Shown here: piece after piece, positions 1-52,774 of the stretch
Layout of the letters: each line of letters begins with the position of its first letter
How positions within the stretch are numbered: the stretch's first letter is position 1
Virus record (IMG/VR): IMGVR_UViG_3300025066_000039
Coordinates: 1-52,774 of that record
Source of the DNA: a virus
Taxonomy: Duplodnaviria > Caudoviricetes
Strand: one strand, 5' to 3'
Length of the DNA stretch: 52,774 nt
Program-made: the position numbers and the translations under genes
Notes under the pieces: generated by a model
Told to the model about the DNA's origin: nothing
Databases searched by the model: none
What the model saw: only the letters and a program-made list of their open reading frames with translations

Positions 1-2
1 AG

Positions 3-353
3 TTGAAAGTTCGTAAGGTTGCAGGTTTTATTAACTACGACAAGAGTGAATTTGAATCGACTTCGGCACTCTTGGATGGTAATGATGCGAATTTAGAAGT
101 GCTTTGGAAAACCCAATATGCACTTACTGAGTTTACTGATGCCGCAAACTTCAAGTCATATACCGAATTGAAAACAAAACGAGATGCTGTTCTTGGTGCT
201 GATATTCGTCAGACAACTCCAGATAATACTTCTACTGCTGAAACAGTTAGTGAATCTGGTGGTGCAGAGGCCGCAGAAAAAGCATTTGGTGATAGTAGTA
301 CGGAAGAAGATACAGACGCACTCTCATATTTTGAAAAGTTAGCGAACGAGTAA
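3..353 (+). CDS. gp32: ssDNA-binding protein gp32, C-terminal fragment (gene starts before window)
   Basis: LKVRKVAGFINYDKSEF...FKSYTELK and acidic tail ending DALSYFEKLANE, typical of the gp32 C-terminus in marine T4-like phages. Confidence 0.9.
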   Translation: MKVRKVAGFINYDKSEFESTSALLDGNDANLEVLWKTQYALTEFTDAANFKSYTELKTKRDAVLGADIRQTTPDNTSTAETVSESGGAEAAEKAFGDSSTEEDTDALSYFEKLANE

Positions 354-374
354 ACTGATTTTTATCTTCTATTG

Positions 375-405
375 AAAAAGGAGTCCTTCGGGACTCCTTT
401 TTTTT
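375..405. terminator. Bidirectional intrinsic terminator with C-UUCG-G tetraloop
   Basis: AAAAA-GGAGTCC-TTCG-GGACTCC-TTTTTTTT between convergent genes; the CUUCGG loop is characteristic of T4 terminators. Confidence 0.95.
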
Positions 406-1924
406 AACCCTGTTTCCACATCCAAGGCGGATATTGGTTATATGAACGAATTTCGTTAATTATAACACTGCTGGTTTGAGCCGGCGGTGGCGGCGGTGTT
501 TTTGTGTATGCTGGAGTCATTCCTCTTCCGTCCCCGGTTGTGTCGTGGATTTGGCCAGCTGGTGGTGCTTTTTTCGGGCGAGACACCTCGCCTATGCCAA
601 CTACACCTGCAATCATATCCATCAAATCACTTATAGGACCGCCCGAATCCGAAATCGGTTCTACAGATTCCTGAGTATCAGATTCTACACCGAGCCAACT
701 GGCCATCGTTGTCAATATCGGAGTCGCAGTCTGAACAAGGTCCCCAGTGCGTTCTTCTTCATTGGTGAAATCCGCCTGAGTGTCGGTTTGTATTTCTTCT
801 TTGATGGGCCCGGAGCTGGGCTCAGACATACCATAAGCAGACTCTATACTTGCTAATATACTTTGAGTTGTGGCATCTATAGAAGATAATGTTTCAGCTG
901 AAGATATGATTCCTTCATCTTCTTCTGCAACGGCCGTGGCCTCGTTCTCCATCATTTCATCGGGGGACATGTCTTCTTCGCCACCACCAAAAAGGCCTGT
1001 AATACCACCCCAGATACTACTGCCAAAATCTTTTAAACCCTCCCAAGCACCAGACACCATATCTCCAATACCACTAAAAAATCCTCCGCCTTCTTCGTCA
1101 CCCAAAGATTTTTTAAGTTCTTCCCAATTAAATCCTGGACCTTCATCAGGGGTTGCAAGAGTTTCACTAATACTACCCAATTCACCAGTCATTTCACTTG
1201 CATCCACAGTAAGGTCTGCAAACGAACCACCACTTGATGCACCACCACCCAACATATTAGTCATCCCCTCAGATGATTCTGTCAATGTTTCTACATTAGG
1301 GAGAAACTGACCCTCTTTATTGTTATTTGCTTCTGCTGGTTTGACAGTTTCTTCATTATTAAAGATATTGGTAGTTGAGTTTGTTGTTACTTCGTCTGAT
1401 AAACTTTCGGGTAATGCTGATGTTCCTTCGGCCGATAAACTTTCAGGTACAGTGTCAGCATCTTCAGCCATTCCAGAAAATAGATTATCTTGTGTTTTTT
1501 GTTGGTCTTTTTGTTGTTCTTTAGCGTCTAATTTTTCATTATCGGTTTTATTGTCGTCAGTTTTTCCTAAATCTTTAGAATCAATTACCAATTTATCAAT
1601 GTTTGCAGTATCTATTTCTAGAGTATCAATCTCTAAATTGTCGATAGTCATTGTATCATAATTTGTATCTTCTTCGTCATCACCAAACAGAAAATCTCCT
1701 ACTGCACCAAGGCCTTTTTCTGCTAGTCCACCAACACCTTTTCCGACACCAGATGCGCCCGCACCTATGCCTTCACCAAGTCCACTATAAGCACTACCAA
1801 TACCTTTACCAACACCACTGGCAGCACTACCAATACCTTTACCTACGCCTGCAATACCTGCACCCAAACCCGGTATAAGGCCTGGAATCATCATTGCTCC
1901 CATCAGTGCAAGTGGTAGTGGCAT
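404..1924 (-). CDS. Putative tape-measure protein (gp29 positional equivalent), 506 aa
   Basis: Lies directly downstream of tube-like gene/gp26/gp51; 11-residue periodic amphipathic Gly/Ala repeats (GVGKGIGSAAS GVGKGIGSAYS; SGAWEGLKDFG SSIWGGITGLF); acidic low-complexity spacers. Confidence 0.6.
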   Translation of the reverse strand: MPLPLALMGAMMIPGLIPGLGAGIAGVGKGIGSAASGVGKGIGSAYSGLGEGIGAGASGVGKGVGGLAEKGLGAVGDFLFGDDEEDTNYDTMTIDNLEIDTLEIDTANIDKLVIDSKDLGKTDDNKTDNEKLDAKEQQKDQQKTQDNLFSGMAEDADTVPESLSAEGTSALPESLSDEVTTNSTTNIFNNEETVKPAEANNNKEGQFLPNVETLTESSEGMTNMLGGGASSGGSFADLTVDASEMTGELGSISETLATPDEGPGFNWEELKKSLGDEEGGGFFSGIGDMVSGAWEGLKDFGSSIWGGITGLFGGGEEDMSPDEMMENEATAVAEEDEGIISSAETLSSIDATTQSILASIESAYGMSEPSSGPIKEEIQTDTQADFTNEEERTGDLVQTATPILTTMASWLGVESDTQESVEPISDSGGPISDLMDMIAGVVGIGEVSRPKKAPPAGQIHDTTGDGRGMTPAYTKTPPPPPAQTSSVIINEIRSYNQYPPWMWKQG

Positions 1925-1938
1925 TTTATTTCATTTCT

Positions 1939-2115
1939 CTATTTTCGTTTTGCATTTCTTTCTTCTATTTTCTTATTCTCTTCTTTGATGTATGTTAGGA
2001 GTTGAGTCACATAAATTTCTTTTTCCCAAGGTATCATCATTTCTATTTCTGTTAAACTGTATTTGTGGTGTTGCATTAATTGAAAGTTGAGTTTATAGTA
2101 ACCGAACAGGCTCAT
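1939..2115 (-). CDS. gp51: Short gp51-like baseplate hub assembly protein (58 aa; not in ORF track); possibly made as a -1 frameshift extension of gp26
   Basis: Manual translation: MSLFGYYKLNFQLMQHHKYSLTEIEMMIPWEKEIYVTQLLTYIKEENKKIEERNAKRK*; YYKxNFxLMQHHKYSLTEIExMIPWE motif of cyanophage-type gp51. Confidence 0.9.
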   Translation of the reverse strand: MSLFGYYKLNFQLMQHHKYSLTEIEMMIPWEKEIYVTQLLTYIKEENKKIEERNAKRK

Positions 2116-2139
2116 GTGACTGAGCCCTACTTGAAAAAA
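2108..2139 (-). promoter_or_regulatory. Candidate -1 programmed ribosomal frameshift signal
   Basis: In-frame T_TTT_TTC heptamer (2139-2133), 5-6 nt spacer, stem-loop GGCTCA-GTCACA-TGAGCC (2126-2109); the -1 frame reads open into gp51. Confidence 0.65.
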
Positions 2140-2846
2140 GAGAGTAGTCCTTGTAATTTAAATGTTCGATTTTCTCCATCTTTTGTTTTATATTTTACTT
2201 CATATTCTAGTTTTGGAGAAGTTGTGTAGAATTTTATTATTTTTTCATATTGTTCTTTTGTAAGATTGCCTACAAATTCTCCCATTTCCGCGGCCGAGAT
2301 TATATCACCATCAACGGTTTCTTCTTTTGTTTCTATTGTATCGATTGTATTGACGATTAAATTGTAAAGTGGAACTTGATTCTCTTTTTTATTTTGTCTA
2401 TTTAAATTTTCCATAACATCAATGCTAGGGTATTTCATGTATATTATCAAATCGTCTGATATTTTAATTTTGTTTGTATGGTTTTTTGTTCTTATAACTT
2501 CGATGTCGTTAATATTAATTTTTGTTTGTATGGTTTCTTTTGTTTTTGGACAAGTGAATTTTGGAGTTACTGTTTCTCCGATAGATTTGGCACGAAGCTT
2601 TAAATACATGTATTCGATATCGAACATTGGTAAATTAATGATATCTTCGATTCCTTCTACACACGATTCAATTAATTCTTGAACTGCATGGATGACTTCC
2701 ATTTCGTCTGAAGATTGTTTCGCTATCAACAGAATTTTTTCTTCCTTTACTAAAAATGGCCTGAATTTTTTAATTTCACCATTAGAAGGTAATGTCAATT
2801 CATATTTTGGGGTTGATGCTTTTAAAATGTCTAATATACTACTCAT
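2127..2846 (-). CDS. gp26: Baseplate hub assembly chaperone gp26
   Basis: PKYELTLPS...FRPFLVKEEKILL...FDIEYMYLKLRAKSIGE...C-terminal GLLSFF. Confidence 0.9.
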   Translation of the reverse strand: MSSILDILKASTPKYELTLPSNGEIKKFRPFLVKEEKILLIAKQSSDEMEVIHAVQELIESCVEGIEDIINLPMFDIEYMYLKLRAKSIGETVTPKFTCPKTKETIQTKININDIEVIRTKNHTNKIKISDDLIIYMKYPSIDVMENLNRQNKKENQVPLYNLIVNTIDTIETKEETVDGDIISAAEMGEFVGNLTKEQYEKIIKFYTTSPKLEYEVKYKTKDGENRTFKLQGLLSFFK

Positions 2847-2892
2847 TATTTAAATTCCTTTTTGTTTGTAGTGTTTTATAATATTATGTGGT

Positions 2893-3414
2893 TTATGCAT
2901 AATAATAGTATTTGTAATAATTAAAAGTTACTTGTAATTTAGCAACTTCGTTTTGCATTCCATATGAGAAGTTGGATGGAATAATTGATGATGGATATGC
3001 GCCAAATACTGCATATGTTCCCGTAACGGCAGTTGAGTCCGGGGTTGTAGTAAAGATGACCAAAGAGTGTTCGCGAATTTTTATCATATCAAGATTTGGT
3101 ACATTGTTGAATCCAACAATACCATTCATCCAATTTTCAAAATAATTCCTTTCGGCATTATTTTGACTAAGGTTAAGAGTCATAACAATCTCATCATTGA
3201 ATTGTTGTCTGTATGGAAATTGTTTATGTGTTCCATATATTGTATCAGTAAATACTTGAAAACTTCGCGATGGTAGAGTTATAGAATCGGGATACCATTC
3301 AACTGCACTACCCCCTGGCGGCGTTGTTTCCACTCTATACTTAGTGGGGGATTGAAATCCTCCAGAGTAAAATGCTTTGAAGTTGTCAATACTGTTGTTT
3401 GTTCCTATGGCCAT
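2893..3414 (-). CDS. Tail-tube-fold protein, probable gp54 baseplate tail tube initiator
   Basis: gp19-like motifs (ITLPSRSF, YFENW, AYPSSI..SNFSY, LQVTFNY); second tube paralog next to gp4/gp26. Confidence 0.7.
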   Translation of the reverse strand: MAIGTNNSIDNFKAFYSGGFQSPTKYRVETTPPGGSAVEWYPDSITLPSRSFQVFTDTIYGTHKQFPYRQQFNDEIVMTLNLSQNNAERNYFENWMNGIVGFNNVPNLDMIKIREHSLVIFTTTPDSTAVTGTYAVFGAYPSSIIPSNFSYGMQNEVAKLQVTFNYYKYYYYA

Positions 3415-3441
3415 AGATTTACCTTTGTATGTTCCTTATTA

Positions 3442-3449
3442 TATTTATG
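3442..3449 (-). promoter_or_regulatory. T4-type late promoter (CATAAATA)
   Basis: 7/8 match to TATAAATA upstream of the 3414 start. Confidence 0.55.
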
Positions 3450-3864
3450 GAAGAATATCGTCTTCTGTTAAAATAATAAACTTCCAACCTTTATTTTCGC
3501 AAAATTTCTTTGCAGAATTCCACTTTTCTTGATTTATCGTATATCGGACACATTCATTTATGTAATTTTTTGATTTTCTTTTTGGCTTCTTTGGTGGTTT
3601 AGTTTGTTTTTTGGGTTTTACTTCTATAATAGATACTTTTTCATTGCTTTTTATGATAAAATCTGGGTAATATCGATGCATTTTTTTGTCTGTTGTAGAA
3701 TAATACGGAATTGCAATTTCTTCACTTCCCCATTGAGAAACACTTTTGTTTTCGTCAAGGTATTTGCATACTCTTCTTTCCCATAAAGATCTACATATGA
3801 TATTAGATGCATCTCCCATATATTTATTTGCGTTTTTTATTTTATATTTTGTTTTATATGCCAT
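3445..3864 (-). CDS. gp4: Head completion nuclease gp4 (TnsA-like PD-(D/E)xK)
   Basis: MAYKTKY..KYMGD..IICRSLWERR..WGSEEIAIPY..HRYYPDF..IEVKPKKQTKPP..NQEKW; ATG at 3864 preferred over TTG at 3882. Confidence 0.93.
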   Translation of the reverse strand: MAYKTKYKIKNANKYMGDASNIICRSLWERRVCKYLDENKSVSQWGSEEIAIPYYSTTDKKMHRYYPDFIIKSNEKVSIIEVKPKKQTKPPKKPKRKSKNYINECVRYTINQEKWNSAKKFCENKGWKFIILTEDDILP

Positions 3865-3884
3865 ATTTCTTAAAAAATTCAATA

Positions 3885-3892
3885 TATGTATA
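3885..3892 (-). promoter_or_regulatory. Late promoter variant TATACATA for the leftward block
   Basis: Reverse complement of TATGTATA; back-to-back with the rightward TATAAATA. Confidence 0.65.
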
Positions 3893-3900
3893 TTTTAAAG

Positions 3901-3908
3901 TATAAATA
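3901..3908 (+). promoter_or_regulatory. T4-type late promoter TATAAATA
   Basis: Perfect gp55 consensus in the divergent intergenic region. Confidence 0.8.
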
Positions 3909-3964
3909 ATATAGTAATTAATATAAGGAATTCAATAATGACAAATATAGCAGGATCAGAATAA

Positions 3965-4927
3965 ATGGGAGCTGGAACAGACACATGGCCGATACCGGGT
4001 GACCAAGATCCGGAATGGGGATCTGCGGGAGGGTATCTTAATTTTTTTGCCCAGCAATTCCATCTAACTTCTGATGATAGGGCAGAATCTACAGAAGAAG
4101 GCAATGGATGGGCAGGTGCTGGTGGAATGATACACAATATTACCCTACCATATACCAATTGCACCACAACAGAGACCGCAACATGGGATAGTGGGAAAAA
4201 TACAGTTGGTGCCACAGATGCAAATACTGGTTGGGCATGGTTTCGAGATATAGGATATGATATGAAAGAGTGGGTCGGTATGGCGGGTGTCTATAATCAT
4301 GTAAACATGGAAGTAAGTAGTGCCGGATTTAAAGGTCCAGTTTTAAGACAAAGACATTATAGTTGGAATTTGATAAATAGAAGTGGTGGCCAGGATGAAG
4401 GCCGAGTAATCGCAGGAATTTGTAGAAAATTCCAAGCATCTGTATACCCTAAAATGGATCCGATGCGAACGGCCGATAATATTGTCCAACCACCACCAAT
4501 GTGGACCACAACAGTATTTCCATCTGGAAATGATGGGCCGGGTGTAAACAATATTGGTACTAATCCAGTTAGTAGTCCTATGCAAGAGAGGTATAATCAA
4601 GGGGGGTATGAAGTGGATTCTGAAGGCCAGTTCTTCGGCGGCATGCAACACCCTGTTGCAACTCCGGGAAAATGGAGATGGTCTATGGACCCTTTCACTT
4701 CTGTTCTTTTAAATGTTAATATATCTCCTACTGAAGGCACAGAAGGTGCTATGACAATGACACAAGACGGGTGGCCATTAGTTACTACATTAAAGATTTC
4801 ATTTTTAGAAGTTGATCAATGCATTGCAAAACAGAACTGGAGTAGTATAATTCCATATAGTTGGGCCCAAAATGATTCAGATTCTACCCAAGGGCAAGGG
4901 TGGGGTGATGATTATTCAACACTATAA
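3965..4927 (+). CDS. gp48: Baseplate tail tube cap gp48-like
   Basis: FKGPVLRQRHYSWNL...ICRKFQASVYP...PPPMW...DGWPLVTTLKISFLEV; position before gp53. Confidence 0.7.
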   Translation: MGAGTDTWPIPGDQDPEWGSAGGYLNFFAQQFHLTSDDRAESTEEGNGWAGAGGMIHNITLPYTNCTTTETATWDSGKNTVGATDANTGWAWFRDIGYDMKEWVGMAGVYNHVNMEVSSAGFKGPVLRQRHYSWNLINRSGGQDEGRVIAGICRKFQASVYPKMDPMRTADNIVQPPPMWTTTVFPSGNDGPGVNNIGTNPVSSPMQERYNQGGYEVDSEGQFFGGMQHPVATPGKWRWSMDPFTSVLLNVNISPTEGTEGAMTMTQDGWPLVTTLKISFLEVDQCIAKQNWSSIIPYSWAQNDSDSTQGQGWGDDYSTL

Positions 4928-4932
4928 TCAGT

Positions 4933-4940
4933 TATAAATA
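4933..4940 (+). promoter_or_regulatory. T4-type late promoter TATAAATA
   Basis: Perfect consensus just upstream of gp53. Confidence 0.65.
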
Positions 4941-4944
4941 ATAT

Positions 4945-5982
4945 ATGTTTGAACATTATCCAAAAATTGATTATAAGTTTATAAATGAAGACGGGCAGAT
5001 TACTAATTTAGAAATTGTTGATGTTTTTAGAAATGTTTCTATTAAAAAAGAAACATTAAAGAATTCTTCAAATTTTAGATACCATGTAGTAGGCGATGGT
5101 GACACTCCCGAACAAATTGCGGTTGATTTATATAATGATTCTTTTTTGTGGTGGGTAGTATTATTAACAAACGGAATAATTGATAAAAACCAAGAATGGC
5201 CTAAAGATACTAAAGAAATAAATAGAATATTTGATGAGTTCTTAGACGGTAGTGTTTATTTTATAGTAGAAAATCCGGCTATACAAAAAGATGATATTAT
5301 GGTTAAACGAGATGTTGATAAGACTGGTTCAGTTGACATAGAAATCTTTGGTATTATTAACGAATATGATAAACATCTTCATAAAATTAAAATAAAGACT
5401 GATAGGTCTGAAGGAACATTTGAAGAGAATGATGAATTTTATCTTTTTCGCCGGGATGCGGCAAACAAGTGGGATACCGTTAGTGGAATGGGACTTACTG
5501 CATGTGCCAAGCAAACATTAGGATCTACCGCTGGATGCACTCCAGTTGGATATTTAGATTTCCCTTGTGGGACTGGACCCTACTGTGCAACTGCGGGTTC
5601 TACCTATGGAATTATTAGGAAAAAATCAACATTTAAAAGTGCAGTAAAACAATTTGAAGTTGATGGTGTTCCCATTGATCCATATGCTGTTCCAAATTCT
5701 ATAGGCGGAGCAACGGGAAGTTATTATAGTGGTGCCGGGCAAAACATATGCGGTTTAACAAGTACAGTTTTATATAAGTATATTGAAGGTTCATTGCAAA
5801 GCAATCATCCAGCAATTAAAGTAATAGGGGAGGGTGCGGATATTATCAGAAAAAATGATGATAGACGAACTATTAAAGTTCTTACTCCAATTATAGTGCG
5901 AAAAATTGTAGGAGAGATAAAGGCAGTTATGAATTCTACTGTTCCTCCCGGAACCACAAAATATATAGAATTCGATTTCTAA
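4945..5982 (+). CDS. gp53: Baseplate wedge protein gp53 (LysM-like) with internal insertion
   Basis: MFEHYPKIDY..YHVVGDGDTPEQIAVDLY..WWVVLLTNGIID..EWP..NDDRRTIKVL. Confidence 0.88.
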   Translation: MFEHYPKIDYKFINEDGQITNLEIVDVFRNVSIKKETLKNSSNFRYHVVGDGDTPEQIAVDLYNDSFLWWVVLLTNGIIDKNQEWPKDTKEINRIFDEFLDGSVYFIVENPAIQKDDIMVKRDVDKTGSVDIEIFGIINEYDKHLHKIKIKTDRSEGTFEENDEFYLFRRDAANKWDTVSGMGLTACAKQTLGSTAGCTPVGYLDFPCGTGPYCATAGSTYGIIRKKSTFKSAVKQFEVDGVPIDPYAVPNSIGGATGSYYSGAGQNICGLTSTVLYKYIEGSLQSNHPAIKVIGEGADIIRKNDDRRTIKVLTPIIVRKIVGEIKAVMNSTVPPGTTKYIEFDF

Positions 5983-6004
5983 TGTATAAAGGAATTAATA
6001 TATT

Positions 6005-8188
6005 ATGAGTAGTTCAACATTAGCACACAATCGTGGATATAGTATTGATGTATCGAAAGTATACATACGAAAAATGAGTTCGGGTGAAAAATATCATATT
6101 GTAGATGATGGCGAGGAAACAGGCAATATGGGATCTTTGCTTTTGACCTTGCGTATTGATGAAAGTATATTAAGTTCGGTAATTACAGGAAATATTGTAA
6201 TAAAAAATCCAGGAAAGGCCCTTGAAAAATTTAAAATTTCTGGTCAAGATGAAATAATTCACATCGAAATGAAAACACCACATCTTGAAGGTTCTGAGCA
6301 GGAATTAGAATTTTGTATAGTTTCGGTAAATGAATTTGGCCAAGGAGCAGATACCCTAGGCAAACTGGGCGGGGGCATTAAAGATAACAAAATGCAACTT
6401 CATTTTATGTCATGTGAACCAATGTATCTTGATATTTCTGATTGGAAAGGTGGGGAGGGTGAACTTTTTAATCAAGATATGTTTATGAAAATTGCATCAA
6501 AAGGTGTTAATTTGGGTGCGATTGGGGATTGGTTAAACTTGAATGTAGAAGGGGGATTAGTTAATGCTATTGCACCAAAATATTTTGAAGGGAAAAACGG
6601 ATGGGTATGTGGTAAACAAAAAGAAGGTATGGATATAGAAAATACTCATAATGGAATATGGTTAAAAACAAATTCTCAATTATATCCTTGGGGCAAAGAA
6701 ACAAATTCTATGACTCTTATGCAACTTATGAAAAATATGGCAGAAAATGCAATAGACGAAGATGAAACTTGGTGTAATTATGTTTTTTATCATGATTTTG
6801 ATAAATGGCATTTTAAATCTATAAAGAATATGGTTGAGGAAAATAAAAATGACATCCCGCGGGGACAAGATGCAGGAGATATTCAAACCACTTCTAGGGC
6901 AGTATATGGCATAAAAGATGGAATAAGTTCAAAAGAAGAATCCGATACAGGTGACCCAAAAATAATGACTAGCAGGAGTATTATTGCTTCACCAAATCAT
7001 TTAAAATTGTGGAAAGATGGGGTATATGCTTCATATTATTATCATGTGGAGCCAGATTATTCAGATCCATATAATTATTATATGGATACTGCGACCGTGC
7101 ATAAAAATAAATTTGTAACTTATGAATATCATAGAGATTGGGAAGAAAAATCGTGGAATACTTTTACGGTAGAAAAATTTAAATTTCTACCCGAAGATAT
7201 TAAGACGGTAATTGATTCAGAGAAACCAAATAAAAATTTAAAATTTAGAAACATACCAGAGGTATATGGATATTTTGAAAATGCATATAATAGCAAAAAC
7301 CCACACAATAAATATGATTTTCTTTCCAGTAGGCAGGGGAACGGGTCTCTTGGCAAACGAAATGATGTTGTGTGGCAATCAATGTCTGATCAAACAAATT
7401 TAAAATTGGAAACTATCCAAACAATTCAACAAGATATTATTGGTCCAACAAGAGAAAATTATTTGGAATATATTTTTAAAAAGAATCTTAAAGAAAAGTG
7501 GAATATATATCGACATACAATATGCTGTGATAAGATTGATGAAAAACGACAATTCCTAGCAGTTATTGATGATGCAAAATTAATACAAGAAAATGGTAAG
7601 GGTGGCATATATGAATATTCGTGGAGAGAAGTGGAAATGTGGCCTAAACAATATATTAATTATATTAATGAGGATGAAGAAGAAGAAGAAGTTCAAGCAG
7701 AAATTGTATCTCATCCAGATGCACCCATAACCATTGCTGTTGTTCCAGAGTCTAGAGGTGGATTAAAGGGTGTTATGAGTGATGAAGAAAATAATATAAC
7801 AGGTAAAGATGGTGCATATAATATTAATGAATTGTTAAATCATCAAGTAGGGGATGATGTATATACTGGTCCTGGTATCAATGCGGCCGAGATTGAAGAA
7901 TCATACCCAGATGGAAATGATTATCCAGACGGGCATCAAATGATGCCAGTAGGGGGGTATTGGAAAATTGGAGATGATCCCTGTCTAATGCGTGAAGAAG
8001 GTGAAATGTGTGGCCAATTTTGGAAACATATTGTAGAGATGAATGTTATACCGGCAGATATGCTAGAAACAATTTCTCCTATTAAACCTGATCCCGAAGA
8101 AGATATGGTGGATATTGAAATTCCAGATAGAATATATTTCTTTGATGTTCAAAATGCACACGATGGATTATGTAGTTGTCCAAACTAA
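6005..8188 (+). CDS. gp27-like baseplate hub, N-terminal part, plus an extra C-terminal domain
   Basis: LRIDESILSSVITGNIVI..G.DEIIHIEMKTP and YVFYHDFDKWHFKSI motifs of T4-like hubs; follows gp53; lacks the hub C-terminal GD..L..G motif. Confidence 0.6.
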   Translation: MSSSTLAHNRGYSIDVSKVYIRKMSSGEKYHIVDDGEETGNMGSLLLTLRIDESILSSVITGNIVIKNPGKALEKFKISGQDEIIHIEMKTPHLEGSEQELEFCIVSVNEFGQGADTLGKLGGGIKDNKMQLHFMSCEPMYLDISDWKGGEGELFNQDMFMKIASKGVNLGAIGDWLNLNVEGGLVNAIAPKYFEGKNGWVCGKQKEGMDIENTHNGIWLKTNSQLYPWGKETNSMTLMQLMKNMAENAIDEDETWCNYVFYHDFDKWHFKSIKNMVEENKNDIPRGQDAGDIQTTSRAVYGIKDGISSKEESDTGDPKIMTSRSIIASPNHLKLWKDGVYASYYYHVEPDYSDPYNYYMDTATVHKNKFVTYEYHRDWEEKSWNTFTVEKFKFLPEDIKTVIDSEKPNKNLKFRNIPEVYGYFENAYNSKNPHNKYDFLSSRQGNGSLGKRNDVVWQSMSDQTNLKLETIQTIQQDIIGPTRENYLEYIFKKNLKEKWNIYRHTICCDKIDEKRQFLAVIDDAKLIQENGKGGIYEYSWREVEMWPKQYINYINEDEEEEEVQAEIVSHPDAPITIAVVPESRGGLKGVMSDEENNITGKDGAYNINELLNHQVGDDVYTGPGINAAEIEESYPDGNDYPDGHQMMPVGGYWKIGDDPCLMREEGEMCGQFWKHIVEMNVIPADMLETISPIKPDPEEDMVDIEIPDRIYFFDVQNAHDGLCSCPN

Positions 8189-8196
8189 GATAAATA
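8189..8196 (+). promoter_or_regulatory. Late promoter variant GATAAATA
   Basis: 7/8 match in the 15-nt gap before the 2604-aa gene. Confidence 0.5.
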
Positions 8197-8203
8197 GTAT
8201 ATA

Positions 8204-11200
8204 ATGTATAGCGGTAAATCATGTTGTTGTGACTGTGGGGATAAATTCTGTAAAGGAACTGAATATTTCTATGATGATACCAGTATAGGTTGCCCTATTT
8301 GCGCGGTCGGAATAAGTTCAATGGCCGGTGGTACTTTCGCTTGGCCGGGTGCAGAACCAAAACATAAAATGCCTAATTCCGATCCGTGGGATGGAGATGA
8401 TCTTTTTATAGGAGAACCCTGTTGGTCGTCTGATGTGTGTGAGGATTATCATGAATGCGTTGATGATATGTTCCCCCCACATTATTATCAACTTCTTTCT
8501 CCTATGGGACCTCTTCCTTGGACTCCCCAAGCATTTGAAGATTGGATAGACAATTATCACGGTCCATTAGTTCCAAAGGGCGATTGTACAATGCACTGTA
8601 CAGAAGAAAATATTGGATGTCATAAAATTGCATTTGTTGGTGCATTAGGTTATCAAGATAATATTGATGGTATGGCCCACTTAACCATACCACCTTATCC
8701 TAGTAGTACTGAAAATGTTTATGATAATTGCGAAAATTGGAAATGGATAAGAAATTGGGTTGTTGATGGTGGAAAATTAGTAATCATGATTGATCCAACT
8801 TATGGAAGTTGGACCAATTCGTGGTGTCTTGATCAAGACACTGGAAAGGATTTGGGATGTTGGTTAGACTGTATAGACCACCCCGAAGATTGTTTATGTG
8901 ATTGCGATTGGCCTTCTTCAGACGAAGTTGTTACTGATGTTGTTGAAGAAGATTTTAGGCGGTTTGCTCATTTCTGTGCAACATCAGAGGAAGAATGGCA
9001 GGCAGGATGTAATGCACACGATGAGCAAGGATGCATCGGGGTGCCTATAGGAGATGGTCTCTTTAATATTGTTCCTGAAACTGAATTTTATTATTCAGAA
9101 ATAGTACATTATCAGGATGGTGACGGGAATATTCATGATGACTATATGAATCTTCCTGAAGGTATAACCCTCGACAAGTATATTCCGTGTTGTCAACAAA
9201 CAATTAAGCCGTTTGTTAAAGACGGTGAAGATAGTGGGGGCAATTCAACCGGCGTTGTTCCACTTTCCTTTAGAACTAATGAGGCTGCACCACTTTATCC
9301 TGTCAACGAAGGTGTCGGAATAGTGGGATCGTGTGGTAAATCGGGCCAGGATCCTAACCCATGGTCAAACGCATGCACGGTTGTATATAAACAACACGGT
9401 AAAGGTGCAGTTGTTGTTATTTATGATTACACGGTGTGGGGCACTTATCAAATGAACTCGAATGTTTTCCCACCGAGAGATAATTTTGTTAATGGACTTA
9501 CTGAAGAAGAAAATAAACTAATGGCGTGCAACAACGATTTCTGGACATTTTTGTGTCAAGATTTTTTGCAAGAAGAAGGATATTCGCCTTCTAGTTGTTC
9601 AGAGCCTATCTTTTGGGACAATAAAGGTCCAGATTATGAGGGAAATGAATGTCTACCAAAAGCCGCATGCTGTAAACCAGACGGAACATGTGCTGATTTG
9701 AATGTGTGGGAGTGTGGGGCAATACCGCTGTCAACTTATCATGGTTGGCAATCAAAGAGCGATTGTACTTCCTCATCCACTTGTATTGGTTGTGATGGTG
9801 ATGGGGAAGGGACTTCTTGCAACACTTGTGCAGATATTGGTGGTGGGTGTGAAGAAGCAAAAAAAGGTGCATGTTGTCATTGTGCTGAAGGAAGTTGTCC
9901 AGAATCTCCTGAAGATGATTCATGCCCATTTGGATATTGCGAACAGTTATTTGGAAATATATGTGTAGAGGGCGAAGAGAAATGTTGTTGTGTTGATGGA
10001 CAGTGTATTCCAGAAGATGAAGATTGCGGAGGCATAGACACGGATGTTTGTTGGCCTACAAATGAATGTTCGACACATGAACGATGTATGAGACATGATG
10101 GGAGTGATTCAACTTCGTGGCCGTCGTGCTACAACGATAATTGCTGTGAACTTGTTTGTAGAGGGTGGTATTGGGAAGACCCGGACGGTTTGACGGGCCC
10201 TGAAGGGTGGACGCCACATCACACATATCAAAATATGCCCATTCCAGCTGGAATAGATCCTTCGGAAGAGACCATTGAGATGTTTAGGGTATTATGCGAA
10301 GATGATGGAGTGTGGTTATATGATAATGAGAACGAAATTATCGGAATAACTTGGGATGGGGGAGATGATGTCGCAGGCAATCAAACATATGGCGTCTTGG
10401 AAATGGAATCGTGTAATATGCATGGAACTTTTAATCCTGAATGGGGTGCTGGTTTTGCTCATAAGCATCCTTGGCCGGGATGGCAAGGAACTTATGAAAG
10501 CAGAAGGTGGTCGGGACGAGGTATCGTTTCAACAACCCCATTTCACCCAACGGTGCCTGCTTATACCTGTGGGTATTGGTCCAGTTTGGATAGAACTTGT
10601 AAACCGCCCGAAGAACACCCCGATTGGGATACATTGATACATGGTCATTCAGCAACTGTAAAATGGATAGACGGTGAACAAATCCCATGTAATGGTTACT
10701 ATACAGATGAGAATGATAATATTGTTCTACAGCCTCCATGTGGATATCCGTTGGATTATGCCAACTGGGGATGTGATGGATGTTGCACACCATACGGCAA
10801 TTGTTGTACGGGGACTTGGATGGCCTTTGAACCACTCAATGAAGAAGGAGAATCTCCCCCATATGAAGTTGGTATTGGAAGCACAGCAGACGGGAACTTC
10901 TACAAGGGTGGATGTGGTATAAGAAGACAGTTTGATTGTGATACTTTTCGTGGCAACCTTAATTGGCAAGGTGGCACGGGAGAATATTCATATGGAGAGA
11001 AATGGAGTGTAGAAATAATTGATGGGGTAGAAAGACACTATTACCACCACAAAGCGTACAACCAAGGCAATCCAACACTACCCGGCCTAACATATGATGC
11101 TGTGATGTTCAACGAGTGGCATGGTATTGTTGAAGGTTCTCCAAACTGTGATGATGGAACAAGTTGGCTTCCATACGAAAAACTTGATGATATTATACGA

Positions 11201-14200
11201 GGAGAAGGGGCAACCGGCAGTATTTGTTACTCCTGTGAACAAAATAGTGATTGTGAAGTAGAAGGCGAATGTTGCCATAAACAATTACTCGGCGATGGCT
11301 CGTGGGATTCACTGGGATGTCTGCCCTGTTGGCCAGAGCATCCATATGGTTCGACTGATTGCCAGGCCTTCTCTGGTACAGAGGGTGGCAGTTATTTCGA
11401 CAGAAACCCATACGGATGTCCTTGTTATAATAACAATGATTGTTGTCAGTGTCAAAGCACAGACCCAGACGGTCTTGGAATCACTGGTGCTAATAATTAT
11501 GACCCAGACTGCGATTGCAATTGTAAATGCCAGGCTTCAGATCCATCGGGTGAGAATTATAGTGCGACATGTCGGTGTGAAGGGGAAACTGGAGAGAATA
11601 AACCATACTGCTCGATGATGGTGCCAGACGAATGGGATGTGCCAGGAAATTGGCCTATCAAGTCCGATTTTAAATGTGTTCAATGTTTATCAGATAGTCA
11701 TTGTGATGCAGACCAGTGTTGTGAGCATGGTACTTGTAAAGATCCAGAGGAAGTGTCATGTTTTAGTGATGATGATTGTTGTTTTTTAGCACCATGTTGT
11801 TCCGTGTATCCAACCCCATGTGGTGAAGATGGAGCATCGAACCCTTCAGGCACTTGTTCAGTTTGTCAAGAATGTGATAGAAATGAAGATTGTTTTGATC
11901 ATCACTGTTGCAACGATGGAACATGTGGTACTTGCATTCCTTGTGCGCCGGGTTCTTCGGGCGGATGCCTTCCGGGTAGGGGATGGAATGAACCATGCCA
12001 AGAGGATGAACAATGTGCAGGTGATATGTGTTGCCGTAATAATATAGTTCTTCCAAGTGAAATACATGGTCGATGTTGGGATTGTGAAGGGGTTAATCCA
12101 TATACACAACCTTGTGAGCCATGTGGATTAACAGGTACTTGTTGTGTCAGGGGATTATCGGGCCCCACATCAACGGTGCCATCATGGCGATGTCGCGACG
12201 ATGATGGAGAAGGGTTGAGGTGGTTAGAGTGTCGTAATATGCCAAGTTGGCAACCATTAAATGGAGAATATGCACCATCCGTTGATGATACTGACTATAG
12301 GTGGACTAGCCAAATCGATAGATGTGAAGATGTATTAATTGTTGACATTAATGGAGAACCCATTGAGTACAACTTATGCGGAATGTCAAACAGTGAGTTT
12401 TCTCAAATTCAGTATAAACCAGGACGACTTGATTGGGACGGAGATTGTTTACCTTGTCAATCAAATTGTCCATATGGATTCTTTTGTTCTCAGTTTGGTC
12501 CTACGGGGTCTTATGCTTCTGGTTTAACAGAAGATCCCAGAGTTTGTCGGCCATATGATGATTTTTGTTGGGGGTCTACTGCTGAAGGAATGACGGCCGA
12601 CAGTGCTTGCTCCTCTTGCAACTCAGAAGTTATTCCAGGTAATTATGATTGTGTGCAATGTAGTGGTGAATGGGATTTTGATGATTATGATGGAGTGACT
12701 GGTGATTGTCAACTTGGTTGTTCGACTTCTGGTTATGTAATGATTGATGGAACTACTGGTGCTTGTTGTATTCGTGGATTTAATCATCTACATGCTGGCA
12801 TATGTGAAGATTTAACTTATGATGCATGCCTTGCAAAAGGTATAATAGAAGAAAATTATGGAGAACCTGATATTGCATGGTATGGAATAAACACGAAATG
12901 TGATGATGTTGCTACAGAAGAAGGTAAATTATGTCCAGAAGGATATTGTTGTGATTGTGATACACCTGTACACAATCACCCACAAGAGCCGGAGTTTGGG
13001 TGGGGTTCGGACGGCCACGGACCATTATGGCCTGAATATGGTTGTGACAATAGTTGGATGTGGCATTATGATAGTGGGCACAGTGGTGATCATCCATGGC
13101 GTTTTACACACGATATTTTGTATAAAGTTGATGATGGTGCAATCTGTGGTGAATTTGAAGACGCCGATGATAACGGTTATAAAGCCCCAATTCCAATTGA
13201 ATGTGAATCTTTTTGTTGTGGTGTTGGAGGCGGAGTCTTCGGCTACAAGTATGATGATACTTGCAACAATAATTGGCCAAATATGTGCGAGGATTTGCCC
13301 GACAGCTGGGGAATTCCTGAGTGTTTGTGCGATGACGGCACTTTAAAGGATGGTGCAGTATGTGGCGAAGTTCGATATTGTGGGGATTATGTTTCACCAG
13401 AACATCTCAGTGATATTGCAGAGTGGACTTGTGAATGTGACAATGCAATCATTAAAAATTGGCAAGGGGAAGCCCATGTTATTCGAGAAGATACAATGAA
13501 TTGTTTTTGCCCATTCAATTGCCTTGAAAACAGAGATAATCCATGTGGCGATTGGGTTGGTGGTGGTAATTGCCAGAATGAATGGGCGAATTATAGTTTT
13601 ACTTGTACTGGTGCATGTAGTACCCCTCTTGGTGCATGTTGCCACGGTTCGTCTGAGAGGTCATGTAGTATAATGTCTCAAGCAGATTGTGAAGAATTGT
13701 CGATAGTGGAATGGGAGTATTATGCTCATACATGGCCGTATGAGCAAGATGTCAATAGTTGGCCATCGAATCCAGATACAAGGAACAATCAAATAACATA
13801 TTTCTATGAAGGACTATGGTGTGACCAAATTCCAGAAGGTTCTCCTTGCATGGATTATGCAGAGAAGATTAAATGTCATGAATGCAATCATGATGGTGAT
13901 TGTATACACACACATTCCGATACTTGGAGTTTCAATATTGAAACCCCATCGTGCCGAGAAAATGAATTTGGTATTCGTAAATGTAGTAGTACCATATGGT
14001 GTAATCAGCCTGAGTTAGTGATTGGCTTTGAATGGTGCGCGTCGGCGGGAAATATATGCGAAGAAGGAGAAAAATGTTGTCACGACACGCGGGAATGTGT
14101 TTCAATCGAGGAAGATTGTGACTGTGGACTGTGGTGTCAATTAACTGGGCAAGGATGTTGTGGTTTAAATGGTAAATGTGGAGAATGTGATCCAGACTGT

Positions 14201-16018
14201 TCTCCACATGGTAAATGTTGTTCAAATATCATATGGGAGGAATCCCGTGAAGAATATTCTAATACTTTTTGCACCAGACAACAAAGACTAGCGGGTGAGT
14301 GTTGTACACAGGATAGGACAGATGGGGGAGATGGATGTTTAGAAAACGAAAATATGTCCCCGATTAAAATATTTGCTAATGTGTGTACCGATTGTTTAGG
14401 TGAATGTTATGCATCTGGGCATCATACTGGTTCGGTGACTCATCCAAATACTACAATGTATGATGAAGAATATTTATTTCCGAACGATATTAATCCCAAT
14501 TGTGAATGGGACGGTTGCACCGAAGTCACAAACATATATGATTGCTGTTGGAGATGTGAACACGAAGATCCACTGGGTGATAGGAAAGTTCGCGAACTCA
14601 ACGGAAAAATCGTTCCTTGGTATTTCACACCTGAACCCATATGTTCTAGTTGGCAAACGGATAACGAAAATTGCCCTTGCTATGAAATTCACGGTTGCTA
14701 CGAGAGCTGTTGCCAATCCCCCGGCCTTGAAGGTGGTGACCAATCTTGTTGTCCGTATTGCGCGCATTGGGTATGCAGTGGTTGGAATGTACCAACATGT
14801 GAAGAACTGTGTATAGACACAGATTCTCTCTGGTATAACCCAGAGGATGACCAATGCCAAACTTGTGAATGTTTACATATTAAGGCAGAACACCTCGGAG
14901 AATCTTTGTGTCCAGATACGGGGGCATGTTTTGATCATACATGTTATCCAAAATGGTATGGAGATGTAAGTGAAGGACAATGTGATGGTGGTGGGTGTGG
15001 TGCAACTGGAGAATGCAGTGCCGCAGGATATTTAACATATGAACCTTTTATTGTCGGTGAAATTGCAGAAGAAACGGACATTTTGTGGTGTGCCGAGATG
15101 TTTGGAAATATATGTTCGACAGGTGGCACAGGACCGGCTGATGATGAGAAATGTTGCTTCAATGGAGAATGTATTCCAGCTGGCGAAAGTTGTACAGGTT
15201 TTCCTTCCGCGGAGTGGATATATTCTCCTGATTGCGAAAATTGTCAGACGATTTATGATGGTCTTACTGGGCAGTATGCATGGTTAGATAAAAATTTACC
15301 AAATTTAAATGGCAGTATATGTGGGGAAATTGATCCTGTTCCTATAATGCCTTGTGATGATTGTTCTCTCCTTAAAGACTATGATCCTTGTTATAGTAAC
15401 AGGCCAAGGTCTGAAGGTGGTGATGGGCACTGGGCGGGTGGCACATGTATTAAACCTAATGGTGAATGTGGACCTTGTTCTAATTTTTGTGAGGGATGTG
15501 GCCCCTGTGAATGCGAAACAGATGAAGATTGTCCAGAAGGTATGGTTTGCACCGATAGTGGTGTATGTAAATCTGAGGATTTGTCTTGTGTGGTAAGTGA
15601 TGATTGTGATAATGATGAGATGTGCTGTTTGAATGAAAAATGTGTTGAGTGTGATTCTCTTTGTGAAACTCATGAGGATTGTCCAGAAGGTATGGTTTGT
15701 ATAAACGGACAATGTGTTGAAGGAATATTATGCGAAACAGATGAAGATTGTTGGGAACATGGATTGTGTTGTAGTGGTTATAATGAAGGATATAAAGTTT
15801 GCGAAGAATGTGATATAGAATGTGCTACAAACATTGACTGTCCCTATGGGTTGTGTTGTAGTCCTGATGAAGCAACTGGAGCAATGAAGTGTGTGGATTG
15901 TGGGTGTAGTTGTTTAGGAGAAATGTATCAACATGAGTGCTGTATGCAATCAAATGATATCACATCTGGCCAGATGTGTTGGAAAGAAGACGAAGATTGT
16001 AGCACATGCACACCATAA
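8204..16018 (+). CDS. Giant Cys-rich acidic repeat protein (2604 aa), predicted baseplate/appendage protein; N-terminal GATase-like/DUF4350-type domain, GACC and CxxDxDC repeats
   Basis: Uninterrupted 7.8-kb ORF; WVVDGGKLVI...HGKGAVVVIYD...NNDFW; tandem CETDEDCPEGMVC-type repeats at the C-terminus. Confidence 0.8.
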   Translation: MYSGKSCCCDCGDKFCKGTEYFYDDTSIGCPICAVGISSMAGGTFAWPGAEPKHKMPNSDPWDGDDLFIGEPCWSSDVCEDYHECVDDMFPPHYYQLLSPMGPLPWTPQAFEDWIDNYHGPLVPKGDCTMHCTEENIGCHKIAFVGALGYQDNIDGMAHLTIPPYPSSTENVYDNCENWKWIRNWVVDGGKLVIMIDPTYGSWTNSWCLDQDTGKDLGCWLDCIDHPEDCLCDCDWPSSDEVVTDVVEEDFRRFAHFCATSEEEWQAGCNAHDEQGCIGVPIGDGLFNIVPETEFYYSEIVHYQDGDGNIHDDYMNLPEGITLDKYIPCCQQTIKPFVKDGEDSGGNSTGVVPLSFRTNEAAPLYPVNEGVGIVGSCGKSGQDPNPWSNACTVVYKQHGKGAVVVIYDYTVWGTYQMNSNVFPPRDNFVNGLTEEENKLMACNNDFWTFLCQDFLQEEGYSPSSCSEPIFWDNKGPDYEGNECLPKAACCKPDGTCADLNVWECGAIPLSTYHGWQSKSDCTSSSTCIGCDGDGEGTSCNTCADIGGGCEEAKKGACCHCAEGSCPESPEDDSCPFGYCEQLFGNICVEGEEKCCCVDGQCIPEDEDCGGIDTDVCWPTNECSTHERCMRHDGSDSTSWPSCYNDNCCELVCRGWYWEDPDGLTGPEGWTPHHTYQNMPIPAGIDPSEETIEMFRVLCEDDGVWLYDNENEIIGITWDGGDDVAGNQTYGVLEMESCNMHGTFNPEWGAGFAHKHPWPGWQGTYESRRWSGRGIVSTTPFHPTVPAYTCGYWSSLDRTCKPPEEHPDWDTLIHGHSATVKWIDGEQIPCNGYYTDENDNIVLQPPCGYPLDYANWGCDGCCTPYGNCCTGTWMAFEPLNEEGESPPYEVGIGSTADGNFYKGGCGIRRQFDCDTFRGNLNWQGGTGEYSYGEKWSVEIIDGVERHYYHHKAYNQGNPTLPGLTYDAVMFNEWHGIVEGSPNCDDGTSWLPYEKLDDIIRGEGATGSICYSCEQNSDCEVEGECCHKQLLGDGSWDSLGCLPCWPEHPYGSTDCQAFSGTEGGSYFDRNPYGCPCYNNNDCCQCQSTDPDGLGITGANNYDPDCDCNCKCQASDPSGENYSATCRCEGETGENKPYCSMMVPDEWDVPGNWPIKSDFKCVQCLSDSHCDADQCCEHGTCKDPEEVSCFSDDDCCFLAPCCSVYPTPCGEDGASNPSGTCSVCQECDRNEDCFDHHCCNDGTCGTCIPCAPGSSGGCLPGRGWNEPCQEDEQCAGDMCCRNNIVLPSEIHGRCWDCEGVNPYTQPCEPCGLTGTCCVRGLSGPTSTVPSWRCRDDDGEGLRWLECRNMPSWQPLNGEYAPSVDDTDYRWTSQIDRCEDVLIVDINGEPIEYNLCGMSNSEFSQIQYKPGRLDWDGDCLPCQSNCPYGFFCSQFGPTGSYASGLTEDPRVCRPYDDFCWGSTAEGMTADSACSSCNSEVIPGNYDCVQCSGEWDFDDYDGVTGDCQLGCSTSGYVMIDGTTGACCIRGFNHLHAGICEDLTYDACLAKGIIEENYGEPDIAWYGINTKCDDVATEEGKLCPEGYCCDCDTPVHNHPQEPEFGWGSDGHGPLWPEYGCDNSWMWHYDSGHSGDHPWRFTHDILYKVDDGAICGEFEDADDNGYKAPIPIECESFCCGVGGGVFGYKYDDTCNNNWPNMCEDLPDSWGIPECLCDDGTLKDGAVCGEVRYCGDYVSPEHLSDIAEWTCECDNAIIKNWQGEAHVIREDTMNCFCPFNCLENRDNPCGDWVGGGNCQNEWANYSFTCTGACSTPLGACCHGSSERSCSIMSQADCEELSIVEWEYYAHTWPYEQDVNSWPSNPDTRNNQITYFYEGLWCDQIPEGSPCMDYAEKIKCHECNHDGDCIHTHSDTWSFNIETPSCRENEFGIRKCSSTIWCNQPELVIGFEWCASAGNICEEGEKCCHDTRECVSIEEDCDCGLWCQLTGQGCCGLNGKCGECDPDCSPHGKCCSNIIWEESREEYSNTFCTRQQRLAGECCTQDRTDGGDGCLENENMSPIKIFANVCTDCLGECYASGHHTGSVTHPNTTMYDEEYLFPNDINPNCEWDGCTEVTNIYDCCWRCEHEDPLGDRKVRELNGKIVPWYFTPEPICSSWQTDNENCPCYEIHGCYESCCQSPGLEGGDQSCCPYCAHWVCSGWNVPTCEELCIDTDSLWYNPEDDQCQTCECLHIKAEHLGESLCPDTGACFDHTCYPKWYGDVSEGQCDGGGCGATGECSAAGYLTYEPFIVGEIAEETDILWCAEMFGNICSTGGTGPADDEKCCFNGECIPAGESCTGFPSAEWIYSPDCENCQTIYDGLTGQYAWLDKNLPNLNGSICGEIDPVPIMPCDDCSLLKDYDPCYSNRPRSEGGDGHWAGGTCIKPNGECGPCSNFCEGCGPCECETDEDCPEGMVCTDSGVCKSEDLSCVVSDDCDNDEMCCLNEKCVECDSLCETHEDCPEGMVCINGQCVEGILCETDEDCWEHGLCCSGYNEGYKVCEECDIECATNIDCPYGLCCSPDEATGAMKCVDCGCSCLGEMYQHECCMQSNDITSGQMCWKEDEDCSTCTP
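15694..15751 (+). repeat. Dispersed repeat copy A (shared with 36485-36545)
   Basis: GGTTTGTATAAACGGACAATGTGTTG-AAGGAATATTATGCGAAACAGATGAAGATTGT. Confidence 0.9.
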
Positions 16019-16482
16019 GAATCAAACATGGAAGGGAAGTTGTGATTTCAGATAAGGAAGATAAATTTATAGTAATATATAATAGAACTCATCCAAAAAC
16101 ATATGGGTTATATACCATGCTCCTCATGGTTAAATGTAAAAAAACAGATAATGTTGTTGTAGACTTCTATAACAACTATATTCAAGCCAGAACAGGAAAT
16201 GAGTCTGTTGGAACGACTATGACAATGATGAAAGGCATATTTGAAGATGTATTAGAATACATTGAAACATATAGTCCATCTAGCATGACTTTTACTTTAG
16301 AGTTAAATAAACACAAAAAGGCTAAAAAATATAAAAACAAATTTGCCAGAGAACAGATATTCACAACAATAGCAAATAGACTTAAAAAGAAGACAGGACA
16401 TTCTTATGATAAAATTATCACACAAAAACCCCGTAACAGATATCAAGTTAAATTTAACATAATATACAACGATTCATTATAA
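16006..16482 (+). CDS. Hypothetical basic protein (158 aa), start uncertain
   Basis: Fills the gap between flanking genes; Lys-rich and Cys-poor, unlike its neighbours. Confidence 0.6.
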   Translation: MHTIRIKHGREVVISDKEDKFIVIYNRTHPKTYGLYTMLLMVKCKKTDNVVVDFYNNYIQARTGNESVGTTMTMMKGIFEDVLEYIETYSPSSMTFTLELNKHKKAKKYKNKFAREQIFTTIANRLKKKTGHSYDKIITQKPRNRYQVKFNIIYNDSL

Positions 16483-16485
16483 ATA
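16478..16485 (+). promoter_or_regulatory. T4-type late promoter TATAAATA
   Basis: Perfect consensus 9 nt before the 16495 start. Confidence 0.7.
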
Positions 16486-16494
16486 TAAAGACAC

Positions 16495-17406
16495 ATGGAT
16501 AAAAAAGTATTAATATCAAGATTGTCCGACTATGCAAATAAAACACATGTCGGACCCGACTATTCAACTAAAGCATGGTCGGTCAGAAAGCAAATAACTC
16601 ATGGCCACGATGCTATATGGGACAAATATCCCTGCGCGAATCCAGAAGGGCCAGTAGACAATTCTGATTGTGGTGATGATAATCCTTTGTGCAATTGTCC
16701 ATGTAAGGAATTAATGCCGGATTCTGATGAACAGATTGAAAGAATCAATAGTTCTATAAATGAAAATGATGGTAGTTTCTGGAATACTCTTTTCGGGGAA
16801 GGCATTGGTGGATTTTTAGGTGACTTCTTCGGTGGATTGTTCGGTGATGATGAAGGCGATGGAGTAAGTAAAGAAAATCTTGTCGAACCAACATATGAAG
16901 AAATTGAGGAAGCAAAACAAAGCATTAAGGAATGTGATTATATCTTAGAAGCACTTCCCGATGGTGAAGATTGGTTAGGATGTATATGGCATAATGATGA
17001 TCATCCAAGTAGTTGTAATTGTCCTTGTGTTGGGAAAAGATTTGGCGAATATCTTCAATATACAAGAATGCAATCAACATATTGGGATACTCCTCCACAA
17101 CAACCATTGTGGCGAAATGCTCAAATGGGTTTAATTACCTCTAATAAACTGTCTATAAATATTCATGGCGATTTGACATTAAGACCTGGAACTATGGTTT
17201 TTGTTAGAGATTTTAGTGGTGATGGCACCACATTATCTAAAATTGGTGGTAGGTGGTTAGTAGAATCAATTATTCATAATATAGGTGCATTTCCTGTCGC
17301 ACACGAAATGCAATTAAATCTGATGAGGGATACATCACCAGTTGATTTAAGTGAATCTTCCATATGGGAGGGTATGGCGGATTATCTTAAAAAACTTATA
17401 GGATAA
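16495..17406 (+). CDS. gp27/gpD-like hub C-terminal part with Cys-rich N-terminal extension
   Basis: LSINIHGDLTLRPGTMV...IGGRWLVESIIHNI...MQLNLMRD, the typical closing motif of gp27/gpD/VgrG hub domains. Confidence 0.7.
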   Translation: MDKKVLISRLSDYANKTHVGPDYSTKAWSVRKQITHGHDAIWDKYPCANPEGPVDNSDCGDDNPLCNCPCKELMPDSDEQIERINSSINENDGSFWNTLFGEGIGGFLGDFFGGLFGDDEGDGVSKENLVEPTYEEIEEAKQSIKECDYILEALPDGEDWLGCIWHNDDHPSSCNCPCVGKRFGEYLQYTRMQSTYWDTPPQQPLWRNAQMGLITSNKLSINIHGDLTLRPGTMVFVRDFSGDGTTLSKIGGRWLVESIIHNIGAFPVAHEMQLNLMRDTSPVDLSESSIWEGMADYLKKLIG

Positions 17407-17419
17407 TGTCTGCTCTCTT

Positions 17420-17427
17420 TATACATA
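17420..17427 (+). promoter_or_regulatory. Late promoter variant TATACATA
   Basis: Intergenic, upstream of gp25; recurrent motif in this window. Confidence 0.65.
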
Positions 17428-17466
17428 CAATAAGAGAAATCGAAACACAACGAAGGATTATGAAAT

Positions 17467-17934
17467 ATGGCCCCTGAAAGTATACATACCGATTTAAATA
17501 TTCATTTTAGTAAAAATGAATTTACTAGCGATGTCTCTTTGGTGAAAGATGTATATTCGATAAGGCAATCTTTAATAAATATCATCATGACAATTCCGGG
17601 TGAAAAGCCATTTAGAAGAAATTTTGGCACAAGAATCAATGATTCTTTGTTTGATAATTTTAATTATGTTGACAGTATTCCCATGATACAACAAATAAAA
17701 TTTACCATAGGCCAATTTGAACCCAGAATTAGAGTAGAAGATGTAATAATAAATGATTCACCAATATCCGAAGAAACTCCTATAGTTCCAGGACACCCCG
17801 AATCGGCATCGAGGGCGCAGGTAAGCGATACTAATCAACTATTTTTATACATTTCTTATTTTTTATTAAAACGATCGGTTGGTGGTAGTGCTTTACGAGA
17901 TTCAATCAGCATAGGATTAACAAAAACAAGGTAA
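17467..17934 (+). CDS. gp25: Baseplate wedge subunit gp25
   Basis: DLNIHF..SIRQSLINIIMTIPGEKPFRRNFG..QFEPRIRV. Confidence 0.93.
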   Translation: MAPESIHTDLNIHFSKNEFTSDVSLVKDVYSIRQSLINIIMTIPGEKPFRRNFGTRINDSLFDNFNYVDSIPMIQQIKFTIGQFEPRIRVEDVIINDSPISEETPIVPGHPESASRAQVSDTNQLFLYISYFLLKRSVGGSALRDSISIGLTKTR

Positions 17935-17938
17935 TTAA

Positions 17939-19765
17939 ATGGCAGATAATACAAATATACAATTAGGGACATTAGACTTTCTTTCCATTAAAGAAAGTCT
18001 TATCGATTATTTAAAAACTCAAGACACATTAAAAGATTATAATTATGCAGGGTCTGCAATACAAGTTTTACTTGATGTTCTAGCATACAATACCATGTAT
18101 TATGGTAGATATTCTAATATGATTGCTAATGAAATGTTTTTAGATTCTGCACAAAGAGTAGAATCGGTTATATCATTAGTAAAACCGTTAGGTTATGTTG
18201 TTCCGGGAAGAACTTCTTCCACTTCTAGAGTAAAAGTAAGACATGGCGATAATGCAATAATACCAAAATATACAAAATTTTCTGGATATAAAGAATCGGG
18301 AACGCCTTATACTTTTTATAGTGTTAATGACGCAGCGATTGACAACATGGAGAATGAAGTAATAATTAATATTTATGAGGCCGCTTCTTTAGTTTTAATG
18401 TCTCCACTCTTAGTAGATGTTAGTAATCAAAAATCATTTTTGTATGGACTTGATATTGATATATCAACTATAACAGTAGAAGTTTTAAATTTAGAAACTG
18501 ATGAATGGGATACTTGGACGAAAGTAGATAATATTCATTCTGGATTAGATGAAAATAGTAAAGTATATTGGTTGGAACGAAGTGAACTTGGTTTCTTTGT
18601 TGTTTTTGGTGGTAATGTTGGAAGTGAATCATTAGGCCCAATTCAACCTGCTAATCCTGATGCTTCAATTGGTGTAACGCAAATAGGAAAACAAATTACT
18701 GATAATGATTCTGTGCGAATTTCTTATCTTAGAAGTAGCGGAAGAGCCGGAAATGATGTTGGAAGTTGGTCCATACACGGATTTCCAGATGCAGAAGTAG
18801 AAAGCCTTTCAGATGGAACTGGATTATCTTCTGGTGGTACAGATGAACCAAATTTAGATATGATTAAATTTTTTGCCCCTAAATGGTTTGCAGCGCAAGA
18901 TAGAGCAGTTACAGCAGAAGATTGTAAAGCATTGTTGGCTGCAAATGGATTTGTAGGAACTGCAAGCAATCCATATGAAAAATTTAATGTGTGGGGTGGT
19001 GAAGAAGAAAATCCACCCATGTATGGTAGAGTTTTTGTATCAGTAAATGAAGAACAATCCGAAGATTTAATTGGTGCGGCCACTAATGCAATGAATATAC
19101 TAAAAGATAAAACTTGTGTTACTATTTTACCAGAATTTAAAAGCCCCGAATATGTTGTTGCAGTTATTGGGGGGGATATTCCATTTGAGGGTCTCGCAAC
19201 CAATCAATCCAGTAGTACAATTATGAACAAACTTATTTCTAACTTAACGACAAAATATTCTAAAAGTTTTAATAAATCATTTAGTATATTTAAAATATCA
19301 GAAGATATCAATAAAGTTGATGACTCTCTTTCGTGTTCTTCTTATGATTTAAATTTTAATATTGATGTAAAAACTATAATGGGCCATGACGAAAGTATAA
19401 GGCCCATTTTTCTTAATAGTAAATTATCTCATAGTTCATTTACCACTTCTGAATTTACAGTTGGTAGTAGATATGATAATGATAATTCTATTCCATCCAA
19501 TTTAAGACTAAAAATAAGAATAGACCAATGGATAGATAGTAAAACTTTAAGTCTCGAAGGTTGGTATATAAAAGATAATGGATTGCTATCTATAATTAAA
19601 AGTGTTGGCACATTTAAACCAGAAATAGGAGAAATAATCATACACAAAGGAGTTTCCAGTGAACCCTTTACTTGTAGAGTTTCTCCTTTGTCTTCTACTT
19701 TCGATGCAACTAGAAATATAGTTTCTGAGATTGATGTTAGTGAACTTAATTTGATTGGTGCATAA
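17939..19765 (+). CDS. gp6: Baseplate wedge subunit gp6
   Basis: LDFLSIKESL..DYNYAGSAIQVLLDVLAYNT..NEMFLDSA..AQDRAVTAED..VWGGEE. Confidence 0.95.
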   Translation: MADNTNIQLGTLDFLSIKESLIDYLKTQDTLKDYNYAGSAIQVLLDVLAYNTMYYGRYSNMIANEMFLDSAQRVESVISLVKPLGYVVPGRTSSTSRVKVRHGDNAIIPKYTKFSGYKESGTPYTFYSVNDAAIDNMENEVIINIYEAASLVLMSPLLVDVSNQKSFLYGLDIDISTITVEVLNLETDEWDTWTKVDNIHSGLDENSKVYWLERSELGFFVVFGGNVGSESLGPIQPANPDASIGVTQIGKQITDNDSVRISYLRSSGRAGNDVGSWSIHGFPDAEVESLSDGTGLSSGGTDEPNLDMIKFFAPKWFAAQDRAVTAEDCKALLAANGFVGTASNPYEKFNVWGGEEENPPMYGRVFVSVNEEQSEDLIGAATNAMNILKDKTCVTILPEFKSPEYVVAVIGGDIPFEGLATNQSSSTIMNKLISNLTTKYSKSFNKSFSIFKISEDINKVDDSLSCSSYDLNFNIDVKTIMGHDESIRPIFLNSKLSHSSFTTSEFTVGSRYDNDNSIPSNLRLKIRIDQWIDSKTLSLEGWYIKDNGLLSIIKSVGTFKPEIGEIIIHKGVSSEPFTCRVSPLSSTFDATRNIVSEIDVSELNLIGA

Positions 19766-19768
19766 CTT

Positions 19769-21115
19769 ATGGTTTTTATTGGCAATATTTTTATTCAAGA
19801 ACCCAGTCAGAATATAGATTATCGACTGTTGTTGTTGGGTGATAAAATAGATGCCAATGATAAATTAAAAAATAAAGTAGTAGAACAGCATATTGATATT
19901 CGTCATTTATTTCCTAGATGGATTTTACAAAAAACCAGATCGGACTTTCCAGATACTCATATAGTAAGATTTACACAAGCATATTATGATTGGTTGTATA
20001 ATTTAAGTGGATATAAATTATCAGTTGATAAAGAACATGATGCGGGATTACGAGAATTAGTTGACATTGGAACAACACCCGATACCTTTTTAAAACATTT
20101 TACATATACCTATGCGTCAGGATTTCCTGATGCATATATCGAGGTGGCGGATACAAGAAAATTTATTCAAAATATCCGTCAATCTTTATATCAGAAAAAA
20201 GGAACAGAAGAATCTTATGTTTATTTCTTTTCGGAGTTGTTTGGTGCCCATAAGACTCAGGTTCAATTTGCATATCCAAAAGAAAAGATTTTACGGTTAA
20301 ATGGTGGTAAATTTGGCGACTGGCAAGTAATAACAGATGCCGGGCAAACAGGGCATTATGGGGGTGCAGGGGAAGATAGTGCCGCTATATTACATCTTGG
20401 TGGGAGTTATCTTAACGGCGATTTTAGAATTCAAGATAGTTATTGGTATCAAGAATATTCATATCTTGTTAAAGCAAATATAGAAGAAACAGATGAAAAT
20501 GGATTGCCCATATATGCAGAAATGTTAAAAGAGGTTTTGCATCCTGCTGGAATGAAGGGGTTCTGGGAAAAGACTGGATTGGATTATGTGCCTCCCGGTG
20601 ATTTTGATGGTGGATTTTATTTTTGTGAATCTCCCAGATTGGATAATTATTTCCCATATAGGATTAATGCAACGGGTTCGATTGGATATTGTGCGGGTTG
20701 TTCTGGAAGTGGTCACATATATGATGGGCCGACTGCCATGGGTACACCCACATCTAGTTTAGGTGGATTAATCGGATGGACATCTGGAAGTGCATGGAGC
20801 GGAATAGGACCTGGTGGAATTTGTATTGCAGGTTCTTATAATTCTCACCACCCAGATGGTTCTGTTGCTGGTGCAACATGGGGCGATGCATGGGGTGGAA
20901 TTACTCTTTCGGGAGAAGGAAGGGGAGAAACTTTTGGAGCGCCTACACATTTCTATCCAGATTGGCCAGACGGAATTACGGGAGAAGTTGATGCGTTTGG
21001 AATTCCTATAAGTGCATCAATCGGAAGCATATATATAGGAGAGTTCATCAGACTATGCCCTATGATAAATAGTCCGAATTTAGGTTTAACTGGATGTACT
21101 GCTTCAACATGTTAA
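19769..21115 (+). CDS. gp7: Baseplate wedge protein gp7-like (compact)
   Basis: FTQAYYDWL..FIQNIRQSLYQKKGTEES..IQDSYWYQEYSY..HPAGMKGF; follows gp6. Confidence 0.75.
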   Translation: MVFIGNIFIQEPSQNIDYRLLLLGDKIDANDKLKNKVVEQHIDIRHLFPRWILQKTRSDFPDTHIVRFTQAYYDWLYNLSGYKLSVDKEHDAGLRELVDIGTTPDTFLKHFTYTYASGFPDAYIEVADTRKFIQNIRQSLYQKKGTEESYVYFFSELFGAHKTQVQFAYPKEKILRLNGGKFGDWQVITDAGQTGHYGGAGEDSAAILHLGGSYLNGDFRIQDSYWYQEYSYLVKANIEETDENGLPIYAEMLKEVLHPAGMKGFWEKTGLDYVPPGDFDGGFYFCESPRLDNYFPYRINATGSIGYCAGCSGSGHIYDGPTAMGTPTSSLGGLIGWTSGSAWSGIGPGGICIAGSYNSHHPDGSVAGATWGDAWGGITLSGEGRGETFGAPTHFYPDWPDGITGEVDAFGIPISASIGSIYIGEFIRLCPMINSPNLGLTGCTASTC

Positions 21116-21128
21116 TAAAAGGAATTAT

Positions 21129-23093
21129 ATGGTAGATATAAGTAAATCAAATAAAGCGCCGATGTTTAAAACATCTACGGTTGCAACCATAAATGAATTA
21201 AAAAGAATGGCATCAAATGAAGGATTGGCATTTATATTATCTAATAACGATGCACCCCCAGAAATGACAGCACCGTATACAAATTCAGATCATGCATATA
21301 CCAATTTCATAAACAGTTTAGGGTGGGCAGAATCGATTAATGCATCTGATATCCGAACAGTGGCTAAAGTAACGGGTGAAAAGTTTTTAAAAACAAGTAC
21401 ATATCCTGGATTTTATGTTGCGGGCGATAGACCAGCATTAAATGAAGTTAATCGTTCATGTTTTTTGGATTATGGTGGAACGCAATGGGTTGTGATGGGA
21501 AATTGGGGCCCAAATGCTATGGGTCGAGAACATCTTTATAGTGCTATTAACTTTAAAAATGGCCTCCCCAATTCAATGGAACAGGGGTGGCAAACAGCCG
21601 CCGATGGATGGGTTATGGCACCTGTAGCAAAGGCACACGAAGGCACTGATGATTTATCGAAGAATTACATGCATGTGTCTACTGTGGATGACGCATACGA
21701 TTCTTACTATGAATTAAAATATGAAAATCAAAAAAATCAAGCAATAAGAAAATGTGGTGCAGGGAAAGAAAATTGGTGTGGGACTTGTTGCTTATATTAT
21801 AAAGAAAATCACTACGATTCTGTTGCAGGTGTTCTACGCGACGCTGGTGATTTATATAAATGTAGTCATGGAAAATGTTATCATTGTCTTGAAATTGCAA
21901 AAGCATTAGATATGGATTATGTGTTTAATACTTGGAAAGGTGGTCCGAATGGACTCACTGGTGACGAATGTTTATCATGTAGCGAAGAAGATATGAGCGC
22001 ATCCAAATGTGGTCCATGTTCTTGCAAAATTGAAGTAAAAGAAAAATATGATAGAATATTAGAAGATCCTCATCTTCCAGAAAGAGGAATTGCAAAACAA
22101 AATGCTTATATCGCTAAAGAATGGGCTCAAAATTTAAAGGGTTCTTCTTTCTGTTCATTGCGTGGTTCTTTTGAATCTCTGGCTCCAGATAAAAAATTAA
22201 TATCAGAAGCATTTTGGGGTGCTGACAAATCGTTTGAATTGCCTGGAATTTTATTAAATCCAGAATCCAAACCAACAGTTGTTGAACTTGTAACACAAGG
22301 AAACAAAGGTAGCGAAGAAATTATTGGCCTTAGAATAATACAAGTAGGACAATATATGGATGTTGCAACAGTTCCTATTGATTATATTAAGAAGATTTGG
22401 CCAAATGCAGATGAAGAATATTTTAGAGTTACGACAATTGGGGATGCACATAAAAACATAGAACTTATCACTGGACCAGTGTTGCCCATGATGAAGAAAA
22501 GAATAATGTTTAAAGACATTTATGAAGAAACCGACATTTCAAAATTTGATAGTTATGGTATTGCAGTTTTAAAAGATATTAATGGAATGGCCTTTTTTCC
22601 AAGTTCTACCGCGAGTAAGCAAACTGCAAGATTAACATATAGAAATATAATGTCTACTACAAGTTCATCGAGTGATAGTGGAGCAAAGAAAACATTCAGT
22701 AAGTCGTCTGAATCATCAAAGTCTACAATGAATTCTTCAACAGCATCACAATCAACATCGACTGGTTCTAGTTTAAGTGCAGTAAAAGTAGCAAATGTAA
22801 AAACTCTGAGTGATGCATCCACAAGAAGAGTAGAACTATATGTTGGAAATGACGCGTCGAACTCAACTGCAATAATAACAGATAGCAATGGGGATAAATG
22901 GACAACAACATCAAGCGAATTGCCGACCAGCAAAATTACAGGAGCAATCCTTTCGCCTAAAAATACACAAGTTATATTAACAAATAATAAAACTATAAAT
23001 GTTCCGACAAGCGTTTCAAAAGTAGTAGATAATCAAGTTCTTTCATCAGCAAGTATGGATATTGAAATGGTGATTGGACAATCAGAAGGATAA
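21129..23093 (+). CDS. Divergent gp8-like baseplate wedge protein with Cys-rich insert
   Basis: Mainly synteny (after gp7, before DUF4815-like); weak sequence resemblance (TAADGWVM, SKFDSYGIA). Confidence 0.5.
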   Translation: MVDISKSNKAPMFKTSTVATINELKRMASNEGLAFILSNNDAPPEMTAPYTNSDHAYTNFINSLGWAESINASDIRTVAKVTGEKFLKTSTYPGFYVAGDRPALNEVNRSCFLDYGGTQWVVMGNWGPNAMGREHLYSAINFKNGLPNSMEQGWQTAADGWVMAPVAKAHEGTDDLSKNYMHVSTVDDAYDSYYELKYENQKNQAIRKCGAGKENWCGTCCLYYKENHYDSVAGVLRDAGDLYKCSHGKCYHCLEIAKALDMDYVFNTWKGGPNGLTGDECLSCSEEDMSASKCGPCSCKIEVKEKYDRILEDPHLPERGIAKQNAYIAKEWAQNLKGSSFCSLRGSFESLAPDKKLISEAFWGADKSFELPGILLNPESKPTVVELVTQGNKGSEEIIGLRIIQVGQYMDVATVPIDYIKKIWPNADEEYFRVTTIGDAHKNIELITGPVLPMMKKRIMFKDIYEETDISKFDSYGIAVLKDINGMAFFPSSTASKQTARLTYRNIMSTTSSSSDSGAKKTFSKSSESSKSTMNSSTASQSTSTGSSLSAVKVANVKTLSDASTRRVELYVGNDASNSTAIITDSNGDKWTTTSSELPTSKITGAILSPKNTQVILTNNKTINVPTSVSKVVDNQVLSSASMDIEMVIGQSEG

Positions 23094-23099
23094 ATATAA

Positions 23100-24107
23100 A
23101 TGGCAAGAAATATAGAACCATTAAAGGCTAGAGGATATGGAAATAACCCATCGTTTCCTTTAACACCAAGCCCGTTTAATAGTAGGGTAGAAAGTGAACT
23201 TTCATTTGCAGGCGGGGGTGGAGCAAATTCGCCCAAAAATTATCAATTTGTTGCATACAGACCAGGGTTTCCACTACAAGCATCAGAGTTGAATGAAATT
23301 CAAGAACATTTTCAAATGCAAATGACTTTAAATTTAAATATGATGAACAGTTGGATTACCTCTGGTGCGGGTCCAATGTGGTCCGGATTTGATGAAAACA
23401 TACCCGGCGATGGTGTCGCATTCGATGCTGACTTTGATGCATCAATTCCAAACACGGGATTGGGCGTGGGTGGTGGTAGTGTTGGTGATGTTGTAGATCA
23501 TAATAAGCAGTATGCAATTTCTGGACCTGGATGGAGAGGTTCAACACCATTATGGCCTTTTAATTGTCCTTATGTTCCGACTGATAATTCTGGCTTTGGG
23601 GGAAAACTTGTAGAGGCTAATATAACTTTTGGTTCATTAACCATTCAATTTTATTCTGGGTGGTATTTGGTTGATTTACCTCAAATCAACCCCGATACAA
23701 GTGATGCATCGTTTATAAGTGGATTAAAACATTGGGTGTATTTAGATACCAGTTTTCCAGATGCAACACCTGATCCACAATATTCGGTTTCGCTAGATTT
23801 AACACAGTATAACGAAACCGATATTTGGATTCCTATTGGACTTAATATTTCGACTGGATATGTTGATTGTAACTGTACAGATAATAATACCTGTGATGAA
23901 AATCTTGGAGATAATGCCGCCGGCTATTCTAACAGTGTTGCTTGCGGAGCAAGTAGATACATGGTGAATATTGAGGGTGCAGGAGTAGGTGTGCCAAACC
24001 CGCTACAGCCCGAGCATTATAATAAACTTTCTTTGGTTTGTAAGGTTAATCCGTACAGCAAAACTGTGAGATATATGAATAATATAATTCTCTACAAAGG
24101 GTCCTGA
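23100..24107 (+). CDS. DUF4815/VrlC-like virion protein (N-terminal motif only)
   Basis: NYQFVAYRPGFPLQASELNEIQ matches the F.PG..VQARELT..Q motif; preceded by GATAAATA (23089-23096). Confidence 0.65.
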   Translation: MARNIEPLKARGYGNNPSFPLTPSPFNSRVESELSFAGGGGANSPKNYQFVAYRPGFPLQASELNEIQEHFQMQMTLNLNMMNSWITSGAGPMWSGFDENIPGDGVAFDADFDASIPNTGLGVGGGSVGDVVDHNKQYAISGPGWRGSTPLWPFNCPYVPTDNSGFGGKLVEANITFGSLTIQFYSGWYLVDLPQINPDTSDASFISGLKHWVYLDTSFPDATPDPQYSVSLDLTQYNETDIWIPIGLNISTGYVDCNCTDNNTCDENLGDNAAGYSNSVACGASRYMVNIEGAGVGVPNPLQPEHYNKLSLVCKVNPYSKTVRYMNNIILYKGS

Positions 24108-24118
24108 CAAATAATTAA

Positions 24119-24126
24119 CATAAATA
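24119..24126 (+). promoter_or_regulatory. Late promoter variant CATAAATA
   Basis: Intergenic, upstream of the fibre genes. Confidence 0.55.
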
Positions 24127-24145
24127 ACATATAGAGATAACAAAT

Positions 24146-26518
24146 ATGGCTTTAGTAGACGATAACAAATATAACATACCATACATTACTGGCGACACAA
24201 CCTTTGCGGATTGGGTTAGTCATTATAACACTAGCGCTGTCAACAAACTTAATTTGCTTGAGATATTCAACGGTGCTTCTGGTGATGGTATTGTGTTTAC
24301 TCTTGGAACTACTGCGTCTAATGATCCCGTTGGAGGTATTACATCTGGTCCAGATTTACCATCGGGGACATTTAGGTGTGATATCGCAGAAACTGTTGCA
24401 AGAGGTGTTACCTTTCAGGGTGATGTTTCTATCGATGGTGTATTAAATTATGATTTAACTAGTTTAGAAAATCCTAGTCTCAACATTAGAATAAATTCGG
24501 AGCATGGATATACAGGAACAAAAGGATTCACTTTTGGGCAACCAATTCGTGTTGCAAAGGCAAATGCCGCGGGCGAAGAAGGGTGTACAGGAGATGCAAC
24601 ATATTATCTTGGAAAGGCAGATAGTGCCAATAATGCAGAAGTTATGGGTGTGGTATCTGGAGTTACTTGGCCATCAGATGGAACAGCATATAGCAATTCA
24701 AACACATATATTGAAGTAACTGTTGCGGGTAAAATTAAAGGTGACTTTAGTGATACACTTGCACCATATGCGTACACAAATAGGCCAAACGGTGGACTTA
24801 GTGCAGGGGTTGTTTACTTCTTGAGTCCTGGGTTCAGTGGTGGTATCACTCCTGAAGAACCAGGCATCGCAGGGCAAGTGTCCAAACCTATGATTTTGGG
24901 AATTACCGCAGATGAGGGTATTGTTTTAAATTATCGTGGGCAGTTCCTAAAAGGAAGTGGGACAGGTGGTACAGGTGGTATCAATGATAATAGATTTATG
25001 GTTTCCACTACAAATGCAGACCTTGTAAGAGGTGTTGTCGCAGGATACACGAATGATGGTGATTGGGTTAAAGTTTCTAATACTGAAGACGACCGACCAG
25101 TTTCAAATGCAGTAGGATTGGTAGTTGATAGATTTACATTAGATAGTATTGACTATGTAGAAATTGTATCTACTGGTCATATGAGTGATATGCCTGTTGA
25201 TGATGGTTCAGTTGGACTTTTATATGTAGATTCAAATGGACAATTAACATCTAATTCTGTTGGTGCCCCTGCCAAACCATTCGCGGTTGCATGGCCTGAT
25301 AGTGCAGGGAGTGGTGTTAGACGGGGTGTAATTATAAATCAAACTGCTGGTGGGGGTTCTAGTACTGCTGAGAGTACTAGGTCTGGTGGAGGTGGAAACC
25401 CAAATGGAAATTGGGCATATAATTCAAGTTCGTTGGGTGGTACTACTTATGGTAGTGCAATCAATAATAATATGTTAATCAATGGTGGATTCGATATTTG
25501 GCAAAGATCAATCGGAAAAGATTCGGCTTGGACTGCAAAAGATACAACATATTTTGCAGATAGGTGGGTAAGAATACATGGTGTTTCGGGCGGTGCTGGA
25601 ACAATTTCTAGTGCATCATTGCAAAGACAAGAATTTGTTGCGAACCAGACTCAAGTATTTGGAAATCCAAAATATTATCTTGCATCTAATCATGTCATGG
25701 CAGGTACTGGTGGCCATCATGGAGATTTCATCCATATTGAAAATCGAATAGAAGATTCTAGAATCGCAAGAGGACAAGATGTAACATTATCTTTTAATGC
25801 CAAGAGTGGTATAACTGGTGCTACTATGGGTGTTGTTTTAACACAAATGGATGGAACAAATAGAAATACAACAACAGTTGCAAATGCATCTCTTGGTAGT
25901 AGGTGGGGCAAATATGAGATTGCATTTAATATTCCAGAGCAAACAGCAATTCCAACAGGGAGTAAGCACTACTTATCAGTTGGATTTGATGTTACAAAAT
26001 TAAATACAACTTTCGATTTAGCAAAAGTTAAACTTGAACGGGGATTGGTTGCAACAACTAATGCAGAAGCAGACGTAGATGAAGAATTGAAAAAATGTAG
26101 CAGATTTTATCAAAGAAGTTATAATATCGATGAAAACACACATAGTGTAACGATGCTGGATAACAATAATCCGACAATTAGTGTTATTGATTTTACAACC
26201 ACTCCAATGAAAGATTTATATTTTAAATATCCTGTGCGAATGAGAGCAAACCCGACTATTACTTTCTACTCGCCAAAAACAGGATCAACTGGGGATGCAT
26301 ACAACAGAACAGCAGAAAAAGATATAAGATATGTGTCTGGAACAGTTTCTCAACACGGAACACGCGTTGCACCTGCTGGAGATGAAACCATTCTTGCAGA
26401 ACACTACACAACTGACGGAATGTATATTGTTGTTCCTAACGGCACAGTTCTTTGGGATCAAATTTCAGCACACTATGTTGCAGATGCAGAATTAGACACA
26501 GATGGTACGGTTCTATAA
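24146..26518 (+). CDS. Tail fibre/appendage protein with C-terminal carbohydrate-binding-like jelly-roll
   Basis: N-terminal TTFADWVSHYN anchor; repeated KAD..AEVMGVV/VYFLS domains; NMLINGGFDIWQR..ADRW..VKLERG..EL..CSRFYQ. Confidence 0.7.
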   Translation: MALVDDNKYNIPYITGDTTFADWVSHYNTSAVNKLNLLEIFNGASGDGIVFTLGTTASNDPVGGITSGPDLPSGTFRCDIAETVARGVTFQGDVSIDGVLNYDLTSLENPSLNIRINSEHGYTGTKGFTFGQPIRVAKANAAGEEGCTGDATYYLGKADSANNAEVMGVVSGVTWPSDGTAYSNSNTYIEVTVAGKIKGDFSDTLAPYAYTNRPNGGLSAGVVYFLSPGFSGGITPEEPGIAGQVSKPMILGITADEGIVLNYRGQFLKGSGTGGTGGINDNRFMVSTTNADLVRGVVAGYTNDGDWVKVSNTEDDRPVSNAVGLVVDRFTLDSIDYVEIVSTGHMSDMPVDDGSVGLLYVDSNGQLTSNSVGAPAKPFAVAWPDSAGSGVRRGVIINQTAGGGSSTAESTRSGGGGNPNGNWAYNSSSLGGTTYGSAINNNMLINGGFDIWQRSIGKDSAWTAKDTTYFADRWVRIHGVSGGAGTISSASLQRQEFVANQTQVFGNPKYYLASNHVMAGTGGHHGDFIHIENRIEDSRIARGQDVTLSFNAKSGITGATMGVVLTQMDGTNRNTTTVANASLGSRWGKYEIAFNIPEQTAIPTGSKHYLSVGFDVTKLNTTFDLAKVKLERGLVATTNAEADVDEELKKCSRFYQRSYNIDENTHSVTMLDNNNPTISVIDFTTTPMKDLYFKYPVRMRANPTITFYSPKTGSTGDAYNRTAEKDIRYVSGTVSQHGTRVAPAGDETILAEHYTTDGMYIVVPNGTVLWDQISAHYVADAELDTDGTVL

Positions 26519-26530
26519 CGGAGATGATTA

Positions 26531-27892
26531 ATGGCAAGTTGTAATACAAATAGTTCTAATCTTTTAGGAAATCTTAATATCAATAGTATCACAAGCAGTG
26601 GTGCTAGATTACTTATGACTCATCCATTATCTGGATTTTCTGGTGGTATTATTTCTGGCCTCCCCGGCGATGACGGCGTTACAGCGGGGGATGCAATCAG
26701 ATATGATAATGATATAAACAGTACAAGTTATCAAAAGTATGTTAAAGCACAAGCAAATACTCCTGCAAATTGTGAAGTTATAGGAATTGTTGAAAGTGTA
26801 ACTCCTGTGAATCCAAGTGACCCAACAACGGGAGTGGTCACAGTCATAATACAGGGGCAAATAAATTATCCGGCAACAAAATTAGTAAATGCAACACATA
26901 TTGATGCTGAGGCAGGCCTGTTGGGTGCTGCCGGTGGTCAAGATGTATATTTCTTGAGTGCGGCAACTGCTGGTGTGCTTCAAAATTTAGCACCCATCGA
27001 ACCAACTCAAGTCATAAAACCAATTTATCAAGTTGCTCCAGATTCTCCATGGACCGGTCAAGTTGTAAATTATATTGGATATCAAGCTGGTGGTTCAATT
27101 ACGGGCGAAGATACACATTCAACGCCTTCAGGTTCTATTATTGATGTAGTGGATTGGATGGGTTCGGGACTGGATGGGACCGATACGGGGCCCAACGAAT
27201 CCCCAGTGAGTGCAGGATGGCGAAAATTAGATGGTAGTACTTTAAATCTTCTGGCATCAAAAGGAGAAACATACGGACATACTTACAATATAATTAAAAA
27301 TTATTGTCAGACTACAACAAAAATTACTTGTGAAAATACTCCATCAACGAGTCTTGTTGGTAAACAGTGTTTTGTTCGTGATAATGGAAGAAAAGTTCTT
27401 TTTAATGCAAGAGTAGTAGATTCGAGTGTTGCTAATAAAACTATTACTGTTAAATGGGATAGTACGAATTCTAAATTATTAGACCAATATCTTGTTCCAG
27501 ATGCAATTCTTGAAGTAACTAATGGTGCAAGATTTAAAATTGCTGGTGTTGAAAAGACAAGTTGTACGATTCCTGTTGCATCTTCAACAACATCGCTTAA
27601 AATAAGAGTTGATAATAAAGATCATCTTGTAACAAAAGATATTTGGATGTATTTGCCACAAGATAATTCACCTGGTGATGATACATCACGACAAAACTTT
27701 GTAGTTCAGATACCTAGTAATGTAACAATCAAAGAAGCAACTATTGAAAAACTTACATTGGAAGACAGTACTGCAACAATAACTGTATTGGATTCATTGA
27801 AGAATCTTCAAAGTGCATCGGAAGTGTATGCAACAAAACTTGAAGGTACAGGCAATACAACAAGTACAAACACTGCACAAATAAACAAGTAA
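26531..27892 (+). CDS. Tail fibre-associated protein with tail-collar-like motif
   Basis: Shares the KAQA..EVIGIV..VYFLS..KPI domain with the upstream gene; PSGSII...AGWRKLDGS collar-like motif. Confidence 0.6.
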   Translation: MASCNTNSSNLLGNLNINSITSSGARLLMTHPLSGFSGGIISGLPGDDGVTAGDAIRYDNDINSTSYQKYVKAQANTPANCEVIGIVESVTPVNPSDPTTGVVTVIIQGQINYPATKLVNATHIDAEAGLLGAAGGQDVYFLSAATAGVLQNLAPIEPTQVIKPIYQVAPDSPWTGQVVNYIGYQAGGSITGEDTHSTPSGSIIDVVDWMGSGLDGTDTGPNESPVSAGWRKLDGSTLNLLASKGETYGHTYNIIKNYCQTTTKITCENTPSTSLVGKQCFVRDNGRKVLFNARVVDSSVANKTITVKWDSTNSKLLDQYLVPDAILEVTNGARFKIAGVEKTSCTIPVASSTTSLKIRVDNKDHLVTKDIWMYLPQDNSPGDDTSRQNFVVQIPSNVTIKEATIEKLTLEDSTATITVLDSLKNLQSASEVYATKLEGTGNTTSTNTAQINK

Positions 27893-27906
27893 GGTGATAA
27901 ACATTT

Positions 27907-30900
27907 ATGGTAACAATAGTACATGGAAGCAGTCACTTTACACCAATCGGAGCAACACATGTTACTGGCCCGACTGGTGCTTCTGGCGGCACAGGTGCTA
28001 CCGGTCCATTAGGTTATGGGTATACGGGTGCAACGGGATTTAGTGGTGGTAATATCACCAACATGTATCTTGTTGATGTTGATGGTAATCCCACTATTAC
28101 TGGTGATAGATTTCATACAATATTTGAATTAGTAGATGAAAATGAAACTAGTTGGACTAGTAGTTATACAACTACAACAAGAATTAAAGGGCCAACAGGT
28201 GGCGCGTATCCATTAATTGATGGACAAAATATTAATGATTCTTCGCGTATGGGTGTCACACTTGTGCAAGGAAGAGATTCTAATAATAATGCCAGTTCAC
28301 TTGTATTAAAAGTGATTGAGGTTACTGGCCCCGCATTATCTTTACAACAAAACGAAAGTTTAGATACAATTAACATCATATATGATCCAGGAAATTTTGG
28401 ATACTTAAATATTGATGGAACTGATACTGATAATGCCGCAGGACAATTGGTGGGCCTTTCTGGGTCTAACCTTGCAGGAATTAGTGGAGCAAAATACGAC
28501 ATATCGACAAGTTCGGGGCTTCCAAGTGGAGCAAATGCCATTGATGTTAGAGTTGCAAACTTTAAAGAAAAGGCAAAATATCTCAAAATTGGTACTGGTT
28601 ATGATATTGAAGAAATTGGTGTGGGTGGACCATTATATGCGCCACCTGAGTCTCAATCTATCGACCCAAACACTGCTAAAGTTTTCATACTTAATATGAG
28701 GCAAATAGATGGTGTTGCTGGATATACAGGAGAAGTTTCATTAAACTTTAAAGATGCAAGTTTTGGATATACAGGAAATGGCCCTGTTGGTAGTGGTGGT
28801 AGTGATGCAGAATTAGCAAAAGCATTTAGTTTGATTGTTCATGGTGCTACAAATAGTGGAGAATACCCGCCGTGGTACACCAACAGTCAAACAGAAAAAA
28901 ATATTATATGGCCCTTAAACAAACCTCCATGTTGGAGTGGTACAACTGATATTATAAACTTTTTCTGGTTGCCTTGCGATTATGATGAAACATGGTGTCC
29001 GGGCGAGTATGCATGGCACGGAAATGTAGTTCAATGGTATGGTGCGACTGGTGAAACGGATAGCAGGGATGCATATTGTTGTTATAATGATGATGGTACA
29101 TTTTCTTTTGATGGATATAAAGATGGCCGAGATTACTATTTTGGTAATACTGGAGGCACTGGTGCTTGTTGTATGGGGAAAGGGGTATGTGTTCATACAA
29201 CAGAAGATAATTGCCCTGGTTATTATAGTGGTGCAGGCACATTGTGTGGTGCAGGTGGAACAGGAAGTTCTTGCTATGAACTCGGACCATGCTGTGTAAG
29301 AAATACACAATCGAAAGAAGTTATATGTTATGAAAATATGTCTGCTAATGAGTGTGTGGATTTGGCCGAAGTATTAAACTACCATACTCTCTTTGGCGGA
29401 ACGGCAAATTCATGTGAAGAAATGCAGTGCGGAAATTTAAGAAATGAAATAGGAGCATGCTGTGATGGTATAGGAAACTGTGAAGAAATATCTAAAACTA
29501 ATTGTTTAAGACAAAAGAAATTCTTTATGGGAATTGGTATTCCGTGTGTTAATAAAGATGATGTGCAAATTTGTTCGGGTGGTACTGGGGCATGTTGTAA
29601 AGGTGGAGAAGCATGCGATAATAATACTTCTGGATTATCCTGTATAAGTGATGGTTATTTATATGGGGGACACGGTTCTCATTGTCGTGATATTGATTGT
29701 AGGAATGATTCAAGAACTTCTGGGTGTGTTACAGAAGTTGCAGGATTAAATTTACAACCTGGCGATTTATATGCGGGTGGTATGGTTGTTGGATTATATC
29801 ATCCTGATGGTGAGGTTGGAATAGGAGCAAGGGGATTTGGTGGTTCTAAATTTTCTTCGTGGGAATCATTAATGCGTGGTGGTTTTGGTTCTACCTTTGA
29901 TAATATAGGTGATGTGCCGTCTAAATATAAATCCAAATATGATTGGCACAGTTATGGATTTGACTCTAAATCTTCTTGCAATAAACACACCAACAGAAAT
30001 GATGCATATTATGTAATTGTTTCATTAAATCCTATAGGAATAACTGGTGATAGAGTTGTAGAATATAATGATGTGGATGGTATTACAAATGAATTTTATT
30101 GGGGAAATCGTGGTAGTTCATGGGGACCTTTATATAATCAAAATCTTGGAATATATGAAGATATAACTAATGAATATAAATATGAAGTGTTTCCTAAATC
30201 TGAGGGTTATTGGTATGACCAAAATAGGGGCAAGGTTTCATTAACCACCCTTCCAGAAAAAACATTCAGTTCATGTAATGCATCTAGGATATATGGAAGT
30301 GATGCAATAAGTAAATTAAAAACTAGACCGACACAAACTGCACATGGTATGTGGCACAGAAACTGGGGATTATATAATACAATTAGAATTATTAGTGCGG
30401 ATAATGCACTATTTAAAGGTTATTATGATAATGATGGAACATATACAGGTTCAGATTTTGGGCCTGGATTAACAAGTGGATATGTTTCTGCGGTTCGTGC
30501 AGTAAGATTATATGATGATAATTTAATATCTTTGGGAATAACGGGTTCTAATTCATCTAATGTTTCTGGTTGGTATTTACCAAGTCATGATGAGTTTTCA
30601 TATGTTGCAAATAATTGCATTAGAACTGTTGATAATAAATTTAATTTAAATTCTAAACTTCTTGAAGAGGGTGGAACGCCATTAGATGGCTGGCATTGGA
30701 CTTCTACTGGTGCATATGATGAAACAAAAGGATTAACTGCTGGAATAGGAGAAGGAATTATTAATCCTGCCACTGCGACTGGTCCTCTTGGAGTAACCGC
30801 AGATCCTGGAAGTTTAGCATGGGCGATAAAAATAAATCAAAGTGGGGATTCTGATAATTTCCTAGTAGGCAAAAAGAACAGAACAGCGAATACATATAAA

Positions 30901-31026
30901 GTAAGACCTATCCGTTTAGTGAGATGTGATGGTAGATATCCAATCAGTGACGATAGTAATTATAAGTTATGGAAGCTCCCAAATATTATTCGAGATGAAG
31001 ATAAAGGAATTAACCAGAGGTACTAA
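27907..31026 (+). CDS. Fibre protein: collagen-like N-terminus, GACC repeats, C-terminal DUF1566/CLec-like domain
   Basis: GPTGASGGTGATGPLG; WP..PCWSGTTDIINFF; four G(A/P)CC units; PGDLYAGG..GWYLPSHDE..WHWTSTG..LAW..KVRPIRLV. Confidence 0.75.
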   Translation: MVTIVHGSSHFTPIGATHVTGPTGASGGTGATGPLGYGYTGATGFSGGNITNMYLVDVDGNPTITGDRFHTIFELVDENETSWTSSYTTTTRIKGPTGGAYPLIDGQNINDSSRMGVTLVQGRDSNNNASSLVLKVIEVTGPALSLQQNESLDTINIIYDPGNFGYLNIDGTDTDNAAGQLVGLSGSNLAGISGAKYDISTSSGLPSGANAIDVRVANFKEKAKYLKIGTGYDIEEIGVGGPLYAPPESQSIDPNTAKVFILNMRQIDGVAGYTGEVSLNFKDASFGYTGNGPVGSGGSDAELAKAFSLIVHGATNSGEYPPWYTNSQTEKNIIWPLNKPPCWSGTTDIINFFWLPCDYDETWCPGEYAWHGNVVQWYGATGETDSRDAYCCYNDDGTFSFDGYKDGRDYYFGNTGGTGACCMGKGVCVHTTEDNCPGYYSGAGTLCGAGGTGSSCYELGPCCVRNTQSKEVICYENMSANECVDLAEVLNYHTLFGGTANSCEEMQCGNLRNEIGACCDGIGNCEEISKTNCLRQKKFFMGIGIPCVNKDDVQICSGGTGACCKGGEACDNNTSGLSCISDGYLYGGHGSHCRDIDCRNDSRTSGCVTEVAGLNLQPGDLYAGGMVVGLYHPDGEVGIGARGFGGSKFSSWESLMRGGFGSTFDNIGDVPSKYKSKYDWHSYGFDSKSSCNKHTNRNDAYYVIVSLNPIGITGDRVVEYNDVDGITNEFYWGNRGSSWGPLYNQNLGIYEDITNEYKYEVFPKSEGYWYDQNRGKVSLTTLPEKTFSSCNASRIYGSDAISKLKTRPTQTAHGMWHRNWGLYNTIRIISADNALFKGYYDNDGTYTGSDFGPGLTSGYVSAVRAVRLYDDNLISLGITGSNSSNVSGWYLPSHDEFSYVANNCIRTVDNKFNLNSKLLEEGGTPLDGWHWTSTGAYDETKGLTAGIGEGIINPATATGPLGVTADPGSLAWAIKINQSGDSDNFLVGKKNRTANTYKVRPIRLVRCDGRYPISDDSNYKLWKLPNIIRDEDKGINQRY

Positions 31027-33890
31027 TGGCAGTAATACAAGGAAGCAGTAGAATAAAAAATATATCAGGGGCCAGTTATATAACTGGCCCTACTGGTTTT
31101 GCTGGCAACACTGGGCCGAGGGGATTGACAGGAACGACTGGTCAAGTAGGTCCAGTAGGATTTACAGGTTATGGCATTGCTGGTGTTAGTGGAAGCAGTG
31201 GTGAAGGTATCACCTATGAACTTATATTTACTCTTAGGGGATATGAAGGTTCTACAACAGGATTACTTTTAACGCAAGGAACAACTTTGGGTGTTACAGG
31301 TATTCGGGGTTCGACAGGAGATATTCCTACCGCATCATATTCTATTATAAATGCACTATCTAGGACTAATTCTAATTACGGAGAAGTATTTAAATCTATA
31401 GAGGGCCGTACAGCAACTTTCCGAAATTTAACGGTTAGTGGAAGTGGTATCAGTATAGTAACTCCAGAAAGTGATACTATTCTTATTAGAGGCCTTACAC
31501 ACGATTATGGAATACTTGGAAATACTGGAGAATTAATTTTTATTAATAATAGTATATCTGGCTTATCTGCTAATGCGGCAACAAATACATTTTGGAGTGG
31601 TGATCAATTAACCGCTAGAATATTAACACACAGAGAAAGATTTGTGATAACTGGCAGTGAAGGATCAACAAGTAATAACTTTACATCATGGAGTGTAACA
31701 CCAGGCCACGTAGGAACGATTGGAATCAATACTCCTGATGGAACATCTGTTTCCTTTAGTAGCATAACAGATAAAGAAAATGCCGGAGATGACTCTACTG
31801 CGGGTTTAACTGCCATGTATAGTGGCATATATGTTGATGATGATGATGGTTCTCATAATGCGGGCGTTTACAGATTTCCAGGAATAACATTTAATACTCC
31901 ATTAATTCCAGAACCAATTAATGTGGGTTCTTGTTGTTATTGTAGGGCAGGAACCGGGGAACAAGACGGAATAACAGGTCCAGGTTATAGGGGTTGTTTA
32001 GATTATGTAAGTGAACAATATTGTGATGAAATTAGTGGATGGTTCTCTGGCAGCACTGCGTGTATAAATCGTTCAGAAGGAACAGATTGTCATTATGAGG
32101 GAATGTGTTGTGTGAACGGAAATTGCATAGAAACCACACAGCATAAGTGTAATGTTTATGCTGGATTTTTTATTCCTATCAATTCAGATGCTAGTTTAAC
32201 TACTTGTGATGATTTGGATGTGTGGGGCGGTTGTCCTGAAGCGTGTGGCGACCGTGGTGCGTGTTGTTTGAGGGGAGAATGTATAACTACAACTCCATAC
32301 GAATGTTCGCTGTCAATGGATAGTATTTGGTTGGGGGGTGAAACACCCCGTTACGAACAGTGTGATGATGTCAATTGTTGTTTGCAAGAAGTAGGTGCGT
32401 GTTGTGTTGACGAAGTGTGTTATAATTGTAATGCGGAAGTGTGTGCATCACTAAGGTCGAGCTTTGGAAGTGGAGATTCTAAAGGCATGTTTTGGGGTGC
32501 AGGTTCAAAATGTTCTGGATTAAATTACGCTGATCCGCCACCAACAGATAATAGTGGAAATGAAACTGTAGTAGATCAAACTTATGCTCCATATAACTGC
32601 TTGGTTTGGGATGCAACAGCTGGCGCATTTGAAATGCACGGTCTTTTAAAGAGTGATGGTATGTGTCAATCAGATGATACTCCTCCACCATGTACTGGAT
32701 GTCCGGGTTGGTCGCAGGTAATGCCTACGATGCCCGATTCGGAGTGTCCATACCCTGTAGGCCCATTTAGTGGAGATTTTTGTTTGTGTCCTGGTTCAAA
32801 CTGTTACTGTGCCCCCGAAAACACAAATCAAAATTCATATACTTGTTTAGATTATCAAAATTGTGGTACGATTATATTACAAGATGGAAGTTGTCATGAA
32901 TGTTGTAAGAGTAAACCAGGAGAGGTTGAGGAACAAAAATCAGCATGTTGTAAGCCTGACCACAGCGGTGATGGCACATATGAATGTGTGATGGAAACTT
33001 GGGAGGATTGTACCAGTGCGTATGGTATATGGACACGAGGCGAATCGTGTGTCAACATTGACTGTAACTGGGGAGCTTGTTGTAAAGATTGGGGATGTGA
33101 ACCTGGCGTGGGTATAACTGAATGTTATGTTGAAGGTGGTATATGGATTGCGAACGGAAATTGTGGCGCTGATCCTTGTTCGGAATATTCTCTAATGGGG
33201 GATTTGTGGAATTTTAGTGGGGGAGAAGGCGCAAGAGCAAGAGGCCAATCAAGAAGTCAAGACTCGGCCGACTTATATTTTCAAAGCATGGCATCATCAG
33301 ATTCAACTTGGCAACAAGACAAAATTATAGGAAATAGTGGTAAAAATCGAAAAACATATTCTGTTCCTGAATACAGAAAAGTAGTTGATGCTCCAGATGC
33401 AAAACAATTTTCTGGTAAATTTAGTTTATCTGGATGTATAGAACCCCGTAATGTAGTTTCTCCAGTAGATAAAGGTGAACAATGGACCATTGAAGTTGGA
33501 AGTGGAGATTGTAATTGTTGTTGTCCTGGAGTTTGTTGGGAAGGTGCATTGGGGGATGGTGGAATCGTTAATGATTGTAAAGATATAGATGAAAGGTGTT
33601 ATAATAACTTTGATTCTGAGATGTGTGTTGGGTCTTCGTCAGTATCTCATAAAATTGAATCATTACCAACAAAAAATAAATCTATATGCGCTAAAGAAAC
33701 ATGGAAAGAAAACAGTCTTGGTTGCCAACCATACATAGATGATAAGGATTCTACGAATCAAGTTTGGATGGTTTGCTCTTGTTGTTGTGATTCTGGTTGT
33801 ATAGAATTTGATGAGCCTGTACCGTGTTCTGACTGTGAGAGTCGTGGGAATTGTGTTTGTGTGAATGGTTGTGATAAGTGCTTTGCATAA
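31026..33890 (+). CDS. Fibre protein: collagen-like N-terminus plus Cys-rich GACC repeats
   Basis: MAVIQGSS..GPTGFAGNTGPRGLTGTTGQVGPVG; about six xxCC units. Confidence 0.72.
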   Translation: MAVIQGSSRIKNISGASYITGPTGFAGNTGPRGLTGTTGQVGPVGFTGYGIAGVSGSSGEGITYELIFTLRGYEGSTTGLLLTQGTTLGVTGIRGSTGDIPTASYSIINALSRTNSNYGEVFKSIEGRTATFRNLTVSGSGISIVTPESDTILIRGLTHDYGILGNTGELIFINNSISGLSANAATNTFWSGDQLTARILTHRERFVITGSEGSTSNNFTSWSVTPGHVGTIGINTPDGTSVSFSSITDKENAGDDSTAGLTAMYSGIYVDDDDGSHNAGVYRFPGITFNTPLIPEPINVGSCCYCRAGTGEQDGITGPGYRGCLDYVSEQYCDEISGWFSGSTACINRSEGTDCHYEGMCCVNGNCIETTQHKCNVYAGFFIPINSDASLTTCDDLDVWGGCPEACGDRGACCLRGECITTTPYECSLSMDSIWLGGETPRYEQCDDVNCCLQEVGACCVDEVCYNCNAEVCASLRSSFGSGDSKGMFWGAGSKCSGLNYADPPPTDNSGNETVVDQTYAPYNCLVWDATAGAFEMHGLLKSDGMCQSDDTPPPCTGCPGWSQVMPTMPDSECPYPVGPFSGDFCLCPGSNCYCAPENTNQNSYTCLDYQNCGTIILQDGSCHECCKSKPGEVEEQKSACCKPDHSGDGTYECVMETWEDCTSAYGIWTRGESCVNIDCNWGACCKDWGCEPGVGITECYVEGGIWIANGNCGADPCSEYSLMGDLWNFSGGEGARARGQSRSQDSADLYFQSMASSDSTWQQDKIIGNSGKNRKTYSVPEYRKVVDAPDAKQFSGKFSLSGCIEPRNVVSPVDKGEQWTIEVGSGDCNCCCPGVCWEGALGDGGIVNDCKDIDERCYNNFDSEMCVGSSSVSHKIESLPTKNKSICAKETWKENSLGCQPYIDDKDSTNQVWMVCSCCCDSGCIEFDEPVPCSDCESRGNCVCVNGCDKCFA

Positions 33891-33904
33891 TAAAGGAACA
33901 ATAG

Positions 33905-35950
33905 ATGCCAGTAATTGGAAGTAGTTCAGTAGTACCACCAGGATCCGTGATGGGACCAAAAGGTCTTCGTGGTTTAACTGGCTCTACTGGTCCGGCAGGT
34001 ACGGGTGGTACGGGTCCAACTGGACCTACAGGTGCAACTGGTGCTTTTGTATTTTCTGGCAGAACCGAAGATGATAATTTAATATTAGTTCTTTCCGATG
34101 GAAAAGAATTTACAATTGAGGGGTTAAAAGGACCAACAGGAGAAGTTGCGGCCGCTGGCGCTATTACTGGAGCTTCTGGAACAAACCCAGTTAGTATATT
34201 TAGAAATATAACAGATGGTATTACATTTTATTTCCGAGGAATAACAGCAGAAGGAACATTAACATCATATCAAACAGATGATTTGATAGGTATCAGTGGT
34301 GATATTATATACAAAGAAGGTGTAACAGCAGATGGAATGATAAGAAATAGATTTTCTTATATTTCGGCCGGAGCATCAGCAGATTCTACTGGATTAACTT
34401 TTGATTCTCTTGGCACAGTTTATTTTTCTGAAACTGGTGGCGCTACTGGTTACTCATATGATCCAGAAGAAATTGTTGTGCGAGTTCCTTCGATGCCACT
34501 TTTTGAAATGGATGGTGTTACGCCAAAAATTTATGGAATAACTGGTGGAGAGCCAAGTGCATGGTATACTGGCCCAACATGTGGTGACGGCGCAGGAATG
34601 ATTATGGATGTAAAGCATGGAAGTGTATTCCGAATTGAAACACCAATAGGAATTCAAGGATTTACTGGAGATTTTTCTAGTAATGAAGTGTTTAACTTTA
34701 CTATGCATCTGGGCGGTTACGACATATGGGATTGGCCAGGTAATATTTATTTTGATGAAAATGAACTGTATTTTTCTTGCGGTTGGGACATCATCAACTT
34801 CTTAACAAATGATGGTGGGAACACATGGAAGGCAAATGTTGCTAATCGTGCATATGGAGTGGATAAATGTTTTGGTTCTATTGGTTTAGGCTCTTGTTGT
34901 CATTTGGATATGGATGAACCACTTGAGTGGCTCGATGACGATTTAGATGTTCGGCCAAGTAGTAAAATACTCTGTATCGATTATATGTCAGAGAATGATT
35001 GTGCCCAACTTTATAGTCCATATGATTTAGATGGAGAACCAACTTTAGGGGGATCATGGAATCAATTTATGCCATGTGGTGAGGGTTGTGGTTTTGATGG
35101 AGATGCATCGGGAGTTTGTTGTAGTGATGGTGGTAATTGGGGAAACTTTGGAAACATGGCAGTTTGTATTGAAAATGTTGGTGCAGATGAATGTAATAAT
35201 TTTGGCGCGACATATTGGACTCATATTTACTATAGAAATGTTGATAATGAGATGAATAGCATACCATCGGAATTAATTGAAGGTGGTCCTGTCCCCATTA
35301 CTTGTGATATGGAAATAGGGGAGTATAGTTATACCCTCAGTGGAGGATGGCCATGTATAAATCCTTGCGAGGGTGGAATTGCATGTTGTAAAGACGGAGA
35401 ATGCATCGGCGATTCGCTTGGTGCTGGAGATACTCATGGTGAAAAACTTCCACCACTAACAGCGGCTGCATGTGAACTTGTTTATGGTGGTATCGCGATT
35501 ATTGGTAAAAGTTGTTCGGATACATCTGTAGATTGTTGTGATGAAACACCATATGTTGGTGCATGTTGTAAAAATGCAAACACTGGAGTTCCTGGTGCAA
35601 GGGAATGCCATGATAATGTATTGCGTAAAGTCTGTTTGGATGATGATTTAAATGTATTCATGGGACCCGGTACGGAATGTACTGGCCATAACGCAGTTGA
35701 TTGTTGCGGTGGGGTAATTGGTGCATGTTGTAATGCGCTTCTGGGTACATGCACACACACAGTTGCGGCAGATTGTCCTTATCCAAATGTGTTTGGTGGT
35801 GAAGGATCAGAATGCACAGATGTTGGTTTTTGTGTTGCTCCACTGGGTGCGTGTTGTTTTGCTGAGGGTGGTTGTGGTGAAAATAAATTTAGTGAGTGCC
35901 AAAATGCTGGTGGCACTTGGAGAGGTCCACATACTCTATGTTGCGAATAA
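33905..35950 (+). CDS. Fibre protein: collagen-like N-terminus, WP..DIINF..DGG.TW domain, GACC repeats
   Basis: MPVIGSS..GPKGLRGLTGSTGPAG; GWDIINFLTNDGGNTWKA; about six xxCC units. Confidence 0.72.
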   Translation: MPVIGSSSVVPPGSVMGPKGLRGLTGSTGPAGTGGTGPTGPTGATGAFVFSGRTEDDNLILVLSDGKEFTIEGLKGPTGEVAAAGAITGASGTNPVSIFRNITDGITFYFRGITAEGTLTSYQTDDLIGISGDIIYKEGVTADGMIRNRFSYISAGASADSTGLTFDSLGTVYFSETGGATGYSYDPEEIVVRVPSMPLFEMDGVTPKIYGITGGEPSAWYTGPTCGDGAGMIMDVKHGSVFRIETPIGIQGFTGDFSSNEVFNFTMHLGGYDIWDWPGNIYFDENELYFSCGWDIINFLTNDGGNTWKANVANRAYGVDKCFGSIGLGSCCHLDMDEPLEWLDDDLDVRPSSKILCIDYMSENDCAQLYSPYDLDGEPTLGGSWNQFMPCGEGCGFDGDASGVCCSDGGNWGNFGNMAVCIENVGADECNNFGATYWTHIYYRNVDNEMNSIPSELIEGGPVPITCDMEIGEYSYTLSGGWPCINPCEGGIACCKDGECIGDSLGAGDTHGEKLPPLTAAACELVYGGIAIIGKSCSDTSVDCCDETPYVGACCKNANTGVPGARECHDNVLRKVCLDDDLNVFMGPGTECTGHNAVDCCGGVIGACCNALLGTCTHTVAADCPYPNVFGGEGSECTDVGFCVAPLGACCFAEGGCGENKFSECQNAGGTWRGPHTLCCE

Positions 35951-35975
35951 TGTTGATTAATGGGAGTATTATATA

Positions 35976-38900
35976 ATGGGTGCTTGCTGTTTTACTGACG
36001 GCTCATGTCTAGATAACCTTTCAACGAGTGTCCAATGTGTGGCAGTTGGTGGTACACCATGGCCCTGTACGCCGGGAGTGGGCACTTGCACCGAGGAATA
36101 CTGGGATACATTTGATTGCTATAGTGTAGTTCCTGGCACTGATGGAACTTGCCCAGCATGTGAGTTTGATTGTCTCGATGTACCAACTGGTGCGTGTTGC
36201 ATAGAAAATAATCACTGCCAGTTGAAGACACATGACGGTTGCAATAACGCGGGAGGTTTATATTGGGGTGACGATACGGATTGCGATACTAATTATCCAT
36301 GGCAAGATATGTGTACCGGCATTGCAAAGTGGGGGGCCTGTTGTTGTCAGTGGTGTAACGGAGCGCAATGCAATCCTTGTGGGGAAGGTGGGGTAGACCT
36401 TTGTGAAAACGAAATGAATTATGCAGATTGTTGGACAAGGGGTAATATACAGTTCAACGATACAGTATGGCATCCGCATTATGGGGTTTGTATAAACGGA
36501 CAATGTGTTGGTGAAGGAATATCATGCGAAACAGATGAAGATTGTGATGATGCGGAATGTTGTAGTGATTCTTCTGGTACATCGTTATGTTGTACTGATT
36601 TTAATTGCGATAGCGGTGGCACTTGTCAATCGGATTGCAATGAATGCCCTGGCTCAAATGTGGGTTACTGTTGTTATATTGACCCTGAGGGAAACAACGA
36701 TAGTTGTGGGGGTTACGGGCCCACGGAGTTTGAATGTACTTCGAGCTGCCCATCGGATGACAGTTGTACATGGACTGCTGACACTTGCGGTGCTTGCGAC
36801 AATATTCCACGCGGAGCATGTTGTCATGGCGATGGTTGCGATAGAAGAACTCAGGCCAACTGCGGCATCATCCTTGGAACTTATGTGGGTGATGATACGG
36901 TTTGTGAGGATGGCCCATGTGACGAAGGTGCATGTTGTTTGGGTGTTAATTCGTTCTGCTACCAAAAATTTAGATTTCAATGTGATTATTATACTGAAAC
37001 TGGTTATGGTTTTTATGAAGGCGAGGGGTGTGACCAACAATGCAATATGGGTGCATGTTGCGGTTATGACGACTCCGAGCCGAACTGTACAGATTCTTAT
37101 ATTATGGATGAGTGTGAAGATGTAGATGGCCACAATGGGACTTTTTATGACTCGATATTGTGTTCGCAATTGGATGAGAACTCTTTATGCGAACAGCAAC
37201 CAATTGGTGCGTGTTGTTTGAATCAGGCACCTTGGTGTTATCCAAACATGATTGCCATCGATTGTGGCGATGCTGGTGGTAGTTGGCAGGGAGAAGGCTC
37301 TTCTTGCAATGCCAATTGTGGCGATGGTAGCAATGTTGTTTGTTGCCAGTCGGGAGAAATGCCCGATGGAACAATAGATGAATGTTTTGCTTGCTTCATG
37401 GTTGACACAGAAGACACATGTACTGATTATTGGCATGGAACACCTGGTAGTGAGTTGGATATATTTACATGTAAAGATGGTGCTTGCTGTTTTGAAGGAA
37501 ACCCGCCATCTTGTATAAGCCTATCATTCGAGAATTGCCTTTTGGTTGATGGAACACCAATAGGGCCGGATGAAGAATGCAACGATTGCGACGCGAGCGG
37601 TTGTGAAATTTGTATGGGATCTTGTTGTTATACTAACAATTATACTCCTATATGTGAGACGACTACTTTGCCAGATTGTGAAACAATTAGCGATGGTGTG
37701 TATACCTTTGGAGGATTTGGAACTAATTGTGATAGTGATCCTTGTGCTGCCCCGGGAGCATGTTGCCATTTGATAGTTGACGCGGGCACTTGCTATGATG
37801 GAAAAAATGAATGGGAGTGTCAGGGTGATCTCGAATTTTTCTATAGTGGCCAAGATTGTAAGGATATAGATTGTGATAACCCAACTGATGGTTCTTGTTG
37901 TTTGGGAGGTATATGCTACCATCATTATAAGTTTTCAGATTGTATTATTGCGGGTGGGTTATTTTTTGGTGATGTTGATGATTGTGATGGGATTGTATGT
38001 GATAATGATAAGTGTTGCCAGAGTATTAGTGGTGTTATAACTTGTAATGATTGGTATGATAATAAATGTAATTGTTTGGATTCTGGTGGAAATATAATTT
38101 CAGATTGTATTTCTCAGGGGATGATAAACTGTGATGATTGTGGAGATGATATTGCTTTTGCATGTTGTTCAAGGGTGGATGGATTGTTTACAGGAAACTG
38201 TGCAGATGCTTTATTTTGTGATGATAATGACTTAGTAATACCTAATAGCTATTGTGCAGACAATCCGTGCGATATTGGTGCGTGTTGTTACCAAGATCCA
38301 ACTACGGGTGAAGATGTTTGTTCAATGACTGTGGATTATGATTGTGATATTAAAGGTGGGATTTTTAACTTAACCGCAGATTGTAATGATTGTCACGATT
38401 GGCCAGTCATGGGTGTCGAGATAGGTTCTTGTTGTTTAGAATTTTCTCCAGGATGTTTAGAAGTTCCAGAGTCGGTTTGTGATAATCTCGGTGGTGATTG
38501 GACTGAAGGGGAGGTTTGTCAACAAAATAATAGTTGTGGGGCAGAGAACTGGGGCGCTTGTTGCCGACTTGTTGAAGAATCGGAAGTTTGTTCTGAAGAA
38601 TCTTCTTTTAATTGCGAGAGTTTGGGGGGTGTTTTCCATCATCATGAAATATGTTCTGCGGAAATTTGTGAATTTGGTGATAATTCTGATACTTGTATTA
38701 CTTGTCCAAATGAAAACTGTGGCGGGGGATGCCCTGATGGATACACCTGTTGCCAACCGTCAAATGTGTGCATGTTGGTTTGTGACGAACCGTGTTTTTG
38801 TATAGAAGAGGGGAGAGAATGTTGCCCAGACGATAGTTGTGAGTTCCCATGTGACGAGGTAGCCTACTGTGGTTTGGGACCGGCTTGTCCAGAGCCTCTG

Positions 38901-39716
38901 GAATGTTGTGAGGGTTCACTGAGTGAGGGCGGTCCAGATGTTTCTGATGATTTTTATTGTGGGTTTCCGTGCAATGCACCGCCCCAATTAGTACTTTGTT
39001 GTACTGCCCCAAATGGTGGTGCAGGTAATCTGCCCTGCGAAACAGATAACACTACTACTATACACGAATGTGGAGTAAAAACTCCAGAAGATTGTGCGGC
39101 TGGTGGCGGAGCGGTAGTATCTGATTGTGGGGTATGCCATGATGTTTGTTGTCCGATTGTGTGTTGTAAGTGTGGTATTGGACCGGGGTGTGTATATCCG
39201 GGTGGTGATTGCAGTTCGGAAGCGCAGTGTTGGCCAGTGGTTGTGGGGTATGCTCATGATGGAGATTGCGGTAACTGGACTGATCCTGGTGGTTGTGGCG
39301 GGTGTGATTGCGCGCCTTGTGCTTCTAGTAATTTAACTTGCGATGACTCTTGCTTGTCAATGGATTGTGATTGTGGTTGTCATATCTGCGTGTCCAGTCT
39401 CAGGGGTGAAGGCCAGTGTCAGTGCGATGATGTGGATGGTGACGGAACTCATGATTGTGATTGTTGTTGTTGTTGTGATTGCGATAGTGGTGTCGATTGT
39501 TGCGGGTGGGATGGCCCCTGCGAAATACTCCATAGTGCTTGCGATTTCGATTGCGGATCGACAGGTCTGAGAAGCATAGATCCACCATCAACTGATGAAA
39601 TTTTAACAAATCTTGCTGATACCCATACTTATGTTCGATTGCCTAATGGGGAATGTATCTATATGGAATGTGTTGGACCAGGTTGCCCGTATCCTGTTTG
39701 TAAGGAGGATATATAA
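35976..39716 (+). CDS. Cys-rich GACC tandem-repeat protein (1246 aa) with C-terminal LPNGxC motif
   Basis: Begins MGACC; about 11 exact GACC plus GSCC/GYCC variants; ends YVRLPNGECIYMEC...CPYPVC. Confidence 0.8.
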   Translation: MGACCFTDGSCLDNLSTSVQCVAVGGTPWPCTPGVGTCTEEYWDTFDCYSVVPGTDGTCPACEFDCLDVPTGACCIENNHCQLKTHDGCNNAGGLYWGDDTDCDTNYPWQDMCTGIAKWGACCCQWCNGAQCNPCGEGGVDLCENEMNYADCWTRGNIQFNDTVWHPHYGVCINGQCVGEGISCETDEDCDDAECCSDSSGTSLCCTDFNCDSGGTCQSDCNECPGSNVGYCCYIDPEGNNDSCGGYGPTEFECTSSCPSDDSCTWTADTCGACDNIPRGACCHGDGCDRRTQANCGIILGTYVGDDTVCEDGPCDEGACCLGVNSFCYQKFRFQCDYYTETGYGFYEGEGCDQQCNMGACCGYDDSEPNCTDSYIMDECEDVDGHNGTFYDSILCSQLDENSLCEQQPIGACCLNQAPWCYPNMIAIDCGDAGGSWQGEGSSCNANCGDGSNVVCCQSGEMPDGTIDECFACFMVDTEDTCTDYWHGTPGSELDIFTCKDGACCFEGNPPSCISLSFENCLLVDGTPIGPDEECNDCDASGCEICMGSCCYTNNYTPICETTTLPDCETISDGVYTFGGFGTNCDSDPCAAPGACCHLIVDAGTCYDGKNEWECQGDLEFFYSGQDCKDIDCDNPTDGSCCLGGICYHHYKFSDCIIAGGLFFGDVDDCDGIVCDNDKCCQSISGVITCNDWYDNKCNCLDSGGNIISDCISQGMINCDDCGDDIAFACCSRVDGLFTGNCADALFCDDNDLVIPNSYCADNPCDIGACCYQDPTTGEDVCSMTVDYDCDIKGGIFNLTADCNDCHDWPVMGVEIGSCCLEFSPGCLEVPESVCDNLGGDWTEGEVCQQNNSCGAENWGACCRLVEESEVCSEESSFNCESLGGVFHHHEICSAEICEFGDNSDTCITCPNENCGGGCPDGYTCCQPSNVCMLVCDEPCFCIEEGRECCPDDSCEFPCDEVAYCGLGPACPEPLECCEGSLSEGGPDVSDDFYCGFPCNAPPQLVLCCTAPNGGAGNLPCETDNTTTIHECGVKTPEDCAAGGGAVVSDCGVCHDVCCPIVCCKCGIGPGCVYPGGDCSSEAQCWPVVVGYAHDGDCGNWTDPGGCGGCDCAPCASSNLTCDDSCLSMDCDCGCHICVSSLRGEGQCQCDDVDGDGTHDCDCCCCCDCDSGVDCCGWDGPCEILHSACDFDCGSTGLRSIDPPSTDEILTNLADTHTYVRLPNGECIYMECVGPGCPYPVCKEDI
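36485..36545 (+). repeat. Dispersed repeat copy B (shared with 15694-15751)
   Basis: Identical to copy A except for a 3-nt insertion and one T/C substitution. Confidence 0.9.
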
Positions 39717-41842
39717 TGGCAATATTTAATTGGTTCAATGAACCCTTATCGGATGGAGATGCGTGGTATATCCCAGAAAGACATGACCTTTTTAAGTATG
39801 ATGGCAACACACCCTCGCGAAGAAATCCTGAGTTTTTTACACACAGACCAACTAGCGGTTCGCCAAACTATAACTTTGATTATCGAATGCCATCTTTTTC
39901 GTGTATATCTACATCAAGCAGGGCAACAAATCAAATTCCAAATGGGGGATGTAGCTCGTGTCCCGATGGATGCTTACAGGACGACCCGTTTGGAGGAAAC
40001 CCATATTCAGGTTGCGCGAGTCAATGCCGATATGTAGCAATAACCCCAGTGCATATTATTGCAAGCGCCCACTATTGGGCAACACCGTGGACACTCGGCT
40101 CCACCAGAAAATTTTATGGAACTGACGGTACATCTTTTCAAGAAATTAAATTTACAGAATTGCATGAGTTGGGGGACTGGTGGTGCGATAATGATGGGGA
40201 TTGTGTTGGTGATGAGCCTCCTGGAGAGTTGGCTATATTAGAATTTAAGGCTGCTGGACAGAACGTGAATCCTACAAATGACAATGAATACAATACTTCG
40301 TTAGGTGACAGGTATCTTGCACCAGATGTAGAAATAAAATATCCATATTTTATGCCTGAGGTTATGGGTCCTTATGACCCAATCATAGAGTACATGAAAG
40401 AACAATATGTCGGAATTAACTTTGACCAAGACTTGAGAGGTTATGTGGTGGGATTGGATCCATATTTTAACAGCCAAGCTGGGTTCTATCCAAGGAAGAC
40501 GGACTTTAAAGTAGGTCATCGGTACTGTGATAACTCCTCTGGATCTAATAGTCTCCAATACTTAATAGACAGGCAACTCGCAATAAGAGAAGATATGGCC
40601 ACCTTTTATATGACGCAGGGAGAGTCATCGACACCATTCTTTACATACAATCCAAACATTACTGGAGATTCTCCTATTTTCTTAGGTCTTTGGGAATCAC
40701 GCAATTTTACAAATATGGTACAAGATTATGTCTTACCCATCATAGAACAGTATGATATTGATAATGGCACATCATACGCAATAGATTTATCAGATAGAAT
40801 ACTGACAAGGAATCAATTAGGTATACCAGAAGTTGGTGGTTGTTGTGTTCCCACATATCCAGATGTTGAAGGTTGTGACGGGTGCTACGGTGCGTGTTGC
40901 CACCCTTCCTTTGGTTGCGCCAATCTTGATTTTGCCTCATGCAACAATATAGGTGGACAATTCCAAGGAGATAGCACGGTGTGTGCAGACTTAGTGTGCG
41001 AGGAGGTGGTGGAATGTTGGCAGACTTCCTCAGATGTTTGCCAGGAGTTGAATGGAATTTATCGTGACGATGGAAGTTCTTGCTATAATCCGTGGGCATG
41101 TCCTGACCCTGAAGTCGAAGGCGCTTGTTGTTATCTAGGCGATAGTTGTGGCCAAGAAACGCAATATGATTGTGAAAATCAATATGGAACATATAAAGGA
41201 AATTTTGTTGAGTGTTTTGCTGATAATCGATGCCCAAATATTATTGGCGCGTGTTGCGATGGAGAATTAACTTGCCTCGGCGAGTATACAGAGTACAACT
41301 GTATGGTGAATCAGGGTGGAACACATTGGGTGTCGAGTGCAGAATGCGGCGACACATTACCTTGTAATCAGGGTGCGTGTTGCTTTGGAACTTTCTGCCC
41401 CCCGGGTCAGACATCCCAAACGGACTGCATAAATCAGGGTGGAATATATAAAGGATATGGCACAACTTGCACTGTTGACCTGTGTGCTGAAGATGTTGGT
41501 GCTTGTTGTGTTGGAAACAATTGCATTGGTGTCTATACAGAATCAGAATGCGGAAGTGTGGGTGGAACATATAAAGGAGTCGGCACAACTTGCACTACAG
41601 GAATATGTAGTAGTGGTGGGTGTGTATCTTGTTCGAGTCAAGAAGAAAGATCCTCAATGAATCGATTGAAATTACATCCAAACGGAGTTAAACCCTATTA
41701 TAACAACAAAAGAGCAAACAACTATGAAATTGAAATGCTCGATCCGGGTGAACAACAATACACAAATGTTCAATTGCCTAATGGGGACTGTATATTGATG
41801 GATTGTCGCTTGAATTGCCCCTATCCGTTATGTATGGAATGA
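39716..41842 (+). CDS. Trypsin-like protease-fold domain plus GACC repeats plus C-terminal LPNGxC motif
   Basis: AITPVHIIASAHY, ELAILEF and QGESSTPFF in the order of the chymotrypsin-clan H/D/S motifs; five GACC; ends VQLPNGDCILMDC..CPYPLC. Confidence 0.65.
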   Translation: MAIFNWFNEPLSDGDAWYIPERHDLFKYDGNTPSRRNPEFFTHRPTSGSPNYNFDYRMPSFSCISTSSRATNQIPNGGCSSCPDGCLQDDPFGGNPYSGCASQCRYVAITPVHIIASAHYWATPWTLGSTRKFYGTDGTSFQEIKFTELHELGDWWCDNDGDCVGDEPPGELAILEFKAAGQNVNPTNDNEYNTSLGDRYLAPDVEIKYPYFMPEVMGPYDPIIEYMKEQYVGINFDQDLRGYVVGLDPYFNSQAGFYPRKTDFKVGHRYCDNSSGSNSLQYLIDRQLAIREDMATFYMTQGESSTPFFTYNPNITGDSPIFLGLWESRNFTNMVQDYVLPIIEQYDIDNGTSYAIDLSDRILTRNQLGIPEVGGCCVPTYPDVEGCDGCYGACCHPSFGCANLDFASCNNIGGQFQGDSTVCADLVCEEVVECWQTSSDVCQELNGIYRDDGSSCYNPWACPDPEVEGACCYLGDSCGQETQYDCENQYGTYKGNFVECFADNRCPNIIGACCDGELTCLGEYTEYNCMVNQGGTHWVSSAECGDTLPCNQGACCFGTFCPPGQTSQTDCINQGGIYKGYGTTCTVDLCAEDVGACCVGNNCIGVYTESECGSVGGTYKGVGTTCTTGICSSGGCVSCSSQEERSSMNRLKLHPNGVKPYYNNKRANNYEIEMLDPGEQQYTNVQLPNGDCILMDCRLNCPYPLCME

Positions 41843-41852
41843 TATATAGTAT

Positions 41853-43604
41853 ATGAGTATTCAATTTAGATCTAGAATAAGAACGGCCGTTGATATTAAA
41901 GACGATATATTTTCTGGATTTGGTGTTTGTTGTTTACCCGATGGAACAAAGTCGGAAACACTAATATCGTTTTATGATTGTATTGATAGTAATGGGTATT
42001 GGCAATATGCAGAAAATCTTGGAGATATTGAATGCCCACCATTGTCTGATACGGGATGTTGTTGTTCGTGTAGTAATCTTGATAATCATGATGATTATTT
42101 AAATTCTATTAATGACAATTGGATTCCTGAATATGTGGGCGGATTAAAAGAACTAACACAATGTCAATGTAATGATATAGGTGGGATATGGTCACCAGAG
42201 GAATGTGATGCCTTTACAGGCGGTGATATCTTCGACTATAATGTTGAAAGAGTTTATAATTTTTGTACGAATGGTGCCGCGCAGGCACCAGGAATTTCGC
42301 CCCATGATGTACTCACTAAGTGGGATGTTAGGTATCCTAATAGTTGTTGTGTGCATATAGGTGATGGTAATTATGCAGATTGTAGAAATGTGTGCAATGG
42401 CCAACAATGTGCAGATTTTAATGAATGTAATTGTATAGGGGATTGTAATAATTGTGTGGGATATTATAATGTATACGGCATCGGTGCAGATGGAGGAGGC
42501 CTGGCATGTGATGATCCAGTTAATCCAGAGAATGCTATGGATTGTAGTGATGAGAATCAGCAAACCGCTGAAGCACAGGGAGGGAGTGGCCAAGAAAGTA
42601 GGTTTGATAATATGTTAATACAAAACAATACAATTAATTCCGAAGAAAATTTTATTAAAAGATATAATCAAACAATGAAACAGGCCGGATTGGGTATTGT
42701 GTCTGCATGTGTTGAAAATATTAATCGAAATGAATACAGTTGTAAATTATCTTCTATAGAATTTTGTCATGGATACTTTATGGGATTGCAGGAAGGTGGT
42801 TCTCCTTATAATTGCGGCCACACTGAAGAAATTGATATGATAAAAACCTTTCTAAAAGATGGAACAATTTCTAGAAGTATTATAGATTCTTGGCAAGAAG
42901 GAGAGTATAGAATTGCAGGCAGATATGCTGGAATATTTAACGGAAGTGGAGTTCATTCTGATATTGAAGTTCTGGGGCGTTCAAAAACTGGTATCGTTAA
43001 ATCGTCTGCAATTATAGAAGAAGAAAATAATGATTTTAAATCGTTTACCAAGAACCAATATGCAGTTATTATCCCAGAAACTGATTATGGTATAAGTCCC
43101 TTACACGAAGGTAGTATGGCCTCGTTAAAGATTAATAAAAGAAAAAAATCAAAGTCAGATAGTGCATGGAATATGAAATTACCATTAAATTTGTTTGAAC
43201 GAATTAGAAATAGTTTTTCTACCAATGGAATAGGTAAAGGATTTAACTGGGTAGTGCCAAGTAAAACCTTATTGGCATTTATGATGACAAAAACCCAAAA
43301 AAGAAATGATGGGGAGATATGGAGTGAAGAATTTAATGTGAATGCTTATGATTCGGTTGATGTTAAGAATCTCGATATTACTAGGGGCTCATCCGGCGTA
43401 TTTCACGAAATGAAAGGAACATATTGGTCATCTACACTTGTCGAGGGAACAACATCCACCAAACCTCTTGCGTATGCACATAAAAGAGAAAATACCAACA
43501 TAGAATCATTAAACACAAGCATATGGGCATCAGATATTATATTTGCCTCTGAACTTGACAAAACACATAGAATACGATTGGCTCTTTTAGTAAGAATTGT
43601 ATAA
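41853..43604 (+). CDS. Cys-rich protein with C-terminal DUF1566/CLec-like domain
   Basis: Cys-rich N-terminal half; GEYRIAGRYAG..WVVPSK..YWSSTL..LAY..HRIRLALLV. Confidence 0.65.
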   Translation: MSIQFRSRIRTAVDIKDDIFSGFGVCCLPDGTKSETLISFYDCIDSNGYWQYAENLGDIECPPLSDTGCCCSCSNLDNHDDYLNSINDNWIPEYVGGLKELTQCQCNDIGGIWSPEECDAFTGGDIFDYNVERVYNFCTNGAAQAPGISPHDVLTKWDVRYPNSCCVHIGDGNYADCRNVCNGQQCADFNECNCIGDCNNCVGYYNVYGIGADGGGLACDDPVNPENAMDCSDENQQTAEAQGGSGQESRFDNMLIQNNTINSEENFIKRYNQTMKQAGLGIVSACVENINRNEYSCKLSSIEFCHGYFMGLQEGGSPYNCGHTEEIDMIKTFLKDGTISRSIIDSWQEGEYRIAGRYAGIFNGSGVHSDIEVLGRSKTGIVKSSAIIEEENNDFKSFTKNQYAVIIPETDYGISPLHEGSMASLKINKRKKSKSDSAWNMKLPLNLFERIRNSFSTNGIGKGFNWVVPSKTLLAFMMTKTQKRNDGEIWSEEFNVNAYDSVDVKNLDITRGSSGVFHEMKGTYWSSTLVEGTTSTKPLAYAHKRENTNIESLNTSIWASDIIFASELDKTHRIRLALLVRIV

Positions 43605-43612
43605 TTTTTTAT

Positions 43613-43641
43613 TTGACAATATACCTATTATAGTGTATAAT
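43613..43641 (+). promoter_or_regulatory. Consensus sigma70 (early) promoter
   Basis: TTGACA (43613-43618), 17 bp, TATAAT (43636-43641); AT-rich upstream; GGAG RBS before 43668. Confidence 0.9.
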
Positions 43642-43667
43642 TTAATAAACTTTATTATGGAGATATT

Positions 43668-44174
43668 ATGACAGATAAACCAAATTTTAGAAAAACACCA
43701 CTGGATCCAAACCAACGAGGAATTAAAAAAGCATTTAGTATGGTGCAAAGTTTCGCTGTTGCACTAGCATCAAGAAACCTCAACAATAATAAAATTAATA
43801 AAGCAATTAAACAATTAAGAGTATTAAGTTGTTTTGGTAATGAAAGTATTGGTGGGGAATTGCCGCCTTGCGAATATTTACACCAAAGTGCTGTAGATAA
43901 TACTAAACACATTTGCGGTGGGTGTGGGTGTGGTGATAGGAAGCAAACCTTTTTGGTTGCAAATGCAGATGAATATGGAAAATTAGATTATCCTAAACTT
44001 GCATGTCCTCTACAAATGCCAGGATTTACTGATTATACAATAAGCACTTCAGATGAATCGGAAGAACCAGTAACACGAAAATACTACATTGAAAACATAG
44101 ATTATGATGCAATGCAGGGTTTAGATGTTGCCGTAGGGAAGCAAGAACAACCGCCAGAAAACCCAGAAGAATAA
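43668..44174 (+). CDS. Hypothetical Cys-motif (probable metal-binding) protein, likely early-expressed
   Basis: R.LSC...PPC...ICGGCGC...LACP; has its own sigma70 promoter. Confidence 0.75.
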   Translation: MTDKPNFRKTPLDPNQRGIKKAFSMVQSFAVALASRNLNNNKINKAIKQLRVLSCFGNESIGGELPPCEYLHQSAVDNTKHICGGCGCGDRKQTFLVANADEYGKLDYPKLACPLQMPGFTDYTISTSDESEEPVTRKYYIENIDYDAMQGLDVAVGKQEQPPENPEE

Positions 44175-44190
44175 TGTTTGTTGCTTCCCC

Positions 44191-44229
44191 ACTCCTATAT
44201 ATTTATACATATTGTAGAGATATAGGAGT
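44191..44229 (+). promoter_or_regulatory. RBS-sequestering hairpin enclosing late promoter TATACATA (44204-44211)
   Basis: ACTCCTATAT (44191-44200) pairs perfectly with ATATAGGAGT (44220-44229), which contains the AGGAG of gp13. Confidence 0.8.
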
Positions 44230-44234
44230 TTTTA

Positions 44235-45041
44235 ATGGCAAAACCAGCATCTAGAGATGATATAATTGATTATTCGTTGCGAAAATTGGGCGCACCTGTT
44301 GTAGATATCAATGTAGATAGACAACAGTGCGAAGACCGATTAGACGAAGCATTAGAACTTTTTTCGGAATACCACTCAGATGGTGCTGAAAAAGAACTAT
44401 TTGTATATAAAATTACCGCAACTGATAAATCGAGAAAATATATTGATGTCGAATCTATCGGACAACCAATTGGTGCGACAGGAAGTAGAATTACCGGCAA
44501 AGACATTTTAAATGTAGTAAAGATACATCAATTTGGTGAATTTGCAAATATTAATATGTTTGATGTTAGATATCAAATGGCATTGATGGATTATTTTGGG
44601 ATAAATCGTGGGCTTGGAATGAATTCTAGTATGGGTTTAGCAAGATATGATTCCACTAAACGATACATCAACATGATTCAAGATTTCTTTAATCCAGAAA
44701 AACATATTCGTTTTAATAAAATAACAAATAAATTAAATATTGACGGAGATTGGACTAATGATATTATTGAAGGAAAATATTTCCTAATAGAAGCATATGT
44801 AAAAATTGAAGCTTCACAATTCTCTGAGGTATTCAATGATATTTGGTTGAAGAAATACTTAACCTCGCTCATTAAAAAACAATGGGGTGCAAATATGTCA
44901 AAGTTTGAAGGGGTTCAATTGCCGGGTGGAGTTCAACTTCGTGGCGGAGAAATCTCACAAGAGGCAGTTCAGGAGATTGAGAAGCTTGAAGAAGAGTTAA
45001 GACTAACATACGAATACCCAATCGACTTTATGACAGGATAA
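44235..45041 (+). CDS. gp13: Neck protein gp13
   Basis: MAKPASR..YSLRKLGAPVVDINV..QWGANMSKFEGVQLPGGV..PIDFMTG. Confidence 0.95.
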   Translation: MAKPASRDDIIDYSLRKLGAPVVDINVDRQQCEDRLDEALELFSEYHSDGAEKELFVYKITATDKSRKYIDVESIGQPIGATGSRITGKDILNVVKIHQFGEFANINMFDVRYQMALMDYFGINRGLGMNSSMGLARYDSTKRYINMIQDFFNPEKHIRFNKITNKLNIDGDWTNDIIEGKYFLIEAYVKIEASQFSEVFNDIWLKKYLTSLIKKQWGANMSKFEGVQLPGGVQLRGGEISQEAVQEIEKLEEELRLTYEYPIDFMTG

Positions 45042-45044
45042 TAC

Positions 45045-45968
45045 ATGGCTCGCAATCCCTATTTCAAAGACTACGCTGGTGAACAGGATATGGTAGAAGA
45101 CCTAACCATCGAAATGATTCAAACGATGGGAAGGGATATGGTCTATATTCCCAGAACACTTGTTGACGAAGATAAATTATTTGGAGAAGATACAACTTCA
45201 AAATTTGATGATGGTTATGAAATTGAAATGTATATTCAATCTGTGGATGGTTTTGAAGGTGAAGGTGATGTACTTGCAAAATTTGGCATTCAAATAAAAG
45301 ATAGGATGGAATTGGTTGTTTCTAGAAAACGATTCGATGAAGCAGTTGGCTCTTATGAAAATATCACACGACCAAAAGAAGGTGATTTGATTTTCTTCCC
45401 GCTCAGCAATACAGTATTTGAAATCAATTTTGTAGAACACGAAAATCCATTCTATTCTTTGGGTAAACTCTTTACATATAAACTCTCATGTGAAGTATTC
45501 ACATATAGTCAAGAAGTTATTGATACTGGTTACAGTGAAATTGATAAGGTTGAAGACGAACGAAAATACTTTGCTATTGAATTGGCCATGGGGACAAGAA
45601 TAAGCACCGATACTTATATCAATTACTTTGAGGGTGAAACGATATTCCAAGTTCTTGGTTCAACTGCCGCGGCACTTGCGGATGCAACTGCAACGGCGGT
45701 AGTTACAGATTGGGATGCAACTGCAACTAAATTAACAGTTACAAATATTGTTGGAACACTTTCAACTGCAGGCAATGAAACTGTTAAAGGTGCGGTGTCT
45801 GGTGCAGAGTATGAACTCGACAGTTCCACAACAACTACTGTGATTATTCCGCATGAACCCCAAGACGATGCACCGGGCGGAGATAATGAAGATTTTGAAT
45901 TGCTCCGAGACCAAGACGATATCTTTGACTTTACAGAAACGGATCCTTTTTCAGAAGGAAATTATTAA
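45045..45968 (+). CDS. gp14: Neck protein gp14
   Basis: MARNPYF..YIPR..FGED..IEMY..KFGI..RPKEGDLIFFP..FEINFVEHENPFY.LGK. Confidence 0.95.
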   Translation: MARNPYFKDYAGEQDMVEDLTIEMIQTMGRDMVYIPRTLVDEDKLFGEDTTSKFDDGYEIEMYIQSVDGFEGEGDVLAKFGIQIKDRMELVVSRKRFDEAVGSYENITRPKEGDLIFFPLSNTVFEINFVEHENPFYSLGKLFTYKLSCEVFTYSQEVIDTGYSEIDKVEDERKYFAIELAMGTRISTDTYINYFEGETIFQVLGSTAAALADATATAVVTDWDATATKLTVTNIVGTLSTAGNETVKGAVSGAEYELDSSTTTTVIIPHEPQDDAPGGDNEDFELLRDQDDIFDFTETDPFSEGNY

Positions 45969-45971
45969 TTT

Positions 45972-46742
45972 ATGTTTACACAGTTTTATAACGAAGCAAT
46001 TAGAAAATTAGTAATTGGATTCGGTTCTTTGTTCAATGATATTCGGGTTGTTAGAAAAAATCCAGATGGAACAACTAAAGAAACTATTCGTGTTCCTTTA
46101 TCATATGGGCCAAAAGAAAAGTTTATAAGAAGGATTCAAGAAAGTAGCAGTATATCAGATACTTCAAAAGTACAAATTACTTTGCCGCGGATCGGGTTTG
46201 AAATTACTGGTTTTGCATATGATCCTGCAAGAAAAACAAATAAACTTAGAAAAAGAAAAGCAATTAGTGCTGATGGGCTAAGTTATTCATATAACTACAA
46301 CGAAGTCCCATACATCGTATCCTTCGGACTCTATGCGTTTACTAGAAATCAAGACGACAATTTACAAATTATCGAACAGATTTTGCCTTATTTTAGTCCA
46401 GAATTTGTTGTGTCGTTTAATGTAAATGATATTAATAAGAAAGTTGATGTGCCATTTGTGTTGAATGGCGTGACCACTGAAGAAGATTATGAAGGTGCGT
46501 TTGATACTAGACGAAACCTTACATCTTCATTTCAATTCAGTGCAAAGACATATATGTATGGTCCAGTCAAGACAGGAAAGATTATTCTTCAATCTGAAAT
46601 TGATATTTTTGGCAGTGCGGAGAAATTCAACTACCCTGTTACTGGCGAAGATCATGATTTAAGAATAGGAATTACTGGCGGTTATACTGGAGAAGGTTAT
46701 ACGGCCGGTAATCAAATTTATGGTGAGTATTATTATGAGTGA
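45972..46742 (+). CDS. gp15: Tail sheath stabilizer/terminator gp15
   Basis: FYNEAIRK..FGSLFNDI..VPLSYGPKEKF..LPRIGFE..QIIEQILPYF.P. Confidence 0.95.
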   Translation: MFTQFYNEAIRKLVIGFGSLFNDIRVVRKNPDGTTKETIRVPLSYGPKEKFIRRIQESSSISDTSKVQITLPRIGFEITGFAYDPARKTNKLRKRKAISADGLSYSYNYNEVPYIVSFGLYAFTRNQDDNLQIIEQILPYFSPEFVVSFNVNDINKKVDVPFVLNGVTTEEDYEGAFDTRRNLTSSFQFSAKTYMYGPVKTGKIILQSEIDIFGSAEKFNYPVTGEDHDLRIGITGGYTGEGYTAGNQIYGEYYYE

Positions 46743-47211
46743 TAAAAAGTCGATAGACGAAAAATTATCAGAAGCATTAGGTATAGAATTTAAAACAGAA
46801 GAAACCAAAGAAATCGAAAAACCATCACATATACGAGAAATAGATGTCGATGCCGTTGACAGCGAAAAAGACTATTGGTTGGTTCGCAAGAACATGAAAG
46901 AACTCATCAAGCAAGGTGAAGAAGCCATTGATGGGATTCTAAATGTAGCAACGCAGGGTGATGCACCCCGTGCTTATGAAGTTGCCGCGCAAATGATTAA
47001 AACTGTTGCTGATGTAAACAAAGACCTCATTGATTTACACAAGAAAGTAAAAGAAATCAATAAAGAAGAAGTCAACATCAATAATACCACGAACCAATCA
47101 ATCTATGTTGGTTCTACTAGTGATTTGCAAGACTTAATAAATCAAGAACGAAGCAGAACGAAAGCAATGACTGGGGATATTATTGATACAGAGATTGTAG
47201 ATGACAAATAA
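46735..47211 (+). CDS. gp16: Terminase small subunit gp16
   Basis: DY..VRKN..PRAYEVA..NQSIYVGSTSDLQ; start at MSDKK assumed. Confidence 0.9.
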   Translation: MSDKKSIDEKLSEALGIEFKTEETKEIEKPSHIREIDVDAVDSEKDYWLVRKNMKELIKQGEEAIDGILNVATQGDAPRAYEVAAQMIKTVADVNKDLIDLHKKVKEINKEEVNINNTTNQSIYVGSTSDLQDLINQERSRTKAMTGDIIDTEIVDDK

Positions 47212-48853
47212 ATCAAAAGGTTATTTAGGAAATAAAAACCTAAAAGAGGCAGGGATAAATGTAGAATTCACCGAAGAACAGGTGATTGAATATATGAAAT
47301 GTGCCAAAGACCCTGTTTACTTTATTGAGAAGTATATCAAGGTCGTTTCATTGGACGAAGGTCTTGTTCCTTTTAAGTTGTATGACTTTCAAGAAGACAT
47401 GGTACAAACAGTGCATGACAACAGATTCACCATTGCAAAACTCCCTAGGCAGTCAGGTAAGTCCACTACGATGGTTGCATACATGCTACACTATATTATG
47501 TTTAATCAGAATATGAATGTTGCTATCCTTGCAAACAAGCAGTCGGTTGCTAAAGACATTCTCAGTAGATTACAACTCACATACGAATATTTGCCACTTT
47601 GGTTGCAACAGGGGATTGTAGAATGGAACAAAGCATCAGTAAAACTTGAAAATGGTTCAAAGATTATTGCATCATCTACATCATCCAGTGCGATTCGTGG
47701 TGGTTCATATAATGCAATTTTACTTGATGAATTCGCACATGTTCCTACCAATATTGCTGAAGAATTCTTCAATTCTGTTTATCCTACTATCAGTGCAGGC
47801 CAAGATACAAAAGTTATAATGATTTCAACACCCAACGGTTTGAATATGTTCTATTATTATTGGAAGGGTGCGACAAAGAAACCAGGAGAATCAGGCAAGA
47901 ACGATTACATTCCAGTTGAAGTAAGTTGGGATCAAGTACCGCAATATCCTGGTGGTCCATTACGAGATGAAAAATGGAAAGAAGAAACTATTGCCAATAC
48001 AAGTGCAGAGCAATTCCAACAAGAATTCATTTGCGACTTCTTGGGCAGCCAAAACACTCTGATTTCTTCTGCAAAACTTCGCACAATGAATTGGGAAACA
48101 CCGAAAAGCAAAGATGCTGATGGATTGTGGATTTACGAAGAACCCAAAGAAGACAGGGACTATTTCATCACAGTGGATACTGCAAGAGGGCAAGGAAAGG
48201 ATTATAGTGCATTTGTTGTGGTGGATACGACTGAGATGCCATATAAACTTGTTGCACGATACAGAAATAATACAGTGTCTCCTATGGTTTATCCCACCGT
48301 CATTCGTGCGGTTGCAACAAAATACAACACCGCTGGAGTTTTAATTGAAATTAACGACATTGGTGGACAAGTTGCAGACATTTTACATCAAGATTTGGAA
48401 TATGAAAATGTATTGATGACCACATATAGGGGTCGTGCGGGCCAGGTAATGAATGGTGGATTTGGCGGTAATAGGTCACAATCGCAGTTGGGGGTTCGTA
48501 CTACTATGCCGGTGAAGAAACTTGGGTGTTCTTTATTGAAAAGTCTAATAGAAGAAGACAAATTTATCATAGAAGATATGGATATCATTAACGAACTGAT
48601 TACATTTATTGCAAAAAAGAATTCATTTGAAGCAGACGATGGACACACAGATGACTTGGTGATGGCATTGGTATTATTTGCATGGATGACAAGACAGGAT
48701 TATTTTAAATCTTTGACAAATGTAGATGTCAGAACTCAAATATATGAAAATCAAATAAGAGAGATTGAAGATGATTTGTTGCCATTTGGATTTGTTATGG
48801 ATGAAGCAGAAGGAGGCGAGTGGGATGGTGACGATAGGTGGTTTCCTATCTGA
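47201..48853 (+). CDS. gp17: Terminase large subunit gp17
   Basis: YLGNKNLK; Walker A PRQSGKST; Walker B ILLDEFAH; VD.ARG.G.DYSAF; DDLVM. Confidence 0.98.
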   Translation: MTNKSKGYLGNKNLKEAGINVEFTEEQVIEYMKCAKDPVYFIEKYIKVVSLDEGLVPFKLYDFQEDMVQTVHDNRFTIAKLPRQSGKSTTMVAYMLHYIMFNQNMNVAILANKQSVAKDILSRLQLTYEYLPLWLQQGIVEWNKASVKLENGSKIIASSTSSSAIRGGSYNAILLDEFAHVPTNIAEEFFNSVYPTISAGQDTKVIMISTPNGLNMFYYYWKGATKKPGESGKNDYIPVEVSWDQVPQYPGGPLRDEKWKEETIANTSAEQFQQEFICDFLGSQNTLISSAKLRTMNWETPKSKDADGLWIYEEPKEDRDYFITVDTARGQGKDYSAFVVVDTTEMPYKLVARYRNNTVSPMVYPTVIRAVATKYNTAGVLIEINDIGGQVADILHQDLEYENVLMTTYRGRAGQVMNGGFGGNRSQSQLGVRTTMPVKKLGCSLLKSLIEEDKFIIEDMDIINELITFIAKKNSFEADDGHTDDLVMALVLFAWMTRQDYFKSLTNVDVRTQIYENQIREIEDDLLPFGFVMDEAEGGEWDGDDRWFPI

Positions 48854-48866
48854 AATGTTGTAATTT

Positions 48867-48874
48867 TATACATA
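48867..48874 (+). promoter_or_regulatory. Late promoter variant TATACATA
   Basis: Intergenic, upstream of gp18. Confidence 0.65.
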
Positions 48875-48958
48875 ATATGAAAATAAAAATAAGAGAAATG
48901 TAAATTTGCATTTTTTAATAATTGCATAAAAATGACTTAATAAGAGGAAACATCTCAA

Positions 48959-50233
48959 ATGGCAAGACCAAATATAACAGTATTAGTAGAAGATCAAAGT
49001 TTTGTTATTCCCTTTTCGGAATCAGGTTCACTAACAAGAGCGGGTATGGTTAGTCTTGGTGGACTGGCATTCGCATTGGGAACTACAGCAGAACATAAAA
49101 CTGGTGTAATGACAATCTCATCAGTAAATGAATGGATTGCAAGATTAAACAGTACAGAAACCTTAGGCCACGATGGGTGGAAAGAAGCAAGTATTGTCAA
49201 TGGCGGTTCACATTCTGAAATGCCATTCTTTCATACAGCAGGTGGTGAGGCAACCGCAGGTACAAAGTATGCGGGTGGTACTTTTGCACGATGGCCCTCA
49301 GGACCAACTGGTGCATGGAAAGACGAATGGTGGGCAGCACATAACTATCTACAATATGGTGGGGTTTTAATTGTTGGTGGCACAGGAACTGTTGAAAATA
49401 CCGCCACATTGACAGCATCAGCAACTGCATTCCACGATAAGCAAATTCCACTAGATTTGGTATTTGCAGCGACTGGTGATCATGTTTCTCACACATCGAA
49501 TATTGCATCATTCAGACAAGACTGTATTGCAGTTTGTCCGACAACGCTTGCAAGTGTTGCGGCACCGCACGGTTCGCAAACAAATGACGAATTCAATGTT
49601 TCGGTACACGGATATAAAAAGCACCTTGGAATTAATCAAGGAATTCGAGAAGATGCATTAGATGATTTAATTCAAACACCACTCGCAGCGGATGTTGCAG
49701 GGTGTATGGCAAGAACAGATGCAGTTGCAGACCCTTGGTGGTCACCCGCTGGATTTAAACGAGGACAAATTTTAGGTACTGTGCGACTTGAGGACAATCC
49801 AACAGATGCCGAAATGGACACAATGTATGACCTCAAACTTAACCCAGTTGTTACCTTCCCAGGCGAAGGAACAGTACTCTTTGGAGATAAGACATTGGCA
49901 AGTTCTAGTAGCACATTAAGTAGAATTAATGTTTCTCGGTTGTTTATTCACCTAAAGAAAACTATAGGTGCGGCCGCAAGAGATAAACTCTTTGAACTGA
50001 ACGATGAAGATACTAGACGTTCGTTCAGGAATGCGGTTGATCCGTTCTTGCGATCTATACAAGCAAGACGAGGCCTTTATGATTTTAGGGTAGTATGTGA
50101 TGAAACTAACAACACTGCGAGCATCATAGATTCAAATAATTTTGTTGCAGATATTTTCATCAAACCGACTAAATCTATTAACTTTATTAGAATTAGATTT
50201 GTCAATAAAAATACCAACGACAGCTTGGAATAA
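48959..50233 (+). CDS. gp18: Tail sheath protein gp18 (short, 424 aa)
   Basis: AHNYLQYGG; PWWSPAGFKRG; NPVVTFPGEGTVLFGDKT..RINVSRLF..VVCDETNN..IKPTKSINFI. Confidence 0.95.
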   Translation: MARPNITVLVEDQSFVIPFSESGSLTRAGMVSLGGLAFALGTTAEHKTGVMTISSVNEWIARLNSTETLGHDGWKEASIVNGGSHSEMPFFHTAGGEATAGTKYAGGTFARWPSGPTGAWKDEWWAAHNYLQYGGVLIVGGTGTVENTATLTASATAFHDKQIPLDLVFAATGDHVSHTSNIASFRQDCIAVCPTTLASVAAPHGSQTNDEFNVSVHGYKKHLGINQGIREDALDDLIQTPLAADVAGCMARTDAVADPWWSPAGFKRGQILGTVRLEDNPTDAEMDTMYDLKLNPVVTFPGEGTVLFGDKTLASSSSTLSRINVSRLFIHLKKTIGAAARDKLFELNDEDTRRSFRNAVDPFLRSIQARRGLYDFRVVCDETNNTASIIDSNNFVADIFIKPTKSINFIRIRFVNKNTNDSLE

Positions 50234-50286
50234 ATAGCTAAATTTAATATACACAAGTATAGAGAAATATACAAAGGAAGATAATA

Positions 50287-50847
50287 ATGCCAAACAACAT
50301 GAATGTAGATACTTTTAAAGGACAATTTGACGGCGGGTCTCGCCCGAACAGATACCAAATATCTGGAAGCATTGGTGGAAAGCAACAAGTCGATGCCTCA
50401 GTCGCAGGCCTTCTTGTTCGTGCGACATCGATGCCAGCAGTTACTGTTGGTATTATGCGTGTTCCTTTCCGAGGCAGAGTTGTAAAGATTCCTGGAGACA
50501 GAACATACGAAGAGTGGACATTTACCGTTTATGATAGTTTTGAAAAGACAGAGATGTATAATAACTTTTATAACTGGAATAATGACTTCAGTGACCATGT
50601 CACCAATACGCCTGAAGGTGATTATACAAGCGGTGGTGTGGGTGTTAATCTAGACCCATCCGCGGATGTGTACCAAGATTGGGTGGTTGCACAGTTGGAC
50701 ATGACTGGGAATCCTAAGAGATGCACGACCTTGAAGAATTGTTGGCCAACAAATGTCAGTGAAATTGCATTGTCATATGATTCCGCGGACACAATTGCAG
50801 AATTTACTGTAACATTCGCGTATGATTACTTGACTCCTGATTGCTGA
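50287..50847 (+). CDS. gp19: Tail tube protein gp19
   Basis: GGSRPNRY..VPFRGRVVKIPGDRTYEEW..WPTNVSEIALSYD..EFTVTFAYDY. Confidence 0.95.
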   Translation: MPNNMNVDTFKGQFDGGSRPNRYQISGSIGGKQQVDASVAGLLVRATSMPAVTVGIMRVPFRGRVVKIPGDRTYEEWTFTVYDSFEKTEMYNNFYNWNNDFSDHVTNTPEGDYTSGGVGVNLDPSADVYQDWVVAQLDMTGNPKRCTTLKNCWPTNVSEIALSYDSADTIAEFTVTFAYDYLTPDC

Positions 50848-50862
50848 TTGAAATGAATTTGA

Positions 50863-50888
50863 ACTATACATATATGACTATACATATA
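50863..50888 (+). promoter_or_regulatory. Tandem duplicated late promoter (ACTATACATATA x2)
   Basis: TATACATA at 50865-50872 and 50879-50886, upstream of the portal gene. Confidence 0.7.
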
Positions 50889-50925
50889 AGGTAGAGCAAA
50901 TCTTTCATTATAAGGAAATTATATT

Positions 50926-52464
50926 ATGCCAATAGATATCTTCGGATTCTCGATAGGGAAGAAAAAACCGACTGACGCAACTGGCCAGTCAATAAATAAA
51001 ACAAACGAAAAATCCTTTGTTGCTCCAGACGCGTACGATGGAACATTCACAGTAGACTCCGGCGGAGTCTTTGGTACAGTAGTGGACTTCGCTGGTTCTG
51101 TTAAGGATGAAAATGAACTCATTCAGCAGTTTCGTAGTATGGCTCTATTCCCAGAAGTAGACCAAGCAATCGAAGACATTGTGAATGAAGCAATCATTTT
51201 AGACCAAGATAGAAAACCAATTAAACTCGACTTAGAACGAGTTGATTTGTCTGATAATATCAAAACTAAAATGTATTCAGAATATGATAATATTCTGAAA
51301 TTGCTCAAGTTCCATAAAACCTCTTATGATATTTTCAGAAGATGGTATATTGATAGTAAATTATACTATCATATCATCATTGATAAAGAGGTGCCACAAA
51401 AAGGCATTAAAGAACTTAGGCCGATTAATCCTACAAATATTAAGAAAATTCAAAAAGTTAAAAAAGAACATAAACATATGGGAACAAATAAAGTTCCTTT
51501 TATTAAGAGTGTGGAAGAATTTTTTGTTTATACAGACACCTCAAAGAATTCAATGAATCCAACACCGTCTTCCGGCATCAAAATTGCACCAGATTCTATT
51601 TGTTATACACATTCTGGTGTTGTAGATTCAAACACAAAACGAATTGTTGGTTATCTGCAAAAAACAATTAGACCATTAAATATGCTTAGGCAAATTGAAG
51701 ATGCGGTGGTTATATATCGTATCTCTCGCGCCCCAGAACGCAGAGTATTCTACATCGATGTTGGTAACTTACCAAAACAAAAAGCAGAACAATACCTTAA
51801 AGGTTTGATGAACCGATACAGAAATAAAGTAACTTATGATGGAACGACTGGTGCAATCACAGACGGCCGTGACCATTTACACATGCTAGAAGATTTCTGG
51901 CTACCACGAAAAGAAGGTGGCAGGGGAACAGAAATCACCACACTTGATGGTGGACAAAATCTTGGCGAAATGGAAGATGTTGATTATTTACTCAAGAAAG
52001 TATATCGTTCTTTGAATGTTCCAATTTCGCGAATGGAAGCAGAAAACGGATTCAATATGGGCCGTTCTGCGGAAATTACAAGAGATGAAGTAAAATTTCA
52101 AAAGTTTATTGATAAAATACGAATGAGATTCACTGATATGTTCCTTCAACTATTAAGGACACAATTAATTTTAAAAGGTATTATGTCTGAGGACGATTGG
52201 AAGTCAATTGAGGCTGATGTGAATTTTGAATATAATAAAGATTCATATTTCTCGGAACTCAAAGAATCGGAAATTATGAGAGATAGAATGGAATTGTTAA
52301 GCCAAGCGGATGAATATATAGGTAAGTATTACTCTGTTGATTGGGTGCGAAGAAATATCTTACACCAAACAGAAGAAGAAATAACAAAAATGGATGTAGA
52401 AATTCAAAAAGAATTGGCAGAACAGCCACCAGTAGAAGAAGGACAAGAAGATGAGCAATATTGA
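50926..52464 (+). CDS. gp20: Portal vertex protein gp20
   Basis: IFGFSI; EDAVVIYRISRAPERRVFYIDVGNLPK.KAEQY; EDFWLPRKEGGRGTEITTL.GGQNLGE. Confidence 0.98.
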   Translation: MPIDIFGFSIGKKKPTDATGQSINKTNEKSFVAPDAYDGTFTVDSGGVFGTVVDFAGSVKDENELIQQFRSMALFPEVDQAIEDIVNEAIILDQDRKPIKLDLERVDLSDNIKTKMYSEYDNILKLLKFHKTSYDIFRRWYIDSKLYYHIIIDKEVPQKGIKELRPINPTNIKKIQKVKKEHKHMGTNKVPFIKSVEEFFVYTDTSKNSMNPTPSSGIKIAPDSICYTHSGVVDSNTKRIVGYLQKTIRPLNMLRQIEDAVVIYRISRAPERRVFYIDVGNLPKQKAEQYLKGLMNRYRNKVTYDGTTGAITDGRDHLHMLEDFWLPRKEGGRGTEITTLDGGQNLGEMEDVDYLLKKVYRSLNVPISRMEAENGFNMGRSAEITRDEVKFQKFIDKIRMRFTDMFLQLLRTQLILKGIMSEDDWKSIEADVNFEYNKDSYFSELKESEIMRDRMELLSQADEYIGKYYSVDWVRRNILHQTEEEITKMDVEIQKELAEQPPVEEGQEDEQY

Positions 52465-52774
52465 CCATATGTTAGCATCAATCATTGGTAACGATAAAGA
52501 AGAATTTTCTTCTGCGTTTGCTAATGAAATGAAAGAAAGATTGGCCATATCTATCATAGATAAAAACTTAAATATTTCTCAAGATTTGTTGGCTGATGAC
52601 AGCATTGACAGCGAAGAAGTTGAAGAGGAAGTTGAACTGGAAAGAAACGAATCAGTAGAACCCCTAGAAGAACTTAGAGGTGCAAAATTCTTCCCATCTG
52701 GTTATACATTCAAAACAACAAAAGATGCCAAAGAATTTGTGGTTGCACTGAAGCATATGGGGGTAAAGAAGAAT
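52451..52774 (+). CDS. Prohead core protein (gp67/gp68-like), partial, runs off the window
   Basis: Manual translation MSNIDHMLASIIGNDKEEFSSAFANEMKERL..., acidic; directly after the portal gene. Confidence 0.6.
   Translation, partial: MSNIDHMLASIIGNDKEEFSSAFANEMKERLAISIIDKNLNISQDLLADDSIDSEEVEEEVELERNESVEPLEELRGAKFFPSGYTFKTTKDAKEFVVALKHMGVKKN

Follow-up and report, generated by a model that had tools for sequence, protein, structure and literature searches.

Evidence for a gp27-type baseplate hub divided between two genes in uncultured T4-like phages

The window, the whole 52,774-nt stretch of DNA analyzed here, derives from an uncultured marine T4-like phage and represents 24% of a genome. 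On its (+) strand lie, in order, a gp53-like gene, an ORF that we term hubN, a giant Cys-rich gene, a 158-aa ORF, a further ORF that we term hubC, a gp25-like gene and a gp6-like gene. The gp53-like baseplate wedge gene (4945..5982; Pfam Phage_gp53, E 3.2e-8; phrog_232, E 2e-24) is directly 5' of hubN, a slot that is identical across all related loci. hubN (6005..8188) encodes 727 aa. It is followed by the giant middle gene (8204..16018), whose acidic product of 2604 aa contains 282 cysteines and has the N-terminus MYSGKSCCCDCG, and then by the 158-aa ORF (16006..16482), which encodes a basic protein and shares 13 nt with the 3' end of the giant gene. hubC (16495..17406) encodes 303 aa, and its start lies 8,306 nt from the stop of hubN. 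The gp25-like wedge gene (17467..17934; Pfam GPW_gp25, E 7.5e-12; phrog_261) is directly 3' of hubC, with the gp6-like wedge gene (17939..19765; Pfam Gp6-like_1st, E 7.4e-18; phrog_219, E 8.4e-82) beyond it. These coordinates confirm the spacing given in a preliminary description of the locus, in which two halves of a hub were placed 8.3 kb apart with the 2604-aa gene and the 158-aa ORF between them. An octamer resembling a T4 late promoter, TATAAATA (16478-16485, + strand), is positioned 9 nt 5' of the hubC ATG and overlaps the stop of the 158-aa ORF. The window contains 7 copies where 6.1 are expected, and at least 7 were found in 49 of 100 shuffles; a count not above chance makes this weak evidence for a promoter.

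The identity of the two ORFs rests on a single protein profile. PHROG 350 describes a protein of ~430 aa (436 profile positions) encoded 5' of gp5 in Kyanoviridae and in Pelagibacter phage HTVC008M. It matches the (+) strand of the window three times, in co-linear fashion. The first two matches are in hubN (6101-6334, profile 22-97; 6704-7258, profile 167-326) and the third is in hubC (17113-17346, profile 349-431). The E-values are 6.8e-14 for hubN, where the match reaches residue 418, and 1.6e-6 for hubC, and jointly the matches span positions 22-431 of 436. Profile-profile comparison using hhalign gives the same co-linear split. Residues 1-347 of hubN correspond to kyanovirus hub columns 12-265 (prob 98, E 2.6e-13), and residues 195-303 of hubC to columns 336-423, the C-terminal end (prob 98, E 1.9e-13). 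The proposal that the hub is contained in two ORFs is thus borne out by a profile that is co-linear over both, beyond resemblance of motifs, and the closing motif is confirmed as residues 221-232 and 251-261 of the 303-aa ORF. PHROG 350 proteins are single polypeptides of ~420-450 aa, and the window matches their profile with chains of 727 and 303 aa encoded 8.3 kb apart. Because the match is divided between two distant ORFs, we regard the window hub as a split variant of PHROG 350, not an ordinary member.

Known proteins of this family, annotated as 'tail protein' or 'T4-like gene cluster 15', include PSSM2_018 of P-SSM2 and AGE60363 of HTVC008M. They are homologous to the window over both halves, and gp48-like and gp53 genes lie upstream in both settings. 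The P-SSM2 protein has relatives in 536 phage records by tblastn, of which 405 cover at least 80% of the query, and in phages the gene is found just 5' of gp5 or 3' of gp48-gp53. In Kyanoviridae and HTVC008M there is one gene followed by gp5, whereas in the window there are two, separated by an additional gene, and no gp5 was found. Compared with the PHROG 350 proteins hubN has ~380 extra residues and hubC ~190. Neither hubN nor hubC gave a tblastn match at 1e-5 among 50,697 phage records, and a profile search of PDB sequences with the hubN and hubC alignments returned chance rows only. A Pfam search of hubN, hubC, the giant protein, the 158-aa ORF, seven middle proteins from relatives and six big single-chain hubs (described below) yielded nothing above the cut-off.

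We find no misassembly at this locus. Contigs of other sequencing runs bridge all three junctions without differences. The hubN/giant junction is spanned by X2 (6245-9306) and X6 (7929-8308), the junction between the giant gene and the 158-aa ORF by X2 (15736-16254) and X6 (15736-16481), and that between the 158-aa ORF and hubC by X2 (16225-17106) and X4 (16452-17077); X2 may be the source sample of the window. Faulty assembly, or decay of a hub gene into which foreign DNA had entered, would fit with the G+C content of the middle gene, which at 0.40-0.45 is above the 0.33 of its flanks, and with the presence of the 158-aa ORF solely in the window and its closest relative (L002/L019). However, the arrangement is kept in 13 of 13 informative loci of the clade at 35-85% protein identity, and occurs without the insert in 24 more. 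Conservation extends over both halves, for which alignments A1 and A2 have 48 and 78 invariant columns. Together with the bridged junctions this makes such an origin extremely improbable.

The split layout recurs in dozens of related uncultured phages, of which ~40 loci are informative. In the window's clade both halves are visible in 13 loci, and every one of these contains an ORF between them, encoding 264 to 2745 aa. In a second split clade hubN and hubC are directly adjacent in 24 of 26 informative loci, with a spacing of 2-23 nt or a slight overlap by script calls, which varies from locus to locus. The other two loci have a middle gene of 2247 or 2329 aa, with an N-terminal CCC or CC. In a third arrangement the hub is a single chain. 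Among the best 150 hubC representatives there are 26 such big hubs, of 977-2118 aa, each with hubN at its N-terminus and hubC at its C-terminus. Residues 1-508 of hubN correspond to big-hub columns 9-448, an unrelated insert occupies columns 449-1256, and hubC corresponds to columns 1257-1466. The insert has no hhalign match to the N-terminal domain of the giant protein, to hubN 509-727 or to gp5, and none of the three big-hub loci that we read has a separate Cys-rich gene. Since relatives show a middle gene, adjacent halves or a single chain at this point, we place the break in a hyper-variable insertion site of the hub. At that site the split is a trait of the lineage, and is not peculiar to this genome. 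In a tree of the hubC region the backbone is unresolved, and fission versus fusion is not polarized; the label 'split' needs 6-9 changes on this tree, a number in which truncated gene calls may be mislabelled.

The halves might instead be joined by recoding, read-through or protein trans-splicing to give a mature hub of one chain. They are on one strand, and the short spacing in the second clade would be compatible with this. Yet a separate start codon opens each half, two ORFs and 8.3 kb of DNA separate them in the window, and the spacing differs between second-clade loci. A general Pfam search found no intein or other family in hubN or hubC at E<=0.01. We consider such joining very unlikely.

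The two ORFs can be divided into domains. Residues 1-347 of hubN (6005..7045, +) form the gp27-type N-terminal part, comprising the first tube-like barrel with inserted domains. Residues 348-508 (7046..7528, +) are an expansion common to the big hubs, corresponding to their columns 296-448 (hhalign, E 1.3e-44), and contain an invariant CC pair (C507/C508). The C-terminal domain, residues 509-727 with the stop (7529..8188, +), is found only in split forms, in both clades; it ends F.FD..NAHDG.C.C, and matches neither hubC nor the hubs of Kyanoviridae nor the big hubs. Taken together, residues 348-727 have no hhalign match in Kyanoviridae hubs. In hubC, residues 1-194 (16495..17076, +) contain two conserved Cys motifs in alignments A1 and A5 (C47, C59, C66, C68 and C70; C147, C163, C174, C176 and C178), and correspond to big-hub columns 1257-1366 (E 3.5e-49). 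Residues 195-303 with the stop (17077..17406, +) are the closing beta-barrel, the second tube-like domain, bearing the motif INIHGDLTLRPG...GGRWLVESIIH. The CC pair of hubN and the four-Cys motif of hubC are lost together in one subclade. A search of the ESM Atlas with hubN 509-727 and with the first 520 residues of the giant protein gave scores of at most 0.90 and low feature overlap. It returned leads only, to GpP_4th, YQBQ and Phage_GPD, and a ThuA/GATase-like cluster at rank 25.

Structural comparison places hubN among known hubs. The top match of the hubN model, which has a pLDDT of only 43, is T4 gp27 (1k28_D; Z 13.1, rmsd 4.1, 225 residues aligned), and the alignment spans chain residues 4-360 of gp27. 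The same low-pLDDT model matches 47 chains at Z>=8, mostly hub proteins; the best of these matches, with Z from 13.1 down to 8, are T4 gp27 (PDB 1K28, 2Z6B, 9MKB), Mu gp44, P1, pyocin R2, PVC/Afp and the N-module of VgrG. Foldseek gives E values of about 1e-6, and its top ranks are mostly hubs of phages, tailocins, contractile injection systems (CIS) and VgrG. The hubC barrel (model pLDDT 47) aligns at Z 6.3-7.5 with the final third of hub structures, although it scores equally with unrelated PilZ and HerA barrels (Z 6-7.5), and the hubC model has no Foldseek match at E<=0.001. Thus a fold of the gp27/gp44/gpD type is found, in models of low pLDDT (43 and 47) and with the hubC match tied with unrelated barrels. 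The link to T4 itself is structural. In none of the window, P-SSM2 and HTVC008M did the T4 gp27 Pfam models Phage-tail_1 (PF09097) and Phage-tail_2 (PF09096) produce a hit at E<=1; T4, the control, matched them at E 3.4e-142 and 7e-126. Comparing the kyanovirus hub, hubN and hubC with T4 gp27 by hhalign gave co-linear alignments, though with a probability of at most 5.6. Relationship to known hubs at the level of profiles therefore stands for Kyanoviridae, and is not significant for T4 gp27.

We predicted the complex of one hubN with one hubC, using their own alignments as input. The interaction scores (ipSAE) were 0.83, 0.84 and 0.83 in three runs, compared with 0.09 for the best of three controls; of 80 solved complexes 58 reach the mark for this test, as do 2 of 110 mismatched pairs. 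However, because the halves of split genes tend to pass by resembling solved hubs, and our own alignments served as input, such a pass indicates likeness to solved hubs rather than binding. The runs share at least 85% of their contacts, which number 575-639, and partner pLDDT is at least 73. On going from chains alone to chains together pLDDT rises from 47 to 74-76 for hubC, and from 43 to 70-72 for hubN. The predicted interface includes hubN up to residue 511 and residues 1-194 of hubC, with the 509-727 domain of hubN lying outside it. In the predicted complex the closing-motif strand, hubC 257-262, pairs with residues 49-55 in the first barrel of hubN. The co-linear profile, the single-chain relatives, this predicted co-fold and ~40 informative loci all support the heterodimeric hub suggested at the outset.

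We have considered whether hubC could be a baseplate protein in its own right, with a barrel like that of hubs, while hubN by itself is the complete hub. The hubN model does align over residues 4-360 of the gp27 chain, hubN carries ~380 further residues, and the barrel of hubC is a common fold. On structure alone, hubN could hold a fuller hub fold. At the level of profiles it contains no closing part, as its residues 348-727 nowhere resemble that region of the kyanovirus hub (hhalign, prob 0.1), and it is hubC whose match coincides exactly with the final ~80 residues of the single-gene hub. Furthermore the 26 big hubs hold the two in one protein, in order, and hubN and hubC have a very large predicted interface, in which the strand with the closing motif is predicted to extend the first barrel of hubN. 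An independent role for hubC is therefore distinctly improbable, and we favor a hub divided between the two genes.

No recognizable gp5 spike was found. A six-frame search of the window with the families Gp5_OB, Phage_base_V and PAAR_motif (PF05488) gave nothing at E<=1. Three kyanovirus gp5 proteins had no match in the window, while the same queries found each other in control loci, and a profile of the kyanovirus gp5 OB fold (A6) likewise matched the controls and not the window. Nor did 18 loci of the clade or two relatives, one of 157 kb that is 87% complete and one of 146 kb that is 80% complete, yield a gp5 OB fold in searches in which control phages matched. A very divergent gp5 could be missed, since gp5 of P-SSM2 itself scores below the Pfam cut-off, and gp5 could lie elsewhere because the window is 24% of a genome. 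The claim that there is no recognizable gp5 is thus supported for the window and for the two relatives.

The middle proteins are variable except at their beginning. Of eleven read from two distant clades, ten have an N-terminal CCC and one has CC. Longer forms have ~500 N-terminal residues in common as well, whereas short and long forms have only the first few residues in common. By eye, the short middle proteins of L008, L009 and L013 contain a motif of the DxSGS type. The DxSxS metal site is a mark of vWA domains. The sole Pfam match among the short proteins is to the CobT_C VWA, in one of three forms and below the cut-off (E 0.043). The giant protein belongs to no Pfam or PHROG family and has no internal repeats by self-BLAST at 1e-4; the 158-aa ORF also has no Pfam or PHROG family.

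The preliminary description had suggested that the giant protein replaces or decorates the puncturing tip. The gene occupies the place of gp5 relative to the hub gene in Kyanoviridae, the window is without a gp5 or PAAR match, and the CCC is kept across distant clades; three chains could set this motif on the three-fold axis. However, replacement is unsupported as stated, as 24 of 26 informative second-clade loci have no middle gene and also show no gp5. The three big-hub loci have none either, and the relatives searched from the adjacent-split and big-hub groups, including those 80% and 87% complete, likewise show no gp5. The middle proteins vary tenfold in length, and the giant one has no OB fold, beta-helix or lysozyme family. 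We know of no spike resembling a 2604-aa acidic protein with 282 cysteines. Replacement of the tip is therefore unlikely, though the giant protein may decorate it. Because most split hubs and three big-hub loci lack such a gene, the giant protein is dispensable for whatever closes the hub, and the middle proteins are more likely an optional hub-attached appendage than a spike replacement. As the lineage has no recognizable gp5, a plug or spike role would more likely belong to the hub's own conserved extensions, hubN 348-727 and hubC 1-194, than to the giant protein.

The best explanation of these data, to which we assign a probability of roughly 80%, is a gp27-type baseplate hub divided between two genes, with the break at a hyper-plastic insertion site and no recognizable gp5. 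From hubN would come the first tube-like barrel with its inserted domains, together with two extensions specific to the lineage; hubC would add the Cys-motif region and the closing beta-barrel, and the two chains would fold onto each other to create one hub protomer. By analogy with the solved hubs that match the hubN model, three such pairs would form a ring adapting the six-fold tail tube to the three-fold center of the baseplate. The insertion site spans ~70 residues in Kyanoviridae and roughly 700-1,400 in big hubs, and is a gene boundary in at least two clades. In the window's clade that boundary accommodates an extra, extremely variable gene, whose products share the N-terminal CCC. This motif may anchor an optional, distal and probably host-binding appendage to the hub.

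Among known systems, T4 gp27 and the other hubs matched by the hubN model are all single chains and have no match to the window hub at the sequence level, and in T4 the gp27 gene sits elsewhere in the genome. The big hubs (e.g. L038-L040) are closer, sharing hubN 1-508, hubC ~35-303 with its Cys motifs and the slot between gp53 and gp25, and no gp5 was found in L039, which is the 87%-complete relative. They differ in being one polypeptide with the unrelated insert, and in lacking both hubN 509-727 and the separate Cys-rich gene. gp147 of Bacillus phage 0305phi8-36 is described as a hyperplastic gp27 homologue with additions at its N- and C-termini (PMC2147016). It is similar in that the gp27-like core accounts for only a fraction of a far bigger hub protein, the added domains of which are exchangeable; it differs in being one gene, and passages on it report no split. 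Literature searches and passages of PMC12801897, the Goslar preprint, PMC2147016 and PMC7029224 gave no report of a split hub or of Cys-rich proteins of this kind.

Few parts of contractile tails are as conserved as the hub, and every solved hub matched by the model is a single chain. A natural two-gene hub in ~40 loci from many samples shows where the fold can be cut while presumably still assembling, at a site that accepts inserts ranging between ~70 and roughly 1,400 residues, or an entire additional gene. The genes of split hubs are now annotated as 'hypothetical', so the finding bears on annotation; the insertion site may also serve in the engineering of tail tips. The split hub and the missing gp5 suggest that abundant uncultured marine and other aquatic myoviruses build the center of their baseplate in a manner unlike T4, which bears on host recognition and penetration. 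Much more tentatively, in a reading that we consider rather unlikely, the observations might be taken jointly. The gp5/PAAR spike would have been given up, conserved Cys modules grown by the hub in its stead (the CC pair of hubN and the four-Cys motif of hubC) would close and arm the tip, and the gene boundary would be a cassette site for CCC-headed proteins. These hypervariable proteins of up to 2,745 residues would plug onto the three-fold axis by way of a shared thiol, metal or disulfide cluster. If this were true, it would be a new kind of central device for host recognition and penetration in a large group of aquatic T4-like phages.

The 52,774-base window, an entire IMG/VR virus record estimated to hold 24% of its genome, encodes on the plus strand a tail and baseplate module of the T4 type. 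At its head, on the reverse strand, are four genes: one tape-measure-like, one for a gp26-like hub subunit, one tube-like, and gp4. A 320-aa ORF in the gp48 slot comes next, followed by gp53. Between gp53 and gp25 lie hubN (727 aa, 6005-8188), a giant Cys-rich gene (8204-16018), a 158-aa ORF (16006-16482) and hubC (303 aa, 16495-17406), coordinates that agree with the preliminary description on re-reading. Beyond hubC the order continues with gp25, gp6 and more genes for wedge and fibre proteins, then the neck genes, the gene for the large terminase and that for the sheath. Marine metagenome runs from 23 studies contain similar DNA.

The PHROG 350 profile (436 positions, labelled 'tail protein') has three co-linear matches in the window: positions 22-97 (6101-6334) and 167-326 (6704-7258) lie in hubN and positions 349-431 (17113-17346) in hubC. 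The previously quoted closing motif comprises hubC residues 221-232 and 251-261, inside the third match. In profile-profile comparison hubN 1-347 corresponds to columns 12-265 of the kyanovirus alignment (probability 98, E = 2.6e-13), and hubC 195-303 to columns 336-423 at its C-terminal end (probability 98, E = 1.9e-13). These results confirm that one hub profile is divided between two ORFs. No match was found between hubN 348-727 and either the kyanovirus alignment or the hubC barrel (probability 0.1), and therefore hubN contains no hidden copy of the closing region, as judged by sequence.

The window has two ORFs where Prochlorococcus phage P-SSM2 and Pelagibacter phage HTVC008M have PHROG 350 in one (positions 16-433 and 5-433, respectively); the profile has no match in T4. 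A tblastn search with the P-SSM2 protein gave relatives in 536 phage records, and in 405 of these at least 80% of the query is covered. In P-SSM2, ACG-2014f, S-RIM44 and P-HM1 the gene is immediately followed by gp5, which carries the annotation baseplate hub and tail lysozyme there. HTVC008M and Vibrio phage K397 have the gene right after gp48 and gp53, which is the position of the split hub in the window.

The only match to Pfam's two gp27 models was T4 itself, and hhalign of hubN or hubC against T4 gp27 gave no significance (probability ≤5.6). The sub-significant alignments are complementary, with hubN 4-331 on gp27 1-286 and the hubC barrel on gp27 287-378. Model confidence is poor, with pLDDT of 43 for hubN (9 sequences) and 47 for hubC (11 sequences). 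Searching Foldseek with the low-confidence hubN model ranks T4 gp27 chains first (E about 1e-6), and the other top rows are mostly hub/VgrG proteins of phages, tailocins, contractile injection systems and T6SS. In VIA-align this model scores Z ≥8 with 47 chains; with 1k28_D, model residues 8-334 align on chain residues 4-360 (Z 13.1, rmsd 4.1, 225 of 364 residues). The sole ordered part of the hubC model is a five-strand barrel, residues 200-287. It matches the last third of the hub chain in pyocin R2 (residues 191-325, Z 7.0, rmsd 2.1), P1 (208-337, Z 7.0), T4 gp27 (216-363, Z 6.8) and Mu gp44 (189-338, Z 6.3), and PilZ/HerA barrels match it as well as these hub structures do. With fold matches and PHROG 350 on one side but negative Pfam gp27 searches on the other, we therefore class the pair as a hub by predicted fold and PHROG 350, without assigning it to the Pfam gp27 families.

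Single-chain relatives, predicted co-folding and conserved layout together indicate that hubN and hubC belong together. The hubC alignment was searched against 1.84 billion representatives, giving 266 proteins at E ≤0.001. The best 150 of these, sorted by local HMMs, comprise 38 stand-alone hubC proteins, 26 single-chain proteins of 977-2118 aa that begin with hubN and end with hubC (big hubs), 7 small kyanovirus-like hubs, 28 with hubC behind an unassigned N-terminal extension, 34 fragments under 200 aa and 17 others. On an alignment of 20 big hubs, hubN 1-347 maps to columns 9-295 and hubN 348-508 to columns 296-448, with hubC 20-156 on columns 1257-1366 and its barrel on columns 1367-1466. 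The roughly 800 intervening columns match neither hubN 509-727, the N-terminal domain of the giant protein nor gp5.

Modelled as a pair, hubN and hubC 35-303 are predicted to co-fold, in line with the two-chain hub proposed earlier (ipSAE 0.83, 0.84 and 0.83; the best of three controls scored 0.09); split-gene halves can pass by likeness to solved hubs, own alignments having been used, and the result therefore shows likeness, not binding. Of 80 solved complexes 58 reach the mark applied, as do 2 of 110 mismatched pairs. Contacts agree by at least 85% between runs, with partner pLDDT of at least 73. The predicted interface has 575-639 contacts, in which the closing-motif strand (hubC 257-262) pairs with hubN 49-55, and it stops at hubN residue 511, exactly the part common to big hubs.

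Searching IMG/VR with hubC gave 17 related loci, to which hubN added one. Both halves are visible in 13 (L003, L004, L005, L008-L011, L013, L014 and L016-L019), and in every one the order is gp53, hubN, middle ORF, hubC, gp25, gp6. In six loci the middle ORF is related to the giant protein (721-2745 aa). It is 264-324 aa long in the rest, where the ORF itself was read in L008, L009 and L013, while L010, L014, L016 and L018 were typed by spacing and by BLAST figures identical to L009 or L013. Using P0180, a stand-alone hubC from another branch, as query we found 28 further loci forming a second split clade, two of them uninformative. Of the 26 with the upstream region visible, 24 have hubN (665-870 aa where complete) immediately followed by hubC (285-372 aa) between gp53 and gp25, and the other two (L067, L068) have a 2247- or 2329-aa ORF separating the halves. 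In most of these loci (L044-L061, e.g. L048:3005-4804) the gp53-matching ORF is about 600 aa, compared with 345 aa in the window, and its similarity to gp53 is weak (E 1e-4 to 1e-10).

Both split clades have a hubN C-terminal domain with the ending F.FD..NAHDG.C, which the big hubs lack. In three big-hub loci a single hub ORF of 1457-1655 aa spans the otherwise empty slot from gp53 to gp25, with gp6 following (L038:3488-7948, L039:8001-12374, L040:6090-11057). These hubs carry an insert roughly 700-1,400 residues long with no Pfam family and no likeness to window proteins. In P0140, a 1012-aa metagenome relative of hubN, a Cys-rich insertion of about 300 residues lies within its own C-terminal domain, a further hub site where Cys-rich sequence was added.

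Could the split be an artefact? Contigs from other sequencing runs bridge all three junctions in the window without difference and the layout is conserved, so that both assembly error and gene decay are excluded. Within hubN, one contig of run X4 has 17 other letters in place of 74 bases at 6494-6569, a variable loop (about residues 164-188) that is also gappy in the alignment of relatives. A tree of the hubC region puts the window in a group of 5 rows that are all split (SH-aLRT 94) and likewise groups the second clade with split forms alone (13 rows, SH-aLRT 97); the backbone of this tree lacks resolution, and truncated gene calls may be mislabelled. The split of the hub is real and conserved, and the two chains most likely function as one protomer.

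The C507/C508 pair of hubN and the first motif of hubC (C47, C59, C66, C68) both lie within the predicted interface. They occur together in 50 loci or proteins and are both absent in 6 loci of one subclade; the pair occurs with a partial hubC motif in 4 cases, and hubN is truncated in the one case left over. A joint site is hinted at, but the co-absence amounts to a single evolutionary loss. The double-loss subclade consists of adjacent split hubs (L058, L062, L063, L064, L066, L069), in which hubN ends with N(A/S)GVC in place of NAHDG.C.

Cys accounts for 282 of the 2604 residues of the giant protein, which is acidic (D+E 17.7%, K+R 4.6%) and lacks a hydrophobic segment. BLAST shows no internal repeat in it, and neither Pfam nor PHROG has a family for it. 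Its longer relatives share some 500 N-terminal residues; the short middle proteins (264-324 aa) have a DxSGS motif instead. Long and short forms have only their beginning in common: CCC occurs within the first 10 residues of 10 of the 11 middle proteins read and CC in the eleventh, a count that takes in two from the distant second clade. The preliminary description inferred that the puncturing tip is replaced or decorated by the giant protein. Such a gene is missing from most split-hub loci and from all three big-hub loci read, so the middle gene cannot generally replace gp5. We infer instead that the middle protein might be an appendage that is optional, evolves fast and is attached to the hub through its N-terminus. 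Contigs of runs X4, X6 and X9 diverge from the window at 8135-8212 and 8573-8681, where hubN ends and the giant gene begins, which suggests co-occurring strains with a different middle gene. The basic 158-aa ORF (29 K+R, 15 D+E) lies in a stretch of lower G+C and shares 13 nt with the end of the giant gene. It has no family, is confined among these loci to the window and the closest relative (L002/L019), and may be a recent insertion.

The earlier failure to recognise gp5 holds in the window and beyond. Gp5_OB, Phage_base_V and PAAR gave no match at E ≤1 in six frames of this 24%-complete record, and three kyanovirus gp5 proteins found nothing in the window or L002-L019, while finding each other in control loci. 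Gp5_OB, Phage_base_V and A6, a profile built from five kyanovirus gp5 OB domains, matched nothing in a 157-kb big-hub relative (87% complete), nor did Gp5_OB and A6 in a 146-kb relative with adjacent halves (80% complete); searches of eight smaller records of these groups with Gp5_OB and A6 were equally negative. The positive controls HTVC008M and P-SSM2 were matched in the searches of the larger records, and P-SSM2 gp5 itself scores under Pfam's cut-off. A very divergent spike could escape such searches, and most of the window's genome lies outside the record. On these profile searches, this is a group of phages with split or big hubs and no recognisable gp5.

A T4 late-promoter-like octamer, TATAAATA, had been taken as a sign that the split is functional. 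It is indeed present 9 nt before the hubC ATG, but seven copies occur in the window against 6.1 expected, so without enrichment the octamer alone is no evidence of separate transcription. Other copies lie at 3901-3908, 56 nt upstream of the 320-aa ORF, and at 4933-4940, 4 nt upstream of gp53. Were the octamer a T4-type late promoter, the latter spacing would be too short for a normal leader.

We found no report of a split hub of this type in those parts of the literature that were searched. The split hub is one state of a hyper-variable hub site in a large group of uncultured aquatic T4-like phages.

What the first reader, a model, noticed from the sequence alone, without database searches (positions are those of the whole stretch)
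8204..43604. A modular cysteine-rich (GACC/CxxDxDC) appendage system on a T4-like virion
Seen: seven ORFs (8204-16018 and the six in 27907-43604; about 24 kb) lie among baseplate and neck genes and are co-oriented with them. They are wholly or partly built from acidic Cys-dense repeats (GACC-x-C-x-C-x-GG.(Y/W).G-x-C and CxxDxDC). They fall into three classes: collagen-anchored fibres, a pure repeat extender starting MGACC, and repeat stalks carrying different heads (two CLec-like, one trypsin-like, one GATase-like). None has an evident signal peptide. Established: tailed-phage virions assemble in a reducing cytoplasm, and T4 structural proteins are Cys-poor. Inference: this is a branched adhesion/penetration apparatus stabilised by disulfides or Zn/Ca. 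It would need metal loading, post-lysis oxidation or a phage-encoded thiol oxidase, and it may exchange disulfides with the host surface. I know of no characterised equivalent.
Basis: partly seen in the sequence, partly recalled or inferred. Interest (0 to 1): 0.92.

Follow-up and report, generated by a model that had tools for sequence, protein, structure and literature searches.

The report
Cysteine-rich repeat fibres of marine phage
An uncultured marine T4-like phage appears to build its host-recognition fibres from strings of a tiny six-cysteine domain otherwise found in secreted bacterial proteins, which raises the question of how a virus assembled inside a cell gets such domains folded.

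Summary
The seven ORFs exist as described and are unusually Cys-rich (3.3-15.7%, against 0-3.6% in the other 25 ORFs). They lie co-oriented among T4-like baseplate, neck, terminase, sheath and portal genes. Six of them (27907-43604) share a ~38-residue six-Cys unit (GACC...C...C...GG-x-aromatic-x-G...C...C). P0001 (8204-16018) has none; it carries a different, minor Cys module.

The unit is not phage-specific. A profile of it finds 8,698 representative proteins. The named ones are all from Planctomycetota/Phycisphaerae or Ca. Eisenbacteria, most top hits have signal-peptide-like N-termini, and no Pfam or NCBIfam model covers it.

One unit folds confidently (pLDDT 90.7). By both fold and sequence profile, its only PDB counterpart is a sub-module of the disulfide-stapled extracellular iRhom homology domain.

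Among phages, the unit occurs in 20 of 80 related uncultured marine T4-like loci. It was not found in 50,697 deposited phage genomes by tblastn, nor in five nearest isolates by profile.

Head-domain claims: trypsin-like is moderately supported. One CLec-like (Lcl_C) head is only a lead and the other is unsupported. GATase-like is unsupported.

Best reading: a fast-evolving host-recognition fibre cluster with disulfide-type bead stalks. Virion location, redox state and host remain untested.

The parts
8204..16018 (+). P0001: giant (2604 aa) Cys-rich protein (10.8% Cys) between gp5-like and gp25-like baseplate genes. It has no GACC unit and is not homologous to the other six.
   Evidence: The G001 orthologue (2745 aa) conserves 276 of 282 Cys at 67% non-Cys identity.
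11234..12088 (+). First cluster of the minor C-x2-[DN]-x-[DE]-C...CC...C-x-C module in P0001 (aa ~1011-1295).
   Evidence: 8 HMM copies in P0001; regex 7 observed against a shuffled mean of 0.1
15512..15913 (+). Second cluster of the same module, holding most strict CxxDxDC instances (aa ~2437-2570).
27907..31026 (+). P0002: Gly-X-Y N-anchor, then a Cys-free shaft, then a Cys-rich stalk with 3 GACC units (aa 418-598), then a Cys-poor C-terminal head (aa ~611-1039).
   Evidence: Head: Atlas lead to DUF1566/Lcl_C at 0.93-0.94, but no Pfam or PDB sequence hit.
31026..33890 (+). P0003: Gly-X-Y N-anchor (10 triplets) and shaft, then a Cys-rich C-terminal 650 aa with 4 GACC units and a Cys-dense end.
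   Evidence: (phrog_5073 tail fiber, E 1.4e-6)
33905..35950 (+). P0004: Gly-X-Y N-anchor and shaft, then a Cys-rich stalk with 3 GACC units that runs to the stop codon.
35976..39716 (+). P0005: all-Cys-rich protein (15.7% Cys). It has 12 GACC units in aa 1-899, then a denser CxC/CxxC/CC region (aa 900-1195), then a C-terminal four-Cys cap (39567-39713). It has its own GGGAG site and ATG.
   Evidence: Four metagenomic relatives at 43-78% identity.
39716..40870 (+). P0006 N-terminal head (aa 1-385), chymotrypsin-fold-like, with invariant His119 and Gly302-x-Ser304.
   Evidence: Fold searches on a low-confidence model are dominated by PA-clan proteases. No Pfam or PDB sequence hit.
40886..41608 (+). 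P0006 stalk: six tandem GACC units (aa 391-631). Unit 1 (40886-41002) is the unit that was folded.
   Evidence: pLDDT 90.7
41693..41839 (+). P0006 C-terminal cap (LPNG-x-C-I-x-M-x-C...CPYP-x-C). It is shared with P0005 and with the 2615-aa protein of G002.
41853..43604 (+). P0007: Cys-rich N-terminal ~300 aa with one degenerate GACC unit (aa 24-51), then a Cys-free C-terminal head of unknown fold.
   Evidence: Its head is unrelated to the P0002 head.

Best explanation
ORFs 27907-43604 are the host-recognition (tail-fibre or baseplate-appendage) cluster of an uncultured marine T4-like myovirus. The cluster is assembled from interchangeable modules:
(i) a paralogous N-terminal Gly-X-Y anchor and shaft that would attach three of the proteins to the baseplate as trimers;
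(ii) stalks made of tandem ~38-residue six-Cys 'GACC' mini-domains (beta-hairpin, short helix, beta-strand);
(iii) different distal heads: a probably active chymotrypsin-fold serine-protease-like domain on P0006, a possible Lcl_C-type lectin-like domain on P0002, and an unknown head on P0007;

The GACC unit belongs to a very large, uncurated family of extracellular repeats of Planctomycetota/Phycisphaerae and Ca. Eisenbacteria. It most likely carries three intradomain disulfides. That would make rigid, protease-resistant bead-on-a-string spacers once the virion is in oxic seawater. P0001 is a separate giant Cys-rich protein encoded among the baseplate hub genes.

SHOWN: the genes, their composition, the repeat family and its size, synteny and modular turnover, strong selection on Cys, a confident unit fold, and the iRhom-domain match.
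INFERRED: virion location, trimeric attachment, disulfide rather than metal chemistry, when oxidation happens, and the adhesin and protease roles.
For: POSITION.
- The ORFs are co-oriented between baseplate wedge and fibre genes and the neck genes.
- In the related pelagi- and cyanomyophages, the stretch between VrlC and neck gene gp14 is the hypervariable host recognition cluster that holds the tail fibres (PMC7029224, passages). I did not identify a VrlC homologue in the window.
- The N-termini of P0003 and P0004 hit PHROG tail-fibre families (E 1.4e-6 and 1.7e-4).

REPEAT FAMILY.
- The bacteria-only HMM detects the units; shuffles give none.
- Phage and planctomycete unit profiles match at hhalign probability 98.5%, E 1.8e-15.
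- The profile finds 8,698 representative proteins at E<=1e-3 and 995 at E<=1e-30.
- All 27 source-named proteins among the 120 listed are Planctomycetota-type (20) or Ca. Eisenbacteria (7) MAG proteins. 26 of the 120 carry precomputed Pfam partner domains, including dockerin PF00404 and DUF7901, whose names come.

DISULFIDE READING.
- 110 of 152 top bacterial hits look signal-peptide-bearing.
- All six Cys are present in 1,975 of 1,985 complete units.
- The unit contains no CxxC pair or conserved His.
- The AF2 unit model has pLDDT 90.7.
- The best structural match is iRhom2 residues 568-607: Z 4.1, rmsd 1.9 A, all 39 residues; iRhom1 matches at TMq 0.76.
- Both the phage profile (E 6e-4 to 1.7e-3) and an independent planctomycete profile (E 0.005-0.24) hit only iRhom1/2 in the whole PDB sequence set, with all six Cys aligned.
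- That domain is extracellular and 'stapled by 8 disulfide bonds' (PMC11248996, passages). All 16 of its Cys are paired (PMC10148629, passages).

SELECTION AND MODULARITY.
- Cys are 93-100% conserved against G001 where non-Cys identity is 59-90%. For the three proteins with full-length G002 orthologues (P0002, P0003, P0007), Cys are 85-92% conserved against G002 where non-Cys identity is 36-53%.
- Neck, portal and terminase proteins are ~94% identical to G001, but P0005 is 60%.
- G001 has a different protein in the slot of P0006. G002 has one 2615-aa anchor-plus-repeat-plus-cap protein.
- The P0006 head also occurs alone (P0023) or on a non-Cys tail (P0024).

PRECEDENT. Functional disulfides occur in phages Pam3 and Milano, where DTT releases fibres or permits contraction (PMC9942802 and PMC10811340, passages).
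Against: - No virion proteome exists, and no isolate carries these genes. tblastn of three of the proteins against 50,697 phage records found nothing. Five nearest isolates have 0 units. Virion membership therefore rests on gene position only.
- The proteins have no signal peptides and would be made in a reducing cytoplasm. A 38-residue domain with six Cys is unlikely to be stable when reduced.
- No DsbA was found in five related contigs. Only a sub-threshold thioredoxin-fold ORF was found, in a distant relative.
- The iRhom match is weak in absolute terms (Foldseek E about 2, Z 4.1; profile E 6e-4 to 0.24). It covers one sub-module, not the whole domain.
- I could not see model coordinates, so Cys pairing was not measured.
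- The non-GACC Cys-dense stretches (P0005 aa 900-1195, the P0003 C-terminus, P0001) are rich in CxxC, CxC and CC, and P0001 has 69 His. That pattern would also suit metal clusters.
- The P0006 fold model is poor (mean pLDDT 44.3). The catalytic Asp was not assigned.
Confidence: 0.6

Rival explanations
1. Metal-cluster fibres. The cysteines, at least those in the densest non-GACC regions and possibly those of the GACC unit too, coordinate Zn, Fe, Cu or Cd rather than forming disulfides. The proteins could then fold in the reducing cytoplasm.
For: The proteins have no signal peptides and would assemble in the cytoplasm. P0005 has 20 CxxC and 13 CxC. P0001 has 35 CxxC, 22 CxC and 69 His. Runs of CC and CxC at the P0001 N-terminus and the P0003 and P0005 C-termini look metallothionein-like by eye. 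No DsbA-type oxidase was found in relatives.
Against: The GACC unit has no CxxC pair and no conserved His. Its relatives are mostly secreted. Its only PDB counterpart is a disulfide-stapled extracellular domain. The lower-ranked fold matches are Kazal-type disulfide mini-domains plus one de novo mini-protein, not zinc fingers.
Confidence: 0.2
2. Not virion parts. Some or all of these proteins are non-structural products of the hypervariable island, released at lysis. Examples would be the protease-headed P0006 or giant P0001 acting as soluble adhesins, decoys or surface-modifying enzymes.
For: Pelagimyophage host recognition clusters also hold genes unrelated to fibres (PMC7029224, passages). 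P0005, P0006, P0007 and P0001 lack the Gly-X-Y anchor. P0001 is not homologous to the rest.
Against: The genes are tightly packed, co-oriented and partly overlapping inside the structural operon. Synteny is conserved in G001, G002 and G004. Stalk units and the cap are shared with the anchored proteins. In G002, anchor, repeats and cap lie in one polypeptide.
Confidence: 0.15
3. Artefact. The ORFs are spurious long frames, an assembly chimera with bacterial DNA, or decaying pseudogenes.
For: The source is a metagenomic contig. The repeat is otherwise bacterial. GC is slightly raised in these ORFs (40-44% against 32-37% nearby).
Against: Orthologues occur in independent contigs with 85-100% Cys conservation. 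Units occur in 20 of 80 related viral loci at the same relative position. There are no internal stops. Cys codon usage is phage-like AT-rich (TGT 539, TGC 170), and GC is 38% against 67-70% in a planctomycete carrier.
Confidence: 0.02

Closest known systems
Uncurated six-Cys 'GACC' tandem repeat of secreted proteins of Planctomycetota/Phycisphaerae and Ca. Eisenbacteria (all annotated as hypothetical proteins)
   Same: Same unit: the six-Cys spacing, G2, the GG-x-aromatic-x-G core, and tandem arrays. Bacterial HMMs detect the phage units, and the profiles match at probability 98.5%.
   Different: The bacterial proteins mostly have signal peptides (110 of 152 by heuristic) and extracellular partner domains such as dockerin and DUF7901 (names; accession list). 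They come from 67-70% GC genomes. The phage proteins have no signal peptide, sit in a virion gene module, and are AT-rich.
iRhom homology domain (IRHD) of animal iRhom1/2 (PDB 8SNL, 9XY4, 9Q7Y, 9O58)
   Same: One ~36-residue segment (iRhom2 571-606) aligns to all six Cys and the G-aromatic position of the unit profile. It superposes on the unit model at 1.9 A over 39 residues. The domain is extracellular and disulfide-stapled.
   Different: The IRHD is a single ~200-residue, 16-Cys domain inserted between TMD1 and TMD2 of a rhomboid-like membrane protein, not a tandem array. Scores are marginal. Whether this reflects homology or convergence is not settled.
Host recognition cluster fibres of pelagimyophages and cyanomyophages (e.g. 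HTVC008M)
   Same: A hypervariable stretch ahead of the neck genes that holds fibres, some with collagen-type repeats and carbohydrate-binding heads (PMC7029224, passages). The window's ORFs sit directly upstream of the neck genes. The portal is ~50% identical.
   Different: The 13 HTVC008M baseplate and fibre proteins examined have 0-1.6% Cys and no units. Whole genomes of five isolates have 0 units.
Disulfide-linked virion parts of phages Pam3 and Milano
   Same: Both are cytoplasmically assembled myophages whose baseplate, fibres or sheath carry functional disulfides. DTT detaches fibres or permits contraction.
   Different: Those cases involve a few inter-subunit bonds between ordinary domains. 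Here, dozens of intradomain Cys-knot mini-domains make up whole proteins.
Legionella collagen-like adhesin Lcl (collagen repeats plus an Lcl_C/DUF1566 head)
   Same: P0002 has Gly-X-Y repeats at one end and a head with an Atlas lead to Lcl_C at the other. P0003 and P0004 have weak NCBIfam adhesin_Lcl hits on their collagen part.
   Different: Pfam PF07603 does not hit, even at E<=10. The collagen run is only 6 triplets. A GACC stalk lies in between.
Cnidarian minicollagens (recalled from memory, from no call)
   Same: Short collagen helices flanked by small six-Cys domains whose disulfides give a tough extracellular structure.
   Different: Different Cys pattern, eukaryotic secretory pathway, and no sequence relationship was tested.

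Membership tests
GACC six-Cys extracellular repeat family (uncurated) | Six Cys at fixed spacing (CC-x5-7-C-x7-9-C-x~13-C-x4-C) with G before CC and a GG-x-aromatic-x-G core | tested here: met
   Invariant C4, C5, C11, C19, C33 (and C38) in 41 and 49 phage units. The same columns are 98.5-99.7% Cys (sixth 82%) in ~2,600 bacterial units.
GACC six-Cys extracellular repeat family (uncurated) | Significant match to a profile built from bacterial members only | tested here: met
   24 units at i-E<0.01 in P0002-P0006, none in shuffles. hhalign probability 98.5%. P0001 is not met: 0 units.
GACC six-Cys extracellular repeat family (uncurated) | Export signal (most bacterial members) | tested here: not met
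   0 of 7 window proteins against 110 of 152 bacterial top hits, by a crude heuristic of my own.
T4-like tail fibre / host recognition cluster protein | Gene position between baseplate wedge genes and neck genes, co-oriented | tested here: met
   Same relative position in G001, G002 and G004. Slot defined in PMC7029224.
T4-like tail fibre / host recognition cluster protein | Sequence similarity to known fibre proteins | tested here: inconclusive
   Only the N-termini of P0003 and P0004 hit PHROG tail-fibre families (E 1.4e-6 to 5e-4). Nothing for P0001, P0002, P0005, P0006 or P0007.
T4-like tail fibre / host recognition cluster protein | Presence in purified virions | not testable with these tools
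   No isolate or proteome is available.
Collagen triple helix repeat (PF01391) | Score over Pfam's gathering cut-off on Gly-X-Y repeats | tested here: not met
   16.7-20 bits against a cut-off of 27.2. The runs are 6, 10 and 7 triplets. They are collagen-like, but not Pfam members.
Chymotrypsin-fold (PA clan) serine protease (P0006 head) | His and Ser of the triad in TAAHC-like and G-D-S-G-like motifs, in His...Ser order | tested here: met
   Invariant H119 and G302-x-S304 in 8 of 8 family members. The motif reads GDSGS in 4 of the 8. Naming the motifs and the triad order is from my own knowledge.
Chymotrypsin-fold (PA clan) serine protease (P0006 head) | Catalytic Asp and the two-barrel fold | tested here: inconclusive
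   Asp was not assigned. The model has mean pLDDT 44.3. PA-clan proteases dominate both fold searches, but weakly (Foldseek E>=0.034; Z<=5.0, rmsd ~5 A). No Pfam or PDB sequence hit.
Lcl_C / DUF1566 C-type-lectin-like head (P0002, P0007) | Match to PF07603 or to a solved member | tested here: inconclusive
   P0002: Atlas clusters at 0.93-0.94 with 158-165 shared features, below the tool's 170 benchmark. No Pfam hit at E<=10 and no PDB sequence hit. P0007: no Pfam hit, and its head is unrelated to the P0002 head.
Class-I glutamine amidotransferase-like (P0001 N-terminus) | Match to a GATase/ThuA-type family | tested here: inconclusive
   Only Atlas ranks 11-12 (0.89-0.90), and the tool flags the family as probably wrong. 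No Pfam hit at E<=10.
iRhom homology domain | Whole ~16-Cys domain between TMD1 and TMD2 of a rhomboid-like protein | tested here: not met
   Only one ~36-residue sub-module, plus a partial second one, aligns. The phage proteins have no membrane-protein context. The relation is resemblance or sub-domain kinship, not membership.
Zinc-ribbon / metallothionein-type metal site | Paired CxxC or Cys/His ligand sets in the repeat unit | tested here: not met
   There is no CxxC or conserved His in the unit consensus. The Cys-dense non-GACC regions do have CxxC and CxC and were not tested further.

The most novel reading that the evidence does not exclude
A lineage of uncultured marine T4-like phages makes virion fibres out of obligately disulfide-bonded, extracellular-type mini-domains (up to 15.7% Cys). 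That would imply a still-unknown oxidative-folding step: a phage-controlled redox shift, a thioredoxin-fold helper, or metal-templated folding followed by oxidation after lysis. It could also imply redox-gated adsorption of the kind seen in Pam3 and Milano. The same mini-domain would be the prokaryotic and viral counterpart of a sub-module of the animal iRhom homology domain, whose fold was described in 2024 as unprecedented.
Probability: 0.3. Interest if true: 0.85.

Novelty: new variant of a known kind. Interest (0 to 1): 0.62.

Why it matters
If these proteins are on the virion and disulfide-bonded, they are the most Cys-rich phage structural proteins I could find any trace of. They would pose a concrete, testable question: how does a cytoplasmically assembled virus fold dozens of extracellular-type Cys-knot domains?

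They also define a repeat family of at least 8,698 protein clusters that has no Pfam or NCBIfam model, so a curated model could annotate thousands of 'hypothetical' surface proteins.

They give a first outside relative for part of the iRhom homology domain.

They mark a recognisable group of marine myoviruses (units in 20 of 80 related loci) with no cultured member, for which fibre-borne protease and lectin-like heads suggest proteinaceous or glycan receptors.

Tried and rejected
FAMILY LIBRARIES.
- Pfam, NCBIfam and PHROGs scans of the seven whole proteins found nothing on the Cys-rich parts.
- Pfam at E<=10 on the head domains and N-terminal regions gave nothing beyond sub-threshold collagen and a chance WRW hit.
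- Pfam and NCBIfam at E<=10 on the isolated arrays, phage and planctomycete, gave only chance hits at E 0.22 and 9.5.
- Pfam on four bacterial carriers showed only dockerin and DUF7901 outside the repeats.

PHAGE COLLECTIONS.
- tblastn of P0005, P0006 and P0002 against 50,697 phage records found no match. BLAST's low-complexity filter was on.
- The search for related loci with P0005 in IMG/VR found no pattern match. Relatives were found through gp6 instead.

PDB SEQUENCE SEARCHES.
- Single-sequence searches with the P0002 head, the P0006 head, P0019 and P0005 gave 0 hits.
- Profile searches with the P0006 family (A2) and the P0002 head (A7) gave 0 hits.

STRUCTURE.
- Full-length P0006 gave mean pLDDT 44.3. 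I used it only with caution.
- The BFVD fold search with the unit model gave nothing meaningful (best E 2.1).

OTHER ANALYSES.
- Cys co-loss analysis to infer disulfide partners failed, because 1,975 of 1,985 units keep all six Cys.
- Redox helpers in G001-G005: Erv1/ALR none, but the control rang in 0 of 14 genomes, so this is uninformative. DsbA none, with the control ringing in 9 of 14. Thioredoxin and glutaredoxin gave one shared sub-threshold ORF in G004 (14 bits).
- psbA/psbD: 0 of 5 contigs. This is a weak hint against a cyanobacterial host.
- The phylum survey found units in only 4 of 151 sampled genomes, so 'Planctomycetota-wide' was rejected in favour of 'patchy'.
- A planctomycete host was considered and judged unlikely on GC (38% against 67-70%).
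- P0004 and P0005 as one broken gene was rejected. They are in different frames, P0005 has its own GGGAG site and ATG, and they are also separate in G001.
- My first reading of the fold hit as ADAM17 was wrong. The matched chains are iRhom2 and iRhom1.

LITERATURE.
- Searches that found no description of Cys-rich repeat fibres in phages, of this repeat, or of an IRHD relative in bacteria or phages. These were listings only, except the six papers whose passages I read.
- The supplementary files of the Pam3, pelagimyophage and iRhom papers were not seen. The iRhom supplements or figures may give the disulfide connectivity that I lack.

TOOLS NOT USED.

Full report
WHAT IS THERE. The window is the whole record held for this genome, a 52.8 kb virus contig. 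All seven ORFs of the finding exist on the + strand at the stated coordinates (translations). They encode 7,815 residues with 709 Cys codons. Cys content is 10.8% (P0001), 3.3% (P0002), 7.9% (P0003), 6.2% (P0004), 15.7% (P0005), 7.5% (P0006) and 4.6% (P0007). The other 25 ORFs examined have 0-3.6%. The surrounding genes are a T4-like structural module: baseplate wedge genes (gp53-, gp25- and gp6-like), a tail-fibre gene, neck gp13/gp14, gp15, both terminase subunits, sheath and portal, plus a T4 baseplate protein. The portal is only ~50% identical to those of cyanomyoviruses and Pelagibacter phage HTVC008M. This is therefore a divergent marine member of that group.

ARCHITECTURE. P0002, P0003 and P0004 each start with about 300 Cys-free residues. 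These open with a paralogous N-terminal segment (37-40% identity) holding 6, 10 and 7 Gly-X-Y triplets. This is collagen-like but below Pfam's cut-off. P0003 and P0004 also give weak PHROG tail-fibre hits. Cys-rich stalks follow. P0005 is Cys-rich from its first residues to its end, and it has its own GGGAG site and ATG in a different frame from P0004. P0006 has an N-terminal 385-residue head, then six tandem units, then a four-Cys C-terminal cap that it shares with P0005. P0007 has a Cys-rich N-terminal half and a Cys-free C-terminal head. P0001 is Cys-rich along its whole length but shares no detectable module with the other six.

THE MAIN REPEAT. The first homologue search gave four close metagenomic relatives of P0005, plus weak hits in MAG proteins of Ca. 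Eisenbacteria and Phycisphaerae. Those proteins turned out to be long tandem arrays of the same unit. An HMM built only from 34 bacterial units finds 3, 3, 2, 10 and 6 units (i-E<0.01) in P0002-P0006. It finds none at that threshold in the other 27 ORFs and none in 160 shuffled proteins. With a combined model the counts are 3, 4, 3, 12, 6 and 1 for P0002-P0007, and 0 for P0001. In 49 phage units all six Cys are invariant. In about 2,600 units from the top 152 hits, the first five Cys columns are 98.5-99.7% Cys and the sixth is 82%. 1,975 of 1,985 complete units have all six. Phage and planctomycete unit profiles match at hhalign probability 98.5%. No Pfam or NCBIfam model touches the arrays, even at E<=10, in phage or planctomycete proteins.

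HOW COMMON IT IS. A profile of 41 phage units, searched against 1.84 billion representative proteins, finds 8,698 proteins at E<=1e-3, 4,219 at E<=1e-10 and 995 at E<=1e-30, with up to 39 units per protein. Of the 120 best hits of the word-indexed search, 27 carry a source name. All 27 are MAG proteins: 20 from Phycisphaerae, Phycisphaerales, Planctomycetota or Planctomycetia, and 7 from Ca. Eisenbacteria. 26 of the 120 have precomputed Pfam partner domains. These include dockerin PF00404 and DUF7901, whose names come; the names of the other accessions I know only from memory. By a crude heuristic, 110 of 152 top hits have signal-peptide-like N-termini, against 0 of the 7 window proteins. One 4.2 Mb planctomycete genome holds 75 units in about 20 ORFs. 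Even so, only 4 of 151 evenly sampled genomes of its phylum have any at E<=1e-4, so the family is patchy.

AMONG PHAGES. Of 80 IMG/VR loci with a gp6 relative, 20 carry units, in 26 ORFs, mostly 8-10 kb downstream of gp6 as in the window. Several of these loci are near-duplicates of each other. Four of five longer relatives have 3-15 units, including G004 (157 kb, estimated 87% complete) with 11 units in ORFs of 1017-2056 aa. By contrast, tblastn of P0005, P0006 and P0002 finds nothing in 50,697 deposited phage records. The whole genomes of HTVC008M and four cyanomyoviruses have 0 units with the same profile. The 13 syntenic baseplate and fibre proteins of HTVC008M have 0-1.6% Cys.

EVOLUTION. 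G001 and G002 are syntenic with the window. Neck, portal and terminase proteins are ~94% identical to G001, but P0005 is 60% and P0001 is 65%. G001 has a different 551-aa Cys-rich protein in the slot of P0006. G002 has a single 2615-aa protein with the Gly-X-Y anchor, 9 units and the same C-terminal cap, in place of P0004, P0005 and P0006. Cysteines are conserved far more strongly than the rest: 93-100% against 59-90% (G001), and, for the three proteins with full-length G002 orthologues (P0002, P0003, P0007), 85-92% against 36-53% (G002). Only 79 of P0001's 282 Cys are matched in its much shorter G002 orthologue, 176 of them falling opposite gaps. These are real genes under selection, with the turnover expected of host-recognition proteins. 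The pelagimyophage paper (passages) describes the stretch between VrlC and neck gene gp14 as the hypervariable host recognition cluster holding the tail fibres. The word 'cysteine' does not occur in its main text.

FOLD OF THE UNIT. One P0006 unit, folded with the 49-unit alignment, gives mean pLDDT 90.7 (all five models 88-91). It has strands at 2-6 and 10-14, a helix at 16-21 and a strand at 25-29. Foldseek against PDB gives only two rows, at E 2-3, TMq 0.76, rmsd 2.0 A and 24-26% identity. The exhaustive VIA search puts 8snl_B residues 568-607 first (Z 4.1, rmsd 1.9 A, all 39 residues). Kazal-type inhibitors and a de novo mini-protein follow at Z 2.0-2.3. I first misread the entry titles as ADAM17. 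The sequence search shows the chains are iRhom2 and iRhom1. The phage unit profile hits only four distinct PDB sequences at E<=10. All four are iRhom1/2 (E 6e-4 to 1.7e-3), with all six Cys and the G-aromatic position aligned and a partial second unit upstream. An independent profile of 30 units from one planctomycete genome again hits only those four sequences, at the same segment (E 0.005-0.24). The segment lies in the extracellular iRhom homology domain. [quoted passage not shown] PMC10148629 (passages) states that all 16 of its Cys are paired. The scores are marginal and only one sub-module is covered. I treat this as good support for a disulfide-type mini-domain, and as a lead, not proof, for homology.

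HEADS. The P0006 head has seven marine relatives at 45-78% identity. Their alignment shows an invariant His119 in an A-H-Y context and an invariant Gly302-x-Ser304, which reads G-D-S-G-S in four of the eight members. The head occurs alone (P0023) or on a non-Cys tail (P0024). The full-length model is poor (pLDDT 44.3). Even so, both fold searches over residues ~57-363 are dominated by chymotrypsin-fold proteases, weakly (E>=0.034; Z<=5.0). Pfam and PDB sequence searches find nothing. 'Trypsin-like' is moderately supported. For P0002, the Atlas points to DUF1566/Lcl_C clusters (0.93-0.94, below the tool's shared-feature benchmark), with no Pfam or PDB sequence hit. That is a lead only. The P0007 head is unrelated to it and remains unassigned. 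The 'GATase-like' label for the P0001 N-terminus rests on Atlas ranks 11-12 only, and the tool flags the family as probably wrong.

SECOND MOTIF. Strict CxxDxDC occurs 4 times in P0001 (shuffled mean 0.24; 0 of 500 shuffles reach 4) and once each in P0005 and P0006. It belongs to a ~28-residue module with 8 HMM copies in P0001 and 3 in its G001 orthologue. None was found in the bacterial top hits or in the other viral loci. The module is real but covers under a tenth of P0001.

REDOX QUESTION. No DsbA was found in G001-G005 (controls rang in 9 of 14 genomes). The Erv1/ALR search was uninformative. One 174-aa thioredoxin-fold ORF with a CGWC motif lies in G004, far from the fibre genes, and scores below both family cut-offs. 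The window itself holds only structural genes. Pam3 and Milano show that myophage virions can carry functional disulfides whose reduction detaches fibres or permits contraction (passages). Those are a few inter-subunit bonds, not Cys-knot arrays. When and how the cysteines here would be oxidised remains the open point. The CxxC-, CxC- and His-rich regions outside the GACC units keep a metal-binding reading alive for those parts.

HOST. There are no tRNAs in the window. No psbA/psbD was found in five related contigs. The window is 38% GC, against 67-70% for the planctomycete carrier, and phage Cys codons are mostly TGT. Any acquisition from bacteria is therefore old, and a high-GC planctomycete host is unlikely. 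The host is unknown.

VERDICT. It overreaches on P0001, on most head labels, and on branching and disulfide exchange. The repeat is not without relatives: it belongs to a very large, uncurated bacterial extracellular repeat family and resembles part of the iRhom homology domain. I found no description of any of this in the literature searches made.

Noticed in passing
window 6005-8188 and 16495-17406: The two ORFs match successive parts of one PHROG 'tail protein' family (phrog_350, positions 167-326 and 349-431 of 436). P0001 and a 158-aa ORF lie between them, as if a baseplate gene had been split or duplicated around the giant Cys-rich gene.
   Followed up: no
window 3445-3882 (-): A 145-aa ORF with a TnsA-like endonuclease N-terminal domain (PF08722, E 1.7e-19) sits among the baseplate genes. 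It is probably a mobile or homing-type endonuclease.
   Followed up: no
window 404-1924 (-): A 506-aa Cys-free, Gly-rich (14%) and acidic (17.6% D+E) ORF with no Pfam family.
   Followed up: no
window 16495-17406 and 43668-44174: Two small conserved ORFs that flank the Cys-rich genes are mildly Cys-enriched (3.3% and 3.6%). They are 80% and 91% identical in G001 and could be partners or adaptors.
   Followed up: no
window 31026 and 39716: The stop of P0002 overlaps the start of P0003 by one base, and the same holds for P0005 and P0006. This suggests translational coupling within the cluster.
   Followed up: no
L093:1201-1725 (-) (G004, about 141.9 kb): A 174-aa thioredoxin-fold ORF with a CGWC motif and a Gln/Met-rich tail, in the 87%-complete GACC-bearing relative. 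It scores below the Pfam thioredoxin and glutaredoxin cut-offs, at about 14 bits. It is a candidate redox helper, or an ordinary NrdC-type protein.
   Followed up: partly
G002 contig (L090-L092), 2615-aa ORF: One polypeptide combines the Gly-X-Y anchor, 9 GACC units and the C-terminal cap, which are spread over P0004, P0005 and P0006 in the window. This is evidence that the pieces can work in a single chain.
   Followed up: partly
PDB chains 8snl_B, 9o58_B, 9xy4_A, 9q7y_A (iRhom2/iRhom1): A sub-module of the animal iRhom homology domain matches the bacterial and phage unit by profile and by predicted fold. The domain was published as structurally unprecedented. No paper linking the two was found.
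   Followed up: partly
P0024 (1155 aa, marine metagenome): The protease-like head of P0006 also occurs fused to a long non-Cys C-terminal region, and alone in P0023 (409 aa). The head is therefore an independent mobile module.
   Followed up: no
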